Position numbers and translations under genes: made by a program. The notes beneath the pieces were generated by a model. It was not told where the DNA came from and ran no database searches. It worked only from the letters and a program-made list of their open reading frames with translations. This document shows positions 1-64,000 of a DNA stretch of 64,000 nucleotides, one piece after another. Origin of the DNA: Verrucomicrobia bacterium UBA6982 (GTDB lineage Bacteria > Verrucomicrobiota > Kiritimatiellia > RFP12 > UBA3636). The stretch lies in contig DJYI01000139.1 of assembly GCA_002448475.1 (NCBI GenBank), positions 19,732-83,731 of the forward strand, in the 5' to 3' direction. Numbering within the stretch: the first letter of the stretch is position 1; the number at the start of each line of letters is the position of its first letter.

Positions 1-1649
1 ACGCGCCGCGCGGCCAGTTCCACCGCTCGCGACTGGATTGCAAGCTGCTCGCGCGTCTGCGCAAGCTCGCGGATGTCCTGCCTGACAGTCGCCTTGAGTC
101 CGTCCTCGGCTTTCTGATAGTCCCGGACGGCGCTTTCGAGCGCGACAAGCGCCGAGCGATATGCGTTGCCCTCCTCCCGGCGGTCGAGAGCGAGGTCGAT
201 CTTGAACGAGCCGGAGGCGGATCCGTCGCGCATCCTGAAACTGGTGTGGTCAACGCCCTGCGCGGCCATGGACGGCGTGGCCGCCGTCCCGACTTTTGCA
301 CTGCCTCCGATCGTGAACTCGGAGCGCAGCGCGTCCTCGGCCACGAGAAGGTGGCGCTGGGCGTCTTCCACGCGGTCGCGCGCGGTCATGACGTCCGAGC
401 GGCGCTCGAAGGCCACGGCAAGCGCCCTGTCTGTGGCGTCCTGGTCGTTTTCAGATAGACTGGAGCCTTCCGCCTGACTGGCACTGTCCGGTTCCGAGAA
501 TCGCCCAACGAGCGTGTGCAGGTCATCCAGATCCTTCTCGCGCGGCTCCACTCGGGCGTCGGGCGGGAGTCCGATTCGCGTTTTGAACGTGTCAAGGGCC
601 GTTTCGTATTTTTGGCACGCCGCGATCCAGTTGGCGCGGGCCGACAGTTCGCTCTGGTGGGCCTGGTCGAAGGCGGCCTTGGAGAGGCGGCTGGCGTCGG
701 ACATCCGGCGCGAGCGCCTTGCCGAATGGACGACCCGGCGATAATGGTCCACCTCGTTTCGGCGCGTCCGTCCCGCCAGCAGGAGCGAAAGATACGAGCG
801 GGCCACATCGGTCACGAACTCGCGTTTGCGCTGCTCGAACTCGCGAACCGCGTAAACCAGATCCCGCTCCGCCTGCGTGAGCGATTCGCGGCGCACAAGC
901 GACCCGGAGCCGCGAAGCAGCGGAATCGAGACGCTCAAGTCGGCCAGGGAACCCCACGCCGTCCTGCGCTTTCCGGATAGCATTCCGGCGATGTTGAATG
1001 CAAGAGAGGCGTCCGTAGAAACGCCGTTTTCAAATGTCCGCCGAATGCCCGGCTTGGCGCTTTCGCCGTGTGATGACGCTCGGGTCCCGTCTTCCGAGCG
1101 CGACGTCTCCGCAGATCCCGTTATCGCTCCGAGGAGCGTGGTGTGGAATTCGTGGCTGGCCACGTCAAGCGCCAGGGCGGCGGCGAAGAGCTTTTCCTTT
1201 GCGGCGCGGAAGTCGGGCGAATTGGCTGCGGCGATGCGAACTGCGTCTTGAAGTCCTATTTCCAGCGTGTTCGTCCCGGAAACCGCGAAGTCGGAGTCCG
1301 CGCCCTCCGCTCCCGGGCGCAGCCGGTCTTCGGCCTTCCAGTAGCGGTTGTCAGGCAGGTCGCGGATTCCGAGTGACGCGGGATCGAAAACCGGCAGCTC
1401 CTGCGCGGTGAGAAGTCGGCGGCGTAGCGTGTCGGATGGAGTTTCGACTTCCAGCGCTTCCTGCGCCGCGCCAGCTACGGCCCGCGCCGATTCGACGCGG
1501 CGAGCGGCAGCGCGATCCGCCTCGTCCCGCCACCCGGCGGCGGAGCGGCACCCTTCCAGCGCAATGACGAACGGAGCGGTTGCCGGCAACACGGCTGCGC
1601 GGAGAAGTCGGAAAAGTGCGTTCGAGAATTTGTTCCGGGAAAATGACAT
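1..1649 (-). CDS. Outer membrane efflux protein (TolC/OMF family), N-terminal ~550 codons; the C-terminus runs off the window start
   Basis: Translating the minus strand by hand in the frame ending at plus 57, 60, ... gives an open frame from the ATG at 1649 down to position 1 with no stop. This ORF is missing from the supplied track because its stop lies outside the window. The start reads MSFSRNKFSNALFRLLRAAVLPATAPFVIALEGC (signal peptide, possibly lipoprotein-like). After it comes ...NTLEIGLQDAVRIAAANSPDFRAAKEKLFAAALALDVA and long Ala/Leu/Arg-rich coiled-coil repeats typical of OMF proteins. All plus-strand ORFs in 166..1662 are antisense to it. Confidence 0.6.
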   Translation of the reverse strand, partial: MSFSRNKFSNALFRLLRAAVLPATAPFVIALEGCRSAAGWRDEADRAAARRVESARAVAGAAQEALEVETPSDTLRRRLLTAQELPVFDPASLGIRDLPDNRYWKAEDRLRPGAEGADSDFAVSGTNTLEIGLQDAVRIAAANSPDFRAAKEKLFAAALALDVASHEFHTTLLGAITGSAETSRSEDGTRASSHGESAKPGIRRTFENGVSTDASLAFNIAGMLSGKRRTAWGSLADLSVSIPLLRGSGSLVRRESLTQAERDLVYAVREFEQRKREFVTDVARSYLSLLLAGRTRRNEVDHYRRVVHSARRSRRMSDASRLSKAAFDQAHQSELSARANWIAACQKYETALDTFKTRIGLPPDARVEPREKDLDDLHTLVGRFSEPDSASQAEGSSLSENDQDATDRALAVAFERRSDVMTARDRVEDAQRHLLVAEDALRSEFTIGGSAKVGTAATPSMAAQGVDHTSFRMRDGSASGSFKIDLALDRREEGNAYRSALVALESAVRDYQKAEDGLKATVRQDIRELAQTREQLAIQSRAVELAARR

Positions 1650-1797
1650 CGCGCCGGAGTAGAACACAACGCGCACTTTCGGTCAACCCGTTTTGGGAGC
1701 CGTTTTCATTAATTGTTGATTCGATTTAGATTTTTCTTGACTTGATTCGTGCGTAGTGCTAGTGTCCCGGCCCGTCGCCGCGCAAGCGGGGGCGTTT

Positions 1798-1874
1798 CGG
1801 AGTGTAGCGCAGACTGGTAGCGCGTTTGGTTCGGGACCAAAAGGTCAAGAGTTCAAATCTCTTCACTCCGACCA
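1798..1874 (+). tRNA. tRNA-Pro (anticodon CGG)
   Basis: A 77-nt cloverleaf read by eye. Acceptor stem CGGAGTG/CACTCCG with the bacterial tRNA-Pro-like C1:G72 pair. D-arm GCGC-AGACTGGTA-GCGC. Anticodon arm TTTGG-TTCGGGA-CCAAA, giving anticodon CGG. T-arm AAGAG-TTCAAAT-CTCTT, discriminator A and an encoded CCA. Confidence 0.85.
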
Positions 1875-1883
1875 TTTCAGACG

Positions 1884-1918
1884 CGGACGTGGCTGGTCCC
1901 ACGTTCGTGTCTTTTTTT
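1884..1918 (+). terminator. Rho-independent terminator downstream of tRNA-Pro, facing the 3' end of the convergent murC-murB gene
   Basis: CGGACGTGG-CTGGTC-CCACGTTCG is a 9-bp stem (one G-U pair) with a 6-nt loop, followed by TGTC and a T7 run. Confidence 0.55.
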
Positions 1919-1978
1919 GCGCGTTGGGATTTGGCGCCAGCAATGGTCCGACGCTAAAACCCGGCTGCGCGGGTAGCG

Positions 1979-4279
1979 TCAGCGAAGTATGCGGACCTCG
2001 GGGGCAAGGCGAATGCCGCTGGAGGCTTCCACGCGCCGGGCCACGATCTCGAAGAGAGCCTCGATGTCCGACGCGGTCGCGCCGGGCCGCGTTGCCACGA
2101 TGTTGCCGTGCCGTTCGCTCACGAATGCGCCGCCAACGGTCAGCCCCTTGCATCCCGCGCGCTCGGACAGCGCGCCGGCGGACGGGGACGGCGGCGGCGG
2201 GTTGCGGAAGGCGCTGCCGCATGAGCGCAGGCCGGTGAAGTCGAATCGCCGCGCGGCGGCGGCGTCCATTGCGGCCGCGACGGAGGCGGGTGTCGCGCGC
2301 GAGAGTCGCAGACGCGCCGACACGGCCACGTGCCCGGCCAGTCCCGGGCATTCGCGATAGCCGGGGTGCAGCGCGGCGCGGTCGAGCCGGACGTCCGCTC
2401 CGTCAGACATTCTAATCGCGCGAACGCTCTCCACGGCGTCGCAAAAGGCTCCGAGGCGCGTTCCGGCGTTCATTGCGACCCACCCTCCGATCCAGCCGGG
2501 GATGCCGGCCATGAATTCCAGTCCGGAGAATCCAAGCGCCCTGCAGTAGTCCAGAAGATGGGGGCCCGGATAGGCGGCGCCGACGTCGATGCGCTCGTTG
2601 TCGTATGGGGCGATGAATGAAAACTCCTCTCCGCGCAGTCGCAGCACCGGGGCGGTGCAGCCAGTGGCGGCGACGAGGGTGTTCGTTCCGGCTCCGACAA
2701 TTTCCGGCTTCATTCCGTCCGCCCGCGCATTGGCCAGGGCGCTTCGCAGTTCCTCCATCGTTTCGACAATGCGTAGGCGCGGCACCGGTGGCGGCGGACA
2801 TGGGCCGTATGCCGAAAGCGCGGGTCGTGGCGGCGGCTCGGATGCGGGCGTCACGGCGGCGAGGCGCGGGGCAAGACTGTTCACGTCGCCGGCTCCAACG
2901 ACAAGGACCAGATCTCCCGGTCGAATGGTCTCGGCCAGATAGTCGAACGCCGAGTCGAGCGAATCGGCCAGGACAGGTGACGCAACCTGAGATTCACTGC
3001 GAAAAGCCGCGTATAGGTCGATGGAAGTTCCGCCCGCCACCGGATCTTCGCTTGCGGCGTAAACCGGGCATAGCACGAGTTCGTCAACGCCGGCGAACGC
3101 TGGCGGGAAGTCGCGCAGAAAGGTGCGAGTCCTCGTGTAGCGGTGGGGTTGGAATACGGCGACGATCCGTTTGTGAGGAACTCCACGCGCGGTTTCGACG
3201 AGTGCCGCTATTTCCGACGGGTGGTGCGAATAGTCGGAAACGACCTCGAACCCGCGGGGCGCGCCGATTCGCTCGAAGCGCCGGGCCGGGAGCGCTGCGT
3301 TTGCTTCAAGCGCGGAAGCGGCGGCTTGGGGGTCGATTCCAGCGCAGACCGCTGCGGCTATGGCGGCGGCGGCGTTGAGCGCGTTGTGGCGACCTGGCAC
3401 TTTCAGGGACACGTGGACGCCAGGCTGGGAAAAGGCCTTCAGCGGGGGAGTGTGGAGAGTAAAGCTCTGGCCTCCGTTCGCCGTTGGCGCCCAGTCGCTG
3501 ATGCGCCAGTCGGCATCGGGCGAAAAACCGAACGACACAAGCCGCTCGTGCCCGGAGCGCCTGGCAAGCGATGCCGCGCGCCGATGATCCGCGCAGAATA
3601 CCACAGGTCCAGTCGTGCGCGCGACGGCCGTGCGGAACACATCTTCAAATTCCGCGACCGAGCGGAACCTGTCCACATGGTCCAGGTCGAGGTTTGTGAG
3701 AACCAGTAGGGCAGGGCGGTAGAGCGCGAGAGTTCCGTCCGACTCGTCGGCCTCGACGACGAGCGATGAATTGGTTCTTCCGGACGCGAAAGGGCCACCG
3801 GCCACGCCGCCAAGGTATGGTGAAGAGCCGCCAATGCACCAGGCGGTGTGTTCCGGGCGCAGCGCGCGAAGAATGGTGGCGAGAAAAGTGGCCGTGGTCG
3901 TTTTGCCGTGCGAGCCGCAAACGGCCATGGTCGGCATTGTTTCGGAAATCGCGGCAAGCGCTTCGCCTCGCGAAAAGACCGGAATTCCGGCGGCGCGGCA
4001 GGTCACGAGTTCAGGCGCGTCATCCCTGACGGCCGGAGTGCGGATTACGAGATCCGGATGACCGGACGCCACGTGAGCCGGATCATGAATCCCGAGGAAA
4101 CTTATTCCAGCTTCTTCAAGCCAAGCGGCGAGCGGGCCGCGCTTTTCGTCGCAACCAGAAACATTCCACCCGCGAGAGTGAAGGAGCCATGCGACACCGG
4201 CCATGCCGACGCCGCAGACGCCGACGAAGTGCGCCTTGCGCGCTTCGCCGACGTCGGACGAGGGAAAGACGGACGGCAT
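1979..4279 (-). CDS. murC-murB: Bifunctional UDP-N-acetylmuramate--L-alanine ligase / UDP-N-acetylenolpyruvoylglucosamine reductase (MurC-MurB fusion)
   Basis: The N-terminal ~470 aa are Mur-ligase-like (GVCGVGMAGVA..., ...CGSHGKTTTATF..., ...EADESDGT...). The C-terminal ~290 aa are MurB-like (GAGTNTLV, ...GLEFMAGIPGWIGGWVAMNAG..., ...RSCGSAFRNP...). I place the start at the internal ATG at 4279 (MPSVFPSS...), which forms an ATGA overlap with the glnS stop. The 55 upstream codons of the ORF are probably not translated. Confidence 0.8.
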   Translation of the reverse strand: MPSVFPSSDVGEARKAHFVGVCGVGMAGVAWLLHSRGWNVSGCDEKRGPLAAWLEEAGISFLGIHDPAHVASGHPDLVIRTPAVRDDAPELVTCRAAGIPVFSRGEALAAISETMPTMAVCGSHGKTTTATFLATILRALRPEHTAWCIGGSSPYLGGVAGGPFASGRTNSSLVVEADESDGTLALYRPALLVLTNLDLDHVDRFRSVAEFEDVFRTAVARTTGPVVFCADHRRAASLARRSGHERLVSFGFSPDADWRISDWAPTANGGQSFTLHTPPLKAFSQPGVHVSLKVPGRHNALNAAAAIAAAVCAGIDPQAAASALEANAALPARRFERIGAPRGFEVVSDYSHHPSEIAALVETARGVPHKRIVAVFQPHRYTRTRTFLRDFPPAFAGVDELVLCPVYAASEDPVAGGTSIDLYAAFRSESQVASPVLADSLDSAFDYLAETIRPGDLVLVVGAGDVNSLAPRLAAVTPASEPPPRPALSAYGPCPPPPVPRLRIVETMEELRSALANARADGMKPEIVGAGTNTLVAATGCTAPVLRLRGEEFSFIAPYDNERIDVGAAYPGPHLLDYCRALGFSGLEFMAGIPGWIGGWVAMNAGTRLGAFCDAVESVRAIRMSDGADVRLDRAALHPGYRECPGLAGHVAVSARLRLSRATPASVAAAMDAAAARRFDFTGLRSCGSAFRNPPPPSPSAGALSERAGCKGLTVGGAFVSERHGNIVATRPGATASDIEALFEIVARRVEASSGIRLAPEVRILR

Positions 4280-6012
4280 CAACCGCCCTTCGCGATTTTC
4301 GCCCAGCTGTCGCGCAGCGTGGCGGTGCGGTTGAACACCGGCGCGCCGGGTTTCGAGTCGATTGGATCCGGAAAGAAGTATCCCAGGCGCTCGAACTGCA
4401 CTGCGCCATCGGCGGGGACCGCTGCGGCAAGCGCGGGTTCGCACAGAGCGGTTGCGTCTTTGCGGGACTCAGGGTTGAGCAGTTCCTTGAAGTCCCGGTC
4501 GGGATCGGCGTCTGGGTTTTCGACAGAGAAGAGTCGGTCGTAGAGCCGAACCGGAAGCGCGAGGGCCGTGGCGGCGTCCGCCCAGTGTATCGTTCCTCGG
4601 ACGGCATGTCCATCTGGCGCGTTGCCGCCAAGCGAGGCCGGATCCCAGGTCCCTCGGATTTCCGTGACATTGCCGTTTTCATCCTCGGAAAAGCCCGTGC
4701 AGGTGAAGAGGCAGGCGTATTTGAGGCGGACCTCGCGTCCCGGGGAAAGTCTGTGGAACTTCTTCGGCGGATCCTTCATGAAGTCCGCGCGCTCGACCCA
4801 GAGTTCGCGTCCGAAGCGCACCTTGCGCGTGCCGGCGGCGGGATCCTCCGGGTTGTTCACGGCGTCGCATTCGTGGGTTTCGCCAGGGGCCATGTTCTCG
4901 ATGACGAGCTTCACCGGATCGAGAACCGCCATGCGGCGCGGAGCGGATTTGTTGAGCTCGTCGCGAACAGCCGATTCAAGGATCCCCACGTCTGTGGTCG
5001 AGATGAACTTCGTGATTCCGACTCCCTCGCAGAAGGCGCGCACCGCGCGCGCCGGATAGCCGCGGCGGCGCAGGCCGCAGAGCGTCGGCATGCGGGGATC
5101 GTCCCATCCGGAGACGAGACCCTTCTCCACGAGTTCGGCGAGCTTGCGCTTGCTCATCACCGTGTAGGAAATGCCGAGACGCGAGAACTCGCGCTGGTGG
5201 GGGCGGATCTTGACGCCTCCGCGCTCGACGAGCATTCCCATTTCGTCCATGCGGTCCACAACCCAGTCGTAGAGCGGGCGGTGGACTTCAAACTCCAGAG
5301 TGCACATGGAGTGCGTTACGCCCTCCAGCGCGTCCTCGATCGGGTGGGCGAAGTCATACATCGGATAGATGCACCACTTTGTGCCGAGATGGTAGTGTGG
5401 CAGTCGGTTGATGCGGTAGAGGACGGGGTCGCGGAAATGGATGTTTGGCGACGCCATGTCAATCTTCGCGCGAAGACAGCATTCGCCGTCTTTGTACTTT
5501 CCGGCTTTCATGTCGCGAAGGCGCGCGAGGTTTTCCTCGGGCGGGGTGTCGCGCCACGGGCTTGGAATGCCTGGCTCGGTTGGAATTCCGCGGTGCTTCT
5601 TCCACTCCTCCTGGGACAGGAAGCACACGTAGGCGCGTCCGGTCTGCACAAGGCGCTCCGCGATCTCATACATCGTGTCGAAGTAGTCGGCTGCGCTGTA
5701 GAAATGCTCGCCCCAGTCGAAGCCGAGCCAGCGGATGTCCTCCTTGATGTTCTCGGCGAACTCGTCGCTCTCCTTCGTCGGGTTCGTGTCGTCGAGACGC
5801 AGGTGGCACTCTCCTCCGAATTTTTCGGCCATGCCGAAGTCGAGGCAAATCGCCTTGGCGTGACCGATGTGCAGGTAGCCGTTAGGCTCCGGGGGGAAGC
5901 GGGTGACCACCTTGCCGCCAGTGCGTCCGGCGGCTACGTCGTCCTCGATCCATTGCTCGAGAAAATGCTTCGGCGCGGCGGAAGGGGCGGCGCCGGTGTC
6001 GTTTTCGCTCAT
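4279..6012 (-). CDS. glnS: Glutamine--tRNA ligase (GlnRS)
   Basis: Class I aaRS with a HIGH motif (PEPNGYLHIGHAK) and a KMSKS-type VMSKR motif. The length (577 aa) and overall sequence are GlnRS-like. Confidence 0.85.
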   Translation of the reverse strand: MSENDTGAAPSAAPKHFLEQWIEDDVAAGRTGGKVVTRFPPEPNGYLHIGHAKAICLDFGMAEKFGGECHLRLDDTNPTKESDEFAENIKEDIRWLGFDWGEHFYSAADYFDTMYEIAERLVQTGRAYVCFLSQEEWKKHRGIPTEPGIPSPWRDTPPEENLARLRDMKAGKYKDGECCLRAKIDMASPNIHFRDPVLYRINRLPHYHLGTKWCIYPMYDFAHPIEDALEGVTHSMCTLEFEVHRPLYDWVVDRMDEMGMLVERGGVKIRPHQREFSRLGISYTVMSKRKLAELVEKGLVSGWDDPRMPTLCGLRRRGYPARAVRAFCEGVGITKFISTTDVGILESAVRDELNKSAPRRMAVLDPVKLVIENMAPGETHECDAVNNPEDPAAGTRKVRFGRELWVERADFMKDPPKKFHRLSPGREVRLKYACLFTCTGFSEDENGNVTEIRGTWDPASLGGNAPDGHAVRGTIHWADAATALALPVRLYDRLFSVENPDADPDRDFKELLNPESRKDATALCEPALAAAVPADGAVQFERLGYFFPDPIDSKPGAPVFNRTATLRDSWAKIAKGG

Positions 6013-6019
6013 TGCGGCC

Positions 6020-7288
6020 TCAGTGCTTGAACGAGCGCTGGCCGGTGAAGACCATCGCCACGCCGTGTTCGTTGCAGCAGTCGATCACATCCCAGTCGCG
6101 CAGTGCGCCGCCGGGCTGGACGATCGCCGTCACTCCTTCGCGGATGCCGACCTCCGCGCCGTCGCGGAACGGGAAAAAGGCGTCGGAGACCATGGCGGAG
6201 CCGGATATGCCGCCGTGCTCGGCCTTCGACATCTCATCGACCTCGGCCTCCTTTTTCCTGCCGTCGTCATCGCCGAACTTGCCGCGCAGCTCGTTGTATG
6301 GCGTCTGCCATTTTTCCCACGCGAACCAGTCCGCGAGTTTGCGATACGCCTTGTCGCGAGCGATCTCCGCCACGCCGACGCGATCCTGTTCGCCGGTTCC
6401 GATGCCGACCGTGCAGCCGTCCTTGACGTAAAGGACGGAGTTGGAGGTGACGCCGGCCTCGACCAGCCAGCCGAACACGAGGTCGTCCATTTCCCGCGCT
6501 GTGGGCTGACGGGCAATCTTGTGGACGGAGCCGTCCTTGCGCGTCACCTCGGCTGGGAGGAAATCCGTCCCCTTGCGTGCGAGCGGCGAGAACGACCACT
6601 GCGCCACGATGCCGCCGTCGATGAGGCTCTTGAAATCGACGAAGCGTTTTGCGGCGAACTCGGAGAGTCGGGCCATGTTGCCTATGCGCATGACGCGCAG
6701 GTTCTTCTTTTGCGCGAAGATGTCCATCACCCCCGGCGCGAACTCAGGAGCCACGACTACCTCGGCGTAGTTCTCGGCGACGAGTTTCGCCGTCTCGATG
6801 TCGCATTCGCGATTCAGCGCTATGCAGCCGCCGAACGCGGCGAGGCGGTCCGCCTTGTTGGCTCGGTAGTATGCTTCCGCCAGAGAGGAGCCGAGCGCCA
6901 CGCCGCACGGGTTGTTGTGCTTGACGATGATCGCGCAGGGTTTTTCCTGGAGGTAGCGCAGAATGTTGAGCGCGTTGTCCGCGTCGGTGAGGTTGGTTTT
7001 GCCTGGGTGCTTTCCCGACTGGAGGAGCTCGGGCTCGGAGGCAAGCGGATTGCCAGGATCGATGGCGCGAACGTCGCCAAGGGCAAGGTTCCCTCCGACT
7101 AGTTTGTAAACGGCCGCTTCCTGTCCGGGATTTTCGCCGTAGCGCAGTCCCTTTCGGACGCCGTCCACGACCCAGCCCACCTTTTCGTAGCGCAGCGTCT
7201 GACGCGAGTCGCCGTCTATGAACGAAATTTCCATCGCGGGCGTGAAATGGTCGTCCATGATGGTCTTGTATGCCTGTTTGAGATCCAT
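6020..7288 (-). CDS. AICAR transformylase-domain protein (PurH C-terminal-type) that lacks an MGS-like IMP cyclohydrolase domain
   Basis: Carries the RYGENPGQ motif (like RYGENPHQ) and ...SDAFFPFRDG...VTAIVQPGGALRDWDVIDCCNEHGVAMVFTGQRSFKH, which is typical of the AICARFT domain. The N-terminal ~110 aa are not MGS-like. I chose the ATG at 7288 (MDLKQ..., preceded by AGGGTGA). The track's start at 7300 is a GTG. Confidence 0.65.
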   Translation of the reverse strand: MDLKQAYKTIMDDHFTPAMEISFIDGDSRQTLRYEKVGWVVDGVRKGLRYGENPGQEAAVYKLVGGNLALGDVRAIDPGNPLASEPELLQSGKHPGKTNLTDADNALNILRYLQEKPCAIIVKHNNPCGVALGSSLAEAYYRANKADRLAAFGGCIALNRECDIETAKLVAENYAEVVVAPEFAPGVMDIFAQKKNLRVMRIGNMARLSEFAAKRFVDFKSLIDGGIVAQWSFSPLARKGTDFLPAEVTRKDGSVHKIARQPTAREMDDLVFGWLVEAGVTSNSVLYVKDGCTVGIGTGEQDRVGVAEIARDKAYRKLADWFAWEKWQTPYNELRGKFGDDDGRKKEAEVDEMSKAEHGGISGSAMVSDAFFPFRDGAEVGIREGVTAIVQPGGALRDWDVIDCCNEHGVAMVFTGQRSFKH

Positions 7289-7339
7289 TGTCGTTGTCAC
7301 CCTGTGAGAGCTGAATGAAAAAGCTGTTTTCCGGCGGTG

Positions 7340-8326
7340 CTACGCCCTGCGGGCTTCGAGCGCCCTGACTATTTCGGGAACGACCTCGTTGAGGTCGCCG
7401 ACGATTCCGATGTCGGCCACTTCGAAGATGGGTGCCGACGGGTCCTTGTTCACGGCCACGATCGTGTCCGAGCTCTGCATTCCGGCAAGGTGCTGGATGG
7501 CGCCGGAGATGCCGAGCGCGACGTAGAGTTTCGGGCATACGGTTTTGCCGGTCTGTCCCACCTGGTGAAGCGGGGAAATCCAGCCCGCGTCCACGGTGGC
7601 GCGCGAGGCGCCGACCGAGCCGCCGAGGGCGTCGGCGAGCTTGCGGACAAGGCCGAAGCCCTCCGGACCGCCGATGCCGCGTCCGCCTGACACTATGACC
7701 TTGGCCTCGGCAAGATTCGCGTCGTCGCCCGCCTCCTTCGTTGCCGACACGCGGTGCATCCGCTCCGGCACGTCCGATATGTCGATGCCCAGTCTCACGA
7801 TCGTCCCGGACGCTCCATCCACCCTTGTGCGCTTGAAGACGTTGGCGCGCACCGTGGACATCTGCGGGCGATGGTTTTCGCAGGTGATCGTTGCCATGAT
7901 GTTGCCGCCGAAGGCCGGGCGAGTTTGGAGGAGAATCTTCTTTTCGGAGTCGAACTCAAGCCCCGTGCAGTCGGCGGTCAGTCCCGTGTGCAGGGCGGCG
8001 GCGACCGTTGGGGCGAGCGAACGCCCGACGGACGTCGCGCCAAACAGGAGTATTTCGGGCTTTTGTTCGCGGACCGCGCGGCAGACCGCCTCGCCGAACC
8101 AGTCGTTCTGGCTGTAGGCGAAGCGCGGCGAATCGGCGACATAGACCTTGGAGGCTCCGTATGCGAAGAGTTCCGGCGCGAGCGCCTCTCCGTTTTCGGA
8201 AAGCAGAAGAGCGCATAGCGTGTAGCCGGACTGTGCCGCCAGTTCGCGGCCCTTTGAGAGAAGTTCGAGAGAGACGTTCTGCAGCGCTCCGTCGCGCTGC
8301 TCTGCGAAAACCCAGATTTCGTTCAT
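7340..8326 (-). CDS. etfA: Electron transfer flavoprotein alpha subunit
   Basis: EtfA-like sequence throughout. The FAD-binding C-terminal half reads ...[15 protein letters not shown]...[31 protein letters not shown].... Confidence 0.85.
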
Positions 8327-8338
8327 TTCGGCGGGGCC

Positions 8339-9127
8339 CTAGACGAGATGTTTTGCTGCGAGGCGCTCAACGAGCGCTTCGGCGACCTGCGACGGCGTTC
8401 CTTCAAGCCGTTCGCGTCCAGTTTTCACCGGCGGTGCGAAGACCTTGGTAACGCGCGTTGGGGAGCCCTTGAGGCCGATAAGTTCGGGATCCGGCGCCAA
8501 GTCCGCAAAGCCCCAGACGGGGATTTGGGCCTTCTTTGCGGCCATTTTGCTTTTGAGCGAACCAATGCGCAGTTCGCCGGCCTCCTTGACTACAGTGAGA
8601 GCGCACGGGCGGTCGATTTCCCACTCCTCGTATCCGTCCTCAGTCGTGCGGATAACCTTGAACGCCTTGTCGCCAAGCGCTTCAACGCTCTTGGCGTAGG
8701 TGAGGACCGGAAGTCCGAGCTGCCAGGCGATTCCAGGCCCGACCTGCGCGGTGTCTCCGTCCGTCGCCTGCTTGCCGAAGAGGACGAGATCGACAGGGCC
8801 GAGCTTTTTGATCGCCAGGGCGAGCGTGTAGCCAGTCGCCCATGTGTCCGCGCCGCCAAATTCGCGGCCGGAGACCAGGACGCCGTCAGTTGCGCCGCGC
8901 GCAAGGCATTCGCGAATTGCGGCCTCGGCTTGCGGCGGCCCCATCGAAACCACTGTGACGGTGGTGCCGGGAATGGCGTCCTTCAGCTTGAGCGCCACTT
9001 CGAGAGCGTTTTCGTCGAACGGATTGACTACGGATGGAACCCCGGCGCGGTTGAGACGGTTCGTGGCCCGGTCGATGGTGACCTTGTCCGAATCGGGAAC
9101 CTGCTTTATGCAAACGACTATTTTCAT
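8339..9127 (-). CDS. etfB: Electron transfer flavoprotein beta subunit
   Basis: MKIVVCIKQVPDSDKV...NPFDENALEVALKLKD... is EtfB-like. The start is placed at the internal ATG at 9127 (cat at 9125-9127). Confidence 0.85.
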   Translation of the reverse strand: MKIVVCIKQVPDSDKVTIDRATNRLNRAGVPSVVNPFDENALEVALKLKDAIPGTTVTVVSMGPPQAEAAIRECLARGATDGVLVSGREFGGADTWATGYTLALAIKKLGPVDLVLFGKQATDGDTAQVGPGIAWQLGLPVLTYAKSVEALGDKAFKVIRTTEDGYEEWEIDRPCALTVVKEAGELRIGSLKSKMAAKKAQIPVWGFADLAPDPELIGLKGSPTRVTKVFAPPVKTGRERLEGTPSQVAEALVERLAAKHLV

Positions 9128-9253
9128 GCGGACTGCGCGTTGCGCGCCGACTCTGGCGCGCGTTGCGCGCCGGATGTTACCAGAACCCCCCCGCGCGGAC
9201 AAGACCGCGTTTTCTTCGCCGGTTTCGGGCACCTTGACGCATCTGGGTTCCGG

Positions 9254-10546
9254 CTAGGAAATGAAGGATTTTGCAAGAATCGGAAGTCCAGGGTCGCGAG
9301 CCCCGAATGTCGCGGCGATGTCGCGCCCTCGCGCCTCGGCGCGAACGACTGCGGCGGCATCGCCTGGAGTGGCGGCGAAACGCGCCGGAGCGCCGCGGGA
9401 CGCCAGCGCGGCGACGAAGTCCTCGGAACGGACGGATCTGTCGGCTGTGCCGCCGGCGTCGAAGACAGGAAGCAGCAGAAGTCGGTCGTCCGGTCGCAAC
9501 GTTGCCGTGAACATTTCAAGCAGATCGTCCCACATCGCGCGCAGAGGCCCGTATCCGTGCGGTCGCCACACGGCAAACAGCCTTTCGGAGCGTTTGCGCA
9601 GGGCGAGCAGGGAGGCGCGGAGCTTCTCAGTGTTGTGCGCATAGTCGTCAACTGCGCGGAGTCCGTCCGCTCGCCGTCCCACAAGTTGCATTCGCCGCGC
9701 AAGGCCGCGGAACGTGGCGAGCGCGGGCGCGAGCGACTCGCGCGCGGCTCCCAGCGCAATGGCCATGCGGCAAGCCGCCGATGCGTTTTCGGCGTTGTAG
9801 GCTCCTGGAAGCGGGACGGCGATCCGCATGCCGTCGAGCGAAAACGACACGCTCCATTCGCCCTCGACAACGTCATGCGCCGGATTCTCTCCGCGCGCAT
9901 CGACGACCGGCCCACGAACGCGCGACGCGAATTCGTCGAAAAGCGCGTGGGTTTCAGCAATCGGAAAATGGTCCGCCGACTCATTGAGAATTATTGCGGC
10001 GGCGGGAGAAAAGGCGAGAAACTGGCGGTTGCTTTCGTCCGCCTCCGCGACCCATGGACCGTTCCCGGCAAGGACCGCTCCGGTGCGCCCCGGCCGCATC
10101 CAATTCACGCACGGTGCGCCGTTCACCACGCGCGGATCCATGCCGCAGCAGCGGAGCAGGTGCCCGAGCATGGCTGTCGTTGTGGATTTGCCGCTGGTTC
10201 CGGCGACCGCCACGAGTCGCCGTCCATCGAAGAGCCGTGCAAGTTCGTCGGCGCGGCGGCTTGATGGGATGTTGGCGCGACGGGCGGCGGCTAGATCAGG
10301 ATTGTCGTCCTCCACCGCAACGCTTGCGACGACGCGGGCGGTAATGCCCGGTCGAATTCCGGAGCCGTCCTGCGGGAAGAATTCGACTCCTTGTGAGCGC
10401 AGGGCCTGAAGCGCCGGAACCGGCGCGGAGGAATCGAGAAATCGGTCCGAGCCGCTCACCGCCTCGCCGCAGTCGAGCAGAGCCTCGGCGAGCGCGGACA
10501 TTCCGGTGCCCGCGGCTCCCACAAGATGGATGACGTTTGGTGGCAT
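9254..10546 (-). CDS. Mur ligase family protein (MurC/Mpl-like; possibly the murein-peptide recycling ligase Mpl)
   Basis: HLVGAAGTGMSALAEALLDCG (Rossmann N-domain), AVAGTSGKSTTTAML (P-loop) and AEADESNRQF (a DESD-like motif). murC is already present as the fusion at 1979..4279. The start is the ATG at 10546 (MPPNVIHL). Confidence 0.6.
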   Translation of the reverse strand: MPPNVIHLVGAAGTGMSALAEALLDCGEAVSGSDRFLDSSAPVPALQALRSQGVEFFPQDGSGIRPGITARVVASVAVEDDNPDLAAARRANIPSSRRADELARLFDGRRLVAVAGTSGKSTTTAMLGHLLRCCGMDPRVVNGAPCVNWMRPGRTGAVLAGNGPWVAEADESNRQFLAFSPAAAIILNESADHFPIAETHALFDEFASRVRGPVVDARGENPAHDVVEGEWSVSFSLDGMRIAVPLPGAYNAENASAACRMAIALGAARESLAPALATFRGLARRMQLVGRRADGLRAVDDYAHNTEKLRASLLALRKRSERLFAVWRPHGYGPLRAMWDDLLEMFTATLRPDDRLLLLPVFDAGGTADRSVRSEDFVAALASRGAPARFAATPGDAAAVVRAEARGRDIAATFGARDPGLPILAKSFIS

Positions 10547-10589
10547 CGCGAAAGCCTGGGAGAAGAGGGTGGGGGAGAGTAGGTTTCGC

Positions 10590-11915
10590 TTACAGAAGAC
10601 CCGACGGCGGGAGGGGACCGACAAGCGGGCGCGCCCAGGAGATGAATGCGGGAGTGACGTCGTTGCCCGACTTGGCAATGAAGGCGTCAGGCATCGAGCG
10701 CGTGTTTTTGGCGACTTTTTCCACGGGAACAGCTACAAATTCCACTGCGTATGCTCGGCCCTGGCGGCGGCGGATCGAAATGGATGCCGCTTCCGCCGGA
10801 GCGCCGGCCGCGGCGCGGGCGAGGGCGTAGCGGACAGCTTCGGCTCCGACCGCGCGCGCCTCTGCGCTGTCGCTTTCGCTCGCCATGCCGGGAAAAGTGC
10901 GCTGAAGGTAGCCGAATGTGTCGGCGCGGACGCGTTTGATTCCGGTCTTTTCCTTCACAAGATGCGCAAGCCAGTCGCCGAGGGACCCGCTGCCAGAGAG
11001 CTGGAGGTTGCCGTGAGAGTCGCGCTCGTTGGAGAACTTCGACGCAACCAGAACCCCGCGGGAGTCTCGAATTCCCTCGCTGGCGGCCACGACGCAGCGG
11101 CCTAGTCTGGAATAGACGGCTTTTACGTCGGAGACGAACTTCTGCGGCGAAAACGCCCTCTCCGGCAGATACACGAGGTGAGGGCCGGAATCGCGCCCCG
11201 TGCGAGCCAGCGCGGAGGCGGCTGTGAGGAACCCGGCGTCGCGCCCCATGACGATGTCAATTTTTACCCCTCCGAGCGCTCGGTTGTCTAGATCGTCGCC
11301 GCGCAGGGCGCAGGCCACGAAGCGGGCTGCCGAGCCATAGCCTGGAGTGTGGTCGTTCTCGAGCAGGTCGCAGTCTATCGTCTTTGGCACGTGCACCACG
11401 CGCAGTGGTGCGCCAGCCTTTGCGGCATGCGCCGCAACGATGCGCGCGGCATCGGCGGAATCGTTGCCTCCGATGTATAGGAACAGCCCAACCTTGCGCC
11501 GCAGCAGCGCTTCAAGAATTCTGGCGCAGTCCTCCTCGGTTGGCTTGTGTCGGCATGAGCCGAGCGCCGCAGACGGAGTGGCGGCCACTGTTTCGAGCCG
11601 TTCGGGGGTGACGCGGCGAAGGTCGATCCAGTCGTCGGAAAGAACGCCGTCAATGCCATGGCGAGCGCCGAGAATGCGTCCGACCGAGGCGCCTGCGTCA
11701 CGTGCGGCGGCGACGGCGCCGACAAGCGACTGGTTGATGACCATTGTTGGGCCGCCGGACTGGGCGATTGCGAGATTCGGAAGATTTTTCACGGTTGATT
11801 CGAGTTGTCGGCGCGCCCCGGGGCGTTGAGCAAAACCGCCCAGTCGTGCCGGGAACGCATCGTAACAGACCGCCCCCAACCGTGCAACGAAAAGGAGAGC
11901 GAATGGTTTGGCCAA
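10590..11915 (-). CDS. 6-phosphofructokinase family protein (probably PPi-dependent)
   Basis: PFK hallmarks are present: SGGPT...N, VPKTIDCDL (like PKTIDND) and MGRDAGFL (MGRxxG). The start is uncertain: 11915 is a TTG, and a GTG at 11792 would give a shorter product starting VKNLPNLAI. Confidence 0.75.
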   Translation of the reverse strand: MAKPFALLFVARLGAVCYDAFPARLGGFAQRPGARRQLESTVKNLPNLAIAQSGGPTMVINQSLVGAVAAARDAGASVGRILGARHGIDGVLSDDWIDLRRVTPERLETVAATPSAALGSCRHKPTEEDCARILEALLRRKVGLFLYIGGNDSADAARIVAAHAAKAGAPLRVVHVPKTIDCDLLENDHTPGYGSAARFVACALRGDDLDNRALGGVKIDIVMGRDAGFLTAASALARTGRDSGPHLVYLPERAFSPQKFVSDVKAVYSRLGRCVVAASEGIRDSRGVLVASKFSNERDSHGNLQLSGSGSLGDWLAHLVKEKTGIKRVRADTFGYLQRTFPGMASESDSAEARAVGAEAVRYALARAAAGAPAEAASISIRRRQGRAYAVEFVAVPVEKVAKNTRSMPDAFIAKSGNDVTPAFISWARPLVGPLPPSGLL

Positions 11916-12064
11916 AACCTGTCCATAGTTTGCTGACTAAACACACATGATTCTGTGCATTTAGTTCGGTGGACTACGTTGAAATAGTCCATTTGTGTTT
12001 TTTTCACAAACTACTTGCATTCCGTCCTGTCTTATGGTAGTGTCCCCGCATCTAGGATACGCCC

Positions 12065-13363
12065 ATGCTGATTGAAGCCACATTCGAAAACCTCCTTTCC
12101 TTTGACAAGCCCACCACCTTCTCCATGGTGGCCGGCAAGATCACGAAGCAACACAAGGACCATGTCAGAAAAGTCGCCGGAACATCTGTGTTGCGAGGGG
12201 CCATTCTGTATGGCGCCAACGCCGCCGGAAAGACGAATGTGATCAAAGCCTTGGCTCTGTTTAACCAAATGCTCTTGACAGGGGATTGCGGAGCGTTTTT
12301 AGGAAACAGGTTTCTCTTGTCGGCAAAGCCTCGTTCTGACATGATGTGCGAACTTGTCGTCAGCAATGCAGAACATGTTTTCCGTTATCATGCCACAACG
12401 GACGGAAAGGCTATTCGCAAGGAATCGCTTTGGTTGATTTCCCCCACAGGCGATGAACTGCTCTTCGACCGATCCAACATCGGTGTCCGGCGCGGTCCAA
12501 TGCTAGACGATCCATGGTACCAATGGCGGACCGTTCAGGACAAAACTCCCTATCTTTCAAAACTCGTTTCCGACGGACTTTTTGAACATCGCAGGCAAAT
12601 TCCGAATTCTGACATCCTGATTGAAGCCGTCATGGCATTGCGGTTCGTAGTCCCGCTGTCCTTCGTTGCCAGCGTCTCAATTGTTCCGATGTTCATCGTA
12701 GGCGGTGCCGGAAGATTCAAGGACTTCCTGAAAGATTTACTCGTCAAAGCCGATGCCGGTATCACAGGCGTGACAGGCATTCCCCTATCCAAGAAGACAT
12801 TGGAAAGCCTGCCGCTTGCGACCGCCATGTCGCGACCTGACATGGATATTCTTATGGGCAGCACGTCCGAGCTTTCCTACGGCTTTTCCTTCAACGGTAA
12901 ATACATAGTCCTGTCACGCTCAAAATCGGGATTCAAGGGCGAAGAGATTCAACTCCAGCATGGGTTGACGACATTTCCTCCAGAGGCGGAATCCGAGGGG
13001 ACGCGTCGACTTGTCGAATACGCACCGCTTTTTCTGTTCCTTCGGGAAACGCCTGCGGCATATCTCGTCGACGAATTCGACAGCCATCTGCACCCCGCTC
13101 TTTCGAAGTTTCTGCTTGAAACGGTGTTTGCAACAGCCCATCCGGAAGCCCAGTTCATCGTTACCGCTCACGACACGACGCTGATGACGCACGACCTTTG
13201 GCGGACGGATGAAATCTGGTTCTCCGAAAAAAGGCAGGACGGTTCGACAGATCTTTACTCGATGTACAACTTCACGCCGCGATTCGACAAGAACCTCGAA
13301 AAGGGCTACCGACAGGGACTCTACGGCGCGGTTCCCTTTCCGGGTGGAGAATGGCGCAGATGA
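12065..13363 (+). CDS. AAA_21/AAA_15-type ABC-like ATPase (AbiLi / OLD-family ATPase-like)
   Basis: Walker A is GANAAGKTN and Walker B/D-loop is AAYLVDEFDSHLHP, followed by the ...VTAHDTTLM... region typical of SMC/OLD-like ATPases. It sits in a low-GC islet and its 3' end overlaps the next gene. Confidence 0.75.
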   Translation: MLIEATFENLLSFDKPTTFSMVAGKITKQHKDHVRKVAGTSVLRGAILYGANAAGKTNVIKALALFNQMLLTGDCGAFLGNRFLLSAKPRSDMMCELVVSNAEHVFRYHATTDGKAIRKESLWLISPTGDELLFDRSNIGVRRGPMLDDPWYQWRTVQDKTPYLSKLVSDGLFEHRRQIPNSDILIEAVMALRFVVPLSFVASVSIVPMFIVGGAGRFKDFLKDLLVKADAGITGVTGIPLSKKTLESLPLATAMSRPDMDILMGSTSELSYGFSFNGKYIVLSRSKSGFKGEEIQLQHGLTTFPPEAESEGTRRLVEYAPLFLFLRETPAAYLVDEFDSHLHPALSKFLLETVFATAHPEAQFIVTAHDTTLMTHDLWRTDEIWFSEKRQDGSTDLYSMYNFTPRFDKNLEKGYRQGLYGAVPFPGGEWRR

Positions 13364-13986
13364 AATCGAGTGCCTCACCGGCGGATCGGCCTCGCATCAC
13401 CGCCACGGTCTACCTCTTCCACGAAGGGGCGACGGAACTCCGCTATTTCCAGGACCTCGCCCGAAATCGCTCCGTGCGCATCGTCCGCCGGGAGAGGAAC
13501 GCCGCTCCGCTCAAGCTTCTTGAAAGCGCGGTCCGGTTCGTCAACCAGAACTGCCGGGCGATTGCGAGAACGACGCCCGATCCGCATGTCTGGGTTGTCT
13601 TCGACGACGATGAGAAACCCGACATCCGCGACGCCGCCGATTGGTTCGTTCGAAACCGCACCTCGATTCCTGACGCCTTCCGCGAGCGCTTCCACGTCGG
13701 CTACATGAAACCCTGCATCGAATTGTGGGGCATGCTCTGCCATCCGAACGGTCGGACTGCCTTCCGCCGTGCCCGCACCCACGTCGAGATGCAACGCGAA
13801 CTGCGCCGCGTCATGCCATCCTACGACCACGACGCCAATCCCTACTTCGACGTAAAGACGATGACTACACTTCCGTTCGCCTGCAAAACAGCCGAAAGCT
13901 GGGAACATACATCCGGTCCTTTTCCCCAATGCATCAACACCTCCTTCTTCGCTGGCATTTACCAGCTTGTTAGAATCATATCGTGA
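13360..13986 (+). CDS. RloB-like (Toprim-like) protein, partner of the upstream ATPase (AbiLii-like)
   Basis: The N-terminus ITATVYLFHEGATELRYF matches the RloB signature (ILIVcEGekTEpnYF-like). The ATG at 13360 forms an ATGA overlap with the upstream stop at 13361-13363. An in-frame ATG at 13351 is an alternative start. Confidence 0.65.
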   Translation: MKSSASPADRPRITATVYLFHEGATELRYFQDLARNRSVRIVRRERNAAPLKLLESAVRFVNQNCRAIARTTPDPHVWVVFDDDEKPDIRDAADWFVRNRTSIPDAFRERFHVGYMKPCIELWGMLCHPNGRTAFRRARTHVEMQRELRRVMPSYDHDANPYFDVKTMTTLPFACKTAESWEHTSGPFPQCINTSFFAGIYQLVRIIS

Positions 13987-13993
13987 ACGTAGC

Positions 13994-14037
13994 TTGCAAA
14001 AGTAAACGCACCTGATTTGGTGCGTTTACTTTTGCAA
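13994..14037. terminator. Perfect 19-bp inverted repeat (TTGCAAAAGTAAACGCACC / GGTGCGTTTACTTTTGCAA) with a 6-nt loop; a candidate terminator or protein-binding palindrome
   Basis: Read directly from the sequence. It lies 8 nt after the RloB-like stop. There is no U-tract on either side. Confidence 0.4.
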
Positions 14038-14203
14038 ACGATGTCAGGAAAAACGGGATAAGCCTGATCAAAAATTATCTTGAACGCCAATTCCGGTGAT
14101 GGTAGAATCCCCGCCGTTGAAGCGATGCTGGAACCTTGTTCCGGCGAATTTTCGTCAGTCTATTTGCGTTTGCGGTCGCACTTTCGAACACACGAGGGCA
14201 TAC

Positions 14204-15172
14204 ATGTCAAGGTTTCTTGATCCAAAGGCGGACGTCACGTTCAAGAAGGTGTTTGGCGAGCACGGGAATCTCGTCATCAGCCTTCTAAACGCCATGCTTC
14301 CCCTCGACGAAGGCAAGCAGGTCGAATCCATCGAGTATCTTCCTCCGGAGCAGGTTCCCCGGACTCCAACTGGCAGGAATTCCATCGTTGACGTCCGTTG
14401 CGAGGAGACAGGCGGGCGCAAGTTCATAGTCGAAATGCAAATGGAGTGGACGCCGGAATTCCAGCAGCGCGTCCTCTTCAACGCCTCCAAGGCATACGTC
14501 CGGCAGATGCGCAAGGGCTCGAAATACCACCTGCTTCAGCCGGTCTATTCGCTCAACTTCATAAACGACATATTCGCCCCCGACCTGCCCGGCTACTATC
14601 ATTACTACCACCTCGTCCACTATCTTCATTCCGACAAGGTGCTTGACGGACTTCATCTCGTGTTCGTTGAACTGCCGAAGTTCAAGGCAAAAAGCCTCGC
14701 TGAGAAGAAGATGCAGGTTCTGTGGCTGCGTTTTCTGACGGAAATCGACGAAAACACCAGAAAAGTCGCCAAGGAACTTCGAGACAATCCGCAAGTCAGC
14801 GAGGCCCTGGACATCGTCGAGGAGTCCGCTTTCAACGACGAGGATCTGGCCGCCTACAACGGGTTCTGGGACCGCGTGAGCCGGGAGGCCACGAAAAAGG
14901 CGAACATGGACCGTGCGTTTGCCGAGCGAGACGCCGCCGTGGCAAATCTCAACGCTGCCGTGGCAAAGCTAGACGCCGCCGTGGCCGACCGCGACGCCGC
15001 CGTGGCAAAGGCGGATGCCGCCGCCGCGAAAGCCGATGCCGCAATAACTAAATTGCTACAGACAGCGCGAAAGCTTAAATCGCGTGGTTTTTCCGACAAA
15101 GACATCGCCGCCATCACGGGCCTTGACGCCGCCACAATCTCAAATCTGTCCAACCTCCATATCCCACAATGA
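14204..15172 (+). CDS. Rpn/YhgA-like PD-(D/E)XK nuclease, putative transposase-like recombination-promoting nuclease
   Basis: The N-terminus MSRFLDPKADVTFKKVFGEH and ...VDVRCEETGGRKFIVEMQ... (the nuclease core) are typical of the Rpn/transposase_31 family. The start is the ATG at 14204. The upstream 36 codons of the ORF are probably not translated. Confidence 0.65.
   Translation: MSRFLDPKADVTFKKVFGEHGNLVISLLNAMLPLDEGKQVESIEYLPPEQVPRTPTGRNSIVDVRCEETGGRKFIVEMQMEWTPEFQQRVLFNASKAYVRQMRKGSKYHLLQPVYSLNFINDIFAPDLPGYYHYYHLVHYLHSDKVLDGLHLVFVELPKFKAKSLAEKKMQVLWLRFLTEIDENTRKVAKELRDNPQVSEALDIVEESAFNDEDLAAYNGFWDRVSREATKKANMDRAFAERDAAVANLNAAVAKLDAAVADRDAAVAKADAAAAKADAAITKLLQTARKLKSRGFSDKDIAAITGLDAATISNLSNLHIPQ
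14927..15052 (+). repeat. Six tandem 21-nt (heptad) repeats encoding DAAVAxx, at the C-terminus of the Rpn-like gene
   Basis: The nucleotide unit is gacgccgccgtggcaaa.... The protein reads ERDAAVA NLNAAVA KLDAAVA DRDAAVA KADAAAA KADAAIT. Confidence 0.6.
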
Positions 15173-15412
15173 ACTTTCTTCTAAAACAGATCGTCACCGC
15201 CTTTCCAGCTGCATTCGCCCATTTTTGTTCCGTTCACCCGTAGGGGCCACTCCTTACTCCCCACGCTTCTCCCTCGTCACTTGCTACGGCTGCAACGTCC
15301 TCCACGTCAGCCTAACCTGTCTGGATTTGACACTTTCACCGTCTCAGTGAATCCTACCGACTGGATCAATCACCATACCGCCGGCACCTCGCTCCGTAGC
15401 CGCGAGCGACGG

Positions 15413-16060
15413 ATGCGGATGTTCGCCGACGCAATCTCGGCGGTAGGGCTTCGCGGTGCGACGATTCTCGACGTCGGCGGAACGCGCGCCTACTGGGAAA
15501 ACTGGGCGCACATGCTCCCGCCCGGCGCCGTCGCTCGGATCGATGTCGTGAACCTGCCGGGACAGATGGGCGATCTTGCGGGTCGGACGCTCGAAATCGC
15601 AGGACTCCCTGTTCGCTTCATTGCTGCGAACTTACTCGACGGCCAATTCCACGCCCTCGACGCGCGCTACGACGTCGTCCACTGCATTTCCGTTATTGAG
15701 CACGTCGGCGACGCCGCCGCGCAGCGCACCTTCGCGGACGCCCTCCGCCGCCTCGGCGACCGTCTCTGGGTCCAGACCCCGGCCAAGGAGTTTCCCCTCG
15801 AAGCGCACTTCCGCCTCCCCTTCTTCGCCTGGTGGCCCCTCCCCCTTCGTGCCTTCTTCAACTGGCGCTTCCGCCTTGGCGTCATGCCCCGCCACCGCTC
15901 CTGGCCCGAGGCCGTCGCCTTCTGCCGCTCCACCCGCCTCCTCACCCGCCGCGCCTTCTCCCGACTCTTCCCCTCCTGCAGCCTCTGGACCGAGCGCGTC
16001 CTCCTCCTCCCCAAGTGCTACGTCGCATCGTCCATTGCCCCATCCGCCCGAATCTGCTAG
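15413..16060 (+). CDS. Class I SAM-dependent methyltransferase
   Basis: ILDVGGTRAYWE is motif I (like LDVGCG), and ...YDVVHCISVIEHV... is the post-II motif typical of MT_11/12. The start is the ATG at 15413 (MRMFADAIS). The upstream 44 codons of the ORF are unlikely to be translated. Confidence 0.6.
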   Translation: MRMFADAISAVGLRGATILDVGGTRAYWENWAHMLPPGAVARIDVVNLPGQMGDLAGRTLEIAGLPVRFIAANLLDGQFHALDARYDVVHCISVIEHVGDAAAQRTFADALRRLGDRLWVQTPAKEFPLEAHFRLPFFAWWPLPLRAFFNWRFRLGVMPRHRSWPEAVAFCRSTRLLTRRAFSRLFPSCSLWTERVLLLPKCYVASSIAPSARIC

Positions 16061-16307
16061 AATCACGCCCCGTGACGCCAATTTCCACCAGCAAGTTCAC
16101 GTTTTCCGACCCTTATCGGGAGGGATGCATCCATGTCGACTCGCGCCACCCCTTCTCCGGCGCCCGCGTCATCCTCGTCGCCGCCGGCTTCTCCCCCAAG
16201 ACCCGCAATCTCGTCCGCCCGAAAAGCGAGACCATGGCATGCCCCTGCGACATTCCGGCTTCGCCCTGCGGATGCTCCATGGTGCCAAGTCTGATCGAAT
16301 AAACTGC

Positions 16308-17624
16308 ATGTCAACATCCCGACCATCATTCTGTTGCTCTTGCGGCGCTTGTGCCTACCTTTCAGGCAATCCAACGGCGCGCATGGTTCCGTCCCGCGAA
16401 GGACCGCGCCCCTGCGTCGACGACTCCTCGCAAGGGGCGCTCGACCATTCGGTCTGTCCGGGCGTCGGCATCGACTATCCGCGCCTCTATGAGGTACACT
16501 ACGGCCGCCATCCCGACAACTGGCTCACCGGCATCGTCCAAAAGGTCCGTACAGGCCATGCCGCCGATCCGACAATCCGCCTCGCCGGCGCATCGGGCGG
16601 CGTCTTGACGCGCGTGCTCCAGTATCTGCTCGAGACCGGGCGCATCGACGGCGCCGTTGTCGCCAAACAGGGTATCCCGTCCCCGATGGAGGCCTCCGCC
16701 GTCATTGCGACGACGCCGCAGGAGGTGCTGGACTGCGCCGGTTCTGTTTACATTCAGGTTCCGATGATTCCAGCCCTCGCCCGGTTCGAGCCCGGCAAGC
16801 GCTATGCGTTTGTCGGCACGCCGGAACAGACAGCCGTCCTCCGAGAGCTCCAGCGCCGCGGAGATGCACGTGCCCGGCAGGTCGCGTTCGTCCTCGGCCC
16901 TTACACGGGCACGGCCCTCTCCCCTCGCGCCCTCGAATACTATCTTCGGTCCAACAAGGTCGCGAAGGAGGATCCCGTAACGTCGGTGCAATGGCGCGCG
17001 GGCAAATGGCCCGGGTATCTGGAGATTCAGACGAAATCCGGCGTCATCCTCCGCTCGCCGAAGGTCTACTACAACTTCCTCATCCCGTTCTTCGTCACCG
17101 ACACGTCACTCCTCTCGCGCGACTTCTGCAACGAGTTCGCCGACCTCGCCGTCGGCGACGCCTGGTCGCCGAAGTTCGAGAACGCCGGCGAGGGCGGCGT
17201 TTCGGTCGTCGTGACGCGCACCCCGGAGATGGAGACGGTCATTGCCGAAATGTGCAACAAGGGCCTTCTCGCGCTTGAAGAGGCCGATCCCGCAAAAGCG
17301 GGCGACATGCACGGCCACATGCTCGACTTCAAGAAACGCGGCGGCTACCTCCGCGGTCGAATGCGTCGCTTCTTCGGCCGCCCAGCGCCGGACTACGGAT
17401 ACCGTCCCGCGCGCATCGCCTTCCCGCGCCGCGCCGTCGAGCTCATCATCTCCTCGGTCTTCTTCCTCTGCCGCTCCGCCCCGGCCCGGTGGATTGTCTG
17501 CCGGATTCCCGAACGCATCCTCGGCCCCTTCTTCAACTGGATGAGGCTCCGTTGGAAGGCACTCTCCCGCCCAACCAAGCGCAAAGGGCTGGCCCAGTAC
17601 GACGTGATCATCACATCCCGCTAG
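16308..17624 (+). CDS. Coenzyme F420 hydrogenase/dehydrogenase beta-subunit-like Fe-S protein (FrhB/FdhB family), the kind that accompanies polysaccharide pyruvyl transferases
   Basis: An N-terminal Cys cluster (CCSCGACAYLS) followed by an FrhB_FdhB-like body. It is the C-terminal part of the 682-aa ORF 15576..17624. The start is the ATG at 16308. In-frame ATGs at 16239 and 16272 are alternatives. Confidence 0.6.
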   Translation: MSTSRPSFCCSCGACAYLSGNPTARMVPSREGPRPCVDDSSQGALDHSVCPGVGIDYPRLYEVHYGRHPDNWLTGIVQKVRTGHAADPTIRLAGASGGVLTRVLQYLLETGRIDGAVVAKQGIPSPMEASAVIATTPQEVLDCAGSVYIQVPMIPALARFEPGKRYAFVGTPEQTAVLRELQRRGDARARQVAFVLGPYTGTALSPRALEYYLRSNKVAKEDPVTSVQWRAGKWPGYLEIQTKSGVILRSPKVYYNFLIPFFVTDTSLLSRDFCNEFADLAVGDAWSPKFENAGEGGVSVVVTRTPEMETVIAEMCNKGLLALEEADPAKAGDMHGHMLDFKKRGGYLRGRMRRFFGRPAPDYGYRPARIAFPRRAVELIISSVFFLCRSAPARWIVCRIPERILGPFFNWMRLRWKALSRPTKRKGLAQYDVIITSR

Positions 17625-17669
17625 CGCCCGCCGCCACCCTTCACATTTCACCCTTCACTCTCCACGCTT

Positions 17670-19277
17670 GTGACCGCAGACTTTCGCCATCTTCTCTCCG
17701 ATTTCCTCCCGCGCATTCTCTCGCAGTGCTGCCGGGATGCGAACAGCCCCGCCTTCGGATGCTTCGACCGAAACTTCTGGCACTACCGAATGCGGGATTT
17801 CGCCTCGATCATCCTCCAACAGGGCGGCTACACGGTCCTGCAGGCCCAACGGGCGCTTCCGGGCGGCCCGCTCACGGAGTCGTTCGCCCGTTCGATCGCC
17901 GCCGGAGCCTGCCGATTCTGGAACCGCCGCGCCGCTCGCCACGGCGCCTTTGAGGAATACTATCCCTGGGAACAGGGCTATCCTCCACTCGCCTTCTCTT
18001 CCCTCGCCGTCGCCAAGATGGTCGCCGCCGGCGTCTGCGCCGCCGGGGACGTCGACCGCGGTCTCCGAAAGGCCGCGCGCCAACTTGCCGCCCGTTTCGA
18101 GCCAAAGGCCGCGAATCAGCAGGTCGCCGGCCTCGCCGCGCTCGCGTGGATTCGAAAAATCCGCCCCGACCTCGTTTCCGACCGCGCCTTCGCCCGCCAG
18201 AAAAAGCGCACGCTCACCCTGCAGACGGACGAAGGATGGTTCTGGGAATACGACGGTCCCGACGCCGGCTACCTTTCCGTCACGATCGACTGCCTCTGGG
18301 ACCTTTTCGACGCCACCGGCGACGCGGATTTCCGCACCTCTGCCGACCGCGCTCTCGCATTCCTCCATCGGGTAATCGCCGTGCCCGGTCGTGCCCCCGG
18401 TATGCTCAACGCCCGCAACACCGACTATGTCGTTCCCTACGGCATTGCCCGCTACCTTAATAACGGAACCGACATCCAGCGTCGCCTCGCCGGGCAGCTC
18501 CTCGCCGCGCTCTACGCCGATCTCCCGTCGCCAGCCCATTTCTTCCGCGCCGTCGACGACCGCTATCTCTGCCACTACATCGGCCACTCCATCGCCAGAG
18601 CCATCCTGGAGCTGGAAAAAGCCGAACGCTCCGCCCCTGATTCGGCCGCGCCCGAAGCGCCAGCCCGCGAAGCCTTCGACCTCCCCCTCGCCGGCTACGT
18701 CTTCCGACCGGGCTTTGACGGCGCCCCCGACCTCTTCCTCGCGCTCAAGAAGGGCGGCTGCCTCCGCGCCTCCCTCGGCGACGCCTCCGCGCTCGACTTC
18801 GGCTGGATTGTCAAGACCGGCAGGAAACAGTTCGTCACGCACTGGTGGAGCCGCGACTGGACCCTCTCCTCCGACGGCGCCTCGTGGACCATTCGCGGCC
18901 CGCTCGCCCCGCACAAGGAGCTCGACTCGACGCCCTTCAAGCACTTCGGCCTCCGCATCGTCTCGTTCCTCTTCGGCAAATCCGTCATCGGACTCCTCAA
19001 AAACGTCCTCATCTTCAAGAAGACGAAGAGCCCCTACGCCTTTGAACGCACCGTTTTCCTCGACGGAGGTGCCGTCCGGATCGAGGACCGCATCGACGGC
19101 CTGACCGGTTCCGAAACCGTCCTTCCCGCGCCCCGCGCCTCCAAGCGCCATGTCGCCTCCGCCGACAGTTTCCACGCCGAGGACGTCGCCCTCTCCCACA
19201 GTTTCGCCGCAAAGAGGGAAACCCGCATGGAGAACGGATCTTTCACCGTATCCACCGCTCTTTCTCGCAATCTTTGA
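17670..19277 (+). CDS. Hypothetical soluble protein (535 aa) in the polysaccharide locus
   Basis: A long ORF with coding-like composition, co-directional with the FrhB-like gene. I recognise no motif. It has a GTG start. Confidence 0.45.
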   Translation: MTADFRHLLSDFLPRILSQCCRDANSPAFGCFDRNFWHYRMRDFASIILQQGGYTVLQAQRALPGGPLTESFARSIAAGACRFWNRRAARHGAFEEYYPWEQGYPPLAFSSLAVAKMVAAGVCAAGDVDRGLRKAARQLAARFEPKAANQQVAGLAALAWIRKIRPDLVSDRAFARQKKRTLTLQTDEGWFWEYDGPDAGYLSVTIDCLWDLFDATGDADFRTSADRALAFLHRVIAVPGRAPGMLNARNTDYVVPYGIARYLNNGTDIQRRLAGQLLAALYADLPSPAHFFRAVDDRYLCHYIGHSIARAILELEKAERSAPDSAAPEAPAREAFDLPLAGYVFRPGFDGAPDLFLALKKGGCLRASLGDASALDFGWIVKTGRKQFVTHWWSRDWTLSSDGASWTIRGPLAPHKELDSTPFKHFGLRIVSFLFGKSVIGLLKNVLIFKKTKSPYAFERTVFLDGGAVRIEDRIDGLTGSETVLPAPRASKRHVASADSFHAEDVALSHSFAAKRETRMENGSFTVSTALSRNL

Positions 19278-19312
19278 TTTTATGTCCGCTCCCGTCTTCT
19301 TCCGCACACGAG

Positions 19313-20449
19313 ATGACTACCATGAGTTTGGCAAGTGACATTTCAATCAATAATGGACAGCCAATGGGAGGCCCTTCCCAGCTGGATGCCACGAGTCGGG
19401 ATGTCAACACACACATTTTTGGAATTGATATACTACGAATCGTAGCCATGCTAATGGTCATTTCCCTGCACATTCTTGAACATGGTAGAGCCTTTGACAG
19501 TCTAGGATCAAGCAATTGGGTCAACAAGCTTGCGCGATGTTTTCGCGCCGAACACTTGTGTGCCGTAGACTTGTTTATGGCGACTACCGGATGGCTCCTA
19601 GTAAAGAAACCGTTTCGTCTCAAAAGATTGTCCGAACTAGCAATTCAAGTTTTCTCCATTTCACTAATCATCCGGATTGTTGCTCTTGTTTTTTTTGAAC
19701 AAAGGGTTTCGTGGTTGTCATTTTTCGCGGATTCCTGGTATTGGAATTGTTACATAACCATTATCCTGCTCTCCCCTATTATCAATATCGGATTGCAAGG
19801 ACTCCATTCCGCATGGAAGAAACAATCCGGATGGATTCTTCTCGCATGTCTTGCCGCATCAATCTATCTCTTACCATTCAAAGTGGAAAAATCATCCCCA
19901 GGATACAGTGTTGTTTGGATGCTGGTATGCTATCTGTTTGGCGCTTGGAGTCGACTGTCTATTGGGATTATTCGGAATTCTGCTACTCGTTGGACCATTG
20001 AAGCCATCGCCTTGTTGCTCCCCATTCTTGCCGTAGGAATTTCATATGGGCTCCTACTGATTGGAGTGAAGGCGTTTTCCCTCGCCGAGCACTATCATTC
20101 CCCACTGATTTTAGGATGTGCCCTTTGTCATTTGCTTTTTTTCACAAGCATTCCAATCACTCGGCTTCCGAAGTTACTCCGTTTGGCAGCAGACGTCTCA
20201 TTTGGTGTCTACCTGATACATGAGAACCCTATTGCTCGAGTCTGGTACCTGAACGATCGGTTCAGTTGCCTTGAAACAAGCTCGTTCTTGGATTTCGTTG
20301 TTTGTATCTGGACTGCTGCGATAATCATCTATCTGTGCTGTGCTGTTTTGGAATTAATTCGGTTTCTCCTTTTCAAACTGTTAGGGCGGACATTATCTGC
20401 GCTCAAGCAATCCTTCCAACCAACAAATCGCTGCTTGCAAACCAACTGA
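19313..20449 (+). CDS. Acyltransferase family 3 membrane O-acyltransferase (paralog 1 of 5)
   Basis: GIDILRIVAMLMVISLHI (the AT3 N-terminal signature) and a multi-TM, Phe/Leu-rich body. It sits in a low-GC segment. The start is the ATG at 19313. Confidence 0.7.
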   Translation: MTTMSLASDISINNGQPMGGPSQLDATSRDVNTHIFGIDILRIVAMLMVISLHILEHGRAFDSLGSSNWVNKLARCFRAEHLCAVDLFMATTGWLLVKKPFRLKRLSELAIQVFSISLIIRIVALVFFEQRVSWLSFFADSWYWNCYITIILLSPIINIGLQGLHSAWKKQSGWILLACLAASIYLLPFKVEKSSPGYSVVWMLVCYLFGAWSRLSIGIIRNSATRWTIEAIALLLPILAVGISYGLLLIGVKAFSLAEHYHSPLILGCALCHLLFFTSIPITRLPKLLRLAADVSFGVYLIHENPIARVWYLNDRFSCLETSSFLDFVVCIWTAAIIIYLCCAVLELIRFLLFKLLGRTLSALKQSFQPTNRCLQTN

Positions 20450-20490
20450 AGTCTGAGAATGTTCACCTCGGACCACATCTAGAAGAAGTT

Positions 20491-20934
20491 ATGCAGACCC
20501 ATGTCATAATGCGCCTTCCCGCCCTCCTCCGCAAACTCTTTCTCTTCCTCGCCGTGGGACTCCCGGCGTTTCTCGTCGCATTCCCGCTCAACTTTCTCCT
20601 CGTCGACCGGTGCGGACTCCCGAAGGCGCTCGCCTACGCGTTCGTCCTCGTCGTCCAGGTCAACATCAACTTCCCGCTCTGCCGCTGGCTCGTCTTCGAC
20701 CCGGCTCCTGAAAAGTCCGTCTGGCAGCAATATGCCGAGTTCATGGGAGCCGTCGCCTTCTTCCGAGGACTCGACTGGCTCTTCTACACGTTCTGCGTCG
20801 AAGCATTCCGATTCCCCCTTGTCATCGCGGGCAAAGACTGCTATTATCTCGCCTACCAGCTTGCCAACGTCGTCATCTTCTCCCTCGCCAAGTTCGTCTT
20901 CTGCCGCCGCGCCATCGAAGGAAGCCGCCCATGA
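20491..20934 (+). CDS. GtrA-like small membrane protein (putative polyprenyl-phosphate-sugar flippase)
   Basis: About 147 aa with 4 TM segments; MRLPALLRKLFLFLAVGLPAFLVAFPLNFLLV... is the GtrA family pattern. Its 3' end forms an ATGA overlap with the next gene. Confidence 0.65.
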   Translation: MQTHVIMRLPALLRKLFLFLAVGLPAFLVAFPLNFLLVDRCGLPKALAYAFVLVVQVNINFPLCRWLVFDPAPEKSVWQQYAEFMGAVAFFRGLDWLFYTFCVEAFRFPLVIAGKDCYYLAYQLANVVIFSLAKFVFCRRAIEGSRP

Positions 20935-21869
20935 AGCTCTTCATCCAGATCCCCTGCCTCAACGAAGAGGCCACGCTTCCGCAGACGCTCGCCGACCTGC
21001 CGAAGCAGATCGACGGCATCGACGAGATCGAGGTGATGGTCGTCGATGACGGCTCGACCGACCGCACTGTCGAGGTCGCACGCGAATGCGGCATAAAGCA
21101 TATCGTATCCCATGGCAGCAACCGCGGCCTCGCCGCCGCGTTCTCCTCCGGCCGAGACTACGCTCTCGCCCACGGGGCAGACATCCTCGTCAACACCGAC
21201 GCCGACAACCAGTACTGCGGCGCCGACATCGCCAAACTCGTCGTCCCGGTCCTTGAAAACAAGGCCGACATCGTCGTCGGATGCCGCCCCATCGTCGACA
21301 ATCCGGAATTCTCCCGCGTCAAGAAGCTCCTTCAGCTCTGCGGCAGCTGGGCGCTTCGCCGCATCTCCAAGACGACCGTCCGCGATGCCCCCTCCGGCTT
21401 CCGCGCCTTCTCCCGGAACGCCCTCTCCCGCATCTTCCTGCACTCCCGGTTCTCCTACTGCATGGAGACGCTCATCCAGGCGGGTACGACCGGCATGCGC
21501 GTTTCCTCGGTCGACATCCGCGTGAATCCCAAGACGCGCGACTCGCGCCTCTTCAAGTCCATTCCCCAGTATCTGCGCAAGACCGGCGGCACGATGCTCT
21601 CGATGTTCGTCCTCTACCGGCCCGGCGCGTTCTTTTCGCTGCTCTCCGCACCGTTCTTCCTCCTCGCCGCAATCCTGGGCTTCCGCTTCCTCCTCCTCGT
21701 CTACGCATTTCCCGCCCCCGCCCGCACCCATCTGCCATCACTCATTCTCCTCGCCATCTCCGCCTTCGCCGGTCTGCTCTGCCTCCTTCTCGCCGTCCTC
21801 GGCTCCCTCCTCGGCGCCAACCGCCGCCTCGCCGAGGAACAGATATACCTTCTCCGGAAAAAGCCATGA
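20931..21869 (+). CDS. Family 2 glycosyltransferase, GtrB-like polyprenyl-phosphate glycosyltransferase
   Basis: The GT-A N-domain reads ...EVMVVDDGSTDRT...VNTDADNQY... (DxD), and there is a C-terminal 2-TM tail, as in GtrB/DPM synthases. Confidence 0.75.
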   Translation: MKLFIQIPCLNEEATLPQTLADLPKQIDGIDEIEVMVVDDGSTDRTVEVARECGIKHIVSHGSNRGLAAAFSSGRDYALAHGADILVNTDADNQYCGADIAKLVVPVLENKADIVVGCRPIVDNPEFSRVKKLLQLCGSWALRRISKTTVRDAPSGFRAFSRNALSRIFLHSRFSYCMETLIQAGTTGMRVSSVDIRVNPKTRDSRLFKSIPQYLRKTGGTMLSMFVLYRPGAFFSLLSAPFFLLAAILGFRFLLLVYAFPAPARTHLPSLILLAISAFAGLLCLLLAVLGSLLGANRRLAEEQIYLLRKKP

Positions 21870-23437
21870 GACTCCGTTTCAACACCGCAGGCCCCTGCAT
21901 CCCCGGACGGCACTACATGCTTCCGGCGCTGGATCGACTTCCCGAGGTCCGCCGCCTCGTCGAGGACGAGGACTACTTCGTCGTCCACGCCCCGCGCCAG
22001 ACCGGCAAGACCACGGCGCTCAACGCCCTCGTCGATGAAATCAACGCCGCGGGCGACAAGGTTGCGCTCTACTGCTCCCTGGAAACGCTCCAGAATGCGG
22101 CCGACCCCGCCCACAGCGCCGAGGCCATCTGCGGGCTGCTTCTCTTCAACGCCCGCCAGACGCTTCCCGACCTGTTTCCCCAGCCCCCGAAGGATGACCG
22201 TGTCCGGGAATCGGGCGGTCTGTATGCGGCGGAGACCATTGCCGTCCGCGAGACGCTTTCCTCCATGGCCCGACAAGCCGCGAAGCCGCTCGTCGTGTTC
22301 TTCGACGAGGCGGACTGCCTCGCCGGGCAGGTGCTCGTCTCCTTCCTTCGCCAGCTTCGCGACGGATATGTCAACCGGACCCGCATTCCCTTTCCCGCAT
22401 CCATCGCGCTTGTCGGCATGCTCGACGTGCGGGACTACAAGGCCCAGATTCGCCCCGACGGCGAGTCGCTCGGACAGATCAGCCCGTTCAACATCATCGC
22501 GGAAGACATCCTGCTTCGCTCCTTCACCGACGCGGAAGTCCGGGCCCTCTACGCGCAGCACACCGAGGCGACGGGCCAGACCTTTGCGCCCGACGCCGTC
22601 GACAAGGCGATGGACCTGACGCGCGGCCAGCCCTGGCTCGTCAACGCCCTCGCCCGGGAATGCGTGGAAAAGATCCACCGGCTCGACTACTCCGCCCCGA
22701 TCACGGCCGAGGATGTCGAAACGGCGAAGGAGTCCATCATCCGCCGCCGCGACACGCACGTGGACAGCCTCATGGAGCGCCTTCGCGAACCACGGGTGCG
22801 GCGCATCGTCGAACCGGTCATCCTTGGGGAAGACCGCGTCGCGTCCGTGAACGACGAAGACTACCGCTTCGTCCTCGACCTGGGGCTGCTGCGCGAAGAT
22901 CGGGGTGCGCTCGTGCCTGCGAACCGGATGTACGCGGAAATCATCGGACGCTATCTCACCCGCGACGTGCAGACGGACATGTTGCAGTCCGTTCCGCAGA
23001 CACCCTGGGCCACGCCGGACGGACTGGACATGCCCGGCCTCATGGCGGCATTCCAGGCGTTCTGGCGCGAAAACAGCGGTGCCGACAAGAGGGTCTGCGA
23101 TTACCGGGAGGCGACCCCTCATCTGATGCTCATGGCGTTCCTGCAGCGCGTTTTGAACGGCGGAGGGCGCATCGTGCGCGAGATGGCCCTCGGTTCGCGC
23201 CGGCTCGACCTCTGCGTCGAATACCGAGGCCGCCGCTACGCCGTCGAGGTCAAGACCTCGAAGAACTTCGCGGGGGAGAAATCGTATGCCCAGCTCGCCG
23301 GCTACCTCGACACCCTCGGCCTCCCGGAGGGCTGGATGGCCGTGTTCGACACCGGTTCCGACAAGCCGTGGAACGAAAAGCTGTACCGCCGCGATGTCCC
23401 CTTCGCGGGAAAGACAATTCATATCGTGGGGCTATAA
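21866..23437 (+). CDS. AAA-like-domain ATPase (PF14516-like N-terminus) with a C-terminal PD-(D/E)XK-like region
   Basis: FNTAGPCIPGRHYMLP...DYFVVHAPRQTGKTTAL fits the AAA_35-like N-terminus and Walker A. The C-terminus ...RRLDLCVEYRGRRYAVEVKTSKN... looks like a restriction-endonuclease-like fold. The ATG at 21866 overlaps the GT2 stop as ATGA. The ORF's upstream 195 codons overlap the GT2 gene and are not expected to be translated. Confidence 0.6.
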   Translation: MRLRFNTAGPCIPGRHYMLPALDRLPEVRRLVEDEDYFVVHAPRQTGKTTALNALVDEINAAGDKVALYCSLETLQNAADPAHSAEAICGLLLFNARQTLPDLFPQPPKDDRVRESGGLYAAETIAVRETLSSMARQAAKPLVVFFDEADCLAGQVLVSFLRQLRDGYVNRTRIPFPASIALVGMLDVRDYKAQIRPDGESLGQISPFNIIAEDILLRSFTDAEVRALYAQHTEATGQTFAPDAVDKAMDLTRGQPWLVNALARECVEKIHRLDYSAPITAEDVETAKESIIRRRDTHVDSLMERLREPRVRRIVEPVILGEDRVASVNDEDYRFVLDLGLLREDRGALVPANRMYAEIIGRYLTRDVQTDMLQSVPQTPWATPDGLDMPGLMAAFQAFWRENSGADKRVCDYREATPHLMLMAFLQRVLNGGGRIVREMALGSRRLDLCVEYRGRRYAVEVKTSKNFAGEKSYAQLAGYLDTLGLPEGWMAVFDTGSDKPWNEKLYRRDVPFAGKTIHIVGL

Positions 23438-23462
23438 GCCAAACACGAAATTGATCACAACC

Positions 23463-24587
23463 GTGAACGCTCCTTCGCACTCTGCCGTCGCTTTTCATCG
23501 GAATTCGAGTCTCGAACTCCTCCGAATCCTCTGCATCCTGCTGATCCTCGCCAATCACTATTCGGTTCTCGGCGGCATTCCGGCACGGGGTTGGCGGGAA
23601 CTGACATGGGGATACTTCTTCGTCCAGTCCATTGGCATGTTCGGTCGAACCGCTTGTTCCGTTTTCGTCCTAATCTCGGGATACTACCTTTCGACGGGAG
23701 TCAAACCTGGCCATTGGAAGAAAGTCATCCCGCTTGCTGCGGAAGCCGTTTTCTATTCTTCCGTCGCCTTCTTCGTTCTATGCGCGCTTGGGTTTCGGAT
23801 GTTCTCGCCGAAAGGGCTCATCCTTGCGTTTGTTCCGTTTTTCGGGCGCAACATCTGGTTTGTGACGAACTATCTCGTCTTCTGGCTCGCCATCCCGTTT
23901 TTGAACCCGATGGTCGCCTCATTGACAAAACGCCAGCACGAAGGGATTCTCGCGTTCTTCGGGGTGTTCTGGTGCATTCTGCCGACGTTCTCGAGCAAAG
24001 CGCTTTCCTTCGGGTGGACCTTCGGAGAACTGGATTTCTTTCTCGTCATGTATCTCGTCGGCGCCTACCTGCGCCGGTTCTCCCCCCATGAACGCTACCG
24101 GAACCGCTGGAACGGCTTTGCCGCGCTCCTGTTCTTCGTCCTCATGATCCTGTCCGTGGCTGGAATGGACTTGCTCGGACTATGGCTTAGGAAGGATGCA
24201 CTCGTCTCCCATGCCGTCCATTTCCTTTCGTTCTATTCCGTCCTTTCCGTCCCTCTCGCCGTGTTCTCGTTCTGTTTTTTCTCCCGGCTCTCGTTTTTGA
24301 ACCACACCGTTGACCGGATCGCGAAATCGGTTCTCGGCATCTACCTTCTCCACATGCAGCTCACACATCTCGATGGCAGAAGATATCCCCGAATGCCCTT
24401 CATGTCGACGACCCGTATCTCCACGCCTTCGCCAAAATCTCCCTGCTGTTTTTCTTCTGTCTTGCCGTTGATTTGTGTCGCCATTATACCGTGGGACATT
24501 TGGGACGAATTCTCTTGCGCAAGTTTCGATTGGCCTGACTATTTCCCGCAACAACCGACATGGACAACTCCCACGACAACAGAATAG
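23463..24587 (+). CDS. Acyltransferase family 3 membrane O-acyltransferase (paralog 2)
   Basis: ...FHRNSSLELLRILCILLILANHYS... and a multi-TM body. There is no in-frame ATG after the upstream stop. Candidate starts are the GTG at 23463 or the TTG at 23451. Confidence 0.6.
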   Translation: MNAPSHSAVAFHRNSSLELLRILCILLILANHYSVLGGIPARGWRELTWGYFFVQSIGMFGRTACSVFVLISGYYLSTGVKPGHWKKVIPLAAEAVFYSSVAFFVLCALGFRMFSPKGLILAFVPFFGRNIWFVTNYLVFWLAIPFLNPMVASLTKRQHEGILAFFGVFWCILPTFSSKALSFGWTFGELDFFLVMYLVGAYLRRFSPHERYRNRWNGFAALLFFVLMILSVAGMDLLGLWLRKDALVSHAVHFLSFYSVLSVPLAVFSFCFFSRLSFLNHTVDRIAKSVLGIYLLHMQLTHLDGRRYPRMPFMSTTRISTPSPKSPCCFSSVLPLICVAIIPWDIWDEFSCASFDWPDYFPQQPTWTTPTTTE

Positions 24588-26440
24588 ACTTCTGGGCAGA
24601 AACCTGGATCGGAGCCGTAGTGCTGATCCTCCTCTCCTGTTCGTTCTTCAGCATCTTTTCCCATCTTCGCTTCGGCGCCTGGATCGGCGGCGGCGCCGCC
24701 ATTCTTTGGACCGCTCTCCGCATCCGCCGCGCTGGCCGTTCCGTCTTCTCCGTTCCCCGCTTCCACGGAATCGGCTGGGGCATTCCGGTTCTGTTCGCGC
24801 TTTGCCTCATTTCGCTCCTGGCCGGACCGCACTGCTTCCTCGACACCTACAGCTACCGCCTTCCGCAGATGTTCTTCTGGCTACAGGAGGGCCATCCATG
24901 GTCCGTGCCTGGGGTGGACATGCGCATCAACCAGATGCCCCACGTCTGGCCGATGCTCTCCGCCGCCTTCTACCTTCCCCTCGGCGAACGGGCCCTCGCG
25001 CTGCCCAACTTCATCGGACTGCTGTTTCTGTCCGCCCTGTTCCGCAAATGGGCCGCCCCAGCCGATGGCCCGAACCCGAAGTCCGACGCCATCGCCCTCG
25101 TCTTCCTCTCCGCGCCCATCTTCCTGATGGGAGCCTCGACGAACGACAATGTCGTCTGCTGCTGCGCCTTTCTCGCTCTTTCGTACCACTTTGCGGCCCG
25201 TCCCGAGACCTCTCTGAGGACCGTCGCCCTCTCCGCTCTCTCCTTTGCGCTCGCCTGCGGCATCAAGCCCCAGTATCTCGCCCTCGCCCCGGTCTGGGCC
25301 GCCTGGTTTTTCTTCGCCCCCTCCCGTCCGTGGCGGACGATCCGGCTCCGGCCGCTCCTCCTACTCGTCCCGCTGCTCGTCCTCTGCTCACCTGTCCCGA
25401 CCCTCGCCGTCAACCGGATCTGCTGGGGTAGTTTCACGCACCCCCGCGTGGAGGAGCGGAACGAGTCCGGGGAAAAGACGATCGCCGTCCCGTCGGAATC
25501 CGAAGCGGACGAGGCTGCGGCGACCGACGGCGAACGGGCAAAACCGTCTGGTGACCGCTTCCGCGGTGAACACGCCTTTTTCACGCTTGGCACGCAACTC
25601 TTCGCCCCCCCCTTCAACCCGCTCTTCGGGATCATGAACCGATGGGTCCAGTCCGGAGGCGATTTCGTCTCGCGGCAGTTCAAGAGAAACGGCATTCGGT
25701 TCCAGCCGCTCGTCATTCCCGAAGTGGCCTCGCTGGAACTGTTCGTTTCCTTCGCGCTCGTCCTCGGCTTGGCGCTCGCTCTCCGGCACCAGGAATTCCA
25801 TCCGGGATTTGTCCTCCCCGTCTTCGCCTTGACAGTTCTAGCTGTCATCTACACCAAAGGTGGCACCCTCGGCCGTTCCTTCTCCGGATTCTTTCTCCTC
25901 TTGTTCCCGGTAGCGATTCCTGCCCTCGCCCGGCTGCCGCGACGCCTCCTCTCCGCCTACTCCGGACTCTGCCTTCTCATTGGAGTCGCCGTCGTCGTCA
26001 CCGACCCGTCGCGTCCGTTGCTTCCTCTCCGTTTCCTTTCCACAAAACTCGCCAACCGCCCCGCGGTCGCCGCGAAACTCGCCGACTACTCCCACTTCTC
26101 CGAGCGACAATTCGCCACCCGTGCCCTTCTGGCCGACATCCCAGCGACCGTAAAAAAAATTGGCATCATCCTGGAGAAAAACTCCCCCTTCGCCGAAATC
26201 TGGCTTCAACGCCCCGGGGTTCACGTCGTTCCCTATGCAGCTCTTCCCGCCCCATCCCGACTCGTCCGTGACGACATCCGCTTTCTCTTCTTCAAGGCTT
26301 CTCATTCCTCGTCCCAGGGAGAACTGACGGACGCCCCCCTCTCCGCCAATTCAGGCATCAAGCTCTTTGCGACCCTCCCCTATGTCTCCTTCACGCACAA
26401 AGGGCCTGAACCATGGCATGTGCTGTATCGAGACCCATGA
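24560..26440 (+). CDS. Polytopic membrane protein (626 aa), candidate GT-C-type glycosyltransferase or polymer-modifying protein
   Basis: About 10-12 predicted TM segments at the N-terminus, with a loop ...LDTYSYRLPQMFFWLQEG... and a C-terminal soluble domain. The family was not recognised. Confidence 0.45.
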   Translation: MDNSHDNRIDFWAETWIGAVVLILLSCSFFSIFSHLRFGAWIGGGAAILWTALRIRRAGRSVFSVPRFHGIGWGIPVLFALCLISLLAGPHCFLDTYSYRLPQMFFWLQEGHPWSVPGVDMRINQMPHVWPMLSAAFYLPLGERALALPNFIGLLFLSALFRKWAAPADGPNPKSDAIALVFLSAPIFLMGASTNDNVVCCCAFLALSYHFAARPETSLRTVALSALSFALACGIKPQYLALAPVWAAWFFFAPSRPWRTIRLRPLLLLVPLLVLCSPVPTLAVNRICWGSFTHPRVEERNESGEKTIAVPSESEADEAAATDGERAKPSGDRFRGEHAFFTLGTQLFAPPFNPLFGIMNRWVQSGGDFVSRQFKRNGIRFQPLVIPEVASLELFVSFALVLGLALALRHQEFHPGFVLPVFALTVLAVIYTKGGTLGRSFSGFFLLLFPVAIPALARLPRRLLSAYSGLCLLIGVAVVVTDPSRPLLPLRFLSTKLANRPAVAAKLADYSHFSERQFATRALLADIPATVKKIGIILEKNSPFAEIWLQRPGVHVVPYAALPAPSRLVRDDIRFLFFKASHSSSQGELTDAPLSANSGIKLFATLPYVSFTHKGPEPWHVLYRDP

Positions 26441-26458
26441 AACCTGCCAAACGAAACA

Positions 26459-28246
26459 ATGAAACCAAAATTCACCCGCCCCTTTGTTTTTTCAATGGCG
26501 CTTCTTGTTGTTTGCGGCGTCCTGTTGTCTCTTTCAAGCTTCCGTGTTTCCGATTCGTTGCTCTGCTTTTCAATTCGCGCCGAACAGTTTTTCCATTTGC
26601 CATCAAACCGGGCTCCCGCCGGATTTCAGTTTTTGAGATTGCTCCGCGCTTCCATTTTTGCGATTCTGTCATGTCTTGTATTTTGGGCAACCCGCAAATC
26701 TTTGAATGAATCCGGACAAACATGCAACTGGCTGGCCAGAGCCATCATTTGCCTAGGTTTTTTCTTGCGATTTGATCTTTGGGCAACCAAGGACTTCTGG
26801 TGCGACACATGGGCGTTGAAGACCGCCATCCAAACGCATTCCGCACTTGAAATCCTGACCGGGCGGTTGGGATTCAACCAGGCGGCGCCTGTCGGTTTTT
26901 CGTTGCTCGAAAAGGCCGTTGGCGTTGTTTCCGGTTATTCCGGAACGGCGATGACTCTTCCGCTGTTGCTGGCCGGATGCGCGTCATTGGCGGCCTTGTC
27001 CCGCGTAACGGAGCGGTGCGGTTCGGTGCGCTGCAAAATGGTGTCGCTGGTCATGCTTTTCGTTTTTGCCGTGAACCCTTCTTTCGTGTATTACAGTGCG
27101 GAACTCAAGCCGTATGGCTTTGATCTGCTTGTTTCGGCACTCGCAGTCTTGCTTGTGATCGATTTCCAGAATGGAGAATCGAGCTGGAAGAAACTTGTCT
27201 GTTTTTCAGCTTTTGCGCCGTGGTTCTCCTTGCCTTCGTTTTTCGTCCTTTTTTCCCTTTATGCCGCATTGGCCTTTTTTTTCTTCTCGGATCACGCGCG
27301 GATTCGATGTCTGGTTCTCTGTGCGGCCATTTCAGGGGCATTGGCGATATTCCCGCTAATCCATGCATTCGCGACCATGCCGGCGGCCATGGACAATGTC
27401 CAAGACTTGTTCGCTCCGGTCACATGGTCCAAAGGAGCTCTTCTATGGTGGACGGGGCGGCTTCTTCATTTTTTCCGCGGTCCGGCATATTTCGGTTTCA
27501 CCTCATGGAGCCTGTTCTCTCCTTTTGCATTGCTGTCATTGATTCCCCTTGGATTGTTTTCGCTCGGGGTGTGGCAGCGAAGACGAGACCCCCTGGTTTG
27601 GATGTCGTTGCTTTGCATCGCTTTCACCTTTTTCGCATCGGCCTGTCACTATTGGAAGATCAATCCGGGTACAAGTTTGACCGGCGGACGCCTTATTCTC
27701 TTTTTGACTCCGTTCGCGTATCTGCCGCTTGCTAGCGGGTTGCACTGGATGGCCACGAAGAATAAAGCCGCCGGAGCCGCGACATGCGCTTTTGCCTTGG
27801 TTTCGGCTTGCTTGTGGTTTTTCCAGCAGACACCCATTTCCTGTCCCATGAACGACATAGCTACACGGGTTACCGTTCAACGAAAGCCGGGAGATATTAT
27901 TCTTTGCGACGAAATCATGCTGCTTGCTCTCATTTCCGAAAACGCCGAGCGGACAATCAAGGCGTCTGAGGACATCTTGATGGTGTATTCCAGCCCGTCA
28001 TATGATGACGTCGAGTTCGCCAGTCTGGACCATTATCTGCCACGACATCGAAGAAAACTGGATTCTGAACGAGAACACGTAGTTTCCCAAATGCTGTCTT
28101 TTTTTTCGGAGGGCGGGCATGCCAGTCTGCTCGTCTACCCGACGCACAAACGAAGTGCCGATATGGCGAATGGCCTTTCTGTGAACTTTTCGAACGACAT
28201 AATTGATGCAGTAATCCGCCCATGGGTCGCATTTGTCCGCCTTTAA
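26459..28246 (+). CDS. Polytopic membrane protein (595 aa) with the same architecture as the upstream gene, a probable paralog
   Basis: A multi-TM N-terminus with a ...DLWATKDFWCDTWALK... loop and a C-terminal soluble domain. It sits in a lower-GC segment. Confidence 0.45.
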   Translation: MKPKFTRPFVFSMALLVVCGVLLSLSSFRVSDSLLCFSIRAEQFFHLPSNRAPAGFQFLRLLRASIFAILSCLVFWATRKSLNESGQTCNWLARAIICLGFFLRFDLWATKDFWCDTWALKTAIQTHSALEILTGRLGFNQAAPVGFSLLEKAVGVVSGYSGTAMTLPLLLAGCASLAALSRVTERCGSVRCKMVSLVMLFVFAVNPSFVYYSAELKPYGFDLLVSALAVLLVIDFQNGESSWKKLVCFSAFAPWFSLPSFFVLFSLYAALAFFFFSDHARIRCLVLCAAISGALAIFPLIHAFATMPAAMDNVQDLFAPVTWSKGALLWWTGRLLHFFRGPAYFGFTSWSLFSPFALLSLIPLGLFSLGVWQRRRDPLVWMSLLCIAFTFFASACHYWKINPGTSLTGGRLILFLTPFAYLPLASGLHWMATKNKAAGAATCAFALVSACLWFFQQTPISCPMNDIATRVTVQRKPGDIILCDEIMLLALISENAERTIKASEDILMVYSSPSYDDVEFASLDHYLPRHRRKLDSEREHVVSQMLSFFSEGGHASLLVYPTHKRSADMANGLSVNFSNDIIDAVIRPWVAFVRL

Positions 28247-28295
28247 CCCCATTGCCATGATCACAAACCACGCGATGACTCCCGACAGAACCAAT

Positions 28296-29555
28296 ATGAA
28301 GGCGCCACGCATTTTGTGTTTCGGCGCCCATCCGTTTCCGACATCAATGCGCCCCGTCGGCTCTTACTTCGACGCCAGGCTTCTTTTCCGCATGACAGGC
28401 GGGAATCTCGGTAATTGCATAATTGGCGAATACGCTCGTAAAACGATTCGCGGACAGTTCACTGACATAACACATTTTCCAGGCCACCTTCCTTTCTCGG
28501 CTGAAGAAGCCAACGAGAGGTTCGATCATGTCTTGATTGTGGCCGCAAACTGGTTCACCTGCAATTGGCTGTCCGATTTTTCAAAAGAGATCAATTGGTT
28601 CCACAACCTTCGAATTCCCGTGACCGTCGTAGGCCTTGGGCAACAGTTGCCAAATGGAGCGGTCTCCCGCGATGATCGTATTCGTTTCGCGAAATCCGTC
28701 CCGGATAGTTTCGTTCGGTTGCTACGCGTCTGGCTCGACCATGGTCCGTCGATTGCCGTCAGAGGAGAGATCTCCCGCGAACTGCTTGCCCATGTCGGAA
28801 TCCGTGCGGTCATCCCGACCGGTTGCCCAACTTGGTTCGTCAACGGCGGCAACCAGCCGGATATCGTCACAAAGGACCATCTCGACCCCCACACCCGCAT
28901 CGCTATCCATGGAACCCTTCGGACAGCGGGAGAGATCTTTCGTCTTTCTTCGTCCCACCAGAACGCCGTTTATGTTATTCAATCGGAAATTCCATTCGTT
29001 CCGTTTTCGGGAAGGCACCCGCCTTCGGGCTGGCGGCTTCCCCTGTTTCTTCGCCACGCTTCCGGCCTGAAGCCGTCTATGATGTCCGGACGCGATCCGC
29101 TGTTTGTCCACTTCTCCCAACTTTCGGACTGGGAGGGTTTTCTTCGGTCCTGCGCATTCTCTTTCGGAAGAAGAATCCACGGAACAATTTGCGCCATCAA
29201 AAACGGCATCCCGGCCGTCATCGTACGGCACGACCAGAGAATCGCTGAGTTCGTCGATCTCTTCCGAATCCCTTCCGTGTCCTCCTCCGACCTGCAACGG
29301 CCCGAGTTCTCGTTGTCTTCGGCATACCAACATGCCGACTTCTCGGACATGAACCGCGCCTATCCCTCGCTTTTGGATCAGTATCAGACTTTCCTTCGGT
29401 CCCATGGTCTTTCGCCGGCATGTAGAACCATTCGGCAAGACCAAAAATCGGAAATCGACTATCCGGCGTTCAGATCCTTCGAGACAAACGTCTTTGAATG
29501 GAAATGGGAGCTGGGGCTAGTGAGGCAAAAAATCAGAAAGCGATTGTGGAGATGA
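28296..29555 (+). CDS. Polysaccharide pyruvyl transferase family protein (CsaB/WcaK-like), copy 1
   Basis: MKAPRILCFGAHPF...TGGNLGNCIIGEYA... follows the PS_pyruv_trans N-terminal pattern (GxGNxGD-like). The start is the ATG at 28296. Confidence 0.55.
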   Translation: MKAPRILCFGAHPFPTSMRPVGSYFDARLLFRMTGGNLGNCIIGEYARKTIRGQFTDITHFPGHLPFSAEEANERFDHVLIVAANWFTCNWLSDFSKEINWFHNLRIPVTVVGLGQQLPNGAVSRDDRIRFAKSVPDSFVRLLRVWLDHGPSIAVRGEISRELLAHVGIRAVIPTGCPTWFVNGGNQPDIVTKDHLDPHTRIAIHGTLRTAGEIFRLSSSHQNAVYVIQSEIPFVPFSGRHPPSGWRLPLFLRHASGLKPSMMSGRDPLFVHFSQLSDWEGFLRSCAFSFGRRIHGTICAIKNGIPAVIVRHDQRIAEFVDLFRIPSVSSSDLQRPEFSLSSAYQHADFSDMNRAYPSLLDQYQTFLRSHGLSPACRTIRQDQKSEIDYPAFRSFETNVFEWKWELGLVRQKIRKRLWR

Positions 29556-29626
29556 GAAACACTTGACACGATGATCTATACCCCCAAGTCCTTCTTGTAA
29601 TTGATATCAACATCTTTGCGAACACG

Positions 29627-30022
29627 ATGAAAACAGGAATCACATTCGGGACATTCGACGTCTTCCACTACGGACATCTTCGAATACTGGAACGATCGCG
29701 CGAACTCTGCGACCGGCTGGTCGTCGGCATCTCCAGTGATGAACTCAATTTCTCGAAAAAAGGGAGAATGCCGTACTACAGCTTTGACGAAAGGTCCCGC
29801 ATCGTCGGTGCTCTCAAATGCGTCGACGAAGTGTTCAAGGAAGAATCTCTTGAACTCAAGGCAGAATACATCAAGCGGTTCAAAGCCGACGTCCTCGTTA
29901 TGGGCGACGATTGGAAAGGCAAGTTTGACTGGGTCATACCCTTGACAGGCTGCGCGGTTTTCTATCTTCCGCGGACACCTGCAATTTCAACAACGGCCAT
30001 TGTCGAAAAAATCCGAAATTGA
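29627..30022 (+). CDS. tagD: Glycerol-3-phosphate cytidylyltransferase (TagD-like)
   Basis: 131 aa, MKTGITFGTFDVFHYGHLRILERS..., carrying the HxGH nucleotidyltransferase motif, with TagD-like size and sequence. Confidence 0.85.
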   Translation: MKTGITFGTFDVFHYGHLRILERSRELCDRLVVGISSDELNFSKKGRMPYYSFDERSRIVGALKCVDEVFKEESLELKAEYIKRFKADVLVMGDDWKGKFDWVIPLTGCAVFYLPRTPAISTTAIVEKIRN

Positions 30023-30094
30023 CCTGAAACTCCCCACTCCAGACCACGGTAGCGCCACCTGCGGATTCTGTGTAACAACTCAAGTCACGCTGAT

Positions 30095-31651
30095 TTAGGC
30101 GGCAGACCGTCTCACCCTGAACAAACGACGAATCCACGCCACGGCGAATCGCCGTTCTTCGTTGTCAAGAACAAACAGTATCGACCCGGTAGCAAGGCTA
30201 GTCGTTGTCGCGAGGCCAACTGCCAAAATACGCCAGACGGACGCCGGCGCCGCGCCCTGCACGGCGAATCCGGCGAGAAAGGCGAGGACGACGACGGCAA
30301 GGAGCGGAGCCACGATCCGGAAACACCAATGCCGCAGGGACATCCCGCAAAGCCGCCAGCCGAAGATGGCCCGTTCCAGCGAGAGCAGCGAGTAGCTGAT
30401 GACGAACGACAGCCCGATGCCGAGAGCCCCCCAACCCGCCTTGACGAACGCATAGACGAAGACGAGCGTCGACAGGGATGTGATGCCCAGGACGAAATTG
30501 AAAAGCCCGATCCGACCCTTTGCGGCAACCATCAGATGCTGTCCGATTCCGAGCTTGTGGCAGATCAACGCACACAGCAGGCAACGGCAGAGCGTCGCCG
30601 TCCCGTCGGGCGGCGTCTCGAGCCAGATGCGGAGAACCTCATCGATCTCCACCACGAGCGGAACCGCGAAAAGGGCAGTGAGGAGCACGGCGAACTTTCC
30701 ACTCCGGAACGCCAGGGCAACGGCGCTGCCGCTATTCTTCGCCCCTTCGGCCGTCGTAACGGCCGGAGCCATCGCGCCGAGAAGCGCAGAGGTGAACGAC
30801 CCCGTATGTGCCGAAATGTGCAATGTGATGCTGTAGGACGCATTCATCGCGGGTCCGAAGAAACGGTTGATGATAAACGCGGTTCCGTTCTTGCGAGCGA
30901 TGTCCCCTCCGCAGCTGAACAACTCCCAGAACGCGTATCGGAAAAGGGGTAGGATCCGCGCGCGGTCGAACATCATGGACGGTCGAACTCGACAATCGCC
31001 GAATGTCCGCCAAGCGCGAAACATCTGGGCGAGCTGGACTGCGATTCCCGGAATCACCAGCATCATCGAATAGCAGACGAGTCGGTCTCCCTGCACGAAG
31101 AGCAGGCGGTACGCAAGCCCCAGCAGGAGCAGCGCCTGAAAAACACCCCAAAAGGCCAGTTCAGAAATGAGCTGTTGCGCCTTGTACATTGAGATGAATG
31201 GCACCGATGCAACCGTGCAGAACAAGCTTGCCATCGACAATCGAAACACCCAAATGCATGCATCAACTCGATCAGGCGGAATCACGAACCAATGGCGGAT
31301 GGCATAGGAGCCGACCGGATAGCCGATAGCGACTAGGACCGCAGGCAGGATGAGATGGATCGAGAGTGCCGCGTTGAACCACCGCTGAACATCTTCGCAT
31401 TCCTCACGCCAGCTTTTTACGCCCGACTTGCCGATCGCATATGCGAGAAACCGCGAGACAGCCAACCCTAGTACATTGTTGAAAACGGAAACGAAAGCGA
31501 TGAAACTTCCGACAAGCGCGAAAAGCCCCAAATCGCGCTCTCCGAGCGCACGAAACACCCATCTGCTCGTAAAGAGAGCGACAAACAGGACGAAAACGGA
31601 TCGCCCATAAGTCGTAATTGTGTTGACAATGATTCGCCGCGTTGCTGTCAT
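30095..31651 (-). CDS. wzx: Wzx-type polysaccharide/oligosaccharide flippase (MOP superfamily)
   Basis: 518 aa with about 14 TM segments, resembling the polysaccharide biosynthesis protein family. It is the last gene of the long minus-strand operon. Confidence 0.7.
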   Translation of the reverse strand: MTATRRIIVNTITTYGRSVFVLFVALFTSRWVFRALGERDLGLFALVGSFIAFVSVFNNVLGLAVSRFLAYAIGKSGVKSWREECEDVQRWFNAALSIHLILPAVLVAIGYPVGSYAIRHWFVIPPDRVDACIWVFRLSMASLFCTVASVPFISMYKAQQLISELAFWGVFQALLLLGLAYRLLFVQGDRLVCYSMMLVIPGIAVQLAQMFRAWRTFGDCRVRPSMMFDRARILPLFRYAFWELFSCGGDIARKNGTAFIINRFFGPAMNASYSITLHISAHTGSFTSALLGAMAPAVTTAEGAKNSGSAVALAFRSGKFAVLLTALFAVPLVVEIDEVLRIWLETPPDGTATLCRCLLCALICHKLGIGQHLMVAAKGRIGLFNFVLGITSLSTLVFVYAFVKAGWGALGIGLSFVISYSLLSLERAIFGWRLCGMSLRHWCFRIVAPLLAVVVLAFLAGFAVQGAAPASVWRILAVGLATTTSLATGSILFVLDNEERRFAVAWIRRLFRVRRSAA

Positions 31652-32979
31652 CGATGTTCGATTGTATGTCTGTTCACACGCATTTGGGATGAAATGGCCA
31701 CAGATACTCTTTCAGCAATCAACTCGAGATGACGCCCAGATTCAATCATTCGAGAAAAAACAAGGAGCTCATCGCGAATTCCCTCTCCGTCGAGAGGATA
31801 AAAGTACCGACGATTGTCAGCCGGATTTTCAAACCGAATTTCAAAATAGTCCGTCTTCCACCATGGTGCCGGCACCACTATGTACCCTTTCGTTCCGGCA
31901 ATGACCAGTTCTCCTTCCGACTTGACGCCTTTCGCCACTGTGGCCGACCCAACAGCCGTAGGGTAAACGAAATCCACTTTTGAAAACACATCGAAATCTT
32001 TCGTGCCAGACGCAAGAAAAGAAGTTTCACATCTGTCTTTCCAATCTGTCCCAAGAATTTGGAAAATGGGAAGCAATGCCGTTGGCCCCCATGCCGTACG
32101 ACTGTTCCATTGTGAACCAGCCATCGTCTTGATTCCACTCGGCATCAAACTTGTACAGGTTGCAGAAACGGACACGACACTGCCGATCTTCCCGGATTTT
32201 AAGAGTAGCAGCAACCTGTTATATGCTGTCGAATACGCCGTTTTGATTGCGTCCATTAGCACCAGTCCGCTTTCCTTTGCCAAAGCGAACAACCTTTGGC
32301 AAGACATTTCGTCCAGGGCAACGGGCGACTCAACAAGGACATGCTTTCCTTTGCGAAAAGCCTGCTCAATGCAAACAGCATGATGCCGAGGATGATTTGC
32401 CAAATAGATGGCATCACAATTATCGAGCACTTGTTGATAGTCTTGAACAAGTTGAACACCGTCCTTTTGCGCCGCATTGACAATGTCATTGTGACTTGTT
32501 AGCGCAACCGAAACGGACAATCCGTCAACGAAAGAACTCTCCGCAAATAGTTTGGCTACTATATTTCCGTCTCCGATGAGACCAAGCCGACAAGACTGCC
32601 GTTTTTCTCGAATTACCGTAGAAGAAACCCCTTCCGTTCTCGGAAGATAAATCACGTCGCAGTATTCTTTCAAGTAGTCGAATTTGCCAGTCCAATCAGA
32701 GCCTAAAACGAAGATATCAATTCCAAGTCGTCGAATGTCATCGATTTTTTGTCCCTCGTATTCTTCTACCAGAATTTCATCGGCGAGGCCAAGACGTTGA
32801 ACGCCCTCAATGCGTTCCACAAGGGACTGCCGCGCATTGATTTTTCCGCGAGTCCGATCATAATTGTCGGAAGTCACTCCAACAATGAGGTAGTCGCCAA
32901 GAGCCTTTGCCCGTTCCAACAGCCGTCTATGGCCATAATGAAGAAGGTCGAATGTTCCGTATGTGATTACTTTTTTCAT
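31648..32979 (-). CDS. Bifunctional TagD-like cytidylyltransferase / Gfo-Idh-MocA NAD(P) oxidoreductase fusion, a candidate CDP-alditol (or CDP-glycerol-derived) synthase
   Basis: The N-terminal 130 aa read MKKVITYGTFDLLHYGHRRLLERAKALGDYLIVGVTSD... and are TagD-like with HxGH. The C-terminal ~300 aa start ...CRLGLIGDGNIVAKLFAE... (a Rossmann GxGxxG, Gfo/Idh/MocA-type). It overlaps the wzx start as ATGA. It lies in a low-GC segment. Confidence 0.7.
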   Translation of the reverse strand: MKKVITYGTFDLLHYGHRRLLERAKALGDYLIVGVTSDNYDRTRGKINARQSLVERIEGVQRLGLADEILVEEYEGQKIDDIRRLGIDIFVLGSDWTGKFDYLKEYCDVIYLPRTEGVSSTVIREKRQSCRLGLIGDGNIVAKLFAESSFVDGLSVSVALTSHNDIVNAAQKDGVQLVQDYQQVLDNCDAIYLANHPRHHAVCIEQAFRKGKHVLVESPVALDEMSCQRLFALAKESGLVLMDAIKTAYSTAYNRLLLLLKSGKIGSVVSVSATCTSLMPSGIKTMAGSQWNSRTAWGPTALLPIFQILGTDWKDRCETSFLASGTKDFDVFSKVDFVYPTAVGSATVAKGVKSEGELVIAGTKGYIVVPAPWWKTDYFEIRFENPADNRRYFYPLDGEGIRDELLVFSRMIESGRHLELIAERVSVAISSQMRVNRHTIEHR

Positions 32980-32986
32980 GTGTTTA

Positions 32987-34027
32987 CTACCTTCCTCCGA
33001 ACAGGACGGCGGATGTTTTCGGCATGGTTCTTTTCAACAGTTCCGCAATGGCGAGGGAAACGGCGAACGCGAAGACGGCGACACCCAGATACGCCACCGT
33101 GCTTCTTCCGGGATGCAAATACGCCTTGACGGGGAGAAGAACGAATTTGTGGACAAGGTAAACGCCGAACGAACTGGAAACAAGCCACTCGGGCCATCGA
33201 CTGTCGCCCATCAGGCCCCAAACGCCGTACAGGGTGAACGGAACGCACAGGAAGCCGAGATGCTCCGCCGCCGGAAGCCCCTTCAAGACGAAGAATGCCC
33301 TGAATACAGCCAGACCGATTCCGACAGTCAGCGAAACGACAGGGGGGGGGGGCTGAAATCCACGATTCCTTTCTGTAGCGCAAGGCCGAGCGAAAAAAAA
33401 GAACAGGCCCAGCACAGGAAAGATTCCGACTCGGGCGAATTCTTCCCATTGCCCCGCGTTCGGCAACGGCCAAAACGGACAGACCGCAGCATAAACGACG
33501 AACAAAAGCAGCAGAAACCATCCTCGGAATTTCTTCAGGCACCAGACGAATGCCGGAGACAAGACCACCAGGATGAACAGCGCCCGTACATACCACAGCG
33601 GAGTCAGATAGGGGCATCGAGTGGGCCACAGACCGATTTGCCTCAACGTCGGAAACGTGAACGACACGGTTCTTCCGTGGAGGAGCGAATGGGCGTTCTT
33701 CCAGAGGAAATTCTCCAGCCAGAACAGCGCATTCCAGAGGACAAAGGGAACGAGAAGCGTTCGGACACGTTTGCCTACGGCTTTCCGGTATCCCTTCCCT
33801 TGCAGACTACGCCCCACCATGTAGCCGGACACGGTGAAGAAGAACGGGACTGCGATCTGCGTCACGCCGTTTTCAAGGATTTCCTCCAGCCACCAGCCGG
33901 TCGTTCCGCGCCCGAAATGCGGACGGCAATGGATGATCACCACGAGGAATGCGCATAAAATCCCCATGTTCCTGATTTTGCGGCTCGCCGCCTCGGTCAA
34001 TGTTCCGCGTTCATTCATTCCTAACAT
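32987..34027 (-). CDS. Acyltransferase family 3 membrane O-acyltransferase (paralog 3); carries the poly-C(11) and T8 homopolymers
   Basis: ...[19 protein letters not shown]... is the AT3 N-terminal signature, followed by a multi-TM body. Its 5' end overlaps the aminotransferase 3' end by 8-17 nt. Confidence 0.7.
33342..33352. repeat. Homopolymeric G(11) on the plus strand, which is C(11) on the coding strand and encodes QPPPP inside the acyltransferase-3 gene
   Basis: Counted directly: a-ggggggggggg-c at 33341-33353. A second T8 run on the coding strand (A8 on plus, 33393-33400) lies 40 nt away in the same gene. Confidence 0.9.
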
Positions 34028-35111
34028 ATCCCAAAACGGCCTTCAAGGCGTTGACGAGCGAATCATAATCCGCCTCTGTAAGGCATCCCATGTGTCCGAC
34101 TCGGAACACTTTGTCTTTCAAATCCCCGCCGTTGGGGCAAATCCAGATGCCGTGTTCGTTCTTGAGTTTGAGGAAGATGTCGAATGCGGACATGCCGTTC
34201 GTAGGGTGGAGCGGCGTCACGGCGTTGCTCAGTCTTTCGCTGACGATTTCAAGAGGCAGGTCCGCGATCTTCGAACGGAAGTATACCGCCATCCTCTTCG
34301 CTTTTGCGACCTCTGCGGCGACACCACCTGCCGCATCAATCGCCTTCAACCGCGCATGGATCTGCAACAGCGTCCCGACGGCGGGCGTGAACGGCGTCTG
34401 CCCCCTCACTTGATTCGCAAGAGCGTCTTTCAGGTCGAAGTAAAGGCACTTCGGGTCGTTCCTGGTGACCCGTTCCAGTGCGCGTGGAGAAAGGACGATG
34501 ACGCTCACCCCCGGAGGACACGCTAGGGCCTTCTGCGATCCGGTAATCATGACGTCCGCGCCCAGCGCCGCCATGTCGAAGTCGTCGCACAGGAACGAGC
34601 TGATGTTGTCGACGATCAAAAGCAGGTCGTTTTCCTTGCAAAAATCAGAAATCAGACGCATGTCGTAGTGTACGCCCGTGCTGGTCTCGTGCTTGTTGAC
34701 CAAAAAGGCCGAATAGGCGCTTTTGCCTTCTCCGCGCCTCCGCGTCTCCGCGTTGGACAAATCGTCTATTGTCAGCGCTTTTCCGGTCTCCAGTTTGATT
34801 TCGTCGTGCGGGATGCCGTGGATTTCGCAGATTTTGCAAAAACGGGCGCCAAAACTCCCGCCATTGACGACCAAAGCCCGGTCCTCCGGCGTGAGCAGGT
34901 TCATCGCGGCCGCTTCCATGGAGGCCGTGCCGGACCCCGTGATGAAGACAGCCCGCGACCCTTCGGGGGCGCCGGCGAACTTCAGCATCAGCCGTTCGTT
35001 TTCCAGCATGACGGAGGAAAACTCCGCCGTTCGGAAATAGGGAACCTGTTCGGCCCCGATGGCAAGGACTTCTCCCGGAGACTGGACCGGACCGACGGTG
35101 AAATTGATCAT
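34011..35111 (-). CDS. Class V aminotransferase (AGXT/PhnW/serine-pyruvate aminotransferase family), PLP-dependent
   Basis: [16 protein letters not shown]... has the TPGP-like start, and ...[18 protein letters not shown]... is the family consensus. The ATG at 35111 forms an ATGA overlap with the upstream stop. The ORF's 149 upstream codons overlap the upstream gene and are not expected to be translated. Confidence 0.7.
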
Positions 35112-36814
35112 GGCTTCGATTCCTCTGCAAGGGCTGCGGAAACCTTCTTTTCCAGGTCGCGATAGACGGACAGGCAGAACGGACCGTCCTCGGCCATGTC
35201 CGTGAACACTTCGAGCAGCACCGCGCCTTCCGGTCCTCGGGCGAATTCGGGAAGAACCTTCGAAAGGCTCTTTTCGTCCGTCGCCGAAAGATATTTGAAA
35301 CCGCATTCTTCCGCCCAGGCCCTGGCTGATCGGCCGTGACGGCATCCGATGTGGCGGTCTACCGTCGGCAGGGAATGGCTTGCTGGCGGGATGTGGAATT
35401 CCGCCGCCCCGCGGTTGTTGACCAGGAAAATCCTCACGTCTTTCGCGCGTTCCCGGATGGCCAGGGCGTTCATTCCGTAGAAGAAACTGAGATCGCCGAT
35501 AACGAGAAACGCCCGCCTTCCGCCGGCCACCGCCTGCCCAAGGAACGTTGGCAGGCATCCGTCGATGCCGAATGCGTTGATGTTTCCTGCGACGCGAACT
35601 CCTTCGGCCAGCGGGAAAAACTGCATCAGCCGAACGGCGTTGAGAATGCTCACATGGACGAGCGATTCCGGTGGAATCATGCTGGCCAGCGCCCCGACGG
35701 CGTAAAACTGCCCGTAGGGAAGCGGTGGCAGGACAGCGGCTTTTTCAAGGCGCTTCCAAAGTTTCAGGTAGCCACCCTCCCGCTTTCCGGTGGAGAGTTC
35801 GGACATCCGTTCGAGGAACGTTTCGACCTGGCACTCGAAAACCGCCGTCTGGCTCTTGAACACGTCACGGACAACGCCTTCCGGATCGATCGACCAATGC
35901 TCGAACTCTCCGCGGTGAGCCTTGAAAAGGTCCTTGATCCTTTCCTGGAAATTGGTGCCGAACGTGATGACGATGTCCGGAAGGACTTCTGCGAAGGTTT
36001 TTGACTTCAACCCCTTGCACACCGCCTCCGCCATGACGAACGTTTCCGTGCGGATGTTTGCGAAATGGTCCCCGAGAACAGGGGCGCGGAACCGTTTGCA
36101 GAAAGCTGACAGAGCGCGTTTTTCCGAAGCCGTCCAGCGGTCGCAGGCGCCGGCGATGACGAGGATGCGGCGCGCTTTTTCCAGGCGCTTCGCGAAATGG
36201 TTCCACGTCCGGCCGTCGTTTTCCCCAACCCAATCCACGAACCGATAGTGTATAGCTTTTCTCCCCTGCCCATCCGCGTTCCACATGGCGTTGGTGTCGC
36301 CGACCAGCGGAAGGTTGACATGGACGGGGCCTGGGCGGTGTCTCCGAAGTTCGACAAGGGCTTCGCTCAGCAATCGGGAAAAGTGCCAGACGTCATCTGT
36401 GTCTTTCAGGACGGGCAGACTCACGCTTTTTTTTGTGACAGACGCAAAAACGGCGGGTTGGTCGATCTTTTGCGTTTCCAGCTGATGGAGGACGTAGGGA
36501 CTTCGGTCCGCCGTGATCGCCAAGACGGGAACATGGGCGAAAAAGGCTTCCGTCATGCCGGACAGGTAGTTTGATGCGGCCGTTCCGCTCGTGCAGGACA
36601 ACCCGACAGGTTCGCCCAGTTCCTGAGCCAGCCCCAGTGCGAAGAAGGCTGCGCTGCGTTCATCCACCACGGAATGGCAGACGAAAAACGGATCGGACTC
36701 GACCGCCGTCACGAACGGGATGTTCCGCATGCCCGGAGACAGCACCAGATGGCGGACCCGGTAGTGCTTCAACGCTGAAACGAGGATGTCGATGGCAAGG
36801 GTGTTTGATGTCAT
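35108..36814 (-). CDS. MenD-family ThDP-dependent enzyme (SEPHCHC-synthase-like), possibly recruited to a non-menaquinone role
   Basis: The N-domain [16 protein letters not shown]...[13 protein letters not shown]...[12 protein letters not shown]...[10 protein letters not shown] is closely collinear with E. coli MenD (VRHICIAPGSRSTPL...DERGLGHLALGLA...TSGTAVANL...LTADRPPEL). The C-terminal ThDP motif is ...[12 protein letters not shown]...[14 protein letters not shown]...[11 protein letters not shown]. Confidence 0.65.
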
Positions 36815-36826
36815 GGAGAAGACCTT

Positions 36827-37726
36827 TCAAGTATTGCCAAAGGTAAAACGGCAATCGTCCTGCGTAAGATTACCGCAGCCGGCCGTCACGTAAAGGATGG
36901 ATCCAAGGACCATTCTGCCAAGCGACGATACGAGAACGACGGCGAGGTTCGCAACCTCGCTCTCCGCAATCAAGCGACCGCCCGGCATGCGAGGACGCGC
37001 AAATGATTTTCCTTTATTCGGTCCGAGAAAGGCTTCCGTCGCGGTGGGGCCAGGGGCGATGCCGTTCACGACGATTCCATATGGAGCAAGTGTTTTCGCC
37101 ATTCCAGGAACCAAGCCGCGCAATGCCCACTTCGCGAGATTGTAGGGGGAGTTTGCGGGACGCAGACTCGACGAAGAGCAGACGACGAGAATGTTTCGGT
37201 TCCCGCACTCGTCGTTCCGCGATATCCAGTCCTCTGCCGCACACTGAGAGAGAAAGTAGGCTCCGCGGAGGTTTGTTTCCATCACTTCGTCGAAATCTTC
37301 CGGCAATGTGCTGCCAAATCTGGCAAAATTGAGACTGCCGGCGTTGTTCACCAAAATGTCAATCCCGCGAAGGCCGCAACACGGGAGCGCATTCGCTTCC
37401 CTCCACTTGTCGCGAAACGACTCGACGCTTTTCATCTCCAATGCAATGCCGCAAACTCTATCTTCGGATGCGGATGTAGCACATTGCGCAAGTTCATCGA
37501 CGCGCCGATTCACGGCGTCACGGTTTCTTCCAGTAATGATGACGTTTCCGCCAGCCGACAATATGGCCTTTGCGGTCGCGAGACCGATTCCTCTGGTTCC
37601 ACCCGTGATCAAAGCGGTTCGCCCCGCCAGCAAATCGGAACGGAACGGTGAAATGCCATCGCCTTCAGGGAGGGGAATCGGCATCTGTTCCATCTCGTTC
37701 TCCGGGTTCATCGTGTCCGAGTCCAT
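36827..37726 (-). CDS. SDR-family short-chain dehydrogenase/reductase
   Basis: TGGTRGIGLA (the Rossmann TGxxxGIG motif), NNAG, ...SSSS... and YxxxK-like (PYNLAK). The ATG at 37726 overlaps the upstream stop. The track start at 37732 is a TTG. Confidence 0.75.
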   Translation of the reverse strand: MDSDTMNPENEMEQMPIPLPEGDGISPFRSDLLAGRTALITGGTRGIGLATAKAILSAGGNVIITGRNRDAVNRRVDELAQCATSASEDRVCGIALEMKSVESFRDKWREANALPCCGLRGIDILVNNAGSLNFARFGSTLPEDFDEVMETNLRGAYFLSQCAAEDWISRNDECGNRNILVVCSSSSLRPANSPYNLAKWALRGLVPGMAKTLAPYGIVVNGIAPGPTATEAFLGPNKGKSFARPRMPGGRLIAESEVANLAVVLVSSLGRMVLGSILYVTAGCGNLTQDDCRFTFGNT

Positions 37727-37728
37727 GT

Positions 37729-38826
37729 TCAAAGGCGGTTGAGTGATTCGGAAAGAAAAGCCCGGGACTCATTTCGGACGGCTTCGATCCGCCCGCAGAC
37801 TTCGGCAAAATCCGTCGGCGATTCGTACGCAAAGCCCGTTTCCGCTCTCGGGATGCCGATCCAATCGGCGAGTTCCTCCATTTTCGTATCGCACTGCTCC
37901 CGCGTGAAAACGGAGAACGGTCGCCGGTAGTGGATGGCGAAAATCATTCCGTGGTAGGAATTCGTCACCACGAACTCCGCTTCGCGCACCAGCCCGAGAA
38001 ACTCTTCCACGCCGGCGTCGTATCGCATCTCATGCCCCATTTCGGCATGCGACGCCCGGATGCTGATTTCCACGACCCGCCAGCCGTTCCGTTTTGCCAG
38101 ATCCGACGCGAATGCCGTCATGCGCGGATCGTCACGGCGGGAATAAAGCAACAGGAATGGTTCCTTCTTGTTTGGGGATTTCGCGATCAAGTCATAATCG
38201 GACCGGGCCAAAAGCAGCGTGGGATCGCACACGCGCCGGACGGGCACCTCCGTCGCCGTGCGGACCCGGTCCATCAAAGTCGTTTCCCGCAGACCGATTG
38301 CTTTGAAATTCCGCATTCTGGCGTCGAGAACGGGCAGCTGGTCCGGGCGGAAATGAGGTGTTCCGAAACTCGGCGCATAGGCGACGGACCGCCCCTGCAT
38401 CACGGCGTAATTGGCGTAGTATCCGTCGTCCATTCCGAACTCGTCCGGGCAGAAAATCGTGTCGCTCCCGCAAACGAAACCATCAAGGCCCTCACGTTTC
38501 ATGCAGTCGCCGAAATTCGCGGAGGTATATACGCCGACGGAACGAGGGCAGCATTCCCGGTAGAATCGGTCGAACTTGCCATAATTGACACGGATCGCCG
38601 GCATGGACGCCTCGACCATCCGGCGCGAGGCGTCATCCTTGTCCCACATGTTCCGGAACGGATCGAGCGGGTTCTTGTCCTTGAGGATGTCGGGGCAGTA
38701 ATCGATCAGGACGGGTTTGTTTCCCGTCTTTTCGATGGAACGACAAAGCGCCCAGCTCTGCAACGCCGATCCGTAGTTGGTGAAGTTGCAGTGGATGTTG
38801 TAGCTGATGACACCTAAACGTTTCAT
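37729..38826 (-). CDS. Polysaccharide pyruvyl transferase family protein, copy 2
   Basis: MKRLGVISYNIHCNFTNYGSALQSWAL... and ...VVTNSYHGMIFA... (like the TDSYHG motif) match the PS_pyruv_trans family. Confidence 0.55.
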   Translation of the reverse strand: MKRLGVISYNIHCNFTNYGSALQSWALCRSIEKTGNKPVLIDYCPDILKDKNPLDPFRNMWDKDDASRRMVEASMPAIRVNYGKFDRFYRECCPRSVGVYTSANFGDCMKREGLDGFVCGSDTIFCPDEFGMDDGYYANYAVMQGRSVAYAPSFGTPHFRPDQLPVLDARMRNFKAIGLRETTLMDRVRTATEVPVRRVCDPTLLLARSDYDLIAKSPNKKEPFLLLYSRRDDPRMTAFASDLAKRNGWRVVEISIRASHAEMGHEMRYDAGVEEFLGLVREAEFVVTNSYHGMIFAIHYRRPFSVFTREQCDTKMEELADWIGIPRAETGFAYESPTDFAEVCGRIEAVRNESRAFLSESLNRL

Positions 38827-39746
38827 CGGATGTAGCGATCACTTTTCGCCAATTGTGTGGGTCCGAACTTCCAAGCCACGGCTTTGCAATCGCGATGTTT
38901 CGGAATGCGTTGTTCAACAGGGGGAAGCCTCATATAATTTCCAAAACAAATCCGGAGCGTCTCCTCGACTTGAACTGGAACGGGCGCCAGTCGTCCAGCG
39001 AATGGAATGAATCGCTGTTCAGAAAAAGCTGATGTGGGAAAGAAATCTGGAATCTCGTCAATGCGCAACCCAAAAGCGCCGCAAAAACGACTCTGCCCAA
39101 ACGGGACAGACCGGGCGATTCGTTCGGAAATACGGCAACGGTCACCAAGAGAATCAAAACCCGGGAAGAAGATTCCCGCGCATGCACCAATCAATCGGAC
39201 AAGCCGGTGTCGTAATCCCTTTCCTTTTCCATGTGCCAAAAACGAGATTCGCGCACGAAGCATCCTGCGAAGAAACTTCCGTCGAGTTCGGGACAAACTG
39301 GAATCAGGGTAGCCATCCAAAGGAAAAACATCCACGTAAATCCCATGAGGCAGAGTGTGTCCAAGGCGTTGCTCAACCCGGGAAATCACGCTCCGATCCG
39401 TTTCTTGCACTTTTCCGTAGATCTCTGGCATCTCGGGCGTATTCTTCCAATCGATCCACTTCATGTCAGCCGGAAGTTCCTTCTCCGCAATGCAAACAAA
39501 CCGATCATAGTCTCCCCTCGGCATATGGATGTCCAAATCGTCATCCCAAGGAATAAAGCCTCCATGTCGAATTGCGCCAAGCGCAGAACCATACGCAAGA
39601 AAGAACTGAATCCCATGACGGGAGGCGATTTCCGCAATGGCATCGTAGACTCGAAGCATCGCCTCCCAATGGTCGCGAAGGCCGGGGAAAGAAATCGGTT
39701 GAAATGAATCAGACACATATGTCACATCAGTGTTCCTTTCCAGCAA
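38823..39746 (-). CDS. LicD-family phosphotransferase (transfers phosphocholine, or alditol/glycerol-phosphate from a CDP donor), copy 1
   Basis: ...HGIQFFLAYGSALGAIRHGGFIPWDDDLDIHMPRGDYDRF... is the LicD core, with DDD catalytic residues. The start is uncertain: the track's 39746 is a TTG, and an in-frame ATG at 39659 is an alternative. Confidence 0.7.
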   Translation of the reverse strand: MLERNTDVTYVSDSFQPISFPGLRDHWEAMLRVYDAIAEIASRHGIQFFLAYGSALGAIRHGGFIPWDDDLDIHMPRGDYDRFVCIAEKELPADMKWIDWKNTPEMPEIYGKVQETDRSVISRVEQRLGHTLPHGIYVDVFPLDGYPDSSLSRTRRKFLRRMLRARISFLAHGKGKGLRHRLVRLIGACAGIFFPGFDSLGDRCRISERIARSVPFGQSRFCGAFGLRIDEIPDFFPTSAFSEQRFIPFAGRLAPVPVQVEETLRICFGNYMRLPPVEQRIPKHRDCKAVAWKFGPTQLAKSDRYIR

Positions 39747-40923
39747 TAATCTTTCTCACGTTGCGCGCGAAATCACGAGCGAAGACAACTGCTGTGCGAT
39801 GCGCAAACTGCCGAACGAGACATTCGTCATGGGCCAAACTGAGATTAGCAAAAAACGACGAAACACCCACCGCATTCGTCGCCCAAGAACGTTCCGAGAT
39901 CGCGAGGGCCCGGGCGTTACGGCGCATCTCCGTAATACGTTCTGGATCGCAGGCCAAGGATTCCATTGTCTCGGCCAGATGATCCTCGTCAACACTACAC
40001 ATGGGCCAATAGTAACCATCACAACGTGGCTCGTGACTGGCAACACGGACGCACACGCCACTGTCTTCGTCAGGAAATTCATTCATTGGAGGCTCATCTG
40101 GAACAACAACCGGAAGACCGCATGACAATGCCTCGCAGACGGTAAGTCCGATTCCGTCAAGGCGGCTGGGATAGACATAGACATCGCCCAGATGATAGGC
40201 GCCTGGTGCTGGTATCGTTTCTTTCAGAAGTGTCAGACGTCCTGAGAAAAGAAGTTGCTCGACGATTTCGCGCAAATTCGGAAAAGCCGAAAGAATGTCC
40301 TTCTGGGCGTGGACAACAAGTTTTGCGGGAGCCCTAACATGGAAAAATGCCCGCAACAGCAAGTCTGTTCCCTTCCGTTTGGGAGAAAAACCTGCACTGT
40401 GAAAAAAAGTCACCACGCCTGATTCGACGAGCGCCGGCCAGCAGCTGGACGGCTTGAAGAGTTCAACATTCGTCCCCCAAGGAATATAAAGACACTGCGG
40501 ATGCCAGCCGAAAACGGAAGCGTGCCTTTTGGTATTGCAGATCAGTCCGTCGTAAATCGCGAAATCGCGAACCGTGTACTTCGTGTAGTAGTCCACATAG
40601 GCAACGGTTTTCACCCCCAACCGGGTACAGAGTGCCGCCGGCCAAAGCGTCCTTTGCTCGTTGAAGAGAACCGCGGACACCCCGGTTTCCCGAAGCCAAC
40701 GCCGGAAGTCCCGGGGGGAAATGCCGGACCGGTCCGCGTCGGCGGAACGCGCAGCCCAATGGATGCGCGGCCCGTCCCAGTTCGGATCGCCGACGGCAAA
40801 CGCCTCCCCGCCGCGGGCGAAAACGAAAACCTCGTGCCCCGCCCGCTCGAGCACATCACGGTATTGACGCGACACATAGGCCGCACCTCGCTCAAACCAA
40901 GTCGTGACGATGCCGATTCTCAT
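39727..40923 (-). CDS. Family 4 (GT-B) glycosyltransferase
   Basis: MRIGIVTTWFERGAAY... (a GT-B N-domain) and a C-terminal ...CEALSCGLPVVVPDEPPMNEF... (EX7E-like), typical of Glycos_transf_1. Confidence 0.65.
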   Translation of the reverse strand: MRIGIVTTWFERGAAYVSRQYRDVLERAGHEVFVFARGGEAFAVGDPNWDGPRIHWAARSADADRSGISPRDFRRWLRETGVSAVLFNEQRTLWPAALCTRLGVKTVAYVDYYTKYTVRDFAIYDGLICNTKRHASVFGWHPQCLYIPWGTNVELFKPSSCWPALVESGVVTFFHSAGFSPKRKGTDLLLRAFFHVRAPAKLVVHAQKDILSAFPNLREIVEQLLFSGRLTLLKETIPAPGAYHLGDVYVYPSRLDGIGLTVCEALSCGLPVVVPDEPPMNEFPDEDSGVCVRVASHEPRCDGYYWPMCSVDEDHLAETMESLACDPERITEMRRNARALAISERSWATNAVGVSSFFANLSLAHDECLVRQFAHRTAVVFARDFARNVRKIIAGKEH

Positions 40924-42080
40924 GAAAGGACTTCTGTAGCTCCAAATAAGTGCGACTCCACCGCATCGACAATCCGGACTGCTGCTCGACCATCGCCGTA
41001 TGGATTCGCAACGCCGGACATGCGCCGGTATTCATCCAAATCGGACAAAAGTCGTTCGACACCGGAAACAATCAAGTCCTCCTCCGTTCCGACCAGCCGA
41101 CTCGTCCCGGCTGTAACCGCTTCGGGACGTTCAGTCGTTCTGCGCATAACGAGAACCGGTTTTCCGAGACTCGGCGCTTCCTCTTGAACGCCGCCCGAGT
41201 CAGTCAAGACAAGGAAAGAACGTTTCATCAAGGCCACAAACGCCAGATACGGCTGTGGTGGAATCAAATGGACGTTCGAGCGATTGCAACCTACAATGTC
41301 GAAAACCGGCTTCTGGACGTTGGGGTTAAGATGGACAGGATAGACGAAGTGGACGCCTGGGTTGTCGGTTGCGAGACGAACAAGCGCATTGCAGATGTGT
41401 AAAAAACCTTCACCAAAACTTTCTCGACGGTGGCCTGTGACTAATACCATCCTTTCCTTGCCCAAAAACCAATCCGAATCAGAAATCCCCTCAATGACAG
41501 GTGGAGCCTTTTCGACCGTGGAATTTGCGAAAAAAAGAGCATCGATCACCGTGTTCCCCGTCACCATCACCGCGTTCGGGTCTATTCCTTCACGGAGAAG
41601 ATTGGCGTATGCGCTATCCGTTGGTGCAAAGTGAAGCGTTGAAAGACGCGTCGTAAGTACGCGGTTCGCCTCTTCAGGCCATGGGGCGTATAGATTGCCA
41701 GTACGAAGGCCAGCCTCAACATGACCAACGGGAATTCGATGGTAAAATGCAACCAGAGATGCTGCGAAAACAGTAGTTGTATCCCCCTGTACGAGAACAA
41801 AATCCGGCCTCTCGGAAGTAAAGTAACGATCAATCGACTCAATCAGACGCGCAGTTAAACCTGACAAAGTCTGATCAGCCATCATGAGATCAAGATCCGC
41901 ATCCGGCAGAATATCGAAAACCGGCAGAACCTGATCAAGCATCTGTCTGTGCTGCCCAGTTACGCAAACGGAGCCTTCTAGTCGATCACGCTTCCGCAAT
42001 TCGAGAACAACGGGAGCTAGTTTGATTGCTTCCGGTCGCGTCCCGAACACAACGGAAACTTTCTTTTTGGAACTAGACAT
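40920..42080 (-). CDS. wecB: UDP-N-acetylglucosamine 2-epimerase (non-hydrolysing)
   Basis: VSVVFGTRPEAIKLAPV...HVEAGLRTGN...VLTDSGGVQEEAP... are WecB/MnaA hallmarks. The start is the internal ATG at 42080, which overlaps the upstream stop. Confidence 0.85.
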   Translation of the reverse strand: MSSSKKKVSVVFGTRPEAIKLAPVVLELRKRDRLEGSVCVTGQHRQMLDQVLPVFDILPDADLDLMMADQTLSGLTARLIESIDRYFTSERPDFVLVQGDTTTVFAASLVAFYHRIPVGHVEAGLRTGNLYAPWPEEANRVLTTRLSTLHFAPTDSAYANLLREGIDPNAVMVTGNTVIDALFFANSTVEKAPPVIEGISDSDWFLGKERMVLVTGHRRESFGEGFLHICNALVRLATDNPGVHFVYPVHLNPNVQKPVFDIVGCNRSNVHLIPPQPYLAFVALMKRSFLVLTDSGGVQEEAPSLGKPVLVMRRTTERPEAVTAGTSRLVGTEEDLIVSGVERLLSDLDEYRRMSGVANPYGDGRAAVRIVDAVESHLFGATEVLS

Positions 42081-43224
42081 GTCTGAAAATCCTTTCGTAA
42101 AACCTGAAATGGGCGGCAGCAACAACAGAGGGAGACATGTATGAACGAATTCTACTTCGAGCCTCTTCCGCCACAGACATATTGTAGGATTCAGCAAAGA
42201 CTGAGATCAACACTCGGGCTATGGCGGCGGCATCCCGTTGTGGGACAACAGTCGCGTTTCCAAATCGTCGGGCGTTCTCGGCAAGGGCAGTTCCTTCTGC
42301 GACGACACCATGGCACCCACGCATGAGTCCTTCAATCAACTGGTTGCCAAACATCTCTTCAAGCGAGGGAGCAACGATAACGCGACAATGATCAAGAATA
42401 GAAAACAATTCTCGCGAGGAAACTCGCCCGTGCAAAAACAAGGAGTCTCCAAGTACCAAACGCAGATCCCGAAGGCACCTACCAGCGGCTCCCTGTGCAT
42501 TATTCTCGGAAGGATTCCCCATGACGTGCAATTGCAAGTCTGGAATAACCCTAATCACATTTCGCAAAGCATCAACAAGATACTTTACTCCCTTGCGTTC
42601 GTCCATTGTCCCCACATATGCAACCGCATGGCCGGATCGCGGCACGAGGGGTCCGTCGAGCCTGGGTTCGTAGGTGTTCGGGATCAGCGTCAGGTCCAGA
42701 TGCGGATACTGCCTTGCAAGGGCTTCTTTCACATATTCGCTTTTTGCCACGACGAAGCGAGTTTTCCGAAGGACCATGTCCTCACCCCAGCGCAGGAATC
42801 GCTCGTTCCAAGTCGGCGCGCGGCCAAGTGCCGGGAGAATCTGGAAAAATAGCCCCTGAGCCGTGATGCAAAAGGGGAGCCCGGAGCGAATCGCCGCATG
42901 TCCGTAGGCGGCTTCTGTACCATGAGCATGAACCACGGTAGGAGCTAGTATTCGAACGAGACGAGCCATGCGCCAGGCATCAAGCGCATAAAACGTAAAC
43001 TGGCGATAAGGATGAAAGGAGCGGAGGAAATGAACAGGAATCCCCTCGATTTCGCAGTCAAAATCGCAAGTAGCCTTGTGGGCTTGAGATATGATCGAGA
43101 CATCTATCCCAGCCGCTTTCTGCGCAAGGGCGTGATTCAAGACCCACCGACCAGGATGTTGCTTAACTTGCTTACTCCTAATGTCGTCAGGAACTGGGAC
43201 ACTCCCTAGATGGACAATTTTCAT
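42073..43224 (-). CDS. Family 4 (GT-B) glycosyltransferase
   Basis: MKIVHLGSVPVP... plus ...EEMFGNQLIEGLMRGCHGVVAEG... (EX7E). The ATG at 43224 forms an ATGA overlap with the upstream stop. The ORF's 51 upstream codons are probably not translated. Confidence 0.7.
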   Translation of the reverse strand: MKIVHLGSVPVPDDIRSKQVKQHPGRWVLNHALAQKAAGIDVSIISQAHKATCDFDCEIEGIPVHFLRSFHPYRQFTFYALDAWRMARLVRILAPTVVHAHGTEAAYGHAAIRSGLPFCITAQGLFFQILPALGRAPTWNERFLRWGEDMVLRKTRFVVAKSEYVKEALARQYPHLDLTLIPNTYEPRLDGPLVPRSGHAVAYVGTMDERKGVKYLVDALRNVIRVIPDLQLHVMGNPSENNAQGAAGRCLRDLRLVLGDSLFLHGRVSSRELFSILDHCRVIVAPSLEEMFGNQLIEGLMRGCHGVVAEGTALAENARRFGNATVVPQRDAAAIARVLISVFAESYNMSVAEEARSRIRSYMSPSVVAAAHFRFYERIFRHV

Positions 43225-44657
43225 AAGGCGGCATCCCTGTTTTGTCGCTGATACCCGCGAACAACAGCAATCATCAAGGCATAACTCGGATACCACGACA
43301 TTAATGTTTTGGAAGAGTGACCTGATGTATAGGAAAACAATACTGAAACCAAACAAGACATCGCCAAATATATGCAAAACGACGGCAAATAAACCCCCGT
43401 GGTTACAATTTTACAGGCCCGAATCGCATACAAAACCATGTGAGCGGTAAAAACAAACCACAGCAACATGCAAGGCAATCCGAAATCGGCGGCGTAGGCA
43501 TACCAAGTGCTATGCCAGTTTCCCGAAGTGCCATGCCCTTCCCCTGCGACTGTTTCAAGATGGGTGGACAGTCGCCAAACCGTTTCCTCAGTATCCATGG
43601 AAAATCCCTTTCGGCCCAACCATGGATTTTTGCGTATAACGCTCCTGGCATATTCGCGCAATTCCATTCTGAACAGGTCGGACATCCCTCCATATTCTTC
43701 TGATGCCTTGTATTTTGGGAATACAACAGCAAGGGCACGAGTTGCAGATTTTGGAAGCATGTAAAGATGCCCATCACCAGCAACTGCGCACAAAATCACA
43801 ACCGCTCCGAACAACGCCATGCAACACGTGATGAATTTGTCTTTCCCCCTAATGAACGACGCAAAAAACGGAACTACGAGAATCGTTCCAAACGCCCTTC
43901 GCTTGCCAGAAAGAATGGCAAGCGCCGCCGTAAGAATGACAAAGAACAATTTCGGCAACGAATTCAGAATTGTCAAAAGAGGATACCGGGAAAAGACCAA
44001 AGTATAAAGCGTTGCACACGGAACAAGCCAATATCTCACTCTCAGACCATCCCCTGTCAACGCGGAATCATCATTATCCACTTCGTCTAAACCTATGAAA
44101 TTCCGGCACAATGAAAAAAGAACGCCGTAGAAGGTCAAAAAAAACAACATTTTGGCATCGCGTTCAGTAAAACGTCTAGATGCCAAAGCAAAAAACGCAA
44201 GGAACCCGAGCAATATCTGGAGATAGAACCGGCTTCCTATTGTTGAACTGCCGAGAATTGCAAGTCCGGGAGGATTCAAGCAAAATACGAAAAGCATCCA
44301 GCAAAAAGGTGGTATTACCCAGAATGTGTCTTTGTCAATGGAAACGGAAGAATCACGATGGAGCCCGACTCTGATGAAATGAACACAGGAAACGGAAAGG
44401 CACGCCAATTCATTTCTGCTGAAGGGTATTCCGGAAATTGAAGGGGCGAAGAACAAAATGAGCGGATATAAAAGCCAATACTTGTCGTTTAAGGCCAGAA
44501 CAATCCAGGTGAAAACGACAAACGCGGCAGTGATCTTCAAATTAGTTGAAGACCCCGACATTGCAGACTTCACGGCGAAAAGCGCGAAAACCACTAGTGC
44601 CATTCCGAACACCAGTCGCTGAATTCGCTGCTTGTAGGCTGCGGAAGGATTGGTCAT
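43221..44657 (-). CDS. Wzy-like O-antigen/EPS polymerase or O-antigen-ligase-family membrane protein
   Basis: 478 aa with about 10-12 TM segments and a large periplasmic-type loop in the C-terminal half. It sits in an AT-rich segment (~45% GC). It is the first gene of the minus-strand operon. Confidence 0.55.
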   Translation of the reverse strand: MTNPSAAYKQRIQRLVFGMALVVFALFAVKSAMSGSSTNLKITAAFVVFTWIVLALNDKYWLLYPLILFFAPSISGIPFSRNELACLSVSCVHFIRVGLHRDSSVSIDKDTFWVIPPFCWMLFVFCLNPPGLAILGSSTIGSRFYLQILLGFLAFFALASRRFTERDAKMLFFLTFYGVLFSLCRNFIGLDEVDNDDSALTGDGLRVRYWLVPCATLYTLVFSRYPLLTILNSLPKLFFVILTAALAILSGKRRAFGTILVVPFFASFIRGKDKFITCCMALFGAVVILCAVAGDGHLYMLPKSATRALAVVFPKYKASEEYGGMSDLFRMELREYARSVIRKNPWLGRKGFSMDTEETVWRLSTHLETVAGEGHGTSGNWHSTWYAYAADFGLPCMLLWFVFTAHMVLYAIRACKIVTTGVYLPSFCIYLAMSCLVSVLFSYTSGHSSKTLMSWYPSYALMIAVVRGYQRQNRDAAL

Positions 44658-44838
44658 TGGTTCTTGTACAAAATTGCCTATGCCGATTTACGGTCTCATG
44701 ACCTCAAGGCGCTCTGAATACTATGTCATTGCTGTCCTTTTGTCCAGAATTTTCTATTTGACTTTTCGTGCACGTCATTCTAGCATCGGTCATGTGCTGC
44801 CTTACCCATCATCAAAAGAATCTTCGATCGCCACGCAA

Positions 44839-45774
44839 ATGAAGCCCAGCGAAATTGTTCATCGGGGAAGTCCCGCTTCCCTTGCGGTTCTCGTCAACAC
44901 CTGCGACAAGTTCGAAGACTGCTGGAGACCATTCTTTGTCCTCTGGAATAAATTCGGTCTGAAAACGATCAACCACACGGTCTATCTGAACACGGAGCGC
45001 AAATCGTTCGACTCGATGGGTGGTTCCATCCACTCCCTGCGAGTCTGCGATACCAACGACTGGACCGGACCGAAGCCACCGACCTGGAGTTGGTGTCTCG
45101 AAAAGGCTCTCGACTCCATTCCGGAGGATTTCGTCCTCTATCTGCAGGAAGACTACTTTCTGACCGCTCCGGTCAACGAGGCCAGGCTAGCAGACCTTCT
45201 GCGCTGGATGGCCGCTCATCCCGACGCAGGTTGCGTCCGCATCGACTGCGCCGGCAAGTCCACGCCTGGCCCTGAACCCGGTCTTCGGACCTGTGATCCG
45301 AAGTGGTGGTATTTCGTGACCTGCCAAGCCGCAGTCTGGCGCAAGGATGTCCTGCGCGGACTTATTCGCGAGCATGAGGACGCTTGGCAGTTCGAACGGT
45401 GGGCGTCGAAACGCGCGCGAATGATCGGATGCCACTTTTTCGCACTTGAGCCAGAGAGTGGCCTCTGGCCCGCCCAATATCTGAAGACGGGGGTCATTCA
45501 AGGGAAATGGTTTGAACCCGTAGTGCCGCTCTTCCGGAAGCACGGCATCGCGATGGATTTCTCGCAACGCGGGTTCTACGAGGGTAAATACGGGCGGAGA
45601 AACGGCCGTCCTTTCGCATGGCTATTGGCCTTTCTTCTCTATAACGCCAAGGCCTTTGTCTTTCGATACTTTTTGCCATGGTCCAGCTTCCGCGAAATTG
45701 TCGAATTGCGCTTCCATTCGACGATTCCGTCAACGCCACCCCATAATCCAAAGACAGACCAAAGGTTCGCCTAG
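44839..45774 (+). CDS. Hypothetical protein, possibly a GT-A-like glycosyltransferase of an uncharacterised family
   Basis: A coding-like ORF, with its start at the ATG at 44839 (MKPSEIVHRG...). ...FVLYLQEDYFL... looks like a DxD-type motif. The call is weak. Confidence 0.4.
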   Translation: MKPSEIVHRGSPASLAVLVNTCDKFEDCWRPFFVLWNKFGLKTINHTVYLNTERKSFDSMGGSIHSLRVCDTNDWTGPKPPTWSWCLEKALDSIPEDFVLYLQEDYFLTAPVNEARLADLLRWMAAHPDAGCVRIDCAGKSTPGPEPGLRTCDPKWWYFVTCQAAVWRKDVLRGLIREHEDAWQFERWASKRARMIGCHFFALEPESGLWPAQYLKTGVIQGKWFEPVVPLFRKHGIAMDFSQRGFYEGKYGRRNGRPFAWLLAFLLYNAKAFVFRYFLPWSSFREIVELRFHSTIPSTPPHNPKTDQRFA

Positions 45775-45788
45775 TATCTATTGCCTGC

Positions 45789-46826
45789 ATGGAAATCAAA
45801 CACTCGTTCCGGCTCGCCTGGCTTGATGACATCAAGGGATTCGCCATGCTATGCGTGGTGATCCAACACGCCTTTTTGAATCCGCCATGGGGTCGTTACT
45901 TGTTTCTTGGATCAGTCCCTATATTTTTCGTCGCTGCCGGGTTCACGACTACGTCTATGACCTCCGAACAGATTTCAAGAAAAGCAAAACGACTGCTCGT
46001 TCCGTACTTCGTATATGCGGTCGGCCTTGGACTGATCGCCCTCGGTGCTACCTGCTGGAAAAACGGCTCGGGTGCGGACTTCGGCCACCGCATCCTTCTT
46101 CTGCTTTCCGGCATTGCTTATGGAAGACATTCTGTATTCAGAGACGGCAGCGGAATCGGGCTGAATCACTTTGGGATCGCGCCATTATGGTTTCTCCCGG
46201 CTCTTTTTCTTTCGTTTGTCCTGTTGTTCCTCTTCGACAAGTTGCCGAAGTGTCTGCAATTCCCGTATACGATAGGGCTTCTTGCCGGAACGATCCTCGC
46301 AACCCGATTACAAATCTATTTGCCATGGAGCATTGATCTAGCGCCGATCGGAATGTTTCTCCTTGCAACCGGTCGGTTTTTGCGAAAGACGACTGCTCCA
46401 ATTCAAACAGGATTTCCTTTTGTCGATTGTTTTGTATGGCCAGCTTGGGCGTTTCTCGCTCGCACAAATGGTTTTCCGGTTTCGTTTTTCAATGGACAGT
46501 TTGGCTCGCATGGAATGGCAAGCCTCGCCGCTTACGTATTGTTAGCCGTCACTGAATTTGTCCTTCTCGCCAGACTCCTGAACAACACCCACGGAGGGAA
46601 GCTTTTCTTTGTTCCGTTTAGGGCACTCGGGAAGAATTCTCTCGTCTTTCTATGTTTTCAGCTGTTCATCATCAACGCTTGCGAACTGGCATTGGGGAAC
46701 TCGCCGGGGAGTAACATTTCTGTCGGTTTGATCAAAAGTTTGGTCACTATTGTATTCTGCTTGCTCGCTGCGCGTTTGATATTTAGACTTGGAAAAACCG
46801 TCCCTTTCTTCAAATTGCTGGGATAA
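45789..46826 (+). CDS. Acyltransferase family 3 membrane O-acyltransferase (paralog 4)
   Basis: ...LAWLDDIKGFAMLCVVIQHAF... (the AT3 signature) and a multi-TM body. Confidence 0.65.
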   Translation: MEIKHSFRLAWLDDIKGFAMLCVVIQHAFLNPPWGRYLFLGSVPIFFVAAGFTTTSMTSEQISRKAKRLLVPYFVYAVGLGLIALGATCWKNGSGADFGHRILLLLSGIAYGRHSVFRDGSGIGLNHFGIAPLWFLPALFLSFVLLFLFDKLPKCLQFPYTIGLLAGTILATRLQIYLPWSIDLAPIGMFLLATGRFLRKTTAPIQTGFPFVDCFVWPAWAFLARTNGFPVSFFNGQFGSHGMASLAAYVLLAVTEFVLLARLLNNTHGGKLFFVPFRALGKNSLVFLCFQLFIINACELALGNSPGSNISVGLIKSLVTIVFCLLAARLIFRLGKTVPFFKLLG

Positions 46827-46830
46827 TAGC

Positions 46831-47889
46831 ATGAAATCGACCAAAACAACATCATATCGGATCGCCGCTTTCGATGTCTTGCGAAGCATTGCTCTCTTCG
46901 GCATTGTCGCCGTTCATGTCTGCTATTCCTTTCCAGACAATTCGTTCCGCCGCGCCGGGCAGCAACTGGGAGGAACCTTCAACGCTGTATTTCTTCTGTT
47001 GTCTGCTCTTTTGACGGGGTTGGCGAACAAACACATCAAGGAGTCCCCCGCTCGTTTTCTCGCCCGTCGAGCCTTGCGAGTGGGAATTCCGCTTTGGATT
47101 TTTCTTGTGTTTTTTTTCGTTGCCGCCATTGCTTGGACAGACACTACGATCCCGGCTGCAAAGGCCGTGGCCGAGTTCGCATTCCTTGGTTGGCCCGTGA
47201 AACTCCCTGGCCTAGGGCATCTTTGGTTTGTAACGCTCATTCTTCTTTGCTATGCACTAGTCGTTATCCTCGACCACAACCCGGCCCTCTTTGATGGGGC
47301 TCGGAAGGAAGGCTTCATCTTCCTTGCGACCATTACAACATCGTTGCTATTCGACCAGTGGAATATCCCAGCAGTACAAGCCCCGCTTTATCTGTTTTTT
47401 TTCGGTTTCATCTGGAAACACGCGACTGCCATCTTCTCGCTTGCAAAACGATCCATGACCAGAACCGCGTCTGCGATAATCGCGACGGCGGCATTCGTTA
47501 CTTTGCAAATTGGCAGCGCCATAGCATTCCAGCGCGGCTTATGGGACAAATCGCAGATGGGAGCGTATGTTCTGGGGTTGGTCGCGGGAATGTCCTGGAT
47601 CATTTTCGTAATTGGCCTATTGGAACGGGCTTCCATTCCACACATCGTTACGAAACTGTTCTCGACAATCGCGATTATTAGCTATGAGGCATATCTTGTC
47701 CACAACCCGTTCACGCGAATTCCGTTTCCGATCCACAAATCGTTGGGTCTCGACTCGTTCCTGGCCCGCTATTTATTCGTCCTAATCGTCTCTCTGTTAC
47801 TGGCCGGAGCCTTGCATGAAATCGCCACCTACACTCGCACCATCCTTTCAAGGTGGCAAAATCATGCCGGACCTTCACGATTCCCATGA
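46831..47889 (+). CDS. Acyltransferase family 3 membrane O-acyltransferase (paralog 5)
   Basis: ...YRIAAFDVLRSIALFGIVAVHVCY... (the AT3 signature) and a multi-TM body. The start is the ATG at 46831, 5 nt after the upstream stop. Confidence 0.65.
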   Translation: MKSTKTTSYRIAAFDVLRSIALFGIVAVHVCYSFPDNSFRRAGQQLGGTFNAVFLLLSALLTGLANKHIKESPARFLARRALRVGIPLWIFLVFFFVAAIAWTDTTIPAAKAVAEFAFLGWPVKLPGLGHLWFVTLILLCYALVVILDHNPALFDGARKEGFIFLATITTSLLFDQWNIPAVQAPLYLFFFGFIWKHATAIFSLAKRSMTRTASAIIATAAFVTLQIGSAIAFQRGLWDKSQMGAYVLGLVAGMSWIIFVIGLLERASIPHIVTKLFSTIAIISYEAYLVHNPFTRIPFPIHKSLGLDSFLARYLFVLIVSLLLAGALHEIATYTRTILSRWQNHAGPSRFP

Positions 47890-49121
47890 AAAGACACTTT
47901 GGCCAGAAGACCATAATAGCACCTTGCCTTTTTCTCCCACGTAAAATTTCTTTGAACATGTGAAACGGCCGATTTTGACATTTCCGAACGCAAACCCGGT
48001 TCACACAATCTTCGGAATGACTCCGCCATCTTCTCCACGACCTGTTCCTTAGGCCCAACGGATATCCGAAATCCAGCCGATTCCGGCACTTGCGTTGCTG
48101 GCCCACCCCAGTCCAAACATACAACAGGGAGTCCCGCCGCCATTCCTTCCAGACATGCCCAACCGCCAGAATCGTGCATACTTGGATGAACCAAAACGTC
48201 AGCGGAATGCAAATGGCGAAGTGCCACATCACGCGGAAGATTTCCGAGAATGCGAACATGATCGGAAACACCAAGCTTTTTGCAGAGCATCTGCAACTTG
48301 GCTCGCTCCGGTCCATCGCCAATCAATTCAAGTTCAGAATCATTGATGCCAGCTCGGGCGAACGCCTCGACAGCCAAAGCGTACCCTTTCCAGGCAACTA
48401 GTCGTCCCAAGCAAATAAAGCGAAGTCCCTTGTGAAAAACCTTTCCTGCGTCAAGACGCCGGATGTCGGCATTGGACAACGCGGACTCACCCAAGATGAA
48501 AACTTGTGATGAACTGCCACGCACCACACTGCATCTATCAGCAGACACTTTTGTCGTGGCTAGAACAATAGAAGCATTCTTCAGTGTCCCCCTTGTTCCG
48601 GGAGTCCATTCCGAGAAAAATCGGACCAATCCGCGAATTGTTTCAAAAAGACGACCTCGTATCGGCAGACAATTCCGAAGCTGTTTGGGGGTGAACTCAG
48701 CACCGCCGACGGGACCAAGCACATACGGTATCCCGGAATTTGCAAGGCAACTACGTCCCCAATACCTTACAAATGTCACGTGTTGGGCGGCATCAAACCT
48801 TTCCAGCTCATGCAAACGACGGACCTCCTTGCCGGCCATCGCTTGCCAGAACTGGTAGTGGAGCCTGATTTTCCACTCTGTCGGATTTCTCCACACATAG
48901 CGTGCAAAAGGAACTTCAAAAAAATGGAAACGGAGATTGTCCGCAACACGGCCAGCTTTGATTTCCTCTTCTATGTTCGAACGGCATTCCGATTGGGTAA
49001 GAACATGAACTTCGCAGAAAGCCGCCAACGCATTGGCAACGTTCCAACCTACGCCCGGCTCGGAACCGCGTCCTGGCCCACAGGCATAACTGGACAAAAG
49101 GATCTTCAAGCGTTTCGTCAT
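47862..49121 (-). CDS. Family 4 (GT-B) glycosyltransferase
   Basis: MTKRLKILLSSYACGPGRGSEPGVGWN... and ...CLEGMAAGLPVVCLDWGGPATQV... (EX7E-type). Confidence 0.7.
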   Translation of the reverse strand: MTKRLKILLSSYACGPGRGSEPGVGWNVANALAAFCEVHVLTQSECRSNIEEEIKAGRVADNLRFHFFEVPFARYVWRNPTEWKIRLHYQFWQAMAGKEVRRLHELERFDAAQHVTFVRYWGRSCLANSGIPYVLGPVGGAEFTPKQLRNCLPIRGRLFETIRGLVRFFSEWTPGTRGTLKNASIVLATTKVSADRCSVVRGSSSQVFILGESALSNADIRRLDAGKVFHKGLRFICLGRLVAWKGYALAVEAFARAGINDSELELIGDGPERAKLQMLCKKLGVSDHVRILGNLPRDVALRHLHSADVLVHPSMHDSGGWACLEGMAAGLPVVCLDWGGPATQVPESAGFRISVGPKEQVVEKMAESFRRLCEPGLRSEMSKSAVSHVQRNFTWEKKARCYYGLLAKVSFHGNREGPA

Positions 49122-50014
49122 GGTATTGATGGCCCGTGTGACGGATCTTGATCTTGCACGTCAGACGGGAACGATGAAACGGCATCATCTTTCCACCAAG
49201 CTCGAAAAGCGTGGTCGGTGATTCTCTTCTCCGGAGGAGGAGGAGTCATGTAATCGCCGTAAACAGAAGTCAGATACTCCTTCCACCCTGACATGACGCA
49301 TCGGGACTCTCCTTCAAAGGGAACTGTTGCCCATCCCGCATAAATGGAACTCGGAAAAATCTCCCGAATCCCGTACCCCCAAACTGCACAACCAACGAAT
49401 GGTGCTCCTTCAAACGATGTTTGGGACGCTTTCCTGCTGAACAACGGAAGAATCAACCGACTTGGAAGACGACGCACGGCCAACGGAATCAATTTGAAGG
49501 GGAGACAAAGCGAGAGAAACAACTGGCGCCGAAAGGACCGTTTTTTGTTGAATGGAGAGCAGTTCTGAAAAACAAGACACCCCCAAACCACTTTTTTCAT
49601 CCGAATGATTCGGCGAGGCGTTTCGTTATTGTCGGGAAACCCGTCCAAGGGGAAAACATCAAGGAAAACACCAAGTTGCAAATGTCGATATGAATCTTCG
49701 ATCAAGACGGTTCTTTCATCGCAGACTTTCGCAAAGGGGTAACAATACTTGCTGTCATTCTCATGGCAATGGAGCGCATAGCGGTCAGAACGGAACTCAC
49801 GGCAAAACCGTTCGTAATCGGGGCGTGGCATTGCAATGTCAATATCGTCATCCCAAGGAATAAAACCTTTGTGTCGGATTGCCCCGAGAAGGGTTCCACC
49901 ATACAGCGTGTAACGAAGTCCGTTTTTGACGCAGAAGGCATGAACCTCGGAAAGGATGCCTTTCTCAATGTTCTGAATCTCTTGTGTGGAGGAAATCGTC
50001 TTCATGTTCGTCAT
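49118..50014 (-). CDS. LicD-family phosphotransferase, copy 2
   Basis: ...STQEIQNIEKGILSEVHAFCVKNGLRYTLYGGTLLGAIRHKGFIPWDDDIDIAMPRPDYERF... aligns position by position with the pneumococcal LicD N-terminus. The start is the ATG at 50014 (MTNMKT), where the TAA stop of the upstream gene overlaps it by 1 nt. An in-frame ATG at 50074 is an alternative. Confidence 0.75.
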   Translation of the reverse strand: MTNMKTISSTQEIQNIEKGILSEVHAFCVKNGLRYTLYGGTLLGAIRHKGFIPWDDDIDIAMPRPDYERFCREFRSDRYALHCHENDSKYCYPFAKVCDERTVLIEDSYRHLQLGVFLDVFPLDGFPDNNETPRRIIRMKKVVWGCLVFQNCSPFNKKRSFRRQLFLSLCLPFKLIPLAVRRLPSRLILPLFSRKASQTSFEGAPFVGCAVWGYGIREIFPSSIYAGWATVPFEGESRCVMSGWKEYLTSVYGDYMTPPPPEKRITDHAFRAWWKDDAVSSFPSDVQDQDPSHGPSIP

Positions 50015-50862
50015 TAGCTCAAGTAGAGTTTGCCCTCGGTGAAAACACGACTGACAATCAGACAATGTCGCCATCGTCGTCCTATGCGCGCCAGAATGCG
50101 ATAAACGATACGCTCCCTTTTTTGAAGAAACCGAGGAAGTGGATAGTACGATCTTCGAATCTGATCATATTCGGCCCATCTGGTTTCTCTATACACGGTT
50201 GAAACGTTCGAGTCGTGAATCGCGAATGCTCCGATTACGCCGGGCACAAAGTGAAACCTATAACCGGCTTTCGCAAGCCGACAGTAGTATTCGCCGTCCA
50301 TGATGACCTTATAGGACGGATCAAGATAGTGTCCGGAATCAATCGCTCGACGGCGCCAAAAAGACGAACAGGAAGCAATCGTAACAGACGAAACGGCCAT
50401 GACAAAAAACGAGAACCTATGGGAATGCTTGACGCGAATCGGGCACCCATCTTCCGAAACGAAAAGAAAGTCGCCGTAAACAAAATCGGCCTTGGGGTGC
50501 TTTTCGAGGAAGTCGGCGACGAGGGAGAACTTGCCGGGAAGATAGTATTCGTCCGCGTTGAGCCAGGCGACAACGTCGCCCGTGGCGCGGCGAAGGCCCT
50601 TGTTGATCGCGTCGGTCTGGCCCTTGTCGGGCTCGGAAACGTAGGAAAAGGAATAGCGGCCGTCCTTCGCGGCCGGCTGCGCCGCCGCGGAGGTGGCCCA
50701 ATCCTTGAGGATCTGGACGGAGTCGTCGGTCGAGCCACCGTCTATGACGATGTGCTCAATCGCCGGTGCCCCCGGCGCGTCCGCCTGCGCGAGCACGCTT
50801 TCGAGCGCCTTCCTCAGGAAGCGCCCGTAATTGTAGTTCGGTGTAACGATGGAGAATTTCAT
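50014..50862 (-). CDS. Family 2 glycosyltransferase
   Basis: MKFSIVTPNYNYGRFLRKALESVLAQ...IVIDGGSTDDS... is a GT-A DxD N-domain. The start is the ATG at 50862, overlapping the upstream stop as ATGA. Confidence 0.7.
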   Translation of the reverse strand: MKFSIVTPNYNYGRFLRKALESVLAQADAPGAPAIEHIVIDGGSTDDSVQILKDWATSAAAQPAAKDGRYSFSYVSEPDKGQTDAINKGLRRATGDVVAWLNADEYYLPGKFSLVADFLEKHPKADFVYGDFLFVSEDGCPIRVKHSHRFSFFVMAVSSVTIASCSSFWRRRAIDSGHYLDPSYKVIMDGEYYCRLAKAGYRFHFVPGVIGAFAIHDSNVSTVYRETRWAEYDQIRRSYYPLPRFLQKRERIVYRILARIGRRWRHCLIVSRVFTEGKLYLS

Positions 50863-51380
50863 TGCTCGGGAGCCCCCGCCGACACGGGCGATTCGTCCGC
50901 GCCGCAAGGGATGGGGTTTCCGTCCAGCTCCCGCTGGGCGGCGAAAGCGATACGTTGGGCATCCAAGGCGTCGAAGAGGTGTTCGACGGACATTTCGTGA
51001 TAAGGGGAATACAGGAGAAGGATCGTTTCAAGAGGGGCGAACGCTTCAATCTCGCGAAACGAAAGCCCTGTCTTCCACTGGTATTGGGCAAGAGCCCATC
51101 CGGCCCAGAACTCCCGGCTCCGACCGACGACTCCCTTCGGTTTCTCGCGGCGGAATGGGACGCCTGCGTCATCGAGGATTTCCGCCGCGAGCTCCCATCC
51201 TGACTTTCCGCTCACGGTTCCGCTGAGTCCGTTTCCGAAGTCGTCCGAAACGTGCGAGGAAAGAAAGAGACGCCAGAAGTCCCGAAGCTCCATGCCGAAG
51301 AGATAGACCGCGCTCTCCAGCATCGATCCGAGGGCGAGCGAAGCGTCGGAGAGGTACAAGTCACTGTAGGCGGGGATCAT
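50859..51380 (-). CDS. Hypothetical protein, partner of the upstream DUF3990-like gene
   Basis: The start is the ATG at 51380 (MIPAYSDLYL...). It overlaps the upstream gene by 20 nt. I recognise no motif. Confidence 0.4.
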   Translation of the reverse strand: MIPAYSDLYLSDASLALGSMLESAVYLFGMELRDFWRLFLSSHVSDDFGNGLSGTVSGKSGWELAAEILDDAGVPFRREKPKGVVGRSREFWAGWALAQYQWKTGLSFREIEAFAPLETILLLYSPYHEMSVEHLFDALDAQRIAFAAQRELDGNPIPCGADESPVSAGAPEQ

Positions 51381-52032
51381 CCGGACGAATCCTTTCCTGA
51401 AGAATGTTGAGCATGTAGAGTCCGTCCGGATCGAACGGCTGGGCTCGCATCTCGCGGAACTCCCGCCGCGCGTCCGCGTCGCGCCGTTCCCGGGAATCGA
51501 GATAATCGGAGCGGCTTGCCGGTTCCGCCGAAACGAAGGAAAGAGCGCCGAACGCCTTCCGGCTCTTCGCGACGACTTGCAAACCGAGATTGCCGAGCCG
51601 GATCGCCCGCGAAAGGTTGGCATAGGAGAGGGCGCCTGAAAGAAACGTGCGCGCAAAGGAAAAGTAGCTGTCGTCCGCACGATAGCCGACGATGACATCG
51701 GCTTTTGAGTAATCGGGCAGGAACGTCGAAAGAAGATAGTCTCGCGCAGCGGAGGCGATGTCTCCATCGATGTCGAACGTGCGGTTCTCGAGCAGAACGG
51801 CGAGCCAGTGCAACACTGTGAACGACCCATCGGCCAGGTTCAAAACGTTCAATAGGGACAGGTCGAGTTCGTATTGATTGACGAACCCGTCGTGGAGAGG
51901 GGTGACGCTCCACTCGCCGGCAAGAGAACGATCCTCGGTGCAGTAGAACCCAAGCCCGTAGTCGTTGCTTCGCTTGCCGAAGCCGAACACGGGCCTTTCA
52001 ACAACACTCTCGGAACCGTGGAATATCGTCAT
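51361..52032 (-). CDS. DUF3990-like protein
   Basis: MTIFHGSESVVERPVFGFGKRSNDYGLGFYCTEDRSLAGEW resembles the DUF3990 N-terminal consensus (M.LYHGS...DFG.GFY.T....A..WA). The start is the ATG at 52032, preceded by GGAG. Confidence 0.45.
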   Translation of the reverse strand: MTIFHGSESVVERPVFGFGKRSNDYGLGFYCTEDRSLAGEWSVTPLHDGFVNQYELDLSLLNVLNLADGSFTVLHWLAVLLENRTFDIDGDIASAARDYLLSTFLPDYSKADVIVGYRADDSYFSFARTFLSGALSYANLSRAIRLGNLGLQVVAKSRKAFGALSFVSAEPASRSDYLDSRERRDADARREFREMRAQPFDPDGLYMLNILQERIRPDDPRLQ

Positions 52033-52430
52033 TCGGAGGCTCCAAGGGAAACCTCCCTGGACGACGTCCACAGGCCGTGGAGGTTGCAGTAGGCTGTGGC
52101 GTGGAGGGTGCCGGGGACGGTGAGGGAGACGCGGAAGCGGGCGGAGGGCGCGGTGGCGGCGGGGCCGGGCGCGTCGGAGAGGGAGGCGCCGTGCGCCGAG
52201 AAGTCCGCGCGGCCCAGCTCGATCGAGGTGCTGGCGCCTTCGGGGACGAAATGAAGCGCGATCCAGACGATGTGGTGCTGCACCGTGTTCGGATGCGCGA
52301 TCTCCTTGCCGACGTCGACCTCGACGTCGAAGGGGACGCCGGGCTTCACGGACGCCGGGGCGGAGATGACGGGGACGTGCTTTTCCGCCTTCCAATCGGC
52401 GGTCTTGACGGTGGAGGAAAGCGTGTTCAT
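52029..52430 (-). CDS. Superoxide reductase (1Fe-SOR, neelaredoxin/desulfoferrodoxin centre-II type), copy A
   Basis: The Fe-ligand motifs are all present: ...EKHVPVI..., ...HPNTVQHHIVWIAL... and ...CNLHGLW.... The start is the ATG at 52430 (MNTLSSTVKTADW). Confidence 0.75.
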   Translation of the reverse strand: MNTLSSTVKTADWKAEKHVPVISAPASVKPGVPFDVEVDVGKEIAHPNTVQHHIVWIALHFVPEGASTSIELGRADFSAHGASLSDAPGPAATAPSARFRVSLTVPGTLHATAYCNLHGLWTSSREVSLGASE

Positions 52431-52522
52431 TTTTGGATTGTCACCCCTCGTCGGAGCATTTGCCGCCCCGGCGGCGGCAGGGGGTAGAGGTTGATGGTCG
52501 GATGCGTCAAAGGGATGGCGGA

Positions 52523-52551
52523 ATTCTAGCATACTTGAAAAAAAGTTGCAA
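52523..52551 (-). promoter_or_regulatory. Putative sigma70-type promoter of SOR copy A
   Basis: On the minus strand, TTGCAA (-35, 52546-52551), then a 17-nt spacer, then TAGAAT (-10, 52523-52528). The block is conserved upstream of copy B (54755-54782, with a 16-nt spacer). A 13-bp direct repeat CCGGCGGTCGGCC lies just upstream and occurs twice. Confidence 0.4.
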
Positions 52552-52607
52552 CCGGCGGTCGGCCCCTGCCGAACAGCGGGCCGCCCGGCGGTCGGCCCCC
52601 ATCAAGC

Positions 52608-52760
52608 GTCGTCGTTCACTTGGGCGAGAACACTTTCAAGCGCATTCCGGAGGAAGCGCCCGTAGCTGTAGTTCGGAGTGACGATGGAGAATCTCATTGC
52701 GCTGCGGTCTTGACGGTGGAGGAGAGGGTGCTCATGGCGCGCATTCTAGCAGGGAAGGAG
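52608..52760 (-). pseudogene. Chimeric gene remnant: SOR 5' end (13 codons, MSTLSSTVKTAAQ*) joined by an ATGA junction to a GT2 5' end (about 30 codons, MRFSIVTPNYSYGRFLRNALESVLAQVNDDA*), plus a fragment of the SOR -10 region
   Basis: 52625-52700 is about 85% identical to 50790-50865, the 5' end of the GT2 gene and its junction with the DUF3990-partner gene. 52703-52737 resembles the SOR start region 52396-52430. Confidence 0.5.
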
Positions 52761-52793
52761 GCCCGGCGGCGCAACCGGGGGCGGATCGAGAAG

Positions 52794-54095
52794 TCACGGG
52801 CGGAGGGTCGAGAGGGGGCAGACGAGGATACCGTCCTCGGGACGGCGGTAGGCGATGTCGCCTTCGGCGACGACAATCATGCGGAAGGCCGGAGGGGGCA
52901 TGCGGGTCGTGTCGATCTTGGATGCTAGGGATGTAAGGGCGGCGACGCCCTTGGCGATCAGGGAGTCGCCGCCCGTCTTGATCTCGATCAGGCCGTAGTG
53001 CCCGTTTTCGAGGCGCAGCACGGCGTCGCACTCCAAGCCGCTTTTGTCATGGTAGTGGCACAGCGTACCGCCGAGGGCGTCGGCGCAGGTTCGCAGGTCG
53101 CGGATGGCCATGGTCTCGAAGAACAGGCCGAAGGTCGGCATGTCGTTCATGAGTTCGGCCGGGCCCACGCCGAGCGCTGCGGCGGCGATCGAAGGATCGG
53201 AGAAATAGCGCGTGTCCGTCGTCCGGATCGGCGTCTTGCAGCGCAGGTTCGGACACCAGGCCTCGAGATCGTCCGTCGCGAAGATCTTCCGCAGTGCCTT
53301 CAGGTAGGCGTACACGGTGTCCTCCGTCAGGGTGTCGACGTCATTGGCCTTCATGTCATCGCGGATGGCGGCCGCGGACGACTGCGTTCCCTGGAGCCGG
53401 GCCAGGCTACGCATAAGGCGCCGGACCCGGCCGGGATCGCGCAGGGTGCCGTCGACCCGCGAAACGTCGCTGTCGCAGATTGCCGCGAAATACTCCTTCG
53501 CCGGGCCGCGCGCGGCGCTCCCGGACAAGCCGAGCGCGCCCGGCCATCCCCCTCGGCACAGCAGTTCGCAAATGTCCTCGAGATGCCGATCGTTCTTCGC
53601 GCCGGTCGGATCCTCTCCGGCAAACAGACCGGAGAAGGAAACCGAGCCCGTGGACTCGCCGCTCTCCCAAAGGCTCATGGGGCGCATGGACAAGCGAGCG
53701 ATGCGGCCCGTTCCCGTATGGCGGAGGGTCCGGTTCTTTTCGTCCGCTTCGTCCACCGCCGGCGGAACGGCGCTGCCCGTCAGGATGAACATGCCCCGCC
53801 CGCCCTCGTCGACGGCAAACCGGACGGCGTCCCAGAGAAGCGGCACTTCCTGCCACTCGTCCAGAAGATGGGGCGAAGCGCCCTCCAACACCTTGTCGGG
53901 GCGGGCCTCCGCCAGAATCCGGTCGGTCCTTCCCTTGACCGGATCGCCGAAACAGACCTCGCTTTTCGCGATTTGCCGGGCCGTTGTCGTCTTCCCGCAC
54001 CATTTCGGACCCTGCACGAGAACGGCACCCATGTACGACAACTTTTCCGCGAGAAGAATGTCCGCAACGCGTTTTCTGTAGGTTTCCGCTTTCAC
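52794..54095 (-). CDS. AAA+ ATPase of the DUF4143-containing (AAA_14-like) family
   Basis: Walker A is VLVQGPKWCGKTTTARQ, and there is a C-terminal DUF4143-like region. The GTG start at 54095 is preceded on the minus strand by TTGACA, 17 nt, then CAGAAT. Confidence 0.65.
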   Translation of the reverse strand: MKAETYRKRVADILLAEKLSYMGAVLVQGPKWCGKTTTARQIAKSEVCFGDPVKGRTDRILAEARPDKVLEGASPHLLDEWQEVPLLWDAVRFAVDEGGRGMFILTGSAVPPAVDEADEKNRTLRHTGTGRIARLSMRPMSLWESGESTGSVSFSGLFAGEDPTGAKNDRHLEDICELLCRGGWPGALGLSGSAARGPAKEYFAAICDSDVSRVDGTLRDPGRVRRLMRSLARLQGTQSSAAAIRDDMKANDVDTLTEDTVYAYLKALRKIFATDDLEAWCPNLRCKTPIRTTDTRYFSDPSIAAAALGVGPAELMNDMPTFGLFFETMAIRDLRTCADALGGTLCHYHDKSGLECDAVLRLENGHYGLIEIKTGGDSLIAKGVAALTSLASKIDTTRMPPPAFRMIVVAEGDIAYRRPEDGILVCPLSTLRP

Positions 54096-54134
54096 AAGGG
54101 TGGATTCTGGGTCATTTTCCTGAATTTGTCAAGC

Positions 54135-54249
54135 CATTCGGTAATTTGGCGAATTTTCGTTAGGCAATCTGGCGCCATTCCGTTAGGCAATCTGGCGCCA
54201 TTCCGTTAGGTAATTTGGCGACGTTTCGTTAGGTAATTTGGCGACAGAT
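54135..54249. repeat. Tandem array of a 23-bp unit CGTTAGG(C/T)AAT(C/T)TGGCG(C/A)C...: four full copies plus one degenerate copy
   Basis: Read directly. The full copies are at 54158-54180, 54181-54203, 54204-54226 and 54227-54249, with a degenerate copy at 54135-54157. The array sits immediately upstream of the putative -35 of the DUF4143 ATPase gene. Confidence 0.8.
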
Positions 54250-54264
54250 GGGCGGGCTTTTTTC

Positions 54265-54657
54265 CTAATCCACCGCGAGCGCCGAGGCGCTTGTCCACAG
54301 GCCGTGGAGGTTGCAGTAGGCTGTGGCGTGAAGGGTGCCTGGGGCGGAGATGCAGACGCGGAAGCGGGCGGAGGGCGCGGTGGCGGCGGGGCCGGACGCG
54401 TCGGAGAGGGAGGCGCCGTGCGCCGAGAAGTCCGCGCGGCCGAGCTCGATCGAGGTGCTGGTGCCTTCGGGGACGAAATGAAGCGCAATCCAGACGATGT
54501 GGTGCTGTGCCGTGTTCGGATGCGGAATCTCCTTGCCGACGTCGACCTCGACGTCGAAGGGGACGCCGGGCTTCACTGACGCCGTGGCGGAGATGACGGG
54601 GACGTGCTTTTCCGCCTTCCAGTCGGCGGTCTTGACGGTGGAGGAAAGTGTGTTCAT
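54265..54657 (-). CDS. Superoxide reductase (1Fe-SOR), copy B
   Basis: Nearly identical to copy A (MNTLSSTVKTADWKAEKHVPVISATASVKPGVPFDVEVDVGKEIPHPNTAQHHIVWI...CNLHGLW). Confidence 0.75.
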   Translation of the reverse strand: MNTLSSTVKTADWKAEKHVPVISATASVKPGVPFDVEVDVGKEIPHPNTAQHHIVWIALHFVPEGTSTSIELGRADFSAHGASLSDASGPAATAPSARFRVCISAPGTLHATAYCNLHGLWTSASALAVD

Positions 54658-54829
54658 TTTTGGATTGCCACCGCTACGCTCGGCGTGACATTCGCCGCCC
54701 CGGCGGCTGAAAGGTGTAGAGGTTGATGGTCGGATGCGTCAAAGGGATGGCGGAATTCTAGCATACTTGAAAAAAGTTGCAACCGGCGGTCGGCCCCTGC
54801 CGAACAGCGGGCCGCCCGGCGGTCGGCCA

Positions 54830-56050
54830 CTACCGAACTAGAGGGAGCCGCTTTGATACGGTGCAGCGGACCATGGTGGGGGAGAGATCGAACTTCGGTG
54901 GTGGGTTGCCGTTGTCTGCCAAATGCTGGCGGGCGAGACCGATGCCGCGTCCAAATTGCTGGACGTATCCCCAGGTCTTGAGAATGGTGGCTAGGTTCGG
55001 GTTGCGATAGTCGGCATAGCCGGGAACGCCGAAGGTCTCCGACGTGACGGTTCCATACGGTCCGCCGGGGTTGGAAATTTCCACGCGATCGTCAAACCAG
55101 TCCACGCGGACCGGCGCATTGGTGTGTTCATAGGTCCGATGCAGGACGGCGTTGTAGAGCAATTGCTGCAGGGCGACCATCGGATAGTCGGGCCGAACAA
55201 TATGCGTCGGACCGGATTCCACGTCCCACGCGATGCGGTTGTGGGCCGCCATTTTCGCCTCTGCGGTCTGAAGCATGGCCTTGAGCGGGCCGCGGCAGTC
55301 CAGTTCGTCAACGACCGGTGCCGCGCGATCCGTCCCGGAGAAGCGGAGGAACTGGACCCTGGCTCCGGGGAGATGCCATTGGGGATCCTTTCCCAGGGCC
55401 AGCAACCCGGAAAGCGTTGGTCGCGTATCCTCCGGCGAAACGATCATCCGGCAGGAGGCAAGTTTCTCTTCGTAGCTGCGGCCGTTCGCGGAGAGGATCT
55501 CCGGCGCAAACGCTACCGGGAGAAACTCGTCCTCGAACGCCGCACGGGAGAGGTCGGCCAACGAGGCCGCCACAACCGGACAGAGGTCGAACGGAAGGTT
55601 CTTCCAACGCCTTTTCTCGGTGAGCGTCCGCTCCTCCTGAACTGTGGCGACGCCACGACGCGGCCCGATCCGAATCCATGTGCGCCCGTCGAACTTCACG
55701 GGCGGAATGTCCGACGGCTCGACAACGACAACGACCATCTCGGCACCGAGAAGAATCCGTTTCTCGACAAGGATCGACGGAGACGGTAGAATGCGACCAT
55801 CGGTCTTCATGTCCGAAACGTCGCGCAAAAGCTCGTCCGTCACGGCCAAGCCGGACGGCGAACCGTCGTCGTTCGCTCCGATGAAGAGGACGCCGGGGTG
55901 ATTGTGGCCCGGGAGGTCGTTCGCAAACGCGCATACCGCCTCCCGCGCCTTTGTCGCGACATCGCGCGAGAAGGAAGACTTCCTCTCGGCGGCGTCGGAC
56001 TCAAGGTCCCTGAGACGGGCCAGCAGTTCTGCGTCGGACAGTGAACTCAT
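54830..56050 (-). CDS. AlbA_2 (Schlafen-like divergent AAA) + HATPase_c_4 domain protein, usually annotated as a putative transcriptional regulator or 'RecG-like'
   Basis: MSSLSDAELLARLRDLESDAAERKSSFS...AVCAFANDLPGHNHPGVLFIGANDDG... is the AlbA_2-type N-domain. The C-terminus ...LLYNAVLHRTYEHTNAPVRVDWFDDRVEISNPGGPYGTV... is HATPase_c_4-like. The start is the ATG at 56050, 28 nt after the SNF2 gene. The ORF's 249 upstream codons overlap the SNF2 gene and are not expected to be translated. Confidence 0.6.
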   Translation of the reverse strand: MSSLSDAELLARLRDLESDAAERKSSFSRDVATKAREAVCAFANDLPGHNHPGVLFIGANDDGSPSGLAVTDELLRDVSDMKTDGRILPSPSILVEKRILLGAEMVVVVVEPSDIPPVKFDGRTWIRIGPRRGVATVQEERTLTEKRRWKNLPFDLCPVVAASLADLSRAAFEDEFLPVAFAPEILSANGRSYEEKLASCRMIVSPEDTRPTLSGLLALGKDPQWHLPGARVQFLRFSGTDRAAPVVDELDCRGPLKAMLQTAEAKMAAHNRIAWDVESGPTHIVRPDYPMVALQQLLYNAVLHRTYEHTNAPVRVDWFDDRVEISNPGGPYGTVTSETFGVPGYADYRNPNLATILKTWGYVQQFGRGIGLARQHLADNGNPPPKFDLSPTMVRCTVSKRLPLVR

Positions 56051-56078
56051 GCGGGGCGGATAATAGCAGAAGTGGGCG

Positions 56079-58901
56079 CTACTGCCAAGAAAGGCGACAG
56101 TTTTCGACGAAGGCTCGGGCGGAGCGGATCGGATCCGGGATGTCGCGGGAAAACACAGACGCCTCCAGAATGCGCTCAAATTCGGGGCGAAGATCAAGTT
56201 CGGCGACGGCGGACTGGAAGTCCTCGGAAGAAACGGGCGCGACGGAATCCGACTCCGGAACTGCGCCGAGCGCTTGGCGCGCGGCGCCTGCGGCGAGTGC
56301 CACGGCCTTGCGCAGCGCGGCCTGGCCTTCCCCCGCGAACCCGCCGCCAACAAGAAGTTCTCCCATTTTGAGGAGGCGTTCGGTTTCGGAGTCGGCCCTT
56401 CTGGCAGCCGCGACGCGGCGCGCGGCCGCAGCCTTGGCCGCATCGGCCGGTTCGCGGACAAACACCGGCTTCGCGACATCGGAGCGGAACTGGATGACTC
56501 CCAAATCGCGGAGCCGTTCGATGATCGCCCAGGTTTCCGGGGAGACAATCTCCACAGCAGAGTCAGGCAGCGCCGTTCCGTGGGTTCCGGCGATCCGTCG
56601 GGCCGCCTCGGTCTGGTCGATTCCGGAGCCGACGAAGACGGCGGCGGTCGGCGCACGGTCGGCGGCGTCCCCGGAACGGCCGAGCAGGAGGCGCTCGACG
56701 CCGGGACATTCCGCCGCGATTTCCGCGCGAAGCCGCTCGTCCGGCGGGATGACCGGCTCGGTTCGAGGCGAAGGATCGGGGCGGACCTTGACAGCATCGC
56801 CCATCACGGAGGCAAGGCGCTGCATGAAGGCGCTTTCCTTCCTGCGTCCCTTAGCCTCCTCGGCGTCAAGTCGCTCGAAGTCGGCGGCGTCGCCCTGCGC
56901 GTCAAGAACGAAATCGGCCAGCCCCTGCTTGAAATCTAGCGTCTGGAGCATACGCTCCTCTATCGTTCCGGCGGCGACCATGTTCACGACAAGGACATCG
57001 CGCTTCTGGTGCTTGCGCCAGGCGCGGGCAATCCGCTGTTCGAGGCGGGCCGGATTCCACGGAAGATCGAGGTTTACGACAACGCTCGCTACCTGAAGGT
57101 TCAGGCCCACGCCGCCGGACTCCGAGGCGAGGAACACCCGGCACTTCGGATCCTCCTTGAAGCGACGAATTTCCTCCCGGCGGCGCCTCTGCGGAATCTG
57201 GCCGGTGTGGAGAGCGAAGCCGATGTCCTTCGCCTCGAGCCTGGCGGCGAGCAGATCAAGCATGCGGGTCCATTCGGAGAACACAATGACCTTGCGAGAA
57301 GGTTCGTCGGCGAAGATGTCGTCAAGGACCTCCTCGAATTCGTCCAGTTTTGGCGAGTCGCGGATTTCGGGATCCATGATATAGCAGGAATCGCAAAGCA
57401 TTCTCATCATCGCAAGTTCCCTCTGGAGACGCTCCTGCTCCTTCGGGGAAAGCGGACGCTTCCTGCTTAGCGCGTAAAGGGTCGCGACCTCGTGCAGGTG
57501 CTCGTCGTAGCGACGCGACTGCTCCGGCGTCATCGAAGTCTTGTAGGTTTTCGACATGCGGCCTGGAAGTTCGTCCTCGACTGCTGACTTGCGACGGCGT
57601 AAAAGGATGCCCGAAACCGCGTCATGGAGTTCCGCGAGATCCTTCATGCCCGTGTTGTGGCCATCTTTGTCAAAGGAGTAGAAGCGCCTGTTGAAGCGAA
57701 AGAGACTGCCGAAAAGGGTAGGATCGACGAATTCGACCAGAGAATAGAGCTCGTCAATGCGGTTCTCCAGCGGCGTGCCGGTCAGGACGAAGGCGTATGG
57801 GGAGGACAGGGCCTTCAAGTTGCGGGCGGTCTTTGTCTTCCAGTTCTTGATGCGCTGGGCCTCGTCGAGAATGACAAGGTCGGGCTTCAACGTGTCGTTG
57901 ATCTCCTTCCAGTCGCGGATTGCCTGCTCGTAGTTCGCGACAAGAAAGAACGCCGCCGTTTTCGCGTAACGTTCGAGACGTGCGGCGCGAGCGCCGAAGA
58001 GCAGTTCGACCGTCGCATCGGAAAAGAGCCGGATCTGATCGTCCCATTCGCCTTTGAGAGAGGCCGGCACGATTACGAGAACATGGCGGACATCGGCGGC
58101 CTCGCGAAGAAGAAGCGCCGCCGCGATCGCCTGAACGGTCTTGCCGAGGCCCATTTCGTCGGCAAGGATGGCGCGCCCCTTGCGGGCGAGATGCAAGGCG
58201 CCGTCCTGCTGATATGGGAAGAGAGATTTCTTCAGGAACGGCCAGCGGGTGTCGGTGCCCTGATCGTCGCGGAATTCGTCGACGGCTCGAACGAGCGCCT
58301 CGCGGCGTGTCAGGTCCGCCAGGTGGCGTCGAATTTCATGCGAAACGCGAACAGAACCTGGACGGACGGCATTCAACCTGTCGCAGGCGCGGAGAAAAAC
58401 GTCCAGACCGGCGGCGGAGGCGTCGCGGAGCGTCCCGTCGGCGGCGCAATGGCGCGCCAGGGCGCGCCGCGTCTCCGGCGGCAGGGTAGGGGACAGGATG
58501 AGAACCGGGACATGCCGTGGGCGGCGTATGAACACCTCTGCGGCTGTCGATTGGCGGGACTTTCCGCACTTGCGCGCGGCAACCTTCAGGACACGTTCGA
58601 TGTGCTTGCATGTGCCGAGACCGTTCTTGACGAAATCCGGGCAATTGCATGTATTGATCGGTTCGTCAAGCGAGCGCAGTTCGACTCTGTAGGCGGCGGT
58701 TCGGTGATCTGCGGCCGGGTGAGACACCTCGTAGATGCCAAACCCGCCGGACACGTCGACGGCCCTGACCTTCATGGGCTCGGCCGCCGCCCGTTCCCGC
58801 CGCTTGCGTATTTCCTCCGCGTCCGTAGTCGCCCAGCTATCGAGCTTGGGCACCTTGGCGCGGGAGGGCGATGCTCCGTTTTTCAGTTGCTGTGTCTTCA
58901 T
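56079..58901 (-). CDS. SNF2-family helicase with an N-terminal SWIM zinc finger (YwqA/RapA-like)
   Basis: The SWIM finger is CNCPDFVKNGLGTCKHIERV. The SNF2 motifs include ...ILADEMGLGKTVQAIAA... (motif I), ...DLVILDEAQRIKN... (DEAQ box, motif II) and ...VFLASESGGVGLNLQVASVVVNLDLPWNPARLEQRIARAWRKHQ... (motifs V-VI). Confidence 0.8.
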   Translation of the reverse strand: MKTQQLKNGASPSRAKVPKLDSWATTDAEEIRKRRERAAAEPMKVRAVDVSGGFGIYEVSHPAADHRTAAYRVELRSLDEPINTCNCPDFVKNGLGTCKHIERVLKVAARKCGKSRQSTAAEVFIRRPRHVPVLILSPTLPPETRRALARHCAADGTLRDASAAGLDVFLRACDRLNAVRPGSVRVSHEIRRHLADLTRREALVRAVDEFRDDQGTDTRWPFLKKSLFPYQQDGALHLARKGRAILADEMGLGKTVQAIAAALLLREAADVRHVLVIVPASLKGEWDDQIRLFSDATVELLFGARAARLERYAKTAAFFLVANYEQAIRDWKEINDTLKPDLVILDEAQRIKNWKTKTARNLKALSSPYAFVLTGTPLENRIDELYSLVEFVDPTLFGSLFRFNRRFYSFDKDGHNTGMKDLAELHDAVSGILLRRRKSAVEDELPGRMSKTYKTSMTPEQSRRYDEHLHEVATLYALSRKRPLSPKEQERLQRELAMMRMLCDSCYIMDPEIRDSPKLDEFEEVLDDIFADEPSRKVIVFSEWTRMLDLLAARLEAKDIGFALHTGQIPQRRRREEIRRFKEDPKCRVFLASESGGVGLNLQVASVVVNLDLPWNPARLEQRIARAWRKHQKRDVLVVNMVAAGTIEERMLQTLDFKQGLADFVLDAQGDAADFERLDAEEAKGRRKESAFMQRLASVMGDAVKVRPDPSPRTEPVIPPDERLRAEIAAECPGVERLLLGRSGDAADRAPTAAVFVGSGIDQTEAARRIAGTHGTALPDSAVEIVSPETWAIIERLRDLGVIQFRSDVAKPVFVREPADAAKAAAARRVAAARRADSETERLLKMGELLVGGGFAGEGQAALRKAVALAAGAARQALGAVPESDSVAPVSSEDFQSAVAELDLRPEFERILEASVFSRDIPDPIRSARAFVENCRLSWQ

Positions 58902-59038
58902 TGTCTGTGGCCGATTATTGACAATTGCGGTCTAAGCGCAAGGAAAATCGTGAATCTGGGTGGGATAAAAAAAGCGTAGTTGCGAATTTTACGTATCGAA
59001 CTTTACGCAACGCAAAAGAAGTGCTAGTATTCGGCCTC

Positions 59039-60166
59039 ATGAAACCGAACAACCCCTTTCTTGTGCGCGGATACGCCGGTCCGGAATGGTTCTGTGATCG
59101 CGAGAACGAAACAGCAAAACTCGTTTCGGCGTTTGAAAACGACCGTGACGTGACTCTTGTGGCCCCTCGGCGATACGGGAAAACAGGACTTATCAGGAAC
59201 GCTTTCCAATGTCTAGACGATCAGATTCCCAAAATTTACATTGATGTGTTCCAAACACGAACTCTGGCCGACTTCACGGCTCTGTTTGCTTCCGCCGTGG
59301 CCGATGCAATGGACACAAAGTTCGAGCGGGCGGTTGCCGCCGCAGCGTCCTTTTTCAGGAGCTGTCGTCCATCGATTACCGTTGGACCTGACGGAAATCC
59401 AAAGATTTCGTTCGACATTTCTCCTTCGCGGACTGAAGAGACGCTTTCCGAAGCATTCGCCTATTTGGCAAAACGCGACAAACGCGCCATTATCGCCATT
59501 GATGAATTTCAACAGGTGCTGGACTATCCCGGCCAGAGCGCCGAAGCGCTTCTGCGATCACAAATTCAGTTTGTTCCGCACATTCGTTTCGTCTTTGCCG
59601 GATCACGCCAACATCTCATGCGAGAAATGTTTCTGTCGCCCAAGCACCCGTTCTATCAAAGCACTGACATCCTTTCCCTGAAGCCAATTGACAAAGACAT
59701 CTATTATTCCTTCGCGGCCCGACACTTCCGCGCCGGGGCAATGAAACTGGAGAAATCAGCGTTTGATGCCATCTATGACCGATTCGACGGAGTGACCTGG
59801 TACCTGCAAATGGTTCTTAATCGTTTATGGGAGGGTCGTCGGGATGTCATGGGTCCCGATGCCGTGGAACCGGTCATTTCGGAAATCATAGAATCGAGAT
59901 CTATGGAATACCATGATCTTCTCCTCTCCCAGACGTCGGCTTCTCAAGCTGTTTTGCGCGCCATGGCGGCGGAAAAAATCGTGGCGGAACCGACGTCCGG
60001 CCAGTTCGTGGCGCATTGTGGACTCCGTGCGACATCCACCGTTGCGTCCGCATTAAAGTCGCTTCGAGATCGAGATCTCGCATATCACACACCTAGGGGA
60101 TGGATTGTCTATGACCGCTTTTTTGGAGAATGGCTGTCTCGGTTCGCTCCCCGCCTCCGCCAATGA
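59039..60166 (+). CDS. Arch_ATPase-type AAA+ ATPase with a C-terminal DUF234-like winged-helix domain
   Basis: ...FLVRGYAGPEWFCDRENETAKL... then Walker A LVAPRRYGKTGL and Walker B AIIAIDEFQQV. The start is the ATG at 59039. It sits in a lower-GC segment. Confidence 0.6.
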   Translation: MKPNNPFLVRGYAGPEWFCDRENETAKLVSAFENDRDVTLVAPRRYGKTGLIRNAFQCLDDQIPKIYIDVFQTRTLADFTALFASAVADAMDTKFERAVAAAASFFRSCRPSITVGPDGNPKISFDISPSRTEETLSEAFAYLAKRDKRAIIAIDEFQQVLDYPGQSAEALLRSQIQFVPHIRFVFAGSRQHLMREMFLSPKHPFYQSTDILSLKPIDKDIYYSFAARHFRAGAMKLEKSAFDAIYDRFDGVTWYLQMVLNRLWEGRRDVMGPDAVEPVISEIIESRSMEYHDLLLSQTSASQAVLRAMAAEKIVAEPTSGQFVAHCGLRATSTVASALKSLRDRDLAYHTPRGWIVYDRFFGEWLSRFAPRLRQ

Positions 60167-60188
60167 AGCGGAGGACGATTCCATGAGA

Positions 60189-61448
60189 TCATGTGGAAGG
60201 AGTGGCGCCGCACGAAGCGTAGATTGCCAGCAGGCGCGCCAGGTTGCGGTCCGGGCGGCAGTCCGAGGTCTCGAAGGCGGCGCGGGCGGCAGTGCCCATG
60301 CGACGAAGTTCGGCGGTGTCGGCGAGGAGGGAGCGAAGGGAGGAGGCGAGCGCGGCGGGGTCGCCGGAGGGGAATAGCCGACCCGTAACGCCGTCCTCGA
60401 CGATTGTGCTCTGCGACACGGAATCAGAAACAAGAGCAGGAACGCCATTTGACATGGCTTCAAGAACCGTCGTCGAGAACTGTTCGTAACAGCGCGACGG
60501 GAGAACGAGCAACTGCGCGACGGCGAGCTCGCGGAGGGCGTCTTCGCGGGGAAGGGGACCGAGGAAGCGGACGGAGTCTACGATGCCGAGGGAGGAGGCA
60601 AGGGCGCGAAGGGATTCATCCTCCGGGCCGGAGCCGACGATGGAAAGGCAACAAGGGTGACGTGGAATGCCGTTGCACAGCAGCGCCCAGGCGCGGAGGA
60701 GGACGTCGACGCCCTTTTCCGGGGAAAGACGACCAAGATAGATTACATGGGCGGCGGGCCCGCCTTCGCTTTTAGCATGCCGCTTTTCGCATGCCGCTTG
60801 CGTCGTGATATTTGTGGCGGTCGGTATTGTCGCAGCAACTGCGTTCGGCTTCACGACGATTTTACTCGCCGGCAGACCCGCCTGGATGAATTTCTCGCGG
60901 GCGAATTCCGTCAGGGCGATGTAACGCGTCACCTTGCGGCGCCAGGTGCCGAGCAGGCGATGGACGATGAGCATCGCGGCCAGCGTGACGGACTGGGAAA
61001 GCGAGCCGCGGTAGCAGCGGCGACAAACGCCGCGCAGCGGCGAACGTCCAAGACAGCTTTCGCAGATCCGGCCGCCGCGGAAAAGGTAGCCGTTCAGGCA
61101 AGTTAGACGGTAGTTGTGGAGTGTCTGGACGACAGGCACGCCTTCTCTGGCGGCGGCGTAGTAGATCGACGGCGAAATCAGCGGAAAGGTATTGTGGCAG
61201 TGAACGACGTCCGGCTTTTCGCGTCGAATGAGTTCCCGGACCTCGCGAAACGTCCGTTGGTTCCATATAGTTCGGATCGCCAGCGAAATTTTCGCTGCCA
61301 GTCCTCCGTTGTCATGTATGTCGGCGTTTGTCTTCTCGTAGCGGACGACCTTGTGCCCGGCATCTTCGAGCATCCGGCACTCGGATTCGAAGACGCTGTC
61401 CTCGCCACCGCGAATGCGATATCGGTTGTGGGCCACGAGAATCTTCAT
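60189..61448 (-). CDS. Family 4 (GT-B) glycosyltransferase
   Basis: MKILVAHNRYRIRGGEDSVF... (a GT4 N-domain) and ...EQFSTTVLEAMSNGVPALVSD... (EX7E). Confidence 0.7.
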   Translation of the reverse strand: MKILVAHNRYRIRGGEDSVFESECRMLEDAGHKVVRYEKTNADIHDNGGLAAKISLAIRTIWNQRTFREVRELIRREKPDVVHCHNTFPLISPSIYYAAAREGVPVVQTLHNYRLTCLNGYLFRGGRICESCLGRSPLRGVCRRCYRGSLSQSVTLAAMLIVHRLLGTWRRKVTRYIALTEFAREKFIQAGLPASKIVVKPNAVAATIPTATNITTQAACEKRHAKSEGGPAAHVIYLGRLSPEKGVDVLLRAWALLCNGIPRHPCCLSIVGSGPEDESLRALASSLGIVDSVRFLGPLPREDALRELAVAQLLVLPSRCYEQFSTTVLEAMSNGVPALVSDSVSQSTIVEDGVTGRLFPSGDPAALASSLRSLLADTAELRRMGTAARAAFETSDCRPDRNLARLLAIYASCGATPST

Positions 61449-61534
61449 GGGACAAACGAACGAGCCAGATTCAGTGTTGGCGAGGAGATTTCGTTGTAAT
61501 GCGGCGGGCTGGAGTCCGCCGCTTCTTTCATTGA

Positions 61535-64000
61535 CTACCGACTCACCCGAGACACGGAAACCGAGGCTGGGTGGCCGTTGAGGTCGAACGAACCTGTCGC
61601 TGCGTCTCCTGCCCCCACCGTAGAGTTGGAGACGGCAAGCTCGATGGCCAGAACCTCGCCCTTCACAAAATCGGCGTTGGACGAAATCGCGGCGGCGGCC
61701 TCGGCGTCGGTCTCCACGGAAAGACTGATGCGGTCGGAAACGTCAAATCCTGACTCCTTGCGCAGAGTCTGCACATGTGAGACGAGCTCGCGAGCAATGC
61801 CTTCCGCCACGAGGTCGGGCGTAAGGGCGGTGTCAAGCGCGACGGTGAGGTCGCCGTCGTTGGCGACGGTGAGGCCTTCGTTCTCGGTGCGCTGGACCAG
61901 CACGTCCTCGGGGAGGAGGGTGATTTCCTCGCCGGGGCCGTCGAGGTGCAAAACCACCCCTTCGCCGGCCTGGAGCCTGGCGATGTCCGCGGCGGAAAGC
62001 GCGGCAATGGCGGCGGCGGCGGCTTTCATGCGCGGGCCGAGCTTCTTGCCGAGGACCTTGAAGTTGGCCTTGGCCGAAAGAGTGACGAAGCGCGATTCGT
62101 CGGAGGCGAACTCGACGGCCTTGACGTCGAGTTCCTCGGCGATGACTGGCGCCATCGGCGCGAGCGCCTCGGCGAAGCCGGGCGCGGCGCAGGCGACGAC
62201 GGCGCGGGCGAGCGGCTGGCGGACCTTGAGGCCCTTCTGCTTGCGCAGGTTGTGGCCGAGCGCGACGGCGCGCTGCGCGGCGGCCATGCGCGATTCGAGC
62301 GCGACGTCGCGCGCGGCGGCGTTCGCCTTGGGGAAGGCGCACAGGTGCACCGACTCGGGCATTCCGGCGCCGCGAAGGTTGCGGTAGATCTCCTCGGCGA
62401 TGAACGGCGTGAATGGGGCTGCGACCTTGCAGAGCTGCACCAGAACGTAGCGCAGCGTGCGGTAGGCGTGGCGCTTGTCCGCGTCGTCCTCCGACTTCCA
62501 GAAGCGCCGGCGCGAGCGGCGGATATACCAGTTGGTGAGGTTCTCGACGAACGCGACGAACGGGCGCACGGACTTCTGCAGGTCGTAGCGGTCCATCGCG
62601 GCGGTGACGTCGGCGACGAGCGTCTCGAGCGAGGAGACGATCCAGCGGTCGAGCTCGCTCGGGGAGTCGGGCGTCTCGAGACTCTCCTCGTGCCAGCCGT
62701 CGACGTTGGCGTAGGTGACGAAGAACGAATAGGCGTTCCACCACGGGATCAGGAGGTCGCGCAGGATCTGGCGCACGCCGGCCTCGCTGAAGCGCAGGTT
62801 CTCGGCGCGTACCACGGCCGAGTTGATCATGTAGAGGCGCACCGCGTCGGCCCCGCAGGAGGAGACGAGCTCCATCGGGTCGGGGTAGTTCTTGAGGTGC
62901 TTGCTCATCTTCTTGCCGTCCTCGGCGAGGACGAGCCCGTTCACGACGACGTGCTTGTAGGGAGACCGGTCGAAGAGGAGCGTGCCGAGAACCATGAGAG
63001 AGTAGAACCAGCCGCGCGTCTGGTCGAGCCCCTCGGCGATGAAGTCCGCCGGGAAGCGCTTGAGGAAGGCCTCCTTGTCGGGGAACGCGAACGGGTAGTG
63101 GACCTGCGCGTATGGCATCGATCCGGACTCGAACCAGCAGTCGAGCACCTCGGGCGTGCGGTGGTAGGTCTTGCCGTCGCGGCGGATGACGATCTTGTCC
63201 ACGAAGTGCTTGTGCAGGTCCGTGACCTTCTCGCCGGAGAGGGCCTCGAGCTCGGCGACGGAGCCGACGCAGATCAGGTCGTTCTCGTCCTCGTCGTTCA
63301 CCCAGATCGGGATGCACGAGCCCCAGAAGCGGTTGCGCGAGACGTTCCAGTCGCGCGCGCCCTCGAGCCAGTTCTCGAAGCGCTTTTCGCCGACGTATTC
63401 CGGCATCCACGCGACTGGCGCGTTGTTCTTCGCGAAGCGCTCGTGCAGGTCCTCCACGCGGATGTACCAGGCGGGGATCGCGCGGTAGATCAGCGGCGTG
63501 TCAGTGCGCTCGCAGAACGGGTAGGAGTGCGTGATCGTGGCCTGGTGGACGAGCTTGCCCTCGGCCTTGAGGCGCTTGATGATGTCCTTGTCGCATTCCT
63601 TGCAGAAGCGCCCGGCGTATTCGGGCACCGTGTCCGTGAACTTGCAGTCCGCGTCGAGCGGGTCGGCCCACGCCTCGACGCCGTTCTCGCGGCAGACGCG
63701 GAAGTCGTCCTCGCCGTAGGCGGGGGCGATGTGGACGAGACCCACGCCGTCGTCCGTCGTAACGTAGTCGTCGTTGAGCACTCGGAACGCGCCGCGGGTG
63801 CGTTCGGCCTCGAAGTAGGGGAAGAGCGGTTCGTAGGTCCAGCCCTTGAGCGCGTCGCCCTTGAAGCGCGCGACGACCTCGACCTGCTCCGCCGGCTTCC
63901 TGAAGACGGCGGGCAGACGCGCCTCGGCCATCACGTAGCACGGGCGCGCCTCGTCCGTGAGGTCGCGCACGACTACGTAGTCGATCTTCGCGCCGGCGCA
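61535..64000 (-). CDS. ileS: Isoleucine--tRNA ligase, C-terminal ~820 codons; the N-terminus lies beyond the window end
   Basis: Class I aaRS with KMSKHL (a KMSKS motif), ...WFESGSMPYAQ..., a CP1/editing region and an anticodon-binding region, all IleRS-like. The frame is open to position 64000. Confidence 0.85.
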   Translation of the reverse strand, partial: CAGAKIDYVVVRDLTDEARPCYVMAEARLPAVFRKPAEQVEVVARFKGDALKGWTYEPLFPYFEAERTRGAFRVLNDDYVTTDDGVGLVHIAPAYGEDDFRVCRENGVEAWADPLDADCKFTDTVPEYAGRFCKECDKDIIKRLKAEGKLVHQATITHSYPFCERTDTPLIYRAIPAWYIRVEDLHERFAKNNAPVAWMPEYVGEKRFENWLEGARDWNVSRNRFWGSCIPIWVNDEDENDLICVGSVAELEALSGEKVTDLHKHFVDKIVIRRDGKTYHRTPEVLDCWFESGSMPYAQVHYPFAFPDKEAFLKRFPADFIAEGLDQTRGWFYSLMVLGTLLFDRSPYKHVVVNGLVLAEDGKKMSKHLKNYPDPMELVSSCGADAVRLYMINSAVVRAENLRFSEAGVRQILRDLLIPWWNAYSFFVTYANVDGWHEESLETPDSPSELDRWIVSSLETLVADVTAAMDRYDLQKSVRPFVAFVENLTNWYIRRSRRRFWKSEDDADKRHAYRTLRYVLVQLCKVAAPFTPFIAEEIYRNLRGAGMPESVHLCAFPKANAAARDVALESRMAAAQRAVALGHNLRKQKGLKVRQPLARAVVACAAPGFAEALAPMAPVIAEELDVKAVEFASDESRFVTLSAKANFKVLGKKLGPRMKAAAAAIAALSAADIARLQAGEGVVLHLDGPGEEITLLPEDVLVQRTENEGLTVANDGDLTVALDTALTPDLVAEGIARELVSHVQTLRKESGFDVSDRISLSVETDAEAAAAISSNADFVKGEVLAIELAVSNSTVGAGDAATGSFDLNGHPASVSVSRVSR

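Follow-up and report, generated by a model that had tools for sequence, protein, structure and literature searches.

Introduction

Two components are needed for AbiL, encoded on Lactococcus lactis plasmid pND861, to block phages of lactococci; the block comes 'after transcription' and its mechanism is unsolved (PMC13064643). The two genes of AbiL are co-directional and adjacent: the first encodes AbiLi, an ABC ATPase of AAA_21/Rad50-like type with about 430 amino acids, and the second AbiLii, a Toprim-like member of the RloB family with about 200; they are carried on mobile or accessory DNA. Of the Abi systems that still lack a mechanism or a solved structure, AbiL is among the oldest. The literature places it together with PARIS as ABC ATPase + Toprim, within the same tree of AAA15/21 defence ATPases (PMC11464382). 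PARIS (AriA/AriB) is likewise a two-gene operon for a split ABC ATPase and Toprim nuclease, often found on mobile elements, and once released from AriA its AriB acts as a two-metal Toprim tRNase (PMC11464382, PMC12409363). RloB owes its name to type I R-M loci of Campylobacter (PMC10440598, PMC13064643); HHpred ties RloB to OLD_TOPRIM, and in the NetFlax network AAA proteins are predicted to be antitoxins of paired TOPRIM_OLD toxins (PMC10440598).

How does a similar pair of genes in an uncultured gut or rumen lineage of the Kiritimatiellia compare with these systems? The pair lies in the 64-kb stretch of DNA analysed here (the window), and its profile matches predict a new member of the known AbiL family. 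As another predicted AbiL system it would be caught by standard defence-finder pipelines; what it adds are base-pair boundaries and population evidence, consisting of an empty site together with a trough in diversity, for AbiL moving as a 2-kb promoter-to-terminator unit.

The two genes and their products

Gene 1 (12065..13363, plus strand) encodes an AbiLi-like ABC ATPase of the Rad50/SMC-head type, 432 amino acids long, and gene 2 (13360..13986, plus strand) a predicted AbiLii/RloB-family Toprim-like nuclease of 208 amino acids. A sequence-only reading of this DNA had already placed both open reading frames at these positions, and every peptide it quoted was found. The gene 1 stop and the gene 2 start overlap as ATGA at 13360..13363 (plus strand; cgcagATGAaat), as was also claimed, and this arrangement, read from the sequence, predicts translational coupling. 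The identical 4-nt overlap occurs in the homologous pairs L097 and L100. An alternative in-frame ATG at 13351 would lengthen the gene 2 product to 211 amino acids; a GGAG Shine-Dalgarno sequence is found 10 nt upstream of 13360 and merely 1 nt upstream of 13351, and independent gene calls on public contigs also start the gene at 13360. The genes are adjacent on the same strand, with a single leader and a single hairpin, as in an operon.

The gene 1 product matches Pfam AAA_21 at 77.1 bits (cut-off 27) and the PADLOC AbiLi profile (PDLC02335) with an E-value of 6.9e-67 and 223.8 bits, the profile being covered only in part; there are also weak RecF and SMC_N matches. The Walker A motif GANAAGKTN (residues 50-58, 12212..12238) and the stretch LVDEFDSHLHP, both singled out in the sequence-only reading, are present and conserved in homologues. 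Among 83 homologues, G50, N52, G55 and K56 of Walker A are invariant, as are S310 and G312 of an ABC signature-like motif, ESEGTRRL (residues 309-316, 12989..13012), in which conservation at E309 and T313 is 90% or more. LVDEFDSHLHP (residues 334-344, 13064..13096) is the Walker B and D-loop region, with invariant D336, E337 and H343, and it aligns to LIDEVDMFLHP of PtuA. An H-loop, TAHD, follows (residues 367-370, 13163..13174; H369 at least 90% conserved), with an invariant Q363 nearby; all these motifs are read on the plus strand. With Walker A, signature, Walker B and H-loop intact, the ATPase is predicted to be catalytically competent.

The gene 2 product matches Pfam RloB at 60.1 bits (cut-off 31.5) over positions 2-192 of 195, i.e. 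full-length, and PADLOC AbiLii (PDLC02337) with an E-value of 1.3e-11, again with the profile covered only in part. The RloB signature noted earlier, TVYLFHEGATELRYF, is present, and the profile searches thus bear out the proposed RloB similarity; the Pfam profile matches 45 of 45 family members. EGATE, the Toprim glutamate motif (residues 22-26, 13423..13437, plus strand), is invariant at E22, G23, T25 and E26 in 45 homologues. It directly follows strand beta-1 (residues 15-21) of the structure model (pLDDT 93), and its partners in hhalign are VEGITE in a GajA-like OLD Toprim and VEGPTE in a DUF4276 protein. A DxD-type acidic motif, DDDE (residues 82-85, 13603..13614, plus strand), is at least 90% conserved from D82 to E85 in the same homologues and sits at the end of strand beta-3 (residues 75-82 in the model). 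The protein is thus predicted to be of the RloB/AbiLii type with conserved Toprim-type acidic residues, EGxTE and DDDE. Further conserved residues are K117-W123, H141 and H157; together with E22 and D82-E85, and given confident models, these provide mutational targets. This branch of RloB is small and divergent, with 15 clusters (50% identity) at E<=1e-30 among 1.84 billion representatives, and a PDB sequence search with the protein and its profile gave only noise and no relative.

Comparison with known systems

The AbiL-like assignment is supported by AAA_21, RloB and both PADLOC AbiL profiles, and it is through the PADLOC profiles that the window pair was compared with L. lactis AbiL, its closest characterized counterpart. 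Unlike the pair on pND861, this one is chromosomal, in a high-GC uncultured host of the PVC group. The earlier likening to PARIS and OLD, as systems of the 'ABC ATPase + Toprim' type, fits the grouping in the literature (PMC11464382, PMC13064643), but the PARIS part of it holds at the level of architecture only, the partner being RloB and not DUF4435. The PARIS detection rule demands a DUF4435 (PF14491) Toprim partner (PMC9122126). No match to DUF4435 appeared at E<=10 in the window protein or in 44 relatives, so membership in PARIS was rejected; no AriB profile is among the PADLOC matches, and the AriA profile matches gene 1 (4.8e-20) over residues 302-374 only. The AriA hexamer is built by a coiled-coil bundle, whereas the inserted domain of the gene 1 ATPase (about residues 230-305) is beta-rich in the structure model, and AriA is a more distant structural match to this ATPase than PtuA or Rad50. 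The beta-rich insertion and the distance from AriA mean that a PARIS-like sequestration architecture is not implied.

Other relatives differ in gene structure or in the effector. In OLD proteins of class 1 (P2 Old, Ts OLD) and class 2 (Gabija GajA), one fused polypeptide of 500-700 amino acids contains both ATPase and Toprim; the window encodes two proteins in separate reading frames, with a stop codon at 13361-13363, which places the pair outside both classes. Gabija also requires the UvrD-like GajB, and no helicase gene adjoins the window pair. Septu PtuA/PtuB and the retron-associated PtuAB have an HNH effector, PtuB, where the window has RloB/Toprim. PtuA profiles match gene 1 in the C-terminal Walker B region only (E about 1e-9), and no PADLOC PtuB or HNH profile matches gene 2, so the pair is not assigned to Septu; for comparison, a genuine PtuAB pair in L100 scores 3.8e-91 and 6.3e-52. 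The NetFlax toxin-antitoxin nodes D29 (AAA) and D44 (RloB) have the same domain pairing as the window pair.

Boundaries and strain variation

The pair is accessory: it is a 2,066-bp presence/absence unit within the species and is younger than its flanks. This cassette spans 11988..14053 (plus strand), comprising leader, two genes and hairpin, and is delimited by an empty site and by divergence between strains. In contig L092, from the same species (98.6% identical, with the same PFK protein), the base corresponding to window 11987 is joined directly to 14054, the right end of the junction reading CGGGATAAGCCTGAT (window 14054-14068); the empty site rests on this one short contig of 3.3 kb, with a 43-nt tail beyond the junction. 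Exact-protein look-ups with the PFK, Mur ligase, methyltransferase and Rpn proteins found only L092 without the pair, and the other contigs that reach past pfk have it. A junction search of JGI metagenomes with GAAATAGCGGGATAAGCCTG gave four matches, none of which (0/4) aligns to the window beyond the 20-mer, and for this reason they were treated as chance. DNA homology of the window cassette to that of L100 begins at 11992. No flanking direct repeats were seen at 11988 or 14053, and the sole tRNA gene is at 1798-1874; on these two grounds tRNA-linked integration was rejected.

Between strains, the cassette differs at 2.4-4.4 positions per kb, the left flank and pfk at 15-19 and the right flank at 11-24, and synonymous differences in core genes vs the cassette give Fisher p values from 5e-5 to 4e-7. 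The low divergence of the cassette relative to its flanks points to a more recent, horizontal history. Is the pair conserved at this position in the lineage? It is absent from L092, and among 80 pfk loci of related genomes none (0/80) has it beside pfk, although the GTDB pfk relatives, the best of them 77% identical, share no synteny even for Mur ligase and ETF and could not reveal an empty site.

The fall in GC after pfk that had been described from the letters is real: GC drops from 0.646 (11250-11749) to 0.526 (11750-12249) and stays at 0.50-0.51 up to 13000. Third-position GC, however, is deviant in the ATPase gene only (0.60, vs 0.71-0.73 in pfk, Mur ligase and ETF), the RloB gene (0.73) and the Rpn-like gene (0.71) not being deviant. 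The proposal of a horizontally acquired islet stands as regards an accessory unit less diverged than its flanks, but the unit is not isolated. Flanked by pfk, Mur ligase and ETF and, at its opposite end, by genes for Rpn, a small-molecule-type methyltransferase, FrhB, an acyltransferase, GtrA and GT2, it forms the left edge of a polysaccharide locus of about 40 kb with mosaic GC.

The cassette closes with a terminator-like hairpin at 13987..14044, an inverted repeat (I1) with a perfect 19-bp stem, symmetric on both strands and ending 9 nt before the right boundary. Its RNA fold is -38.3 kcal/mol (z -8.4 vs shuffles). An Rfam scan of the region found no family at threshold and no structured RNA; two sub-threshold mir-548 matches are the hairpin itself.

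The leader and its palindrome

Of particular interest is a palindrome in the leader, TTTGTGT-TTTTT-TCACAAA (11992..12010, plus strand), a candidate operator with the 15-bp family consensus TGTGA-N5-TCACA. It occurs once in the 64-kb window, vs 0.02 expected; the 29 loci that bear the ATPase have one copy each, and 92 other loci have none. The palindrome is kept across phyla, in cassettes whose ATPases are 31-64% identical and whose hosts range in GC from 0.30 to 0.65, and its arms covary (variants TGTCA/TGACA, TGAGA/TCTCA and AGTGA/TCACT). The CRP consensus has a spacer of 6 nt; here the spacer is 5 nt, and a CRP-type site was considered unlikely on that account.

Downstream are putative promoter elements (12015..12043, plus strand), read from the sequence: TTGCAT (12015-12020), a 17-nt spacer and TAGTGT (12038-12043), with TG at 12035-12036 ahead of the latter. 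An alignment of four cassette leaders shows conservation of the -35-like hexamer and of a TGnTAnnnT element, and a generic sigma-70 scan made no call at these elements. A Shine-Dalgarno-like AGGA (12054..12057, plus strand), its AGG conserved in aligned leaders, lies 7 nt upstream of the gene 1 ATG.

The palindrome, placed ahead of the promoter, probably governs operon expression. Could the cassette's own proteins bind it? This is possible as a route of control. A bolder proposal is that the palindrome is an operator recognized by the AbiLi-AbiLii complex, which would make AbiL a cassette that runs from promoter to terminator and regulates itself, and the first defence system of the AAA + Toprim kind with toxin-antitoxin-style transcriptional autoregulation; minimal cassettes such as AbiL, Septu and PDC-M29 would be slotted between surface-polysaccharide operon genes in gut Kiritimatiellia without a dedicated recombinase. 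We regard this combined proposal as speculative and, on balance, doubtful. If true, recombinase-free cassettes in polysaccharide operons would couple the turnover of phage receptors to that of intracellular immunity. A leader palindrome shared across phyla is in any case a concrete handle on the control of AbiL operons.

Homologous pairs in other genomes

The ATPase-RloB pairing is kept in every homologous locus examined, and the pair stays together across phyla in unrelated genomic contexts. Homologous pairs are found in polysaccharide loci, on plasmids, in a Gabija/type I R-M island, in the interval from ychF to rho, and in a Klebsiella P2-like prophage hotspot, the variable stretch that separates the replication genes from the portal gene. 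They adjoin Septu, PDC-M29 and HEC-01 cassettes and a TIR gene, and in one case a GajA-like + UvrD pair and HsdR.

Proposed function and alternatives

What might the pair do? It is likely a self-contained, horizontally exchanged anti-phage cassette of the AbiL family, running from leader and promoter to terminator hairpin. PARIS, where a sensor ATPase restrains a Toprim effector, would be its best mechanistic analogue. Following PARIS and the NetFlax AAA/Toprim pairs, an ATPase oligomer would keep the nuclease inactive in uninfected cells, serving as both sensor and antitoxin. A phage-derived cue, with ATP binding or hydrolysis, would free or activate the nuclease, which might then cut nucleic acid through two-metal catalysis. 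By the same analogy the most likely target would be an RNA of the translation machinery, for instance tRNA, and the outcome abortive infection, with phage production halted at the expense of host growth.

The nuclease of such a defence system might instead be no RNase and, gated by the ATPase, make nicks in phage or host DNA or degrade it, like GajA and the class 1/2 OLD proteins. This is conceivable but the less probable choice of target: lactococcal AbiL is reported to act after phage transcription, a better fit to a target at the level of translation (PMC13064643, Table 1), and PARIS, the best-understood split ATPase + Toprim system, is a tRNase (PMC11464382, PMC12409363). Might the pair be a selfish toxin-antitoxin (addiction) module, with RloB as toxin and the ATPase as antitoxin, that persists and spreads since its loss is harmful and gives this host no meaningful phage protection? 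NetFlax does put AAA + RloB/TOPRIM pairs in a type II toxin-antitoxin network (PMC10440598), a compact autonomous cassette with an operator-like palindrome resembles autoregulated toxin-antitoxin operons, and the cassette spreads between strains. Yet toxin-antitoxin activity and abortive-infection defence are not exclusive, PARIS being both, and L. lactis AbiL confers phage resistance (PMC13064643); homologues of the window pair, moreover, cluster with bona fide defence systems and occupy a prophage variable region. A purely selfish role thus seems improbable.

An RloA/RloB-type accessory of a type I R-M locus, or a core-genome housekeeping repair pair of the RecF/Rad50 kind, is suggested by the origin of the RloB name (PMC10440598, PMC13064643) and by the weak RecF and SMC_N matches of the ATPase. 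But no hsdR, hsdM, hsdS or N6_Mtase domains occur among the called neighbours within about 10 kb, and without hsd genes the pair was not assigned to RloA/RloB R-M loci; the 215-aa methyltransferase matches Methyltransf_23/25 only, below cut-offs. The pair is also missing in one strain and in all related pfk loci, and core genes have a different and older history, so that either role is very improbable indeed.

The adjoining Rpn-family gene

Is the Rpn-like nuclease, earlier included in the islet, part of the AbiL-family cassette? A gene for a PD-(D/E)XK_2/Rpn-family protein (14204-15172; Pfam 8.8e-43, TIGR01784 5e-27) does adjoin the pair, but it lies outside the cassette unit. It was rejected as a part of the system because it is past the hairpin and the boundary, is replaced in strains L088 and L090, which diverge from the window at 14058 and carry other sequence in its place, and has no counterpart beside homologous pairs elsewhere, where no PDDEXK_2 gene was seen. 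The region of the gene has flank-like divergence between strains, and the gene has a promoter-like site of its own at 14080-14108.

An AbiL-family gene pair

Two co-directional open reading frames lie where a sequence-only reading had placed an AbiL-like module: an ABC ATPase gene at 12065-13363 (forward strand, 432 aa) and an RloB-family, Toprim-like gene at 13351/13360-13986 (forward strand, 211/208 aa). The peptides cited in that reading were all recovered from the window sequence, and the ATGA overlap that it described is found at 13360-13363, where the stop codon of the first gene covers the ATG of the second. The second gene is taken to start at 13360, as a GGAG sits 10 nt upstream of this position but 1 nt upstream of the alternative ATG at 13351, and the gene is also called from 13360 in identical public contigs.

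The proposed families hold as well. The ATPase scores 77 bits against Pfam AAA_21 (threshold 27) and 6.9e-67 against the PADLOC AbiLi profile; its partner covers the entire Pfam RloB profile with 60 bits (threshold 31.5) and matches PADLOC AbiLii at 1.3e-11. NCBIfam has no model specific to either gene. In an alignment of 83 ATPase homologues, G50 and K56 of Walker A, S310 and G312 of a signature-like motif, D336 and E337 of Walker B, H343 and the H-loop H369 are invariant or nearly so. Among 45 RloB homologues, E22-G-x-T25-E26 is invariant, and D82-D-D-E85, the KPCIELW block (117-123), H141, H157 and D164 are nearly invariant. In profile matches, gene arrangement and ATPase motifs the pair agrees with AbiL, and it is an ordinary AbiL-family cassette, correctly identified by the earlier reading. 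It adds one more member to an already known family; the added value lies in base-pair boundaries, population evidence for recent mobility and a candidate operator.

Might the pair belong to another ATPase-containing system? PARIS is rejected because its defining DUF4435 partner is absent here (detection rule, PMC9122126). OLD and Gabija are rejected since their ATPase and Toprim parts are fused and Gabija requires a helicase. Septu fails on its HNH partner, and an R-M-linked RloAB arrangement on the absence of hsd genes among the called neighbours within about 10 kb.

Relatives and their genomic locations

A word-indexed search gave 129 ATPase homologues, the nearest 63-64% identical. The RloB branch is small, with 768 matches at E<=1e-3, 69 at <=1e-10 and 15 at <=1e-30 among 1.84 billion representatives. 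Homologous pairs elsewhere have genes that overlap or are a few nt apart, and they occupy very different places: polysaccharide loci of related bacteria (public loci L097, L100-L103 and L129), sites adjoining a TIR gene (L104), a GajA-like plus UvrD pair and HsdR (L105) or a methylase/Mrr gene (L131), the interval between ychF and rho in an alphaproteobacterial MAG (L108), plasmids of Clostridium, Geminocystis and Emticicia, and a Klebsiella P2-like prophage, between replication genes and the portal gene. On a Fusobacterium plasmid the ATPase is followed by an unannotated 219-aa open reading frame. This distribution is that expected for a mobile defence module.

The prophage pair (L121, Klebsiella phage ST13-OXA48phi12.1, 28871-30857; 26% identity) is flanked by the replication endonuclease/DinI genes on one side and the portal gene on the other, which is where P2 keeps old and tin. 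Related Kiritimatiellia contigs carry short two-gene defence cassettes interleaved, on the same strand, within polysaccharide-biosynthesis clusters (L100-L103, ~6.7-15.7 kb; L097, 0.8-8.4 kb; L129; compare 12-52 kb of the window). These are AbiL-like, Septu PtuAB (3.8e-91/6.3e-52), PDC-M29AB (3e-111/5e-27) and HEC-01B/DUF4276 cassettes. In L097 a 1.77-kb PDC-M29 insertion lies exactly between a DegT and an ATP-grasp gene that adjoin each other in L100. Identity is 89-94% for the flanking glycan genes but just 70% for AbiL pairs at the same position.

Boundaries and age of the cassette

Comparison with relatives, as had been suggested, yielded a strain without the pair, represented by a single short contig, L092 (3,274 nt, 98.6% identical to the window and encoding the same PFK protein). 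Position 11987 is joined there to 14054-14068, with divergent sequence beyond (...GGACTACGTTGAAATAG/CGGGATAAGCCTGAT... in window orientation, the slash marking the join), so that 2,066 bp, 11988-14053 (forward strand), are missing. These comprise a 77-nt leader, the two genes and a hairpin with a perfect 19-bp stem (-38.3 kcal/mol, z -8.4). A search for the junction in JGI metagenomes gave chance matches only. Two other contigs, L088 and L090, contain the pair, yet their sequence departs from that of the window at 14058; the Rpn-like gene to the right is thus not a constant neighbour.

Is the cassette a recent arrival? Among four strains with core genes 1-2% apart, pfk shows 15-19 differences per kb and the sequence right of the cassette 11-24, versus 2.4-4.4 inside 11988-14053. 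Synonymous codon differences number 38-43 in 1,114 core codons versus 1-4 in 642 cassette codons (Fisher p 5e-5 to 4e-7). Both open reading frames are intact in all strains compared. From the lower density of differences and the fewer synonymous changes, the history of the cassette is younger than that of its flanks. A single deletion of an ancestral gene pair does not fit this younger history; recent acquisition and spread by recombination do fit. The drop in GC noted earlier is present, from 0.65 to 0.50-0.53 immediately past the pfk 5' end. GC3 deviates in the ATPase only (0.60 vs 0.71-0.73 in core genes); that of RloB and of the Rpn-like gene shows no deviation from core genes.

Several minor features surround the junctions. 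A terminator-like hairpin (11968-11993, GGTGGACTA...TAGTCCATT and then a T-run) spans the left junction and exists only in cassette-bearing strains, as part of its 3' arm comes from the inserted DNA. Contig L089 has a 20-nt insertion at 11945, between pfk and AbiLi but not within the cassette. The sequence directly right of the cassette (14054-14070), together with the ends of contigs L088, L090 and L092, marks a hypervariable junction: after 14057/14068, three alternative sequences are found in strains otherwise ~98.7% identical. In the ATPase gene, non-synonymous versus synonymous codon differences from the window are 4 vs 1, 1 vs 0 and 2 vs 0 (L088, L089 and L117, respectively), whereas in pfk nearly all are synonymous (18-21, vs 0-2 non-synonymous); these small numbers hint at relaxed or diversifying selection on AbiLi.

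A palindrome in the leader

When leaders of cassettes from different contexts are aligned, TGTGATTTTTTCACA is invariant. This 15-bp palindrome, TGTGA-N5(A/T-rich)-TCACA, lies just upstream of AbiLi-like operon promoters across phyla (L097:3026, L100:6635, L104:339, L105:6921, L108:6917, L120:2400 and L129:2926). The window copy, TGTGTTTTTTTCACA, is at 11994-12008 (extended arms 11992-12010); downstream of it come a -35-like TTGCAT and, after 17 nt, an extended -10 (TGnTAnnnT), then a Shine-Dalgarno sequence. It is the only copy in the 64-kb window, with 0.02 expected. Each of 29 ATPase-bearing loci has one copy, always 57-69 nt upstream of the ATG, and 0/92 other loci have one. The alphaproteobacterial MAG, the Clostridium plasmid and L129 have identical arms, but different spacers, ahead of the gene; in L131 the arms have one mismatch. 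More distant homologues are preceded by symmetric arm variants (TGTCA/TGACA, TGAGA/TCTCA, AGTGA/TCACT), and in some the palindrome shares positions with the -35 hexamer or the promoter spacer. Generalized palindromes of the same form number just 11 in ~1 Mb of unrelated loci, 0/11 with TGTGA arms. CRP sites have a spacer other than the 5 nt found here.

As the hosts range in GC from 0.30 to 0.65 and belong to several phyla, and their ATPases are 24-64% identical to that of the window, the palindrome travels with the cassette. The most economical reading is that of a candidate operator, which the cassette's own proteins would bind.

Predicted structures and possible mode of action

Structural comparison of the predicted ATPase gave 20.2 for Rad50, 19.6 for SMC, 18.5 for the retron Ec83 ATPase, 17.9 for PtuA, 15.1 for Ts OLD, 13.3 for AriA and 12.4 for GajA. 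For its inserted domain (~residues 230-305), the prediction is a beta-rich structure and not a long coiled coil. In the model of RloB (pLDDT 93), a four-stranded alpha/beta domain is joined to a C-terminal helical portion. The glutamate motif comes after beta-1 and DDDE after beta-3, the placing expected in a Toprim domain. Foldseek with this model gave no match under E 1e-3, a PDB sequence search, profile query included, found no related chain, and hhalign against a GajA-like Toprim and a DUF4276 protein aligned only the hhhEGxTE motif.

As judged from sequence, the cassette encodes an ABC ATPase that is intact and an RloB protein whose acidic residues are conserved. The genes are translationally coupled, their partnership is conserved, and their behaviour is accessory and mobile. 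How might they act? In lactococci, AbiL requires two components and, by an unknown mechanism, arrests phage development at a stage after transcription (PMC13064643). In PARIS, the AriB Toprim nuclease is held by an AriA ATPase scaffold until a phage trigger frees it, and it then uses two-metal catalysis to cut tRNA (PMC11464382, PMC12409363). According to NetFlax predictions, an AAA protein paired with a TOPRIM_OLD toxin serves as its antitoxin (PMC10440598). By analogy with these AbiL, PARIS and NetFlax reports, a sensor ATPase would restrain a nuclease in an abortive infection response, with RNA a somewhat likelier target than DNA. The system may depart from PARIS in its details, given its different ATPase insertion and the existence of closer structural relatives than AriA.

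Surroundings in the window

The pair had been placed in a low-GC islet. The low GC is real; the isolation is not, as the region from 12 to ~52 kb is a mosaic of 0.45-0.60 GC segments. This mosaic encodes polysaccharide functions: pyruvyl transferases, four Acyl_transf_3 and two LicD proteins, GT4 enzymes, Wzy_C, a UDP-GlcNAc 2-epimerase, CTP-transferase/oxidoreductase and GtrA/GT2. Proteins identical to those of the window occur in contigs from several gut metagenome samples. The closest pfk genes in GTDB genomes are from Kiritimatiellia MAGs (<=77% identity), and the nearest GTDB pfk loci share no synteny with the window.

The Rpn-like neighbour was recognized rightly: it is an Rpn-family PD-(D/E)XK_2 'recombination-promoting nuclease/putative transposase' gene (14204-15172, alternative GTG start 14096), with its own promoter-like site at 14080-14108. 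Its C-terminal part has five to six 21-nt tandem repeats (14911-15022, one more at 15106) whose translation gives alanine-rich heptads (AAVAKLDAAVADRDAAVAKADAA...). A repeated or strain-variable 5' region is suggested by several independent assemblies, which end at 14248 or start again at 14372.

One Acyl_transf_3 gene (19274-20449; GC 0.45, GC3 0.46) lies between 0.65-GC genes and by composition looks far more foreign than the AbiL pair; the further three are at 32987-34027, 45789-46826 and 46789-47889. A 523-aa protein within the polysaccharide locus (21866-23437, longer open reading frame from 21281) has weak matches to AAA_16/AAA_35/AAA_22 STAND-like NTPases and to PADLOC PDC-S01 (3.8e-5), and may represent another defence-type gene.

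Follow-up and report, generated by a model that had tools for sequence, protein, structure and literature searches.

A composite surface-glycan locus, probably assembled by horizontal transfer, in an uncultured gut Kiritimatiellia genome

The loci nearest to the one analysed here lie in metagenome-assembled genomes assigned to Kiritimatiellia or 'Verrucomicrobia', and the Kiritimatiellia host is a two-membrane bacterium of high GC. Characterised stand-alone acyltransferase-3 (AT3) enzymes mostly transfer acetyl, and the family PF04932 does not tell Wzy from WaaL. We analysed a window of 64,000 nucleotides from Verrucomicrobia bacterium UBA6982, of which positions 15,413 to 50,862 hold the locus (Table 1). 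A preliminary description had listed five AT3 genes, two pyruvyl transferases, an FrhB-like protein, two LicD proteins, and GT2 and GT4 glycosyltransferases, all of which Pfam confirms, the AT3 genes at the coordinates given; there are two GT2 and three GT4 genes. The Wzx/Wzy assignment was also supported, with the Wzy_C protein identified by Pfam and the MOP-superfamily flippase through the Pfam families of its homologues and its predicted structure. The locus is a real but fairly ordinary surface-polysaccharide cluster of uncultured gut Kiritimatiellia. We consider it likely that horizontal transfer put it together as a composite cell-surface glycan locus, in which a native-GC Gtr-type module stands beside a lower-GC Wzx/Wzy set with swappable decoration genes. 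Its flank holds a MurC-MurB fusion and OEP genes, and its first gene (GC3, or third-position GC, 0.83, which is native) is a 215-aa gene as called in a related locus (L003). We found no initiating phosphoglycosyl transferase, chain-length regulator, Wza/Wzc exporter or clear WaaL ligase within the window, so its genes do not fix the pathway type or the polymer (O-antigen, capsule or EPS).

Table 1. Features of the locus, in window positions. Gene families are Pfam matches above the gathering score, unless noted.
Feature	Position	Strand	Basis and remarks
SAM-dependent methyltransferase-like	15413..16060	+	Methyltransf_25/23 weak, E 2e-5, below gathering
FrhB-like	16308..17624	+	PF04422 and PF04432 (FrhB_FdhB_N, FrhB_FdhB_C), above gathering
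U535	17670..19277	+	uncharacterised conserved protein; (alpha/alpha)6 toroid and beta-sandwich
Low-GC insertion with AT3a	19193..20508 (AT3a 19313-20449)	+	PF01757; 1.3 kb, window-specific
GtrA-like small membrane protein	20509..20934	+	PF04138
GT2a	20931..21869	+	PF00535; polyprenyl-phosphate sugar synthase type (like GtrB, AglJ, PpgS)
AAA-type ATPase	21866..23437	+	weak AAA_35/AAA_16 matches; not a glycan gene
AT3b	23463..24587	+	PF01757; GC 0.54 (intermediate); second window-specific AT3 in module
M626	24560..26440	+	626-aa polytopic membrane protein; at least 8 predicted TM segments
M595	26459..28246	+	595-aa polytopic membrane protein; ~10 TM segments; GC 0.51
Pyruvyl transferase 1	28275-29555	+	PF04230 (PS_pyruv_trans), 47 bits vs cut-off 25
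TagD-like cytidylyltransferase	29627..30022	+	PF01467; TIGR01518 E 7e-38, below cut-off
MOP-superfamily flippase (Wzx-type)	30095..31651	-	14 predicted helices; homologues' families and predicted structure
TagD-like cytidylyltransferase fused to Gfo/Idh/MocA oxidoreductase	31648-32979	-	Pfam and NCBIfam
AT3c	32987-34027	-	Acyl_transf_3
Class-V aminotransferase	34011-35111	-	Pfam and NCBIfam
MenD-like ThDP enzyme	35108-36814	-	TIGR00173, 253 bits vs cut-off 244; PDB MenD chains E 1e-43
SDR	36827-37726	-	Pfam
Pyruvyl transferase 2 (Pyr2)	37729-38826	-	PF04230
LicD1	38823-39725	-	LicD (Pfam)
GT4a	39727-40923	-	GT4 (Pfam)
WecB-type UDP-GlcNAc 2-epimerase	between GT4a and GT4b, in block 38823..44657	-	TIGR00236, 485 bits vs cut-off 210
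GT4b	42073-43224	-	GT4 (Pfam)
Wzy_C protein	43221-44657	-	Pfam
U374	from 44842, in 44842..47889	+	no family; 54% homologue in L097
AT3d	45789-46826	+	PF01757
AT3e	46831-47889	+	PF01757
GT4c	47862-49121	-	GT4 (Pfam)
LicD2	49118-50074	-	LicD (Pfam)
GT2b	50014-50862	-	GT2 (Pfam); start 50862

The GC mosaic noted in the preliminary description is evident both in 1-kb windows and in the GC3 of single genes. GC falls to 0.449 at 19.5-20.5 kb, 0.469 at 32-33 kb and 0.459 at 43.5-44.5 kb, and reaches 0.64-0.67 at 15.5-19 kb and 0.625-0.658 at 20.5-23.5 kb; the flanks lie at 0.62-0.69. GC3 runs from 0.45 to 0.86 in the 30 locus genes and from 0.71 to 0.92 in the housekeeping flanks, and codon usage is non-uniform across the locus (GC3 heterogeneity among the 30 genes: chi2 806, df 29, p 7e-151).

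The FrhB-like gene (start 16308 or 16383) opens an FrhB-like/U535/GtrA/GT2 module that is of native GC and conserved across phyla; in close relatives it also takes in a large membrane protein. The FrhB-like flavo/Fe-S protein has an N-terminal Cys-rich motif, CCxCxxC...CP, and matches F420-hydrogenase beta-like chains in the PDB (E 3e-16), while U535 adopts a lyase- or epimerase-like fold. The GtrA-like protein, a putative flippase for a lipid-linked sugar, is 83-94% identical in four related loci (L007, L009, L010 and L093), and the best NCBIfam matches of GT2a, all under cut-off, are AglJ, PpgS, dolichyl-phosphate hexose transferase and ArnC. M626, whose homologues come after GT2a in L008-L011 and L093, has invariant Asp/Arg in its first loops and no match in PDB or Pfam; it is a candidate for the GtrC-like (GT-C) transferase of the module. 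In a survey of 80 U535 loci, 51 of the 72 readable ones have FrhB immediately upstream of U535, the GT2a type occurs in 60/80, GtrA lies no more than 2 kb away in 38/70, and homologues of any window AT3 occur in none of the 80. FrhB had earlier been grouped with the pyruvyl transferases; its linkage to U535 and its distance of 10.6 kb from the nearest pyruvyl transferase do not support this grouping. We read the conserved module as a Gtr-type system, in which a lipid-linked monosaccharide would be made in the cytoplasm, possibly remodelled by FrhB and U535, flipped, and then joined to a glycan outside the inner membrane.

All contigs carrying the window's own proteins are 100% (or 99.99%) identical to it, and we compared the window with related species. 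Homology to L007, L093 and L094 ends at 19187-19192 and restarts at 20509. Between these points lies the AT3a insertion (GC 0.449, GC3 0.46, codon-bias distance B 0.77 to native genes), which swaps out the last ~28 codons of U535. No relative that we aligned across this junction has the segment 19193-20508; in these, U535 is followed by ~90-100 nt and then gtrA. The ATPase gene, between GT2a and M626, is inserted relative to most relatives: L008, L009 and L011 lack it at this position, their M626 homologue coming straight after GT2a. In L093 an unrelated 503-aa AF_1680 protein occupies the place, and in L010 a 69% homologue of the ATPase lies beyond M626. AT3b has no homologue in L007-L011, L089 or L093. 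Two foreign AT3 genes and the ATPase gene have probably been inserted into the module in this genome; as with enzymatic activities and target glycan(s) throughout, we infer which way the genes moved and from which donors. The insertion borders carry no integrase, tRNA or IS element. In L007, the closest species (75-87% nucleotide identity in matched segments), nothing matches window 21.8-56.2 kb, and the SNF2 gene found at 56.2 kb in the window comes immediately after GT2a.

The lower-GC set would carry out Wzx/Wzy repeat-unit assembly, with WecB, three GT4, one GT2, Wzy and the MOP flippase serving the backbone. The flippase has no Pfam or NCBIfam match of its own. Its homologues bear PF13440 or PF01943, and its AlphaFold2 model (pLDDT 88.1) resembles MATE, MurJ and WzxE in Foldseek (TM-score normalised to target 0.66-0.79 for those cited). 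M595, which has two T8 tracts, gave no family matches. The backbone block 38823..44657 (GC3 0.48-0.58) is syntenic with L097, at amino-acid identities of 51% for LicD1, 78% for GT4a, 78% for WecB, 72% for GT4b and 44% for Wzy_C; the flippase is 89% identical. The related locus L097-L102 keeps Wzy, GT4b, WecB, GT4a, LicD and the flippase (44-89%), but is without window 31648-38826 and has instead IspD, a 2-hydroxyacid dehydrogenase, and an unrelated AT3 and pyruvyl transferase. At the position of AT3d/AT3e, L097 has a single unrelated AT3. The split module, the gap in L007 and the differing decoration genes of L097-L102 bear out the piecemeal assembly proposed earlier, and the locus is not conserved among related species.

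Around this backbone, the interchangeable decoration genes would comprise AT3 O-acyltransferases, two pyruvyl transferases and two cytidylyltransferase/LicD pairs, the last of which would attach phospho-linked alcohols. The five AT3 genes, previously called paralogs, are not close ones: no pair gave a BLASTP E-value below 0.02, identities are about 22-27%, and even AT3d and AT3e are unrelated at the BLASTP level. Nor do five such genes imply at least three kinds of O-acyl groups, as had been proposed; their number tells how many acceptor sites are possible, but not which acyl donors are used. Two PS_pyruv_trans, two LicD and two TagD-like cytidylyltransferase genes do make it reasonable to predict pyruvylation and CDP-alcohol-derived phospho-substituents. 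Pyruvyl transferase 1 has no sequence relation to Pyr2 or to the pyruvyl transferase that occupies its place in L097, and the cytidylyltransferase at 29627..30022 probably makes CDP-glycerol, judging from its sequence. The aminotransferase, AT3c and cytidylyltransferase-oxidoreductase form a cassette (31648..35111, minus strand) whose order recurs, followed by LicD, in L087, L103/L104 and L105/L106 (GC 0.46-0.57 in these three other contexts) and which is absent from L097. In L103, a Pyr2 homologue (59%) precedes the cassette, and a Fer4/FrhB_C protein takes the place of SDR and MenD.

Could the mosaic have arisen without horizontal transfer, from amino-acid composition, weak expression or relaxed selection in membrane-protein genes? 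The hydrophobic Wzy and several AT3 are indeed among the genes of lowest GC. However, GC3 spreads alike in membrane (0.46-0.80) and soluble (0.45-0.86) proteins, so amino-acid composition does not explain it: the cytidylyltransferase-oxidoreductase (0.45), LicD1 (0.48), WecB (0.49) and GT4c (0.48) are soluble and equally low, whereas the membrane proteins GtrA (0.81) and M626 (0.77) are high. Moreover, low-GC AT3a is a physical insertion, and GT4b, WecB and GT4a have a GC of 0.51-0.56 here against 0.62-0.66 in their L097 orthologues. This explanation is already disfavoured, and we hold it to be very improbable. An assembly or binning chimera joining the DNA of different organisms would be in keeping with the metagenomic origin of the sequence and with abrupt GC changes that fall on gene borders. 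Yet adjoining genes touch or overlap where the GC changes (e.g. 20931/20934, 21866/21869 and 24560/24587), and an 83.3-kb ENA scaffold (100% or 99.995% identical) runs collinear with the window, its offset unchanged from one side of the junctions to the other. A Logan contig and other contigs are concordant, although these assemblies may come from the same or related samples; a chimera is scarcely credible. We take more seriously, as a possible if not favoured reading, that two or three independent systems lie side by side and do not together make one ornate glycan. For example, LPS core, lipid A or another polymer may be the target of the Gtr-type module (15.4-26.4 kb), with the Wzx/Wzy set (28-51 kb) producing a polysaccharide of its own; each polymer would then bear fewer decorations than the preliminary description assumed. 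The FrhB/U535/GtrA/GT2 genes occur in many genomes without the window's Wzx/Wzy genes nearby, the module stands alone between PDDEXK_2 and SNF2 in L007, and the locus has four separate transcription blocks of different composition. Against this, the modules of L009, L011 and L093 are again embedded among Wzy, GT4, GT2 and WecB genes, a recurring neighbourhood that suggests functional coupling. Within a composite locus, too, the Gtr-type module and the Wzx/Wzy set may act on different glycans.

Homopolymer tracts in AT3 genes might drive the antigenic variation predicted for the locus through slipped-strand phase variation, a mechanism hinted at in the preliminary description; we consider this unlikely. 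Runs of at least 8 nt had been reported in four AT3 genes and denied for AT3d; we find them in only three of the five, AT3a (T8 at 19689-19696), AT3c (C11 at 33342-33352 and T8 at 33393-33400, coding strand) and AT3e (two T8, at 47110 and 47395), since the longest run in AT3b is 6, and AT3d indeed has no tract. The region holds 11 such runs, where a local first-order Markov model predicts 6.8 +/- 2.6 and gives at least 11 in 8% of simulations. This excess is not significant, and the counts fit base composition except for the C11 of AT3c. When codons are shuffled, AT3c and AT3e (p~0.003 each) are the only genes to stand out, and a run of at least 11 in AT3c has a probability of 0.002. Loss of one base from C11 would bring a stop at residue 233. 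C11 and the nearby T8 (33342..33400, minus strand) bound ~17 codons that are out of frame relative to homologues; the DNA alignment places +1 at the T tract and -7 at the C tract, and a 16-residue stretch of the alternative frame matches a 17-residue stretch of the homologues. By sequence, the tracts mark two past frameshifts that cancel each other, with C11 at one end, so indels have occurred there. On the other hand, this is a single exceptional tract, and the T8 runs fit Phe-rich membrane proteins. C11 is present in all available assemblies, the protein collection holds no truncated near-identical variants, and JGI metagenome contigs, from which the organism may be absent, show no tract-length variants. 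Diversity would arise mainly by gain, loss and swapping of cassettes between strains and species, and not by homopolymer slippage.

GT4c, LicD2 and GT2b (47862..50862, minus strand) form the right end of the glycan genes, and the 5' end of GT2b has an 83% copy at 52613-52700.

We defined the genes of the surface-polysaccharide locus and its flanks from open reading frames (ORFs), third-position GC (GC3) and the gene calls on identical public contigs, and assigned families by Pfam and NCBIfam scans. In 1-kb windows, the background GC is 0.62-0.69 over 1-11.5 kb and 52-64 kb, and GC is patchy between about 12 and 51 kb, with minima of 0.449 (19.5-20.5 kb), 0.469 (32-33 kb) and 0.459 (43.5-44.5 kb) and native-like stretches of 0.64-0.67 (15.5-19 kb) and 0.625-0.658 (20.5-23.5 kb). 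The GC mosaic proposed in a preliminary description of this DNA is borne out at the codon level: GC3 is 0.71-0.92 in nine housekeeping genes of the flanks and 0.45-0.86 within the locus, where it is very strongly heterogeneous among 30 genes (chi2 806, df 29), and the Karlin codon-bias distance to the native set ranges from 0.22 to 0.78 across the locus genes. Uniform codon usage had been named as a finding that would speak against a mosaic, and usage is not uniform. Soluble and membrane proteins cover an equal GC3 range, so amino-acid composition is not the cause. GC3 is native-like (0.77-0.86) in the genes for a methyltransferase, an FrhB-like protein, U535 (a 535-aa protein with a lyase- or epimerase-like fold), GtrA, the glycosyltransferase GT2a, an ATPase and the membrane protein M626; it is lowest (0.45-0.54) in AT3a, the cytidylyltransferase-oxidoreductase, LicD1, WecB, GT4b, Wzy, AT3d, GT4c and LicD2, and intermediate in the remaining locus genes. 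Over most of the native-GC module (15000-26500), whose genes lie on the plus strand, coding-strand GC skew is nonetheless strongly negative (-0.10 to -0.26).

The gene inventory in the preliminary description was also essentially right. The scans recovered five Acyl_transf_3 (AT3) genes, two PS_pyruv_trans, one FrhB-like, two LicD, two GT2 and three GT4 genes, one Wzy_C protein, a WecB-type UDP-GlcNAc 2-epimerase, a class-V aminotransferase, a MenD-like ThDP enzyme, an SDR and two TagD-like cytidylyltransferases, one of them fused to a Gfo/Idh/MocA oxidoreductase. M626, M595, U374 and U535 matched no family (Pfam at E<=10, NCBIfam). The genes are packed in four tight blocks.

Coordinates of features of the locus and its flanks
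Feature	Coordinates	Strand	Remarks
MurC-MurB fusion	1979-4279	-	Mur ligase domains, FAD_binding_4 and MurB_C in one ORF
AbiLi/AbiLii-type defence pair	12065-13986	+	AAA_21 ATPase and RloB; PADLOC AbiLi E 7e-67, AbiLii E 1e-11
Block 1	15413-30022	+	
U535	17670-19277	+	
AT3a	19313-20449	+	
GT2a	20931-21869	+	
AAA-type ATPase	21866-23437	+	AAA_35/AAA_16
AT3b	23463-24587	+	
M626	24560-26440	+	626 aa
M595	26459-28246	+	
Block 2	44657-30095	-	
Presumed Wzx (flippase)	30095-31651	-	
Decoration cassette	31648-35111	-	class-V aminotransferase, AT3c, cytidylyltransferase-oxidoreductase
7.2-kb block missing from L097-L102	31648-38826		
AT3c	32987-34027	-	
C11 tract in AT3c	33342-33352		C on coding strand
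T8 tract in AT3c	33393-33400		T on coding strand
Class-V aminotransferase	34011-35111	-	
MenD-like enzyme	35108-36814	-	
Block 3	44842-47889	+	
U374	44842 onward	+	
AT3d	45789-46826	+	
AT3e	46831-47889	+	
Block 4	50862-47862	-	
GT2b	50014-50862	-	
Desulfoferrodoxin copies	52029-52597 and 54265-54829	-	gene plus upstream sequence
Orphan copy of GT2b 5' end	52613-52700		88 nt, 83% identical to 50778-50865
DUF4143/PDC-S01 ATPase	52794-54095	-	AAA-type
Tandem repeat	54134-54246		23-nt unit
AAA-type ATPase	58925-60166	+	ATPase_2

Direct comparison with relatives supports the piecemeal assembly that had been proposed. Every contig retrieved by exact-protein look-ups from the locus and its flanks is 100% (or 99.99%) identical to the window, so our comparisons are with related species; an apparent difference from the window in contig L002 was only a contig end. 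Homology to the closest species (L007) and to two further relatives (L093, L094) stops at 19187-19192 and restarts at 20509. The gap is about 90-100 nt in these relatives and 1,316 nt in the window, where it has 45% GC and carries AT3a. The GT2a-M626 gap, 66-280 bp in three relatives (L008, L009, L011) and occupied by one unrelated gene in L093, holds an AAA ATPase and AT3b in the window. None of the 80 U535 loci that we retrieved has a homologue of the window's five AT3 genes. The closest species, 75-87% identical at the nucleotide level in matched segments, has no match to 21.8-56.2 kb of the window, and its SNF2 gene follows GT2a within at most 200 bp, versus a position at 56.2 kb in the window. 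In relatives with a 91% identical U535 (L089-L092) the neighbours are wholly different (GT2, MBOAT, ALGX, GT87).

The related backbone loci (L097-L102), which come from several samples, were found via a protein 89% identical to the window flippase. They keep the order Wzy, GT4b, WecB, GT4a, LicD, flippase (44, 72, 78, 78, 51 and 89% amino-acid identity), and in them LicD abuts the flippase; the 7.2-kb block of pyruvyl transferase 2, SDR, MenD-like enzyme, aminotransferase, AT3c and cytidylyltransferase-oxidoreductase is missing. Beyond the flippase they carry an unrelated pyruvyl transferase, an unrelated AT3, IspD and a 2-hydroxyacid dehydrogenase, and the TagD-like gene is replaced. The common backbone genes have a GC of 0.62-0.66 in these loci versus 0.51-0.58 in the window. 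GC spans 36-63% among the Kiritimatiellia loci sampled, which makes lower-GC members of the same class plausible donors; the best that tblastn found for AT3a among phages and plasmids were matches of 26-29%. The region combines deviant composition with absence from sister taxa, as a horizontally acquired genomic island would. No integrase, tRNA or flanking repeats were found at its borders (the sole tRNA lies at 1798-1874), and the left border is marked only by a PDDEXK_2 gene. We conclude that this is a variable, horizontally shuffled surface-glycan locus of a well-known kind, and that the earlier observation largely holds, with some details wrong. A low-GC, mosaic, variable polysaccharide locus is a textbook phenomenon that will not surprise a specialist; this one offers a coordinate-level example of glycan-locus diversification through single-gene AT3 insertions and swapped decoration cassettes around a shared backbone.

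Several of the details in need of correction concern the AT3 genes. Their products score 62-129 bits against PF01757 (cut-off 31) and are polytopic proteins of about 340-380 aa with no SGNH domain. They had been described as paralogs, but all pairs, adjacent AT3d and AT3e included, align at BLASTP E >= 0.02 with about 22-27% identity, and none reaches significance. Five mutually unrelated AT3 genes in one locus are unusual, and fit repeated independent acquisition. They predict up to five acylation sites, not the three or more kinds of O-acyl group previously proposed, since the number of AT3 genes bears on sites and not on acyl kinds. Homopolymers of at least 8 nt had been ascribed to four of these genes; AT3a, AT3c and AT3e have them, but AT3b has no run of even 7 nt. 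Nor are such runs a theme of the region, which has 11 of at least 8 nt versus 6.8 +/- 2.6 expected from composition.

AT3c is the exception, with C11 and T8 tracts bounding about 17 codons. Here the window's own reading frame departs from the SLGLALQEGIVDAGKLA of the homologues, a sequence that is recovered in its +1 frame; in the DNA alignment the shift is +1 at T8 and -7 at C11. AT3c thus carries a compensated double frameshift, and its ORF is intact. C10 in place of C11 would truncate the protein at residue 233, and phase variation is a possibility for AT3c alone. Phase-variable glycan O-acetyltransferases with in-gene homopolymer tracts occur, for example, in Neisseria and Haemophilus. AT3c resembles them in its long in-frame C11, where a change of length would switch the gene off, and differs in that no tract-length polymorphism was seen and that C11 lies at the site of a fixed compensated frameshift. 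The tract is C11 in every contig examined, all 100% or 99.99% identical to the window; a protein search found no truncated near-identical forms, and a pattern scan for C11-tract variants in JGI metagenome contigs, from which the organism may be absent, was empty.

Gene families and conserved gene order lead us to read 15.4-26.4 kb as a putative module for Gtr-type glycosylation in the periplasm, to which two accessory enzymes have been added. The U535 family has 829 representatives at E<=1e-10, a two-domain lyase- or epimerase-like fold and no Pfam or NCBIfam model. It occurs in Bacteroidales, Sphingomonadales, Lentisphaerae, Desulfobacterota and others, usually near GtrA and GT2 genes. An FrhB-like gene lies directly upstream of U535 in 51 of the 72 retrieved loci (from the set of 80) that are readable for its position, a GtrA gene accompanies U535, and a GT2a-type GT2 is present in 60 of the 80. 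In Kiritimatiellia relatives an M626 homologue comes after GT2a. The window's copy of the module is interrupted at two points, by the AT3a segment and by the ATPase with AT3b. GtrA scores 37.8 bits against PF04138 (cut-off 26.1); GT2a belongs to PF00535, and its nearest NCBIfam models (AglJ, PpgS, Dol-P hexose transferase and ArnC) are all far below cut-off. M626 is polytopic, adjoins GT2a in relatives, and has neither a Pfam match nor a PDB match by profile search.

Three-component periplasmic glycosylation of the GtrABC type is known, for instance, from Shigella and Salmonella phage gtr clusters and from mycobacterial PpgS/Rv3789/Rv3779. As in those systems, a GtrA-family gene in the window adjoins a GT2 that best matches polyprenyl-phosphate sugar synthases (AglJ, PpgS, ArnC), and a large polytopic membrane protein directly follows the GT2 in close relatives. 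Unlike them, the module almost always comes with two proteins for which known Gtr systems offer no equivalent, an FrhB-like protein and the lyase-fold U535; its putative GtrC (M626) is in no described family; and the module lies on the chromosome and is conserved across phyla, not carried by phages as the phage clusters are. Related three-component pentofuranose systems have been described (PMC11127046), and our literature searches found no description of an FrhB/GtrA module. The FrhB-like/U535/GtrA/GT2 set may be a new five-component Gtr-type variant, spread across phyla, in which redox chemistry or epimerisation would remodel a sugar, linked to a lipid or a nucleotide, ahead of its transfer. 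The preliminary description had grouped the FrhB-like protein with the pyruvyl transferases; given its place directly upstream of U535, it belongs to this module. In relatives L089 and L103, pyruvyl transferases do have a partner of the FrhB_C/Fer4 type, which is a different protein, and this is probably where the grouping came from. In L089/L090 (437-3439), among the closest U535 relatives, a 601-aa fusion of Fer4, FrhB_C and Hexapep directly precedes a pyruvyl transferase, with MBOAT and ALGX after it, so that the lineage has a second, distinct FrhB-type partnership.

The remainder of the locus resembles Wzx/Wzy-dependent clusters such as the O-antigen loci of Enterobacteriaceae, Bacteroides CPS loci and Streptococcus pneumoniae cps. 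The presumed Wzx itself has no Pfam match, but homologues at 38-46% identity carry PF13440 or PF01943, and its AlphaFold2 model (pLDDT 88.1) matches MATE, MurJ and WzxE at target-normalised TM-scores of 0.66-0.79; these homologues and model matches identify it as a flippase of the MOP transporter superfamily. The Wzy_C protein scores 35.3 bits against PF04932 (cut-off 31.7), a model that also covers WaaL ligases, and has no NCBIfam match. The locus shares with such clusters a MOP flippase, a Wzy_C protein, several GT2 and GT4 genes, the nucleotide-sugar gene WecB, modification genes (AT3, pyruvyl transferase, LicD), a mosaic GC below that of the genome, and a gene content that differs among relatives. 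It departs from them in that the window has no priming transferase, Wzz, Wzc or Wza: the larger ORFs scanned gave no Bac_transf or Glycos_transf_4 match for an initiating phosphoglycosyl transferase (WbaP/WecA type), which may be encoded elsewhere in the genome, the scanned ORFs included none of the other three, and the window has no unambiguous ligase. It also differs in its uncultured Kiritimatiellia host, its unusually large number of unrelated AT3 genes (five), its junction with a conserved Gtr-type module, and its flanking defence genes (AbiL, PDC-S01, PDC-M42).

The decoration cassette recurs outside the window. The order aminotransferase, AT3c-type AT3, TagD-like cytidylyltransferase (with or without Gfo/Idh/MocA) and LicD is found in three other contexts: (i) L087, GC 0.57; (ii) L103/L104, GC 0.46, where a 59% homologue of pyruvyl transferase 2 and a Fer4/FrhB_C protein come before it; and (iii) L105/L106, GC 0.47, where it adjoins a PEP-mutase-cytidylyltransferase fusion, a Ppd-like ThDP enzyme and an Fe-ADH. 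The aminotransferase, which matches an unannotated 'aminotransferase' structure (PDB 3f0h, E 7e-135), is 74-81% identical across these contexts on contigs of GC 0.46-0.57, which suggests that it may have been widely exchanged among gut bacteria. An oxidoreductase and an aminotransferase beside a cytidylyltransferase and LicD suggest a CDP-activated amino-alcohol phosphate as the product, so that the cassette together with LicD may make and install a new donor of this type. A possible route would oxidise CDP-glycerol and then transaminate it to a CDP-2-aminoglycerol-type donor ('CDP-serinol', a term not found in the literature searched). Known pathways that combine these enzymes are LicC/LicD for phosphocholine and TagD/TarIJ for CDP-polyols; the window likewise pairs TagD-like PF01467 cytidylyltransferases with LicD transferases. 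Unlike in those pathways, one of its cytidylyltransferases forms a fusion with a Gfo/Idh/MocA oxidoreductase and has a class-V aminotransferase as its partner, and a MenD-like ThDP enzyme and SDR are inserted in the cassette.

A phosphonate product is the weaker alternative. As in CMP-phosphonate tailoring, the cassette in L105/L106 adjoins a fusion of PEP mutase, the phosphonate entry enzyme, with a cytidylyltransferase, among genes for phosphonate tailoring such as PMC6697681 describes, and for this reason we keep 2-aminoethylphosphonate as a minor alternative. We rejected it as the primary reading because the larger ORFs of the window yielded no PEP mutase, the ThDP enzyme (568 aa) is MenD-like and not of the phosphonopyruvate decarboxylase type, and the aminotransferase falls well below the PhnW/AepZ cut-off. 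A ThDP enzyme together with a reductase also makes yersiniose-type branched sugars, a candidate that was dropped because there are no CDP-hexose pathway genes. The MenD-like enzyme itself passes TIGR00173 marginally (253.2 bits, cut-off 244.2) and matches PDB MenD chains at E 1e-43; its neighbours are the aminotransferase, SDR, pyruvyl transferase and LicD, with no men genes in the window, and literature searches found no description of a MenD/LicD combination. That the cassette, with its amino-alcohol phosphate, and the FrhB-like/U535/GtrA/GT2 module encode undescribed glycan chemistry is possible but rather unlikely. Both are compact, recurrent gene sets, uncharacterised so far and open to biochemical testing. 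Surface glycans govern the encounters of gut bacteria with phages and host immunity, and to our knowledge almost nothing is known of those of Kiritimatiellia, which have few cultured members.

In a scan of species-representative genomes, the closest U535 proteins (84% identity, then 61-64%) are from metagenome-assembled genomes labelled Verrucomicrobia or Kiritimatiellia, from human and animal gut samples. Together with the MurC-MurB fusion and outer-membrane efflux components encoded in the flank, they point to a two-membrane gut Kiritimatiellia as host. The fusion is known in Verrucomicrobia and is consistent with this placement. The related loci, together with the OEP and MurC-MurB genes, rule out a Gram-positive host (Bifidobacterium or Coriobacteriia), to which GC and LicD had pointed.

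The locus is placed in a variable, defence-rich region. The AbiLi/AbiLii pair (GC 0.52-0.59) lies immediately to its left, where the PDDEXK_2 gene also bounds it, and to its right are the candidate defence genes PDC-M42/DUF3990 and PDC-S01/DUF4143 and a ZorD/DpdE-like SNF2 helicase. Where the glycan locus ends on the right, the orphan copy of the GT2b 5' end is a scar left by recombination. Two copies of the desulfoferrodoxin gene and its upstream sequence, about 95% identical, flank the DUF4143/PDC-S01 gene, and the duplication looks as if it arose on insertion of that gene. Between the start of the DUF4143 gene and the desulfoferrodoxin gene are about five tandem copies of a unit with a consensus near CGTTAGGCAATCTGGCGCCATTC. 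Three AAA-type ATPase genes dispersed through the locus and its surroundings (21866-23437, 52794-54095 and 58925-60166) differ from one another; each is absent or elsewhere in relatives, and their kinds are common in gut bacteria.

Follow-up and report, generated by a model that had tools for sequence, protein, structure and literature searches.

A putative AAA+/PD-(D/E)XK ATPase-nuclease gene inserted into the GtrA-GT2-GT-C glycosylation module of a Kiritimatiellae surface-glycan operon

The stretch of DNA analysed here, called the window throughout, is 64,000 nucleotides long and carries an operon for surface-glycan biosynthesis from a Kiritimatiellae bacterium of the gut or rumen. The locus runs from an FrhB-like gene to a gene for a 626-aa glycosyltransferase with a predicted GT-C fold, and all of its genes are on the plus strand. 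A sigma-70-like promoter candidate (TTGCCC-17-TAGAAT, 16035-16063, plus strand) lies at the head of the operon, and its presumed function follows from the consensus match. It is part of an element of about 66 nt (16035-16100) that is repeated in related glycan loci. The FrhB-like gene (16383-17624; PF04422/PF04432) is followed by a gene for a 535-aa protein without a Pfam match (17670-19277). Both are conserved upstream partners of a GtrA-GT2 module and show 82-84% DNA identity to three related loci, L090, L091 and L092 (labels of this form denote loci compared with the window). After them comes a first insertion (19210-20508), which is low in GC (42-48%) and holds an acyltransferase-3 gene (ORF 19274/19322-20449; PF01757) that is absent from the relatives; the homology of the window to L090-L092 ends at 19209 and restarts at 20509. 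The remaining genes encode a GtrA-family protein, a GtrB-like GT2, an ATPase-nuclease, a second acyltransferase-3 (AT3) and the 626-aa protein. GC content is strongly mosaic along the locus, and a search of 15200-24700 against Rfam gave no RNA family match. An AbiLi/AbiLii pair is also present in the window, about 8 kb upstream of the ATPase gene.

The GtrA-family small membrane protein (20509-20934) scores 39.7 bits with PF04138 (cutoff 26.1). An alternative ATG at 20491 would extend it from 141 to 147 aa. The start is probably 20509, because DNA homology to the relatives begins there and their GtrA proteins are 141 aa long, with an identical 4-nt overlap to GT2. The GT2 gene (20931-21869) encodes a match to PF00535 (87.8 bits) with a hydrophobic C-terminal third visible in the sequence. 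Its nearest NCBIfam models are AglJ, PpgS and a dolichyl-P hexose transferase, with scores well short of the equivalog cutoff in every case, and the protein is predicted to be a polyprenyl-phosphate glycosyltransferase. It is 84% identical to the GT2 of L003 up to ...RRLAEEQ(I/L)YL, and its stop codon has the same position in L090 and L091. The GT2 C-terminus and TGA stop are ancestral. The gene for the 523-aa ATPase-nuclease follows directly (21866-23437). The GtrA and GT2 genes overlap in an ATGA (ATG 20931 with TGA 20932-20934), as do the GT2 and ATPase genes (ATG 21866 with TGA 21867-21869). An earlier sequence-only reading had described three consecutive genes joined by two such overlaps, and the same-strand reading frames and their coordinates agree with that description. 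No promoter- or terminator-like site was found at the GT2/ATPase or the ATPase/AT3 junction with a sigma-70-type consensus, which may not be the one used by Kiritimatiellae. The layout suggests that the ATPase gene is co-transcribed and translationally coupled with the operon.

The ATPase protein is predicted to combine two parts. Residues ~1-375 are modelled as an AAA+ core with a helical lid and a winged-helix-like domain, and residues ~385-523 form a PD-(D/E)XK domain. The Walker A motif R44-Q-T-G-K-T-T50 is encoded at nt 21995-22015, Walker B D147-E148 at nt 22304-22309, and the nuclease residues D448, E461 and K463 at 23207-23209, 23246-23248 and 23252-23254. In a 71-sequence family alignment G47, K48, T49, T50, D147, E148 and K463 are invariant while D448 and E461 are at least 90% conserved, and the Walker A and nuclease-like motifs picked out in the earlier reading are thus real features of a family. 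The Walker A GKT, a Walker B of the form hhhhDE and the core with helical lid are those of AAA+ proteins, and ATP hydrolysis is predicted. The model matched AAA+ structures with a probability of 1.0, and its best fold matches were PABY2304 (2qen), Cdc6/Orc1, RFC, RuvB and MuB. Residues ~1-375 share core, lid and winged-helix-type domain with the archaeal ATPase PF01637 (PABY2304, 2qen) and Orc1/Cdc6 (2qby) at only about 14-15% identity, but these proteins are without a C-terminal nuclease, and nothing here suggests a replication role for the ATPase. Its N-terminus had been called PF14516-like. This is correct for the relatives P0208 (30.8 bits) and P0251 (32.6 bits), which pass the threshold of 27, whereas the window protein falls just below it (25.6 bits). 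The N-terminal domain matches AAA_35 (PF14516), AAA_16 and AAA_22 weakly, and nothing relevant was found in the literature on PF14516/AAA_35. The C-terminal domain matches PD-(D/E)XK Pfam families only, all below threshold, with PDDEXK_9 matched in 31 of 72 family members. Its conserved D448, E461 and K463 and its modelled alpha-beta-beta-beta-alpha-beta core (helix 416-432, strands 435-437, 449-453 and 456-464, helix 471-484, strand 488-494) are features of the PD-(D/E)XK superfamily. Searches of PDB sequences with the ATPase, the family profile and the C-terminal profile gave nothing significant.

The DUF1703 proteins, which consist of PF09820 (AAA-ATPase_like) and PF08011 (PDDEXK_9), offer a close comparison in architecture (PMC1913061; PMC6387759). 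Like them, the window protein joins a P-loop ATPase at the N-terminus to a PD-(D/E)XK domain at the C-terminus within about 520 aa, and its D/ExK core aligns with that of a PF08011 protein in hhalign (E = 4e-4). Both groups show lineage-specific multi-copy expansion, horizontal spread and no assigned function. In contrast to DUF1703 proteins, neither the window protein nor its relatives match PF09820, for which a control protein from L091 scored 168.6 bits, and the PF08011 match is below threshold. The ATPase family is separate from DUF1703.

The second AT3 gene (23451-24587; GC 53-56%) follows the ATPase gene. Its start may be TTG 23451, GTG 23463 or ATG 23394, the last being the call of the source assembly, and its stop codon is TAG 24585-24587. 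An AT3 gene beside the ATPase was not found in any other locus surveyed. The 626-aa gene (24560-26440) begins within the AT3 3' end, and its first 9 codons have been remodelled. Sequence searches with its product were negative: Pfam gave nothing at E<=10, the family profile gave nothing against PDB, and BLASTP detected no similarity of the 626-aa and 595-aa proteins to the L003 GT87 proteins or to one another. The evidence for a GT-C enzyme is thus the structure model (pLDDT 86, pTM 0.89), whose best Foldseek matches are ALG9, ALG12, ArnT and AftD with a probability of 1.0, together with three homologs that carry PF13231. Judged by this model, the 626-aa protein is a putative GT-C glycosyltransferase and the GtrC-equivalent of the module. 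The sequence-only reading had taken the ATPase to stand in place of a GtrC. This premise is wrong, because the GT-C enzyme is encoded two genes downstream; it was overlooked because two accessory genes split the cassette.

Three-component extracytoplasmic glycosylation of the gtrABC type uses a GtrA-like protein, a GtrB-like polyprenyl-phosphate GT2 and a GT-C transferase (PMC11127046). The window has what is probably the same set in one operon, namely a GtrA-family protein, a GtrB-like GT2 that overlaps it by 4 nt and the predicted GT-C enzyme, and L090, L091 and L078 have the three genes side by side, as in a gtrABC cassette. The window differs in that the GT-C gene is displaced by 2.7 kb, parted from GT2 by two inserted genes, and the ATPase gene occupies the place directly after gtrB where a glycosyltransferase would be found. 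Its GT-C protein belongs to a small family without a curated Pfam model of its own, and its module is part of a large chromosomal polysaccharide operon, not of a prophage.

Comparison with related loci points to the history of this arrangement. The block of FrhB-like, 531-537-aa, GtrA and GT2 genes is found in relatives without the ATPase at its end. As the earlier reading had proposed, we looked at what follows GtrA-GT2 in these relatives: a GT-C homolog follows directly in L090, L091 and L078, while in L092 the two are separated by a GT87 gene and an additional GT2. None of the four has the ATPase at the GT2/GT-C junction, and in L090 a GTGA overlap joins the GT2 stop to the GT-C start. The homology of the window to these loci is broken exactly at 19210-20508 and at 21862/78-24586. 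The second interval is bounded by the GT2 stop codon on the left and by the AT3 stop codon (TAG 24585-24587) on the right. These alignments indicate that the window lineage gained the ATPase and AT3 genes exactly between the GT2 stop and the GT-C gene, and that it gained the further acyltransferase upstream of gtrA. The position of the ATPase directly after GT2 is then a derived state. Loss of the ATPase by the relatives was considered and rejected, because the more distant L078, whose GT-C protein is 46% identical, also has GT2 adjoining GT-C. The suggestion that a selfish or defence-type ATPase had inserted precisely into the operon is thus upheld by relatives without the gene and by boundaries on stop codons. 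The earlier reading had named two signs of a simple insertion without functional coupling, relatives with gtrAB and without the ATPase, and a promoter signal of the ATPase's own; the first was found and the second was not. We consider it probable, taking the account as a whole, that the ATPase gene is an inserted passenger of a normal glycosylation operon.

Copies and relics of the ATPase gene are scattered over the related loci. L003 carries a closest-homolog ATPase gene (90%) 3.7 kb upstream of its GtrA-GT2 pair, with DNA homology confined to the ORF (21865-23436 of the window). In front of the L008 ATPase gene (94%) lie 45 nt of non-coding sequence left over from the GT2 tail, L091 retains a 79-nt 3' relic of the ATPase gene, and L078 has an internally deleted pseudogene. 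The homology of both the L008 copy and the L091 relic ends at the ATPase stop codon plus 2 nt (23439). These remains show that the gene was gained and lost repeatedly in related loci. Four of the six loci with the GtrA-GT2(-GT-C) module (window, L003, L078 and L091) have an ATPase copy or relic no more than about 10 kb away from it. This exceeds the expectation for a random passenger, and can be accounted for by shared ancestry together with the variable nature of glycan loci. Intact genes from three different families of orphan ATPases are present in these glycan loci, and two of the families have left relics there as well. AAA_35-type genes are intact in the window, L003 and L008 and decayed in L091 and L078. 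The DUF1703-type is a true gene in L091 and a deleted relic in the window (16072-16239), and the AAA_14/DUF4143-type is found in L090.

A rival possibility is that the gene for the ATPase-nuclease behaves selfishly, in a homing-like or recombination-promoting manner, and that DNA cleavage by its product stimulates exchange of gene-sized cassettes in variable glycan loci. This would explain the ORF-precise ends of homology and the mosaic locus, and the presence of three orphan ATPase families, two with relics, is in keeping with it. However, the AT3 insertion at 19210-20508, which has no nuclease, likewise stops precisely where a gene begins; breakpoints at gene boundaries therefore characterise the locus rather than the ATPase. 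Close homologs each occupy a different insertion site, which speaks against site-specific homing, and most relatives of the ATPase sit among housekeeping genes. No repeats flank the ATPase gene: a search for terminal inverted repeats and target-site duplications at the insertion borders returned matches of the codon-bias type only. Hallmarks of a transposon, IS or integron cassette were not found around the gene, and no transposase or integrase is among the most frequent neighbour families of the ATPase. We regard this explanation as unlikely.

The expansion that the earlier reading had thought worth looking for is evident in the wider family. The ATPase belongs to a large group of solitary proteins, AAA+ (Orc1/Cdc6- and archaeal-ATPase-like) plus PD-(D/E)XK, that has multiplied within genomes and spread horizontally, with 706 clusters at 50% identity (E<=1e-30) in many phyla and 3-4 or more copies in single MAGs. 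Tandem copies occur, and some copies are on cyanobacterial plasmids. In 80 genome loci, surveyed with a home-made gene caller, the family has no conserved neighbour. In 25 of 69 loci the gene upstream has the opposite orientation; where it is on the same strand the gap has a median of 126 nt, and it overlaps the ATPase gene in only two of 44.

This survey bears on the opposite explanation, that the ATPase serves the glycosylation module as an accessory factor or regulator, its dosage set by translational coupling to GT2. The ATGA overlap with GT2 is real, the search for a promoter of its own was negative, the gene is under purifying selection, and a copy or relic recurs near the module in the four loci named above. 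Against this, L090, L091, L092 (with the extra genes noted above) and L078 have a complete, uninterrupted module that lacks the ATPase. The position and orientation of the ATPase vary among the four loci, two of which hold a relic or pseudogene only. The module is near the ATPase at only one of the 80 ATPase loci, and the ATPase was found within 6 kb of none of 80 loci of more distant GT2 relatives. The fold and motifs are those of a DNA-handling AAA+ protein plus nuclease, and the coupling slot is older than the insertion. The link to the lipid-linked sugar pathway entertained in the sequence-only reading is thus not supported, with no conserved neighbour of the family and no ATPase beside the GT2 relatives; we place the ATPase outside that pathway, and a functional tie to the module is very unlikely. 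That the gene is a decaying, non-functional remnant without a current role is scarcely credible, for although L091 and L078 hold a relic and a pseudogene and three further family copies have in-frame stops, the window copy is full-length with all catalytic motifs intact, and its dN/dS against L003 and L008 (0.12-0.19) equals that of GT2 and GtrA, which points to purifying selection on intact copies.

The passenger explanation can be put as follows. The GtrB-like GT2 would charge polyprenyl phosphate with a sugar, the GtrA-like protein would help the lipid-linked sugar across the membrane, and the 626-aa GT-C enzyme would transfer the sugar to an extracytoplasmic glycan. GT2 adjoined the GT-C gene in the ancestor, and in the window lineage the ATPase-nuclease and AT3 genes entered exactly at this junction. 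The ATPase ATG now overlaps the old GT2 TGA, and the gene would thereby have taken over a pre-existing coupling slot as a passenger of the operon. Its product may couple ATP-controlled DNA binding by the AAA+/winged-helix part to cleavage by the C-terminal nuclease; DNA as the substrate is what we infer from this architecture. Most likely, the gene acts in DNA-directed conflict or is selfish, and exploits the expression of the operon.

As to its role, a single-gene defence or conflict function is quite possible. The protein resembles OLD-family proteins, Gabija GajA and the AbiL pair in joining an NTPase to a nuclease, in patchy, multi-copy occurrence and in turnover, but those are ABC-type ATPases with Toprim or other nucleases. 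To our knowledge, no defence phenotype is known for the ATPase family. A defence role is inferred only, because PADLOC-DB 2.0 gave the window protein no significant defence model (best PDC-S01, 20.6 bits over residues 26-104, the P-loop only) and its relative P0208 no match, and a phage collection held no copies. Selfish persistence and some other DNA transaction are both doubtful as the role, and for a glycan-related function the chance is slight at best.

The passenger explanation corrects the logic of annotation at this locus. The operon carries a predicted three-component glycosylation module of the normal type, and annotating the ATPase as a glycosylation factor would be a mistake. The locus also offers a clean, datable case in which an inserted gene takes over an existing stop/start overlap and would inherit the transcription and probably the translation of its host operon. 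It draws attention to a large AAA+/PD-(D/E)XK family (706 clusters, many phyla) whose function is not known. A broader idea, which we rate as quite unlikely, is that orphan ATPase-nucleases of unrelated families (AAA_35-, DUF1703- and AAA_14/DUF4143-type) settle preferentially in variable Kiritimatiellae glycan loci, where they may drive diversification through breaks that stimulate exchange of gene-sized cassettes, or may be defence genes deliberately co-expressed with phage-receptor glycans. If the recurrence of the AAA+/PD-(D/E)XK family in variable glycan loci turned out to be non-random, it would link surface-glycan diversification to conflict systems.

Three consecutive open reading frames with two ATGA overlaps are present in the window exactly as the sequence-only reading stated, and this overlapping gene trio is real. 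The first encodes GtrA (20509-20934; PF04138 in Pfam) and the second a GT2 glycosyltransferase (20931-21869; PF00535). The curated models closest to the GT2 are polyprenyl-/dolichyl-phosphate glycosyltransferases (AglJ, PpgS), with every score below cutoff. The third encodes a 523-aa ATPase (21866-23437) with only sub-threshold P-loop matches in Pfam (AAA_35, 25.6 vs 27 bits, also AAA_16 and AAA_22). Matches of its final 165 residues are confined to the nuclease-fold families SfsA RE domain, PDDEXK_3, and Cas4. An ENA metagenome scaffold is identical to the window, and relatives of the window are Kiritimatiellae MAGs from the rumen and gut.

It had been proposed that the ATPase takes the place of GtrC. 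This premise is wrong, because a predicted GT-C enzyme is encoded at 24560-26440 in the same operon. This 626-aa multi-pass protein has 63 homologs, three of which match PF13231 (PMT_2). Its AlphaFold model, built with an input alignment from 37 of these homologs, is confident (pLDDT 86, pTM 0.89). The top PDB matches are ALG9, ALG12, ArnT, AftD, and AftB (probability 1.0, E 7e-6 to about 1e-2), which are GT-C enzymes with polyprenyl-phosphate sugars as substrates. Since the protein models as a GT-C, it is the predicted GtrC equivalent and the operon would have the complete trio of parts of a gtrABC-like three-component system (PMC11127046). The next gene (26459-28246) encodes a 595-aa multi-pass membrane protein that has no Pfam or NCBIfam match and has a homolog at 50% identity in the related contig L090. 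A second GT-C enzyme and a polymerase/ligase-type protein are candidate identities for it.

Contigs with GT-C homologs at 75-77% identity carry the order FrhB-like, 531-aa protein, GtrA (141 aa), GT2 (312 aa), and GT-C. The GT-C directly follows the GT2 in L090, where its called GTG start overlaps the GT2 stop (GT2 9066-10004; GT-C from 10001), in L091, where the spacing is 13 nt, and in the more distant L078, where p535-GtrA-GT2-GT-C is also contiguous. In L092 the two are separated by an additional GT2 and a GT87 gene. The module of these relatives has no ATPase between GT2 and GT-C, which supports the suggestion that the ATPase was inserted into the operon. The p535 gene (17670-19277, no Pfam match) repeatedly adjoins GT2 relatives (6/80 metagenome loci); the proteins encoded there are only 26-32% similar to that of the window in five of these loci and 47% similar in the sixth. 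This unannotated gene probably does belong to the module.

By blastn of the window against L090-L092, homology falls into three blocks, 16290/16341-19209 (about 83% identity), 20509-21861/77 (88-91%), and 24587-26296 (about 79%), broken by two window-specific segments. The first segment (19210-20508) holds an acyltransferase-3 (AT3) gene of low GC (42-48%). The second (21862/78-24586) holds the ATPase and a second AT3 gene; it begins at the GT2 stop codon and ends on the final base of the TAG (24585-24587) that terminates this AT3 gene. The window GT2 ends in RRLAEEQIYLLRKKP before its stop, the non-adjacent GT2 of locus L003 ends in RRLAEEQLYLTRK, and the GT2 TGA lies at the identical position in L090 and L091 (blastn). 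Judged from these sequences, the window GT2 C-terminus is authentic. The gtrA/GT2 ATGA overlap is ancestral, as it is already present in L090-L092. The GT2 C-terminus and stop are shared with relatives, so the GT2/ATPase overlap came from insertion. The ATPase ATG would have been placed onto the stop/start junction that formerly joined GT2 to the GT-C gene, creating the second ATGA overlap. A scan of the ATPase junctions found no promoter-like or terminator-like site; this and the ATG overlap suggest that the ATPase is transcribed with the operon and perhaps translationally coupled.

The ATPase gene shifts position between loci and turns over. In L003 a 90% identical homolog lies 3.7 kb upstream of the GtrA-GT2 pair, which is followed there by GT2 and GT87 genes, and DNA homology to the window is restricted to the ATPase ORF (21865-23436). 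A 94% identical homolog in L008 lies in a different glycan locus and is preceded by a non-coding 45-nt stretch that duplicates the GT2 tail (window 21821-21865). The window-type junction therefore predates the split of these two copies, and it was transported into its new context in L008. In L091 (11993-12071), a 79-nt relic of an AAA_35-type ATPase 3' end (86% identity to window 23362-23439) sits after the GT-C gene and before the next glycosyltransferase gene. L078 has an ATPase pseudogene (6647-7693) lacking residues 302-482, immediately after and convergent to the GT-C gene. Three further copies carry in-frame stops. Purifying selection acts on the intact copies, whose dN/dS of 0.12-0.19 is equal to that of GT2 and GtrA. 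Inverted repeats, target duplications, and recombinase genes were not found flanking the ATPase.

The ATPase family is a large one, with 706 clusters (50% identity) at E<=1e-30 and, at the looser E<=1e-10, 2519. Its members come from Kiritimatiellae, Lentisphaerae, Bacteroidales, Fibrobacteres, Deltaproteobacteria, Spirochaetes, and others. Copies occur on cyanobacterial plasmids and none were found in phages. Within single MAGs 3-4 or more copies are present, and some copies form tandem arrays. Multiple ATPase-nuclease copies, tandem or nearby, are seen in L074 (three, 2587-7900), L071 (two, 8964-11622), and L088 (785-2509 and 8880-10562), and in L034 (1486-4219) 13 nt separate an AAA_35-type copy from the DUF1703-type gene upstream of it. 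TPR proteins follow the homolog on the Pseudanabaena plasmid NZ_AP017561.1, with a CHAT-TPR gene near, and in L003 (6929-8533) a TPR/SEC-C protein follows the 90% identical homolog; chance or a loose association may account for this.

A 71-sequence alignment of the family (37-94% identity) shows no variation at G47, K48, T49, and T50 (Walker A), D147 and E148 (Walker B), R171, or K463, while conservation of D448 and E461 is at least 90%. The AlphaFold model (pLDDT 84, pTM 0.65) best matches AAA+ proteins that act on DNA and have a lid plus a winged-helix domain, namely the archaeal Walker ATPase PABY2304 (2qen), DNA-bound Cdc6/Orc1 (2qby), RFC, RuvB, and MuB. The C-terminal 150 residues of 72 members match PD-(D/E)XK families only (PDDEXK_9 31, SfsA 29; lower-ranked PDDEXK_3, NucS_C, Tox-REase-9, and Cas4), and hhalign aligned the D...ExK core to a true PF08011 protein. 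The modelled fold and the motifs suggest that ATP controls DNA binding and that this binding is coupled to cleavage. The N-terminus has no PF09820 match; the family is therefore parallel in architecture to DUF1703 (PMC6387759, PMC1913061), not a member of it.

The interpretation is that the ATPase was inserted as a passenger into a three-component glycosylation module and does not replace GtrC. Less probably, the recurrence of such orphan genes around the module and in glycan loci would be non-accidental. Of the six loci that carry the module, four have an ATPase copy or relic nearby, and two other orphan ATPase families occur in these loci: L090 has an AAA_14/DUF4143 gene, and the window has a DUF1703-type (PF09820/PF08011) relic (16072-16239; codons 1-23 fused directly to 486-518) matching an intact gene at the head of L091 (175-1731). 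However, shared ancestry and general glycan-locus variability are a simpler explanation, and the AT3 insertion, which carries no nuclease, likewise terminates precisely at a gene start (blastn). A functional link of the ATPase to the lipid-linked sugar pathway is not supported: the GtrA-GT2 module is near the ATPase in only 1/80 ATPase loci, and no ATPase lies within 6 kb of GT2 relatives (47-69% identical; 0/80 loci).

No recurrent neighbour family was found around the ATPase in 80 genome loci. Blastp clusters among neighbours are tiny, and their Pfam families (116 among 75 neighbours, 91 among 60) nearly all occur once, many being housekeeping. The upstream gene is divergent in 25/69 loci; same-strand upstream genes lie a median of 126 nt away, and the two of 44 that overlap the ATPase start include no glycosyltransferase.

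A conserved element of ~66 nt with a sigma-70-like TTGCCC-17-TAGAAT and no Rfam match precedes glycan genes in three loci (window 16035-16100; L008 11241-11306; L091 156-243 and 21736-21802), and in L091 additionally upstream of the intact DUF1703-type gene. About 2 kb upstream of the promoter-like site of the glycan operon is an AbiLi/AbiLii abortive-infection pair (12065-13986; PADLOC 6.9e-67 and 1.3e-11; Pfam AAA_21 and RloB). Between pair and operon lies a PDDEXK_2 (Rpn/transposase-like) gene (14096-15172) with no PADLOC match.

Known defence models do not match the ATPase. The module is gtrABC-like and the ATPase belongs to an uncharacterised family of orphan AAA+/nuclease proteins, both of them known kinds. 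The patchy, multi-copy, fast-turnover distribution of the ATPase resembles that of conflict/defence or selfish genes.
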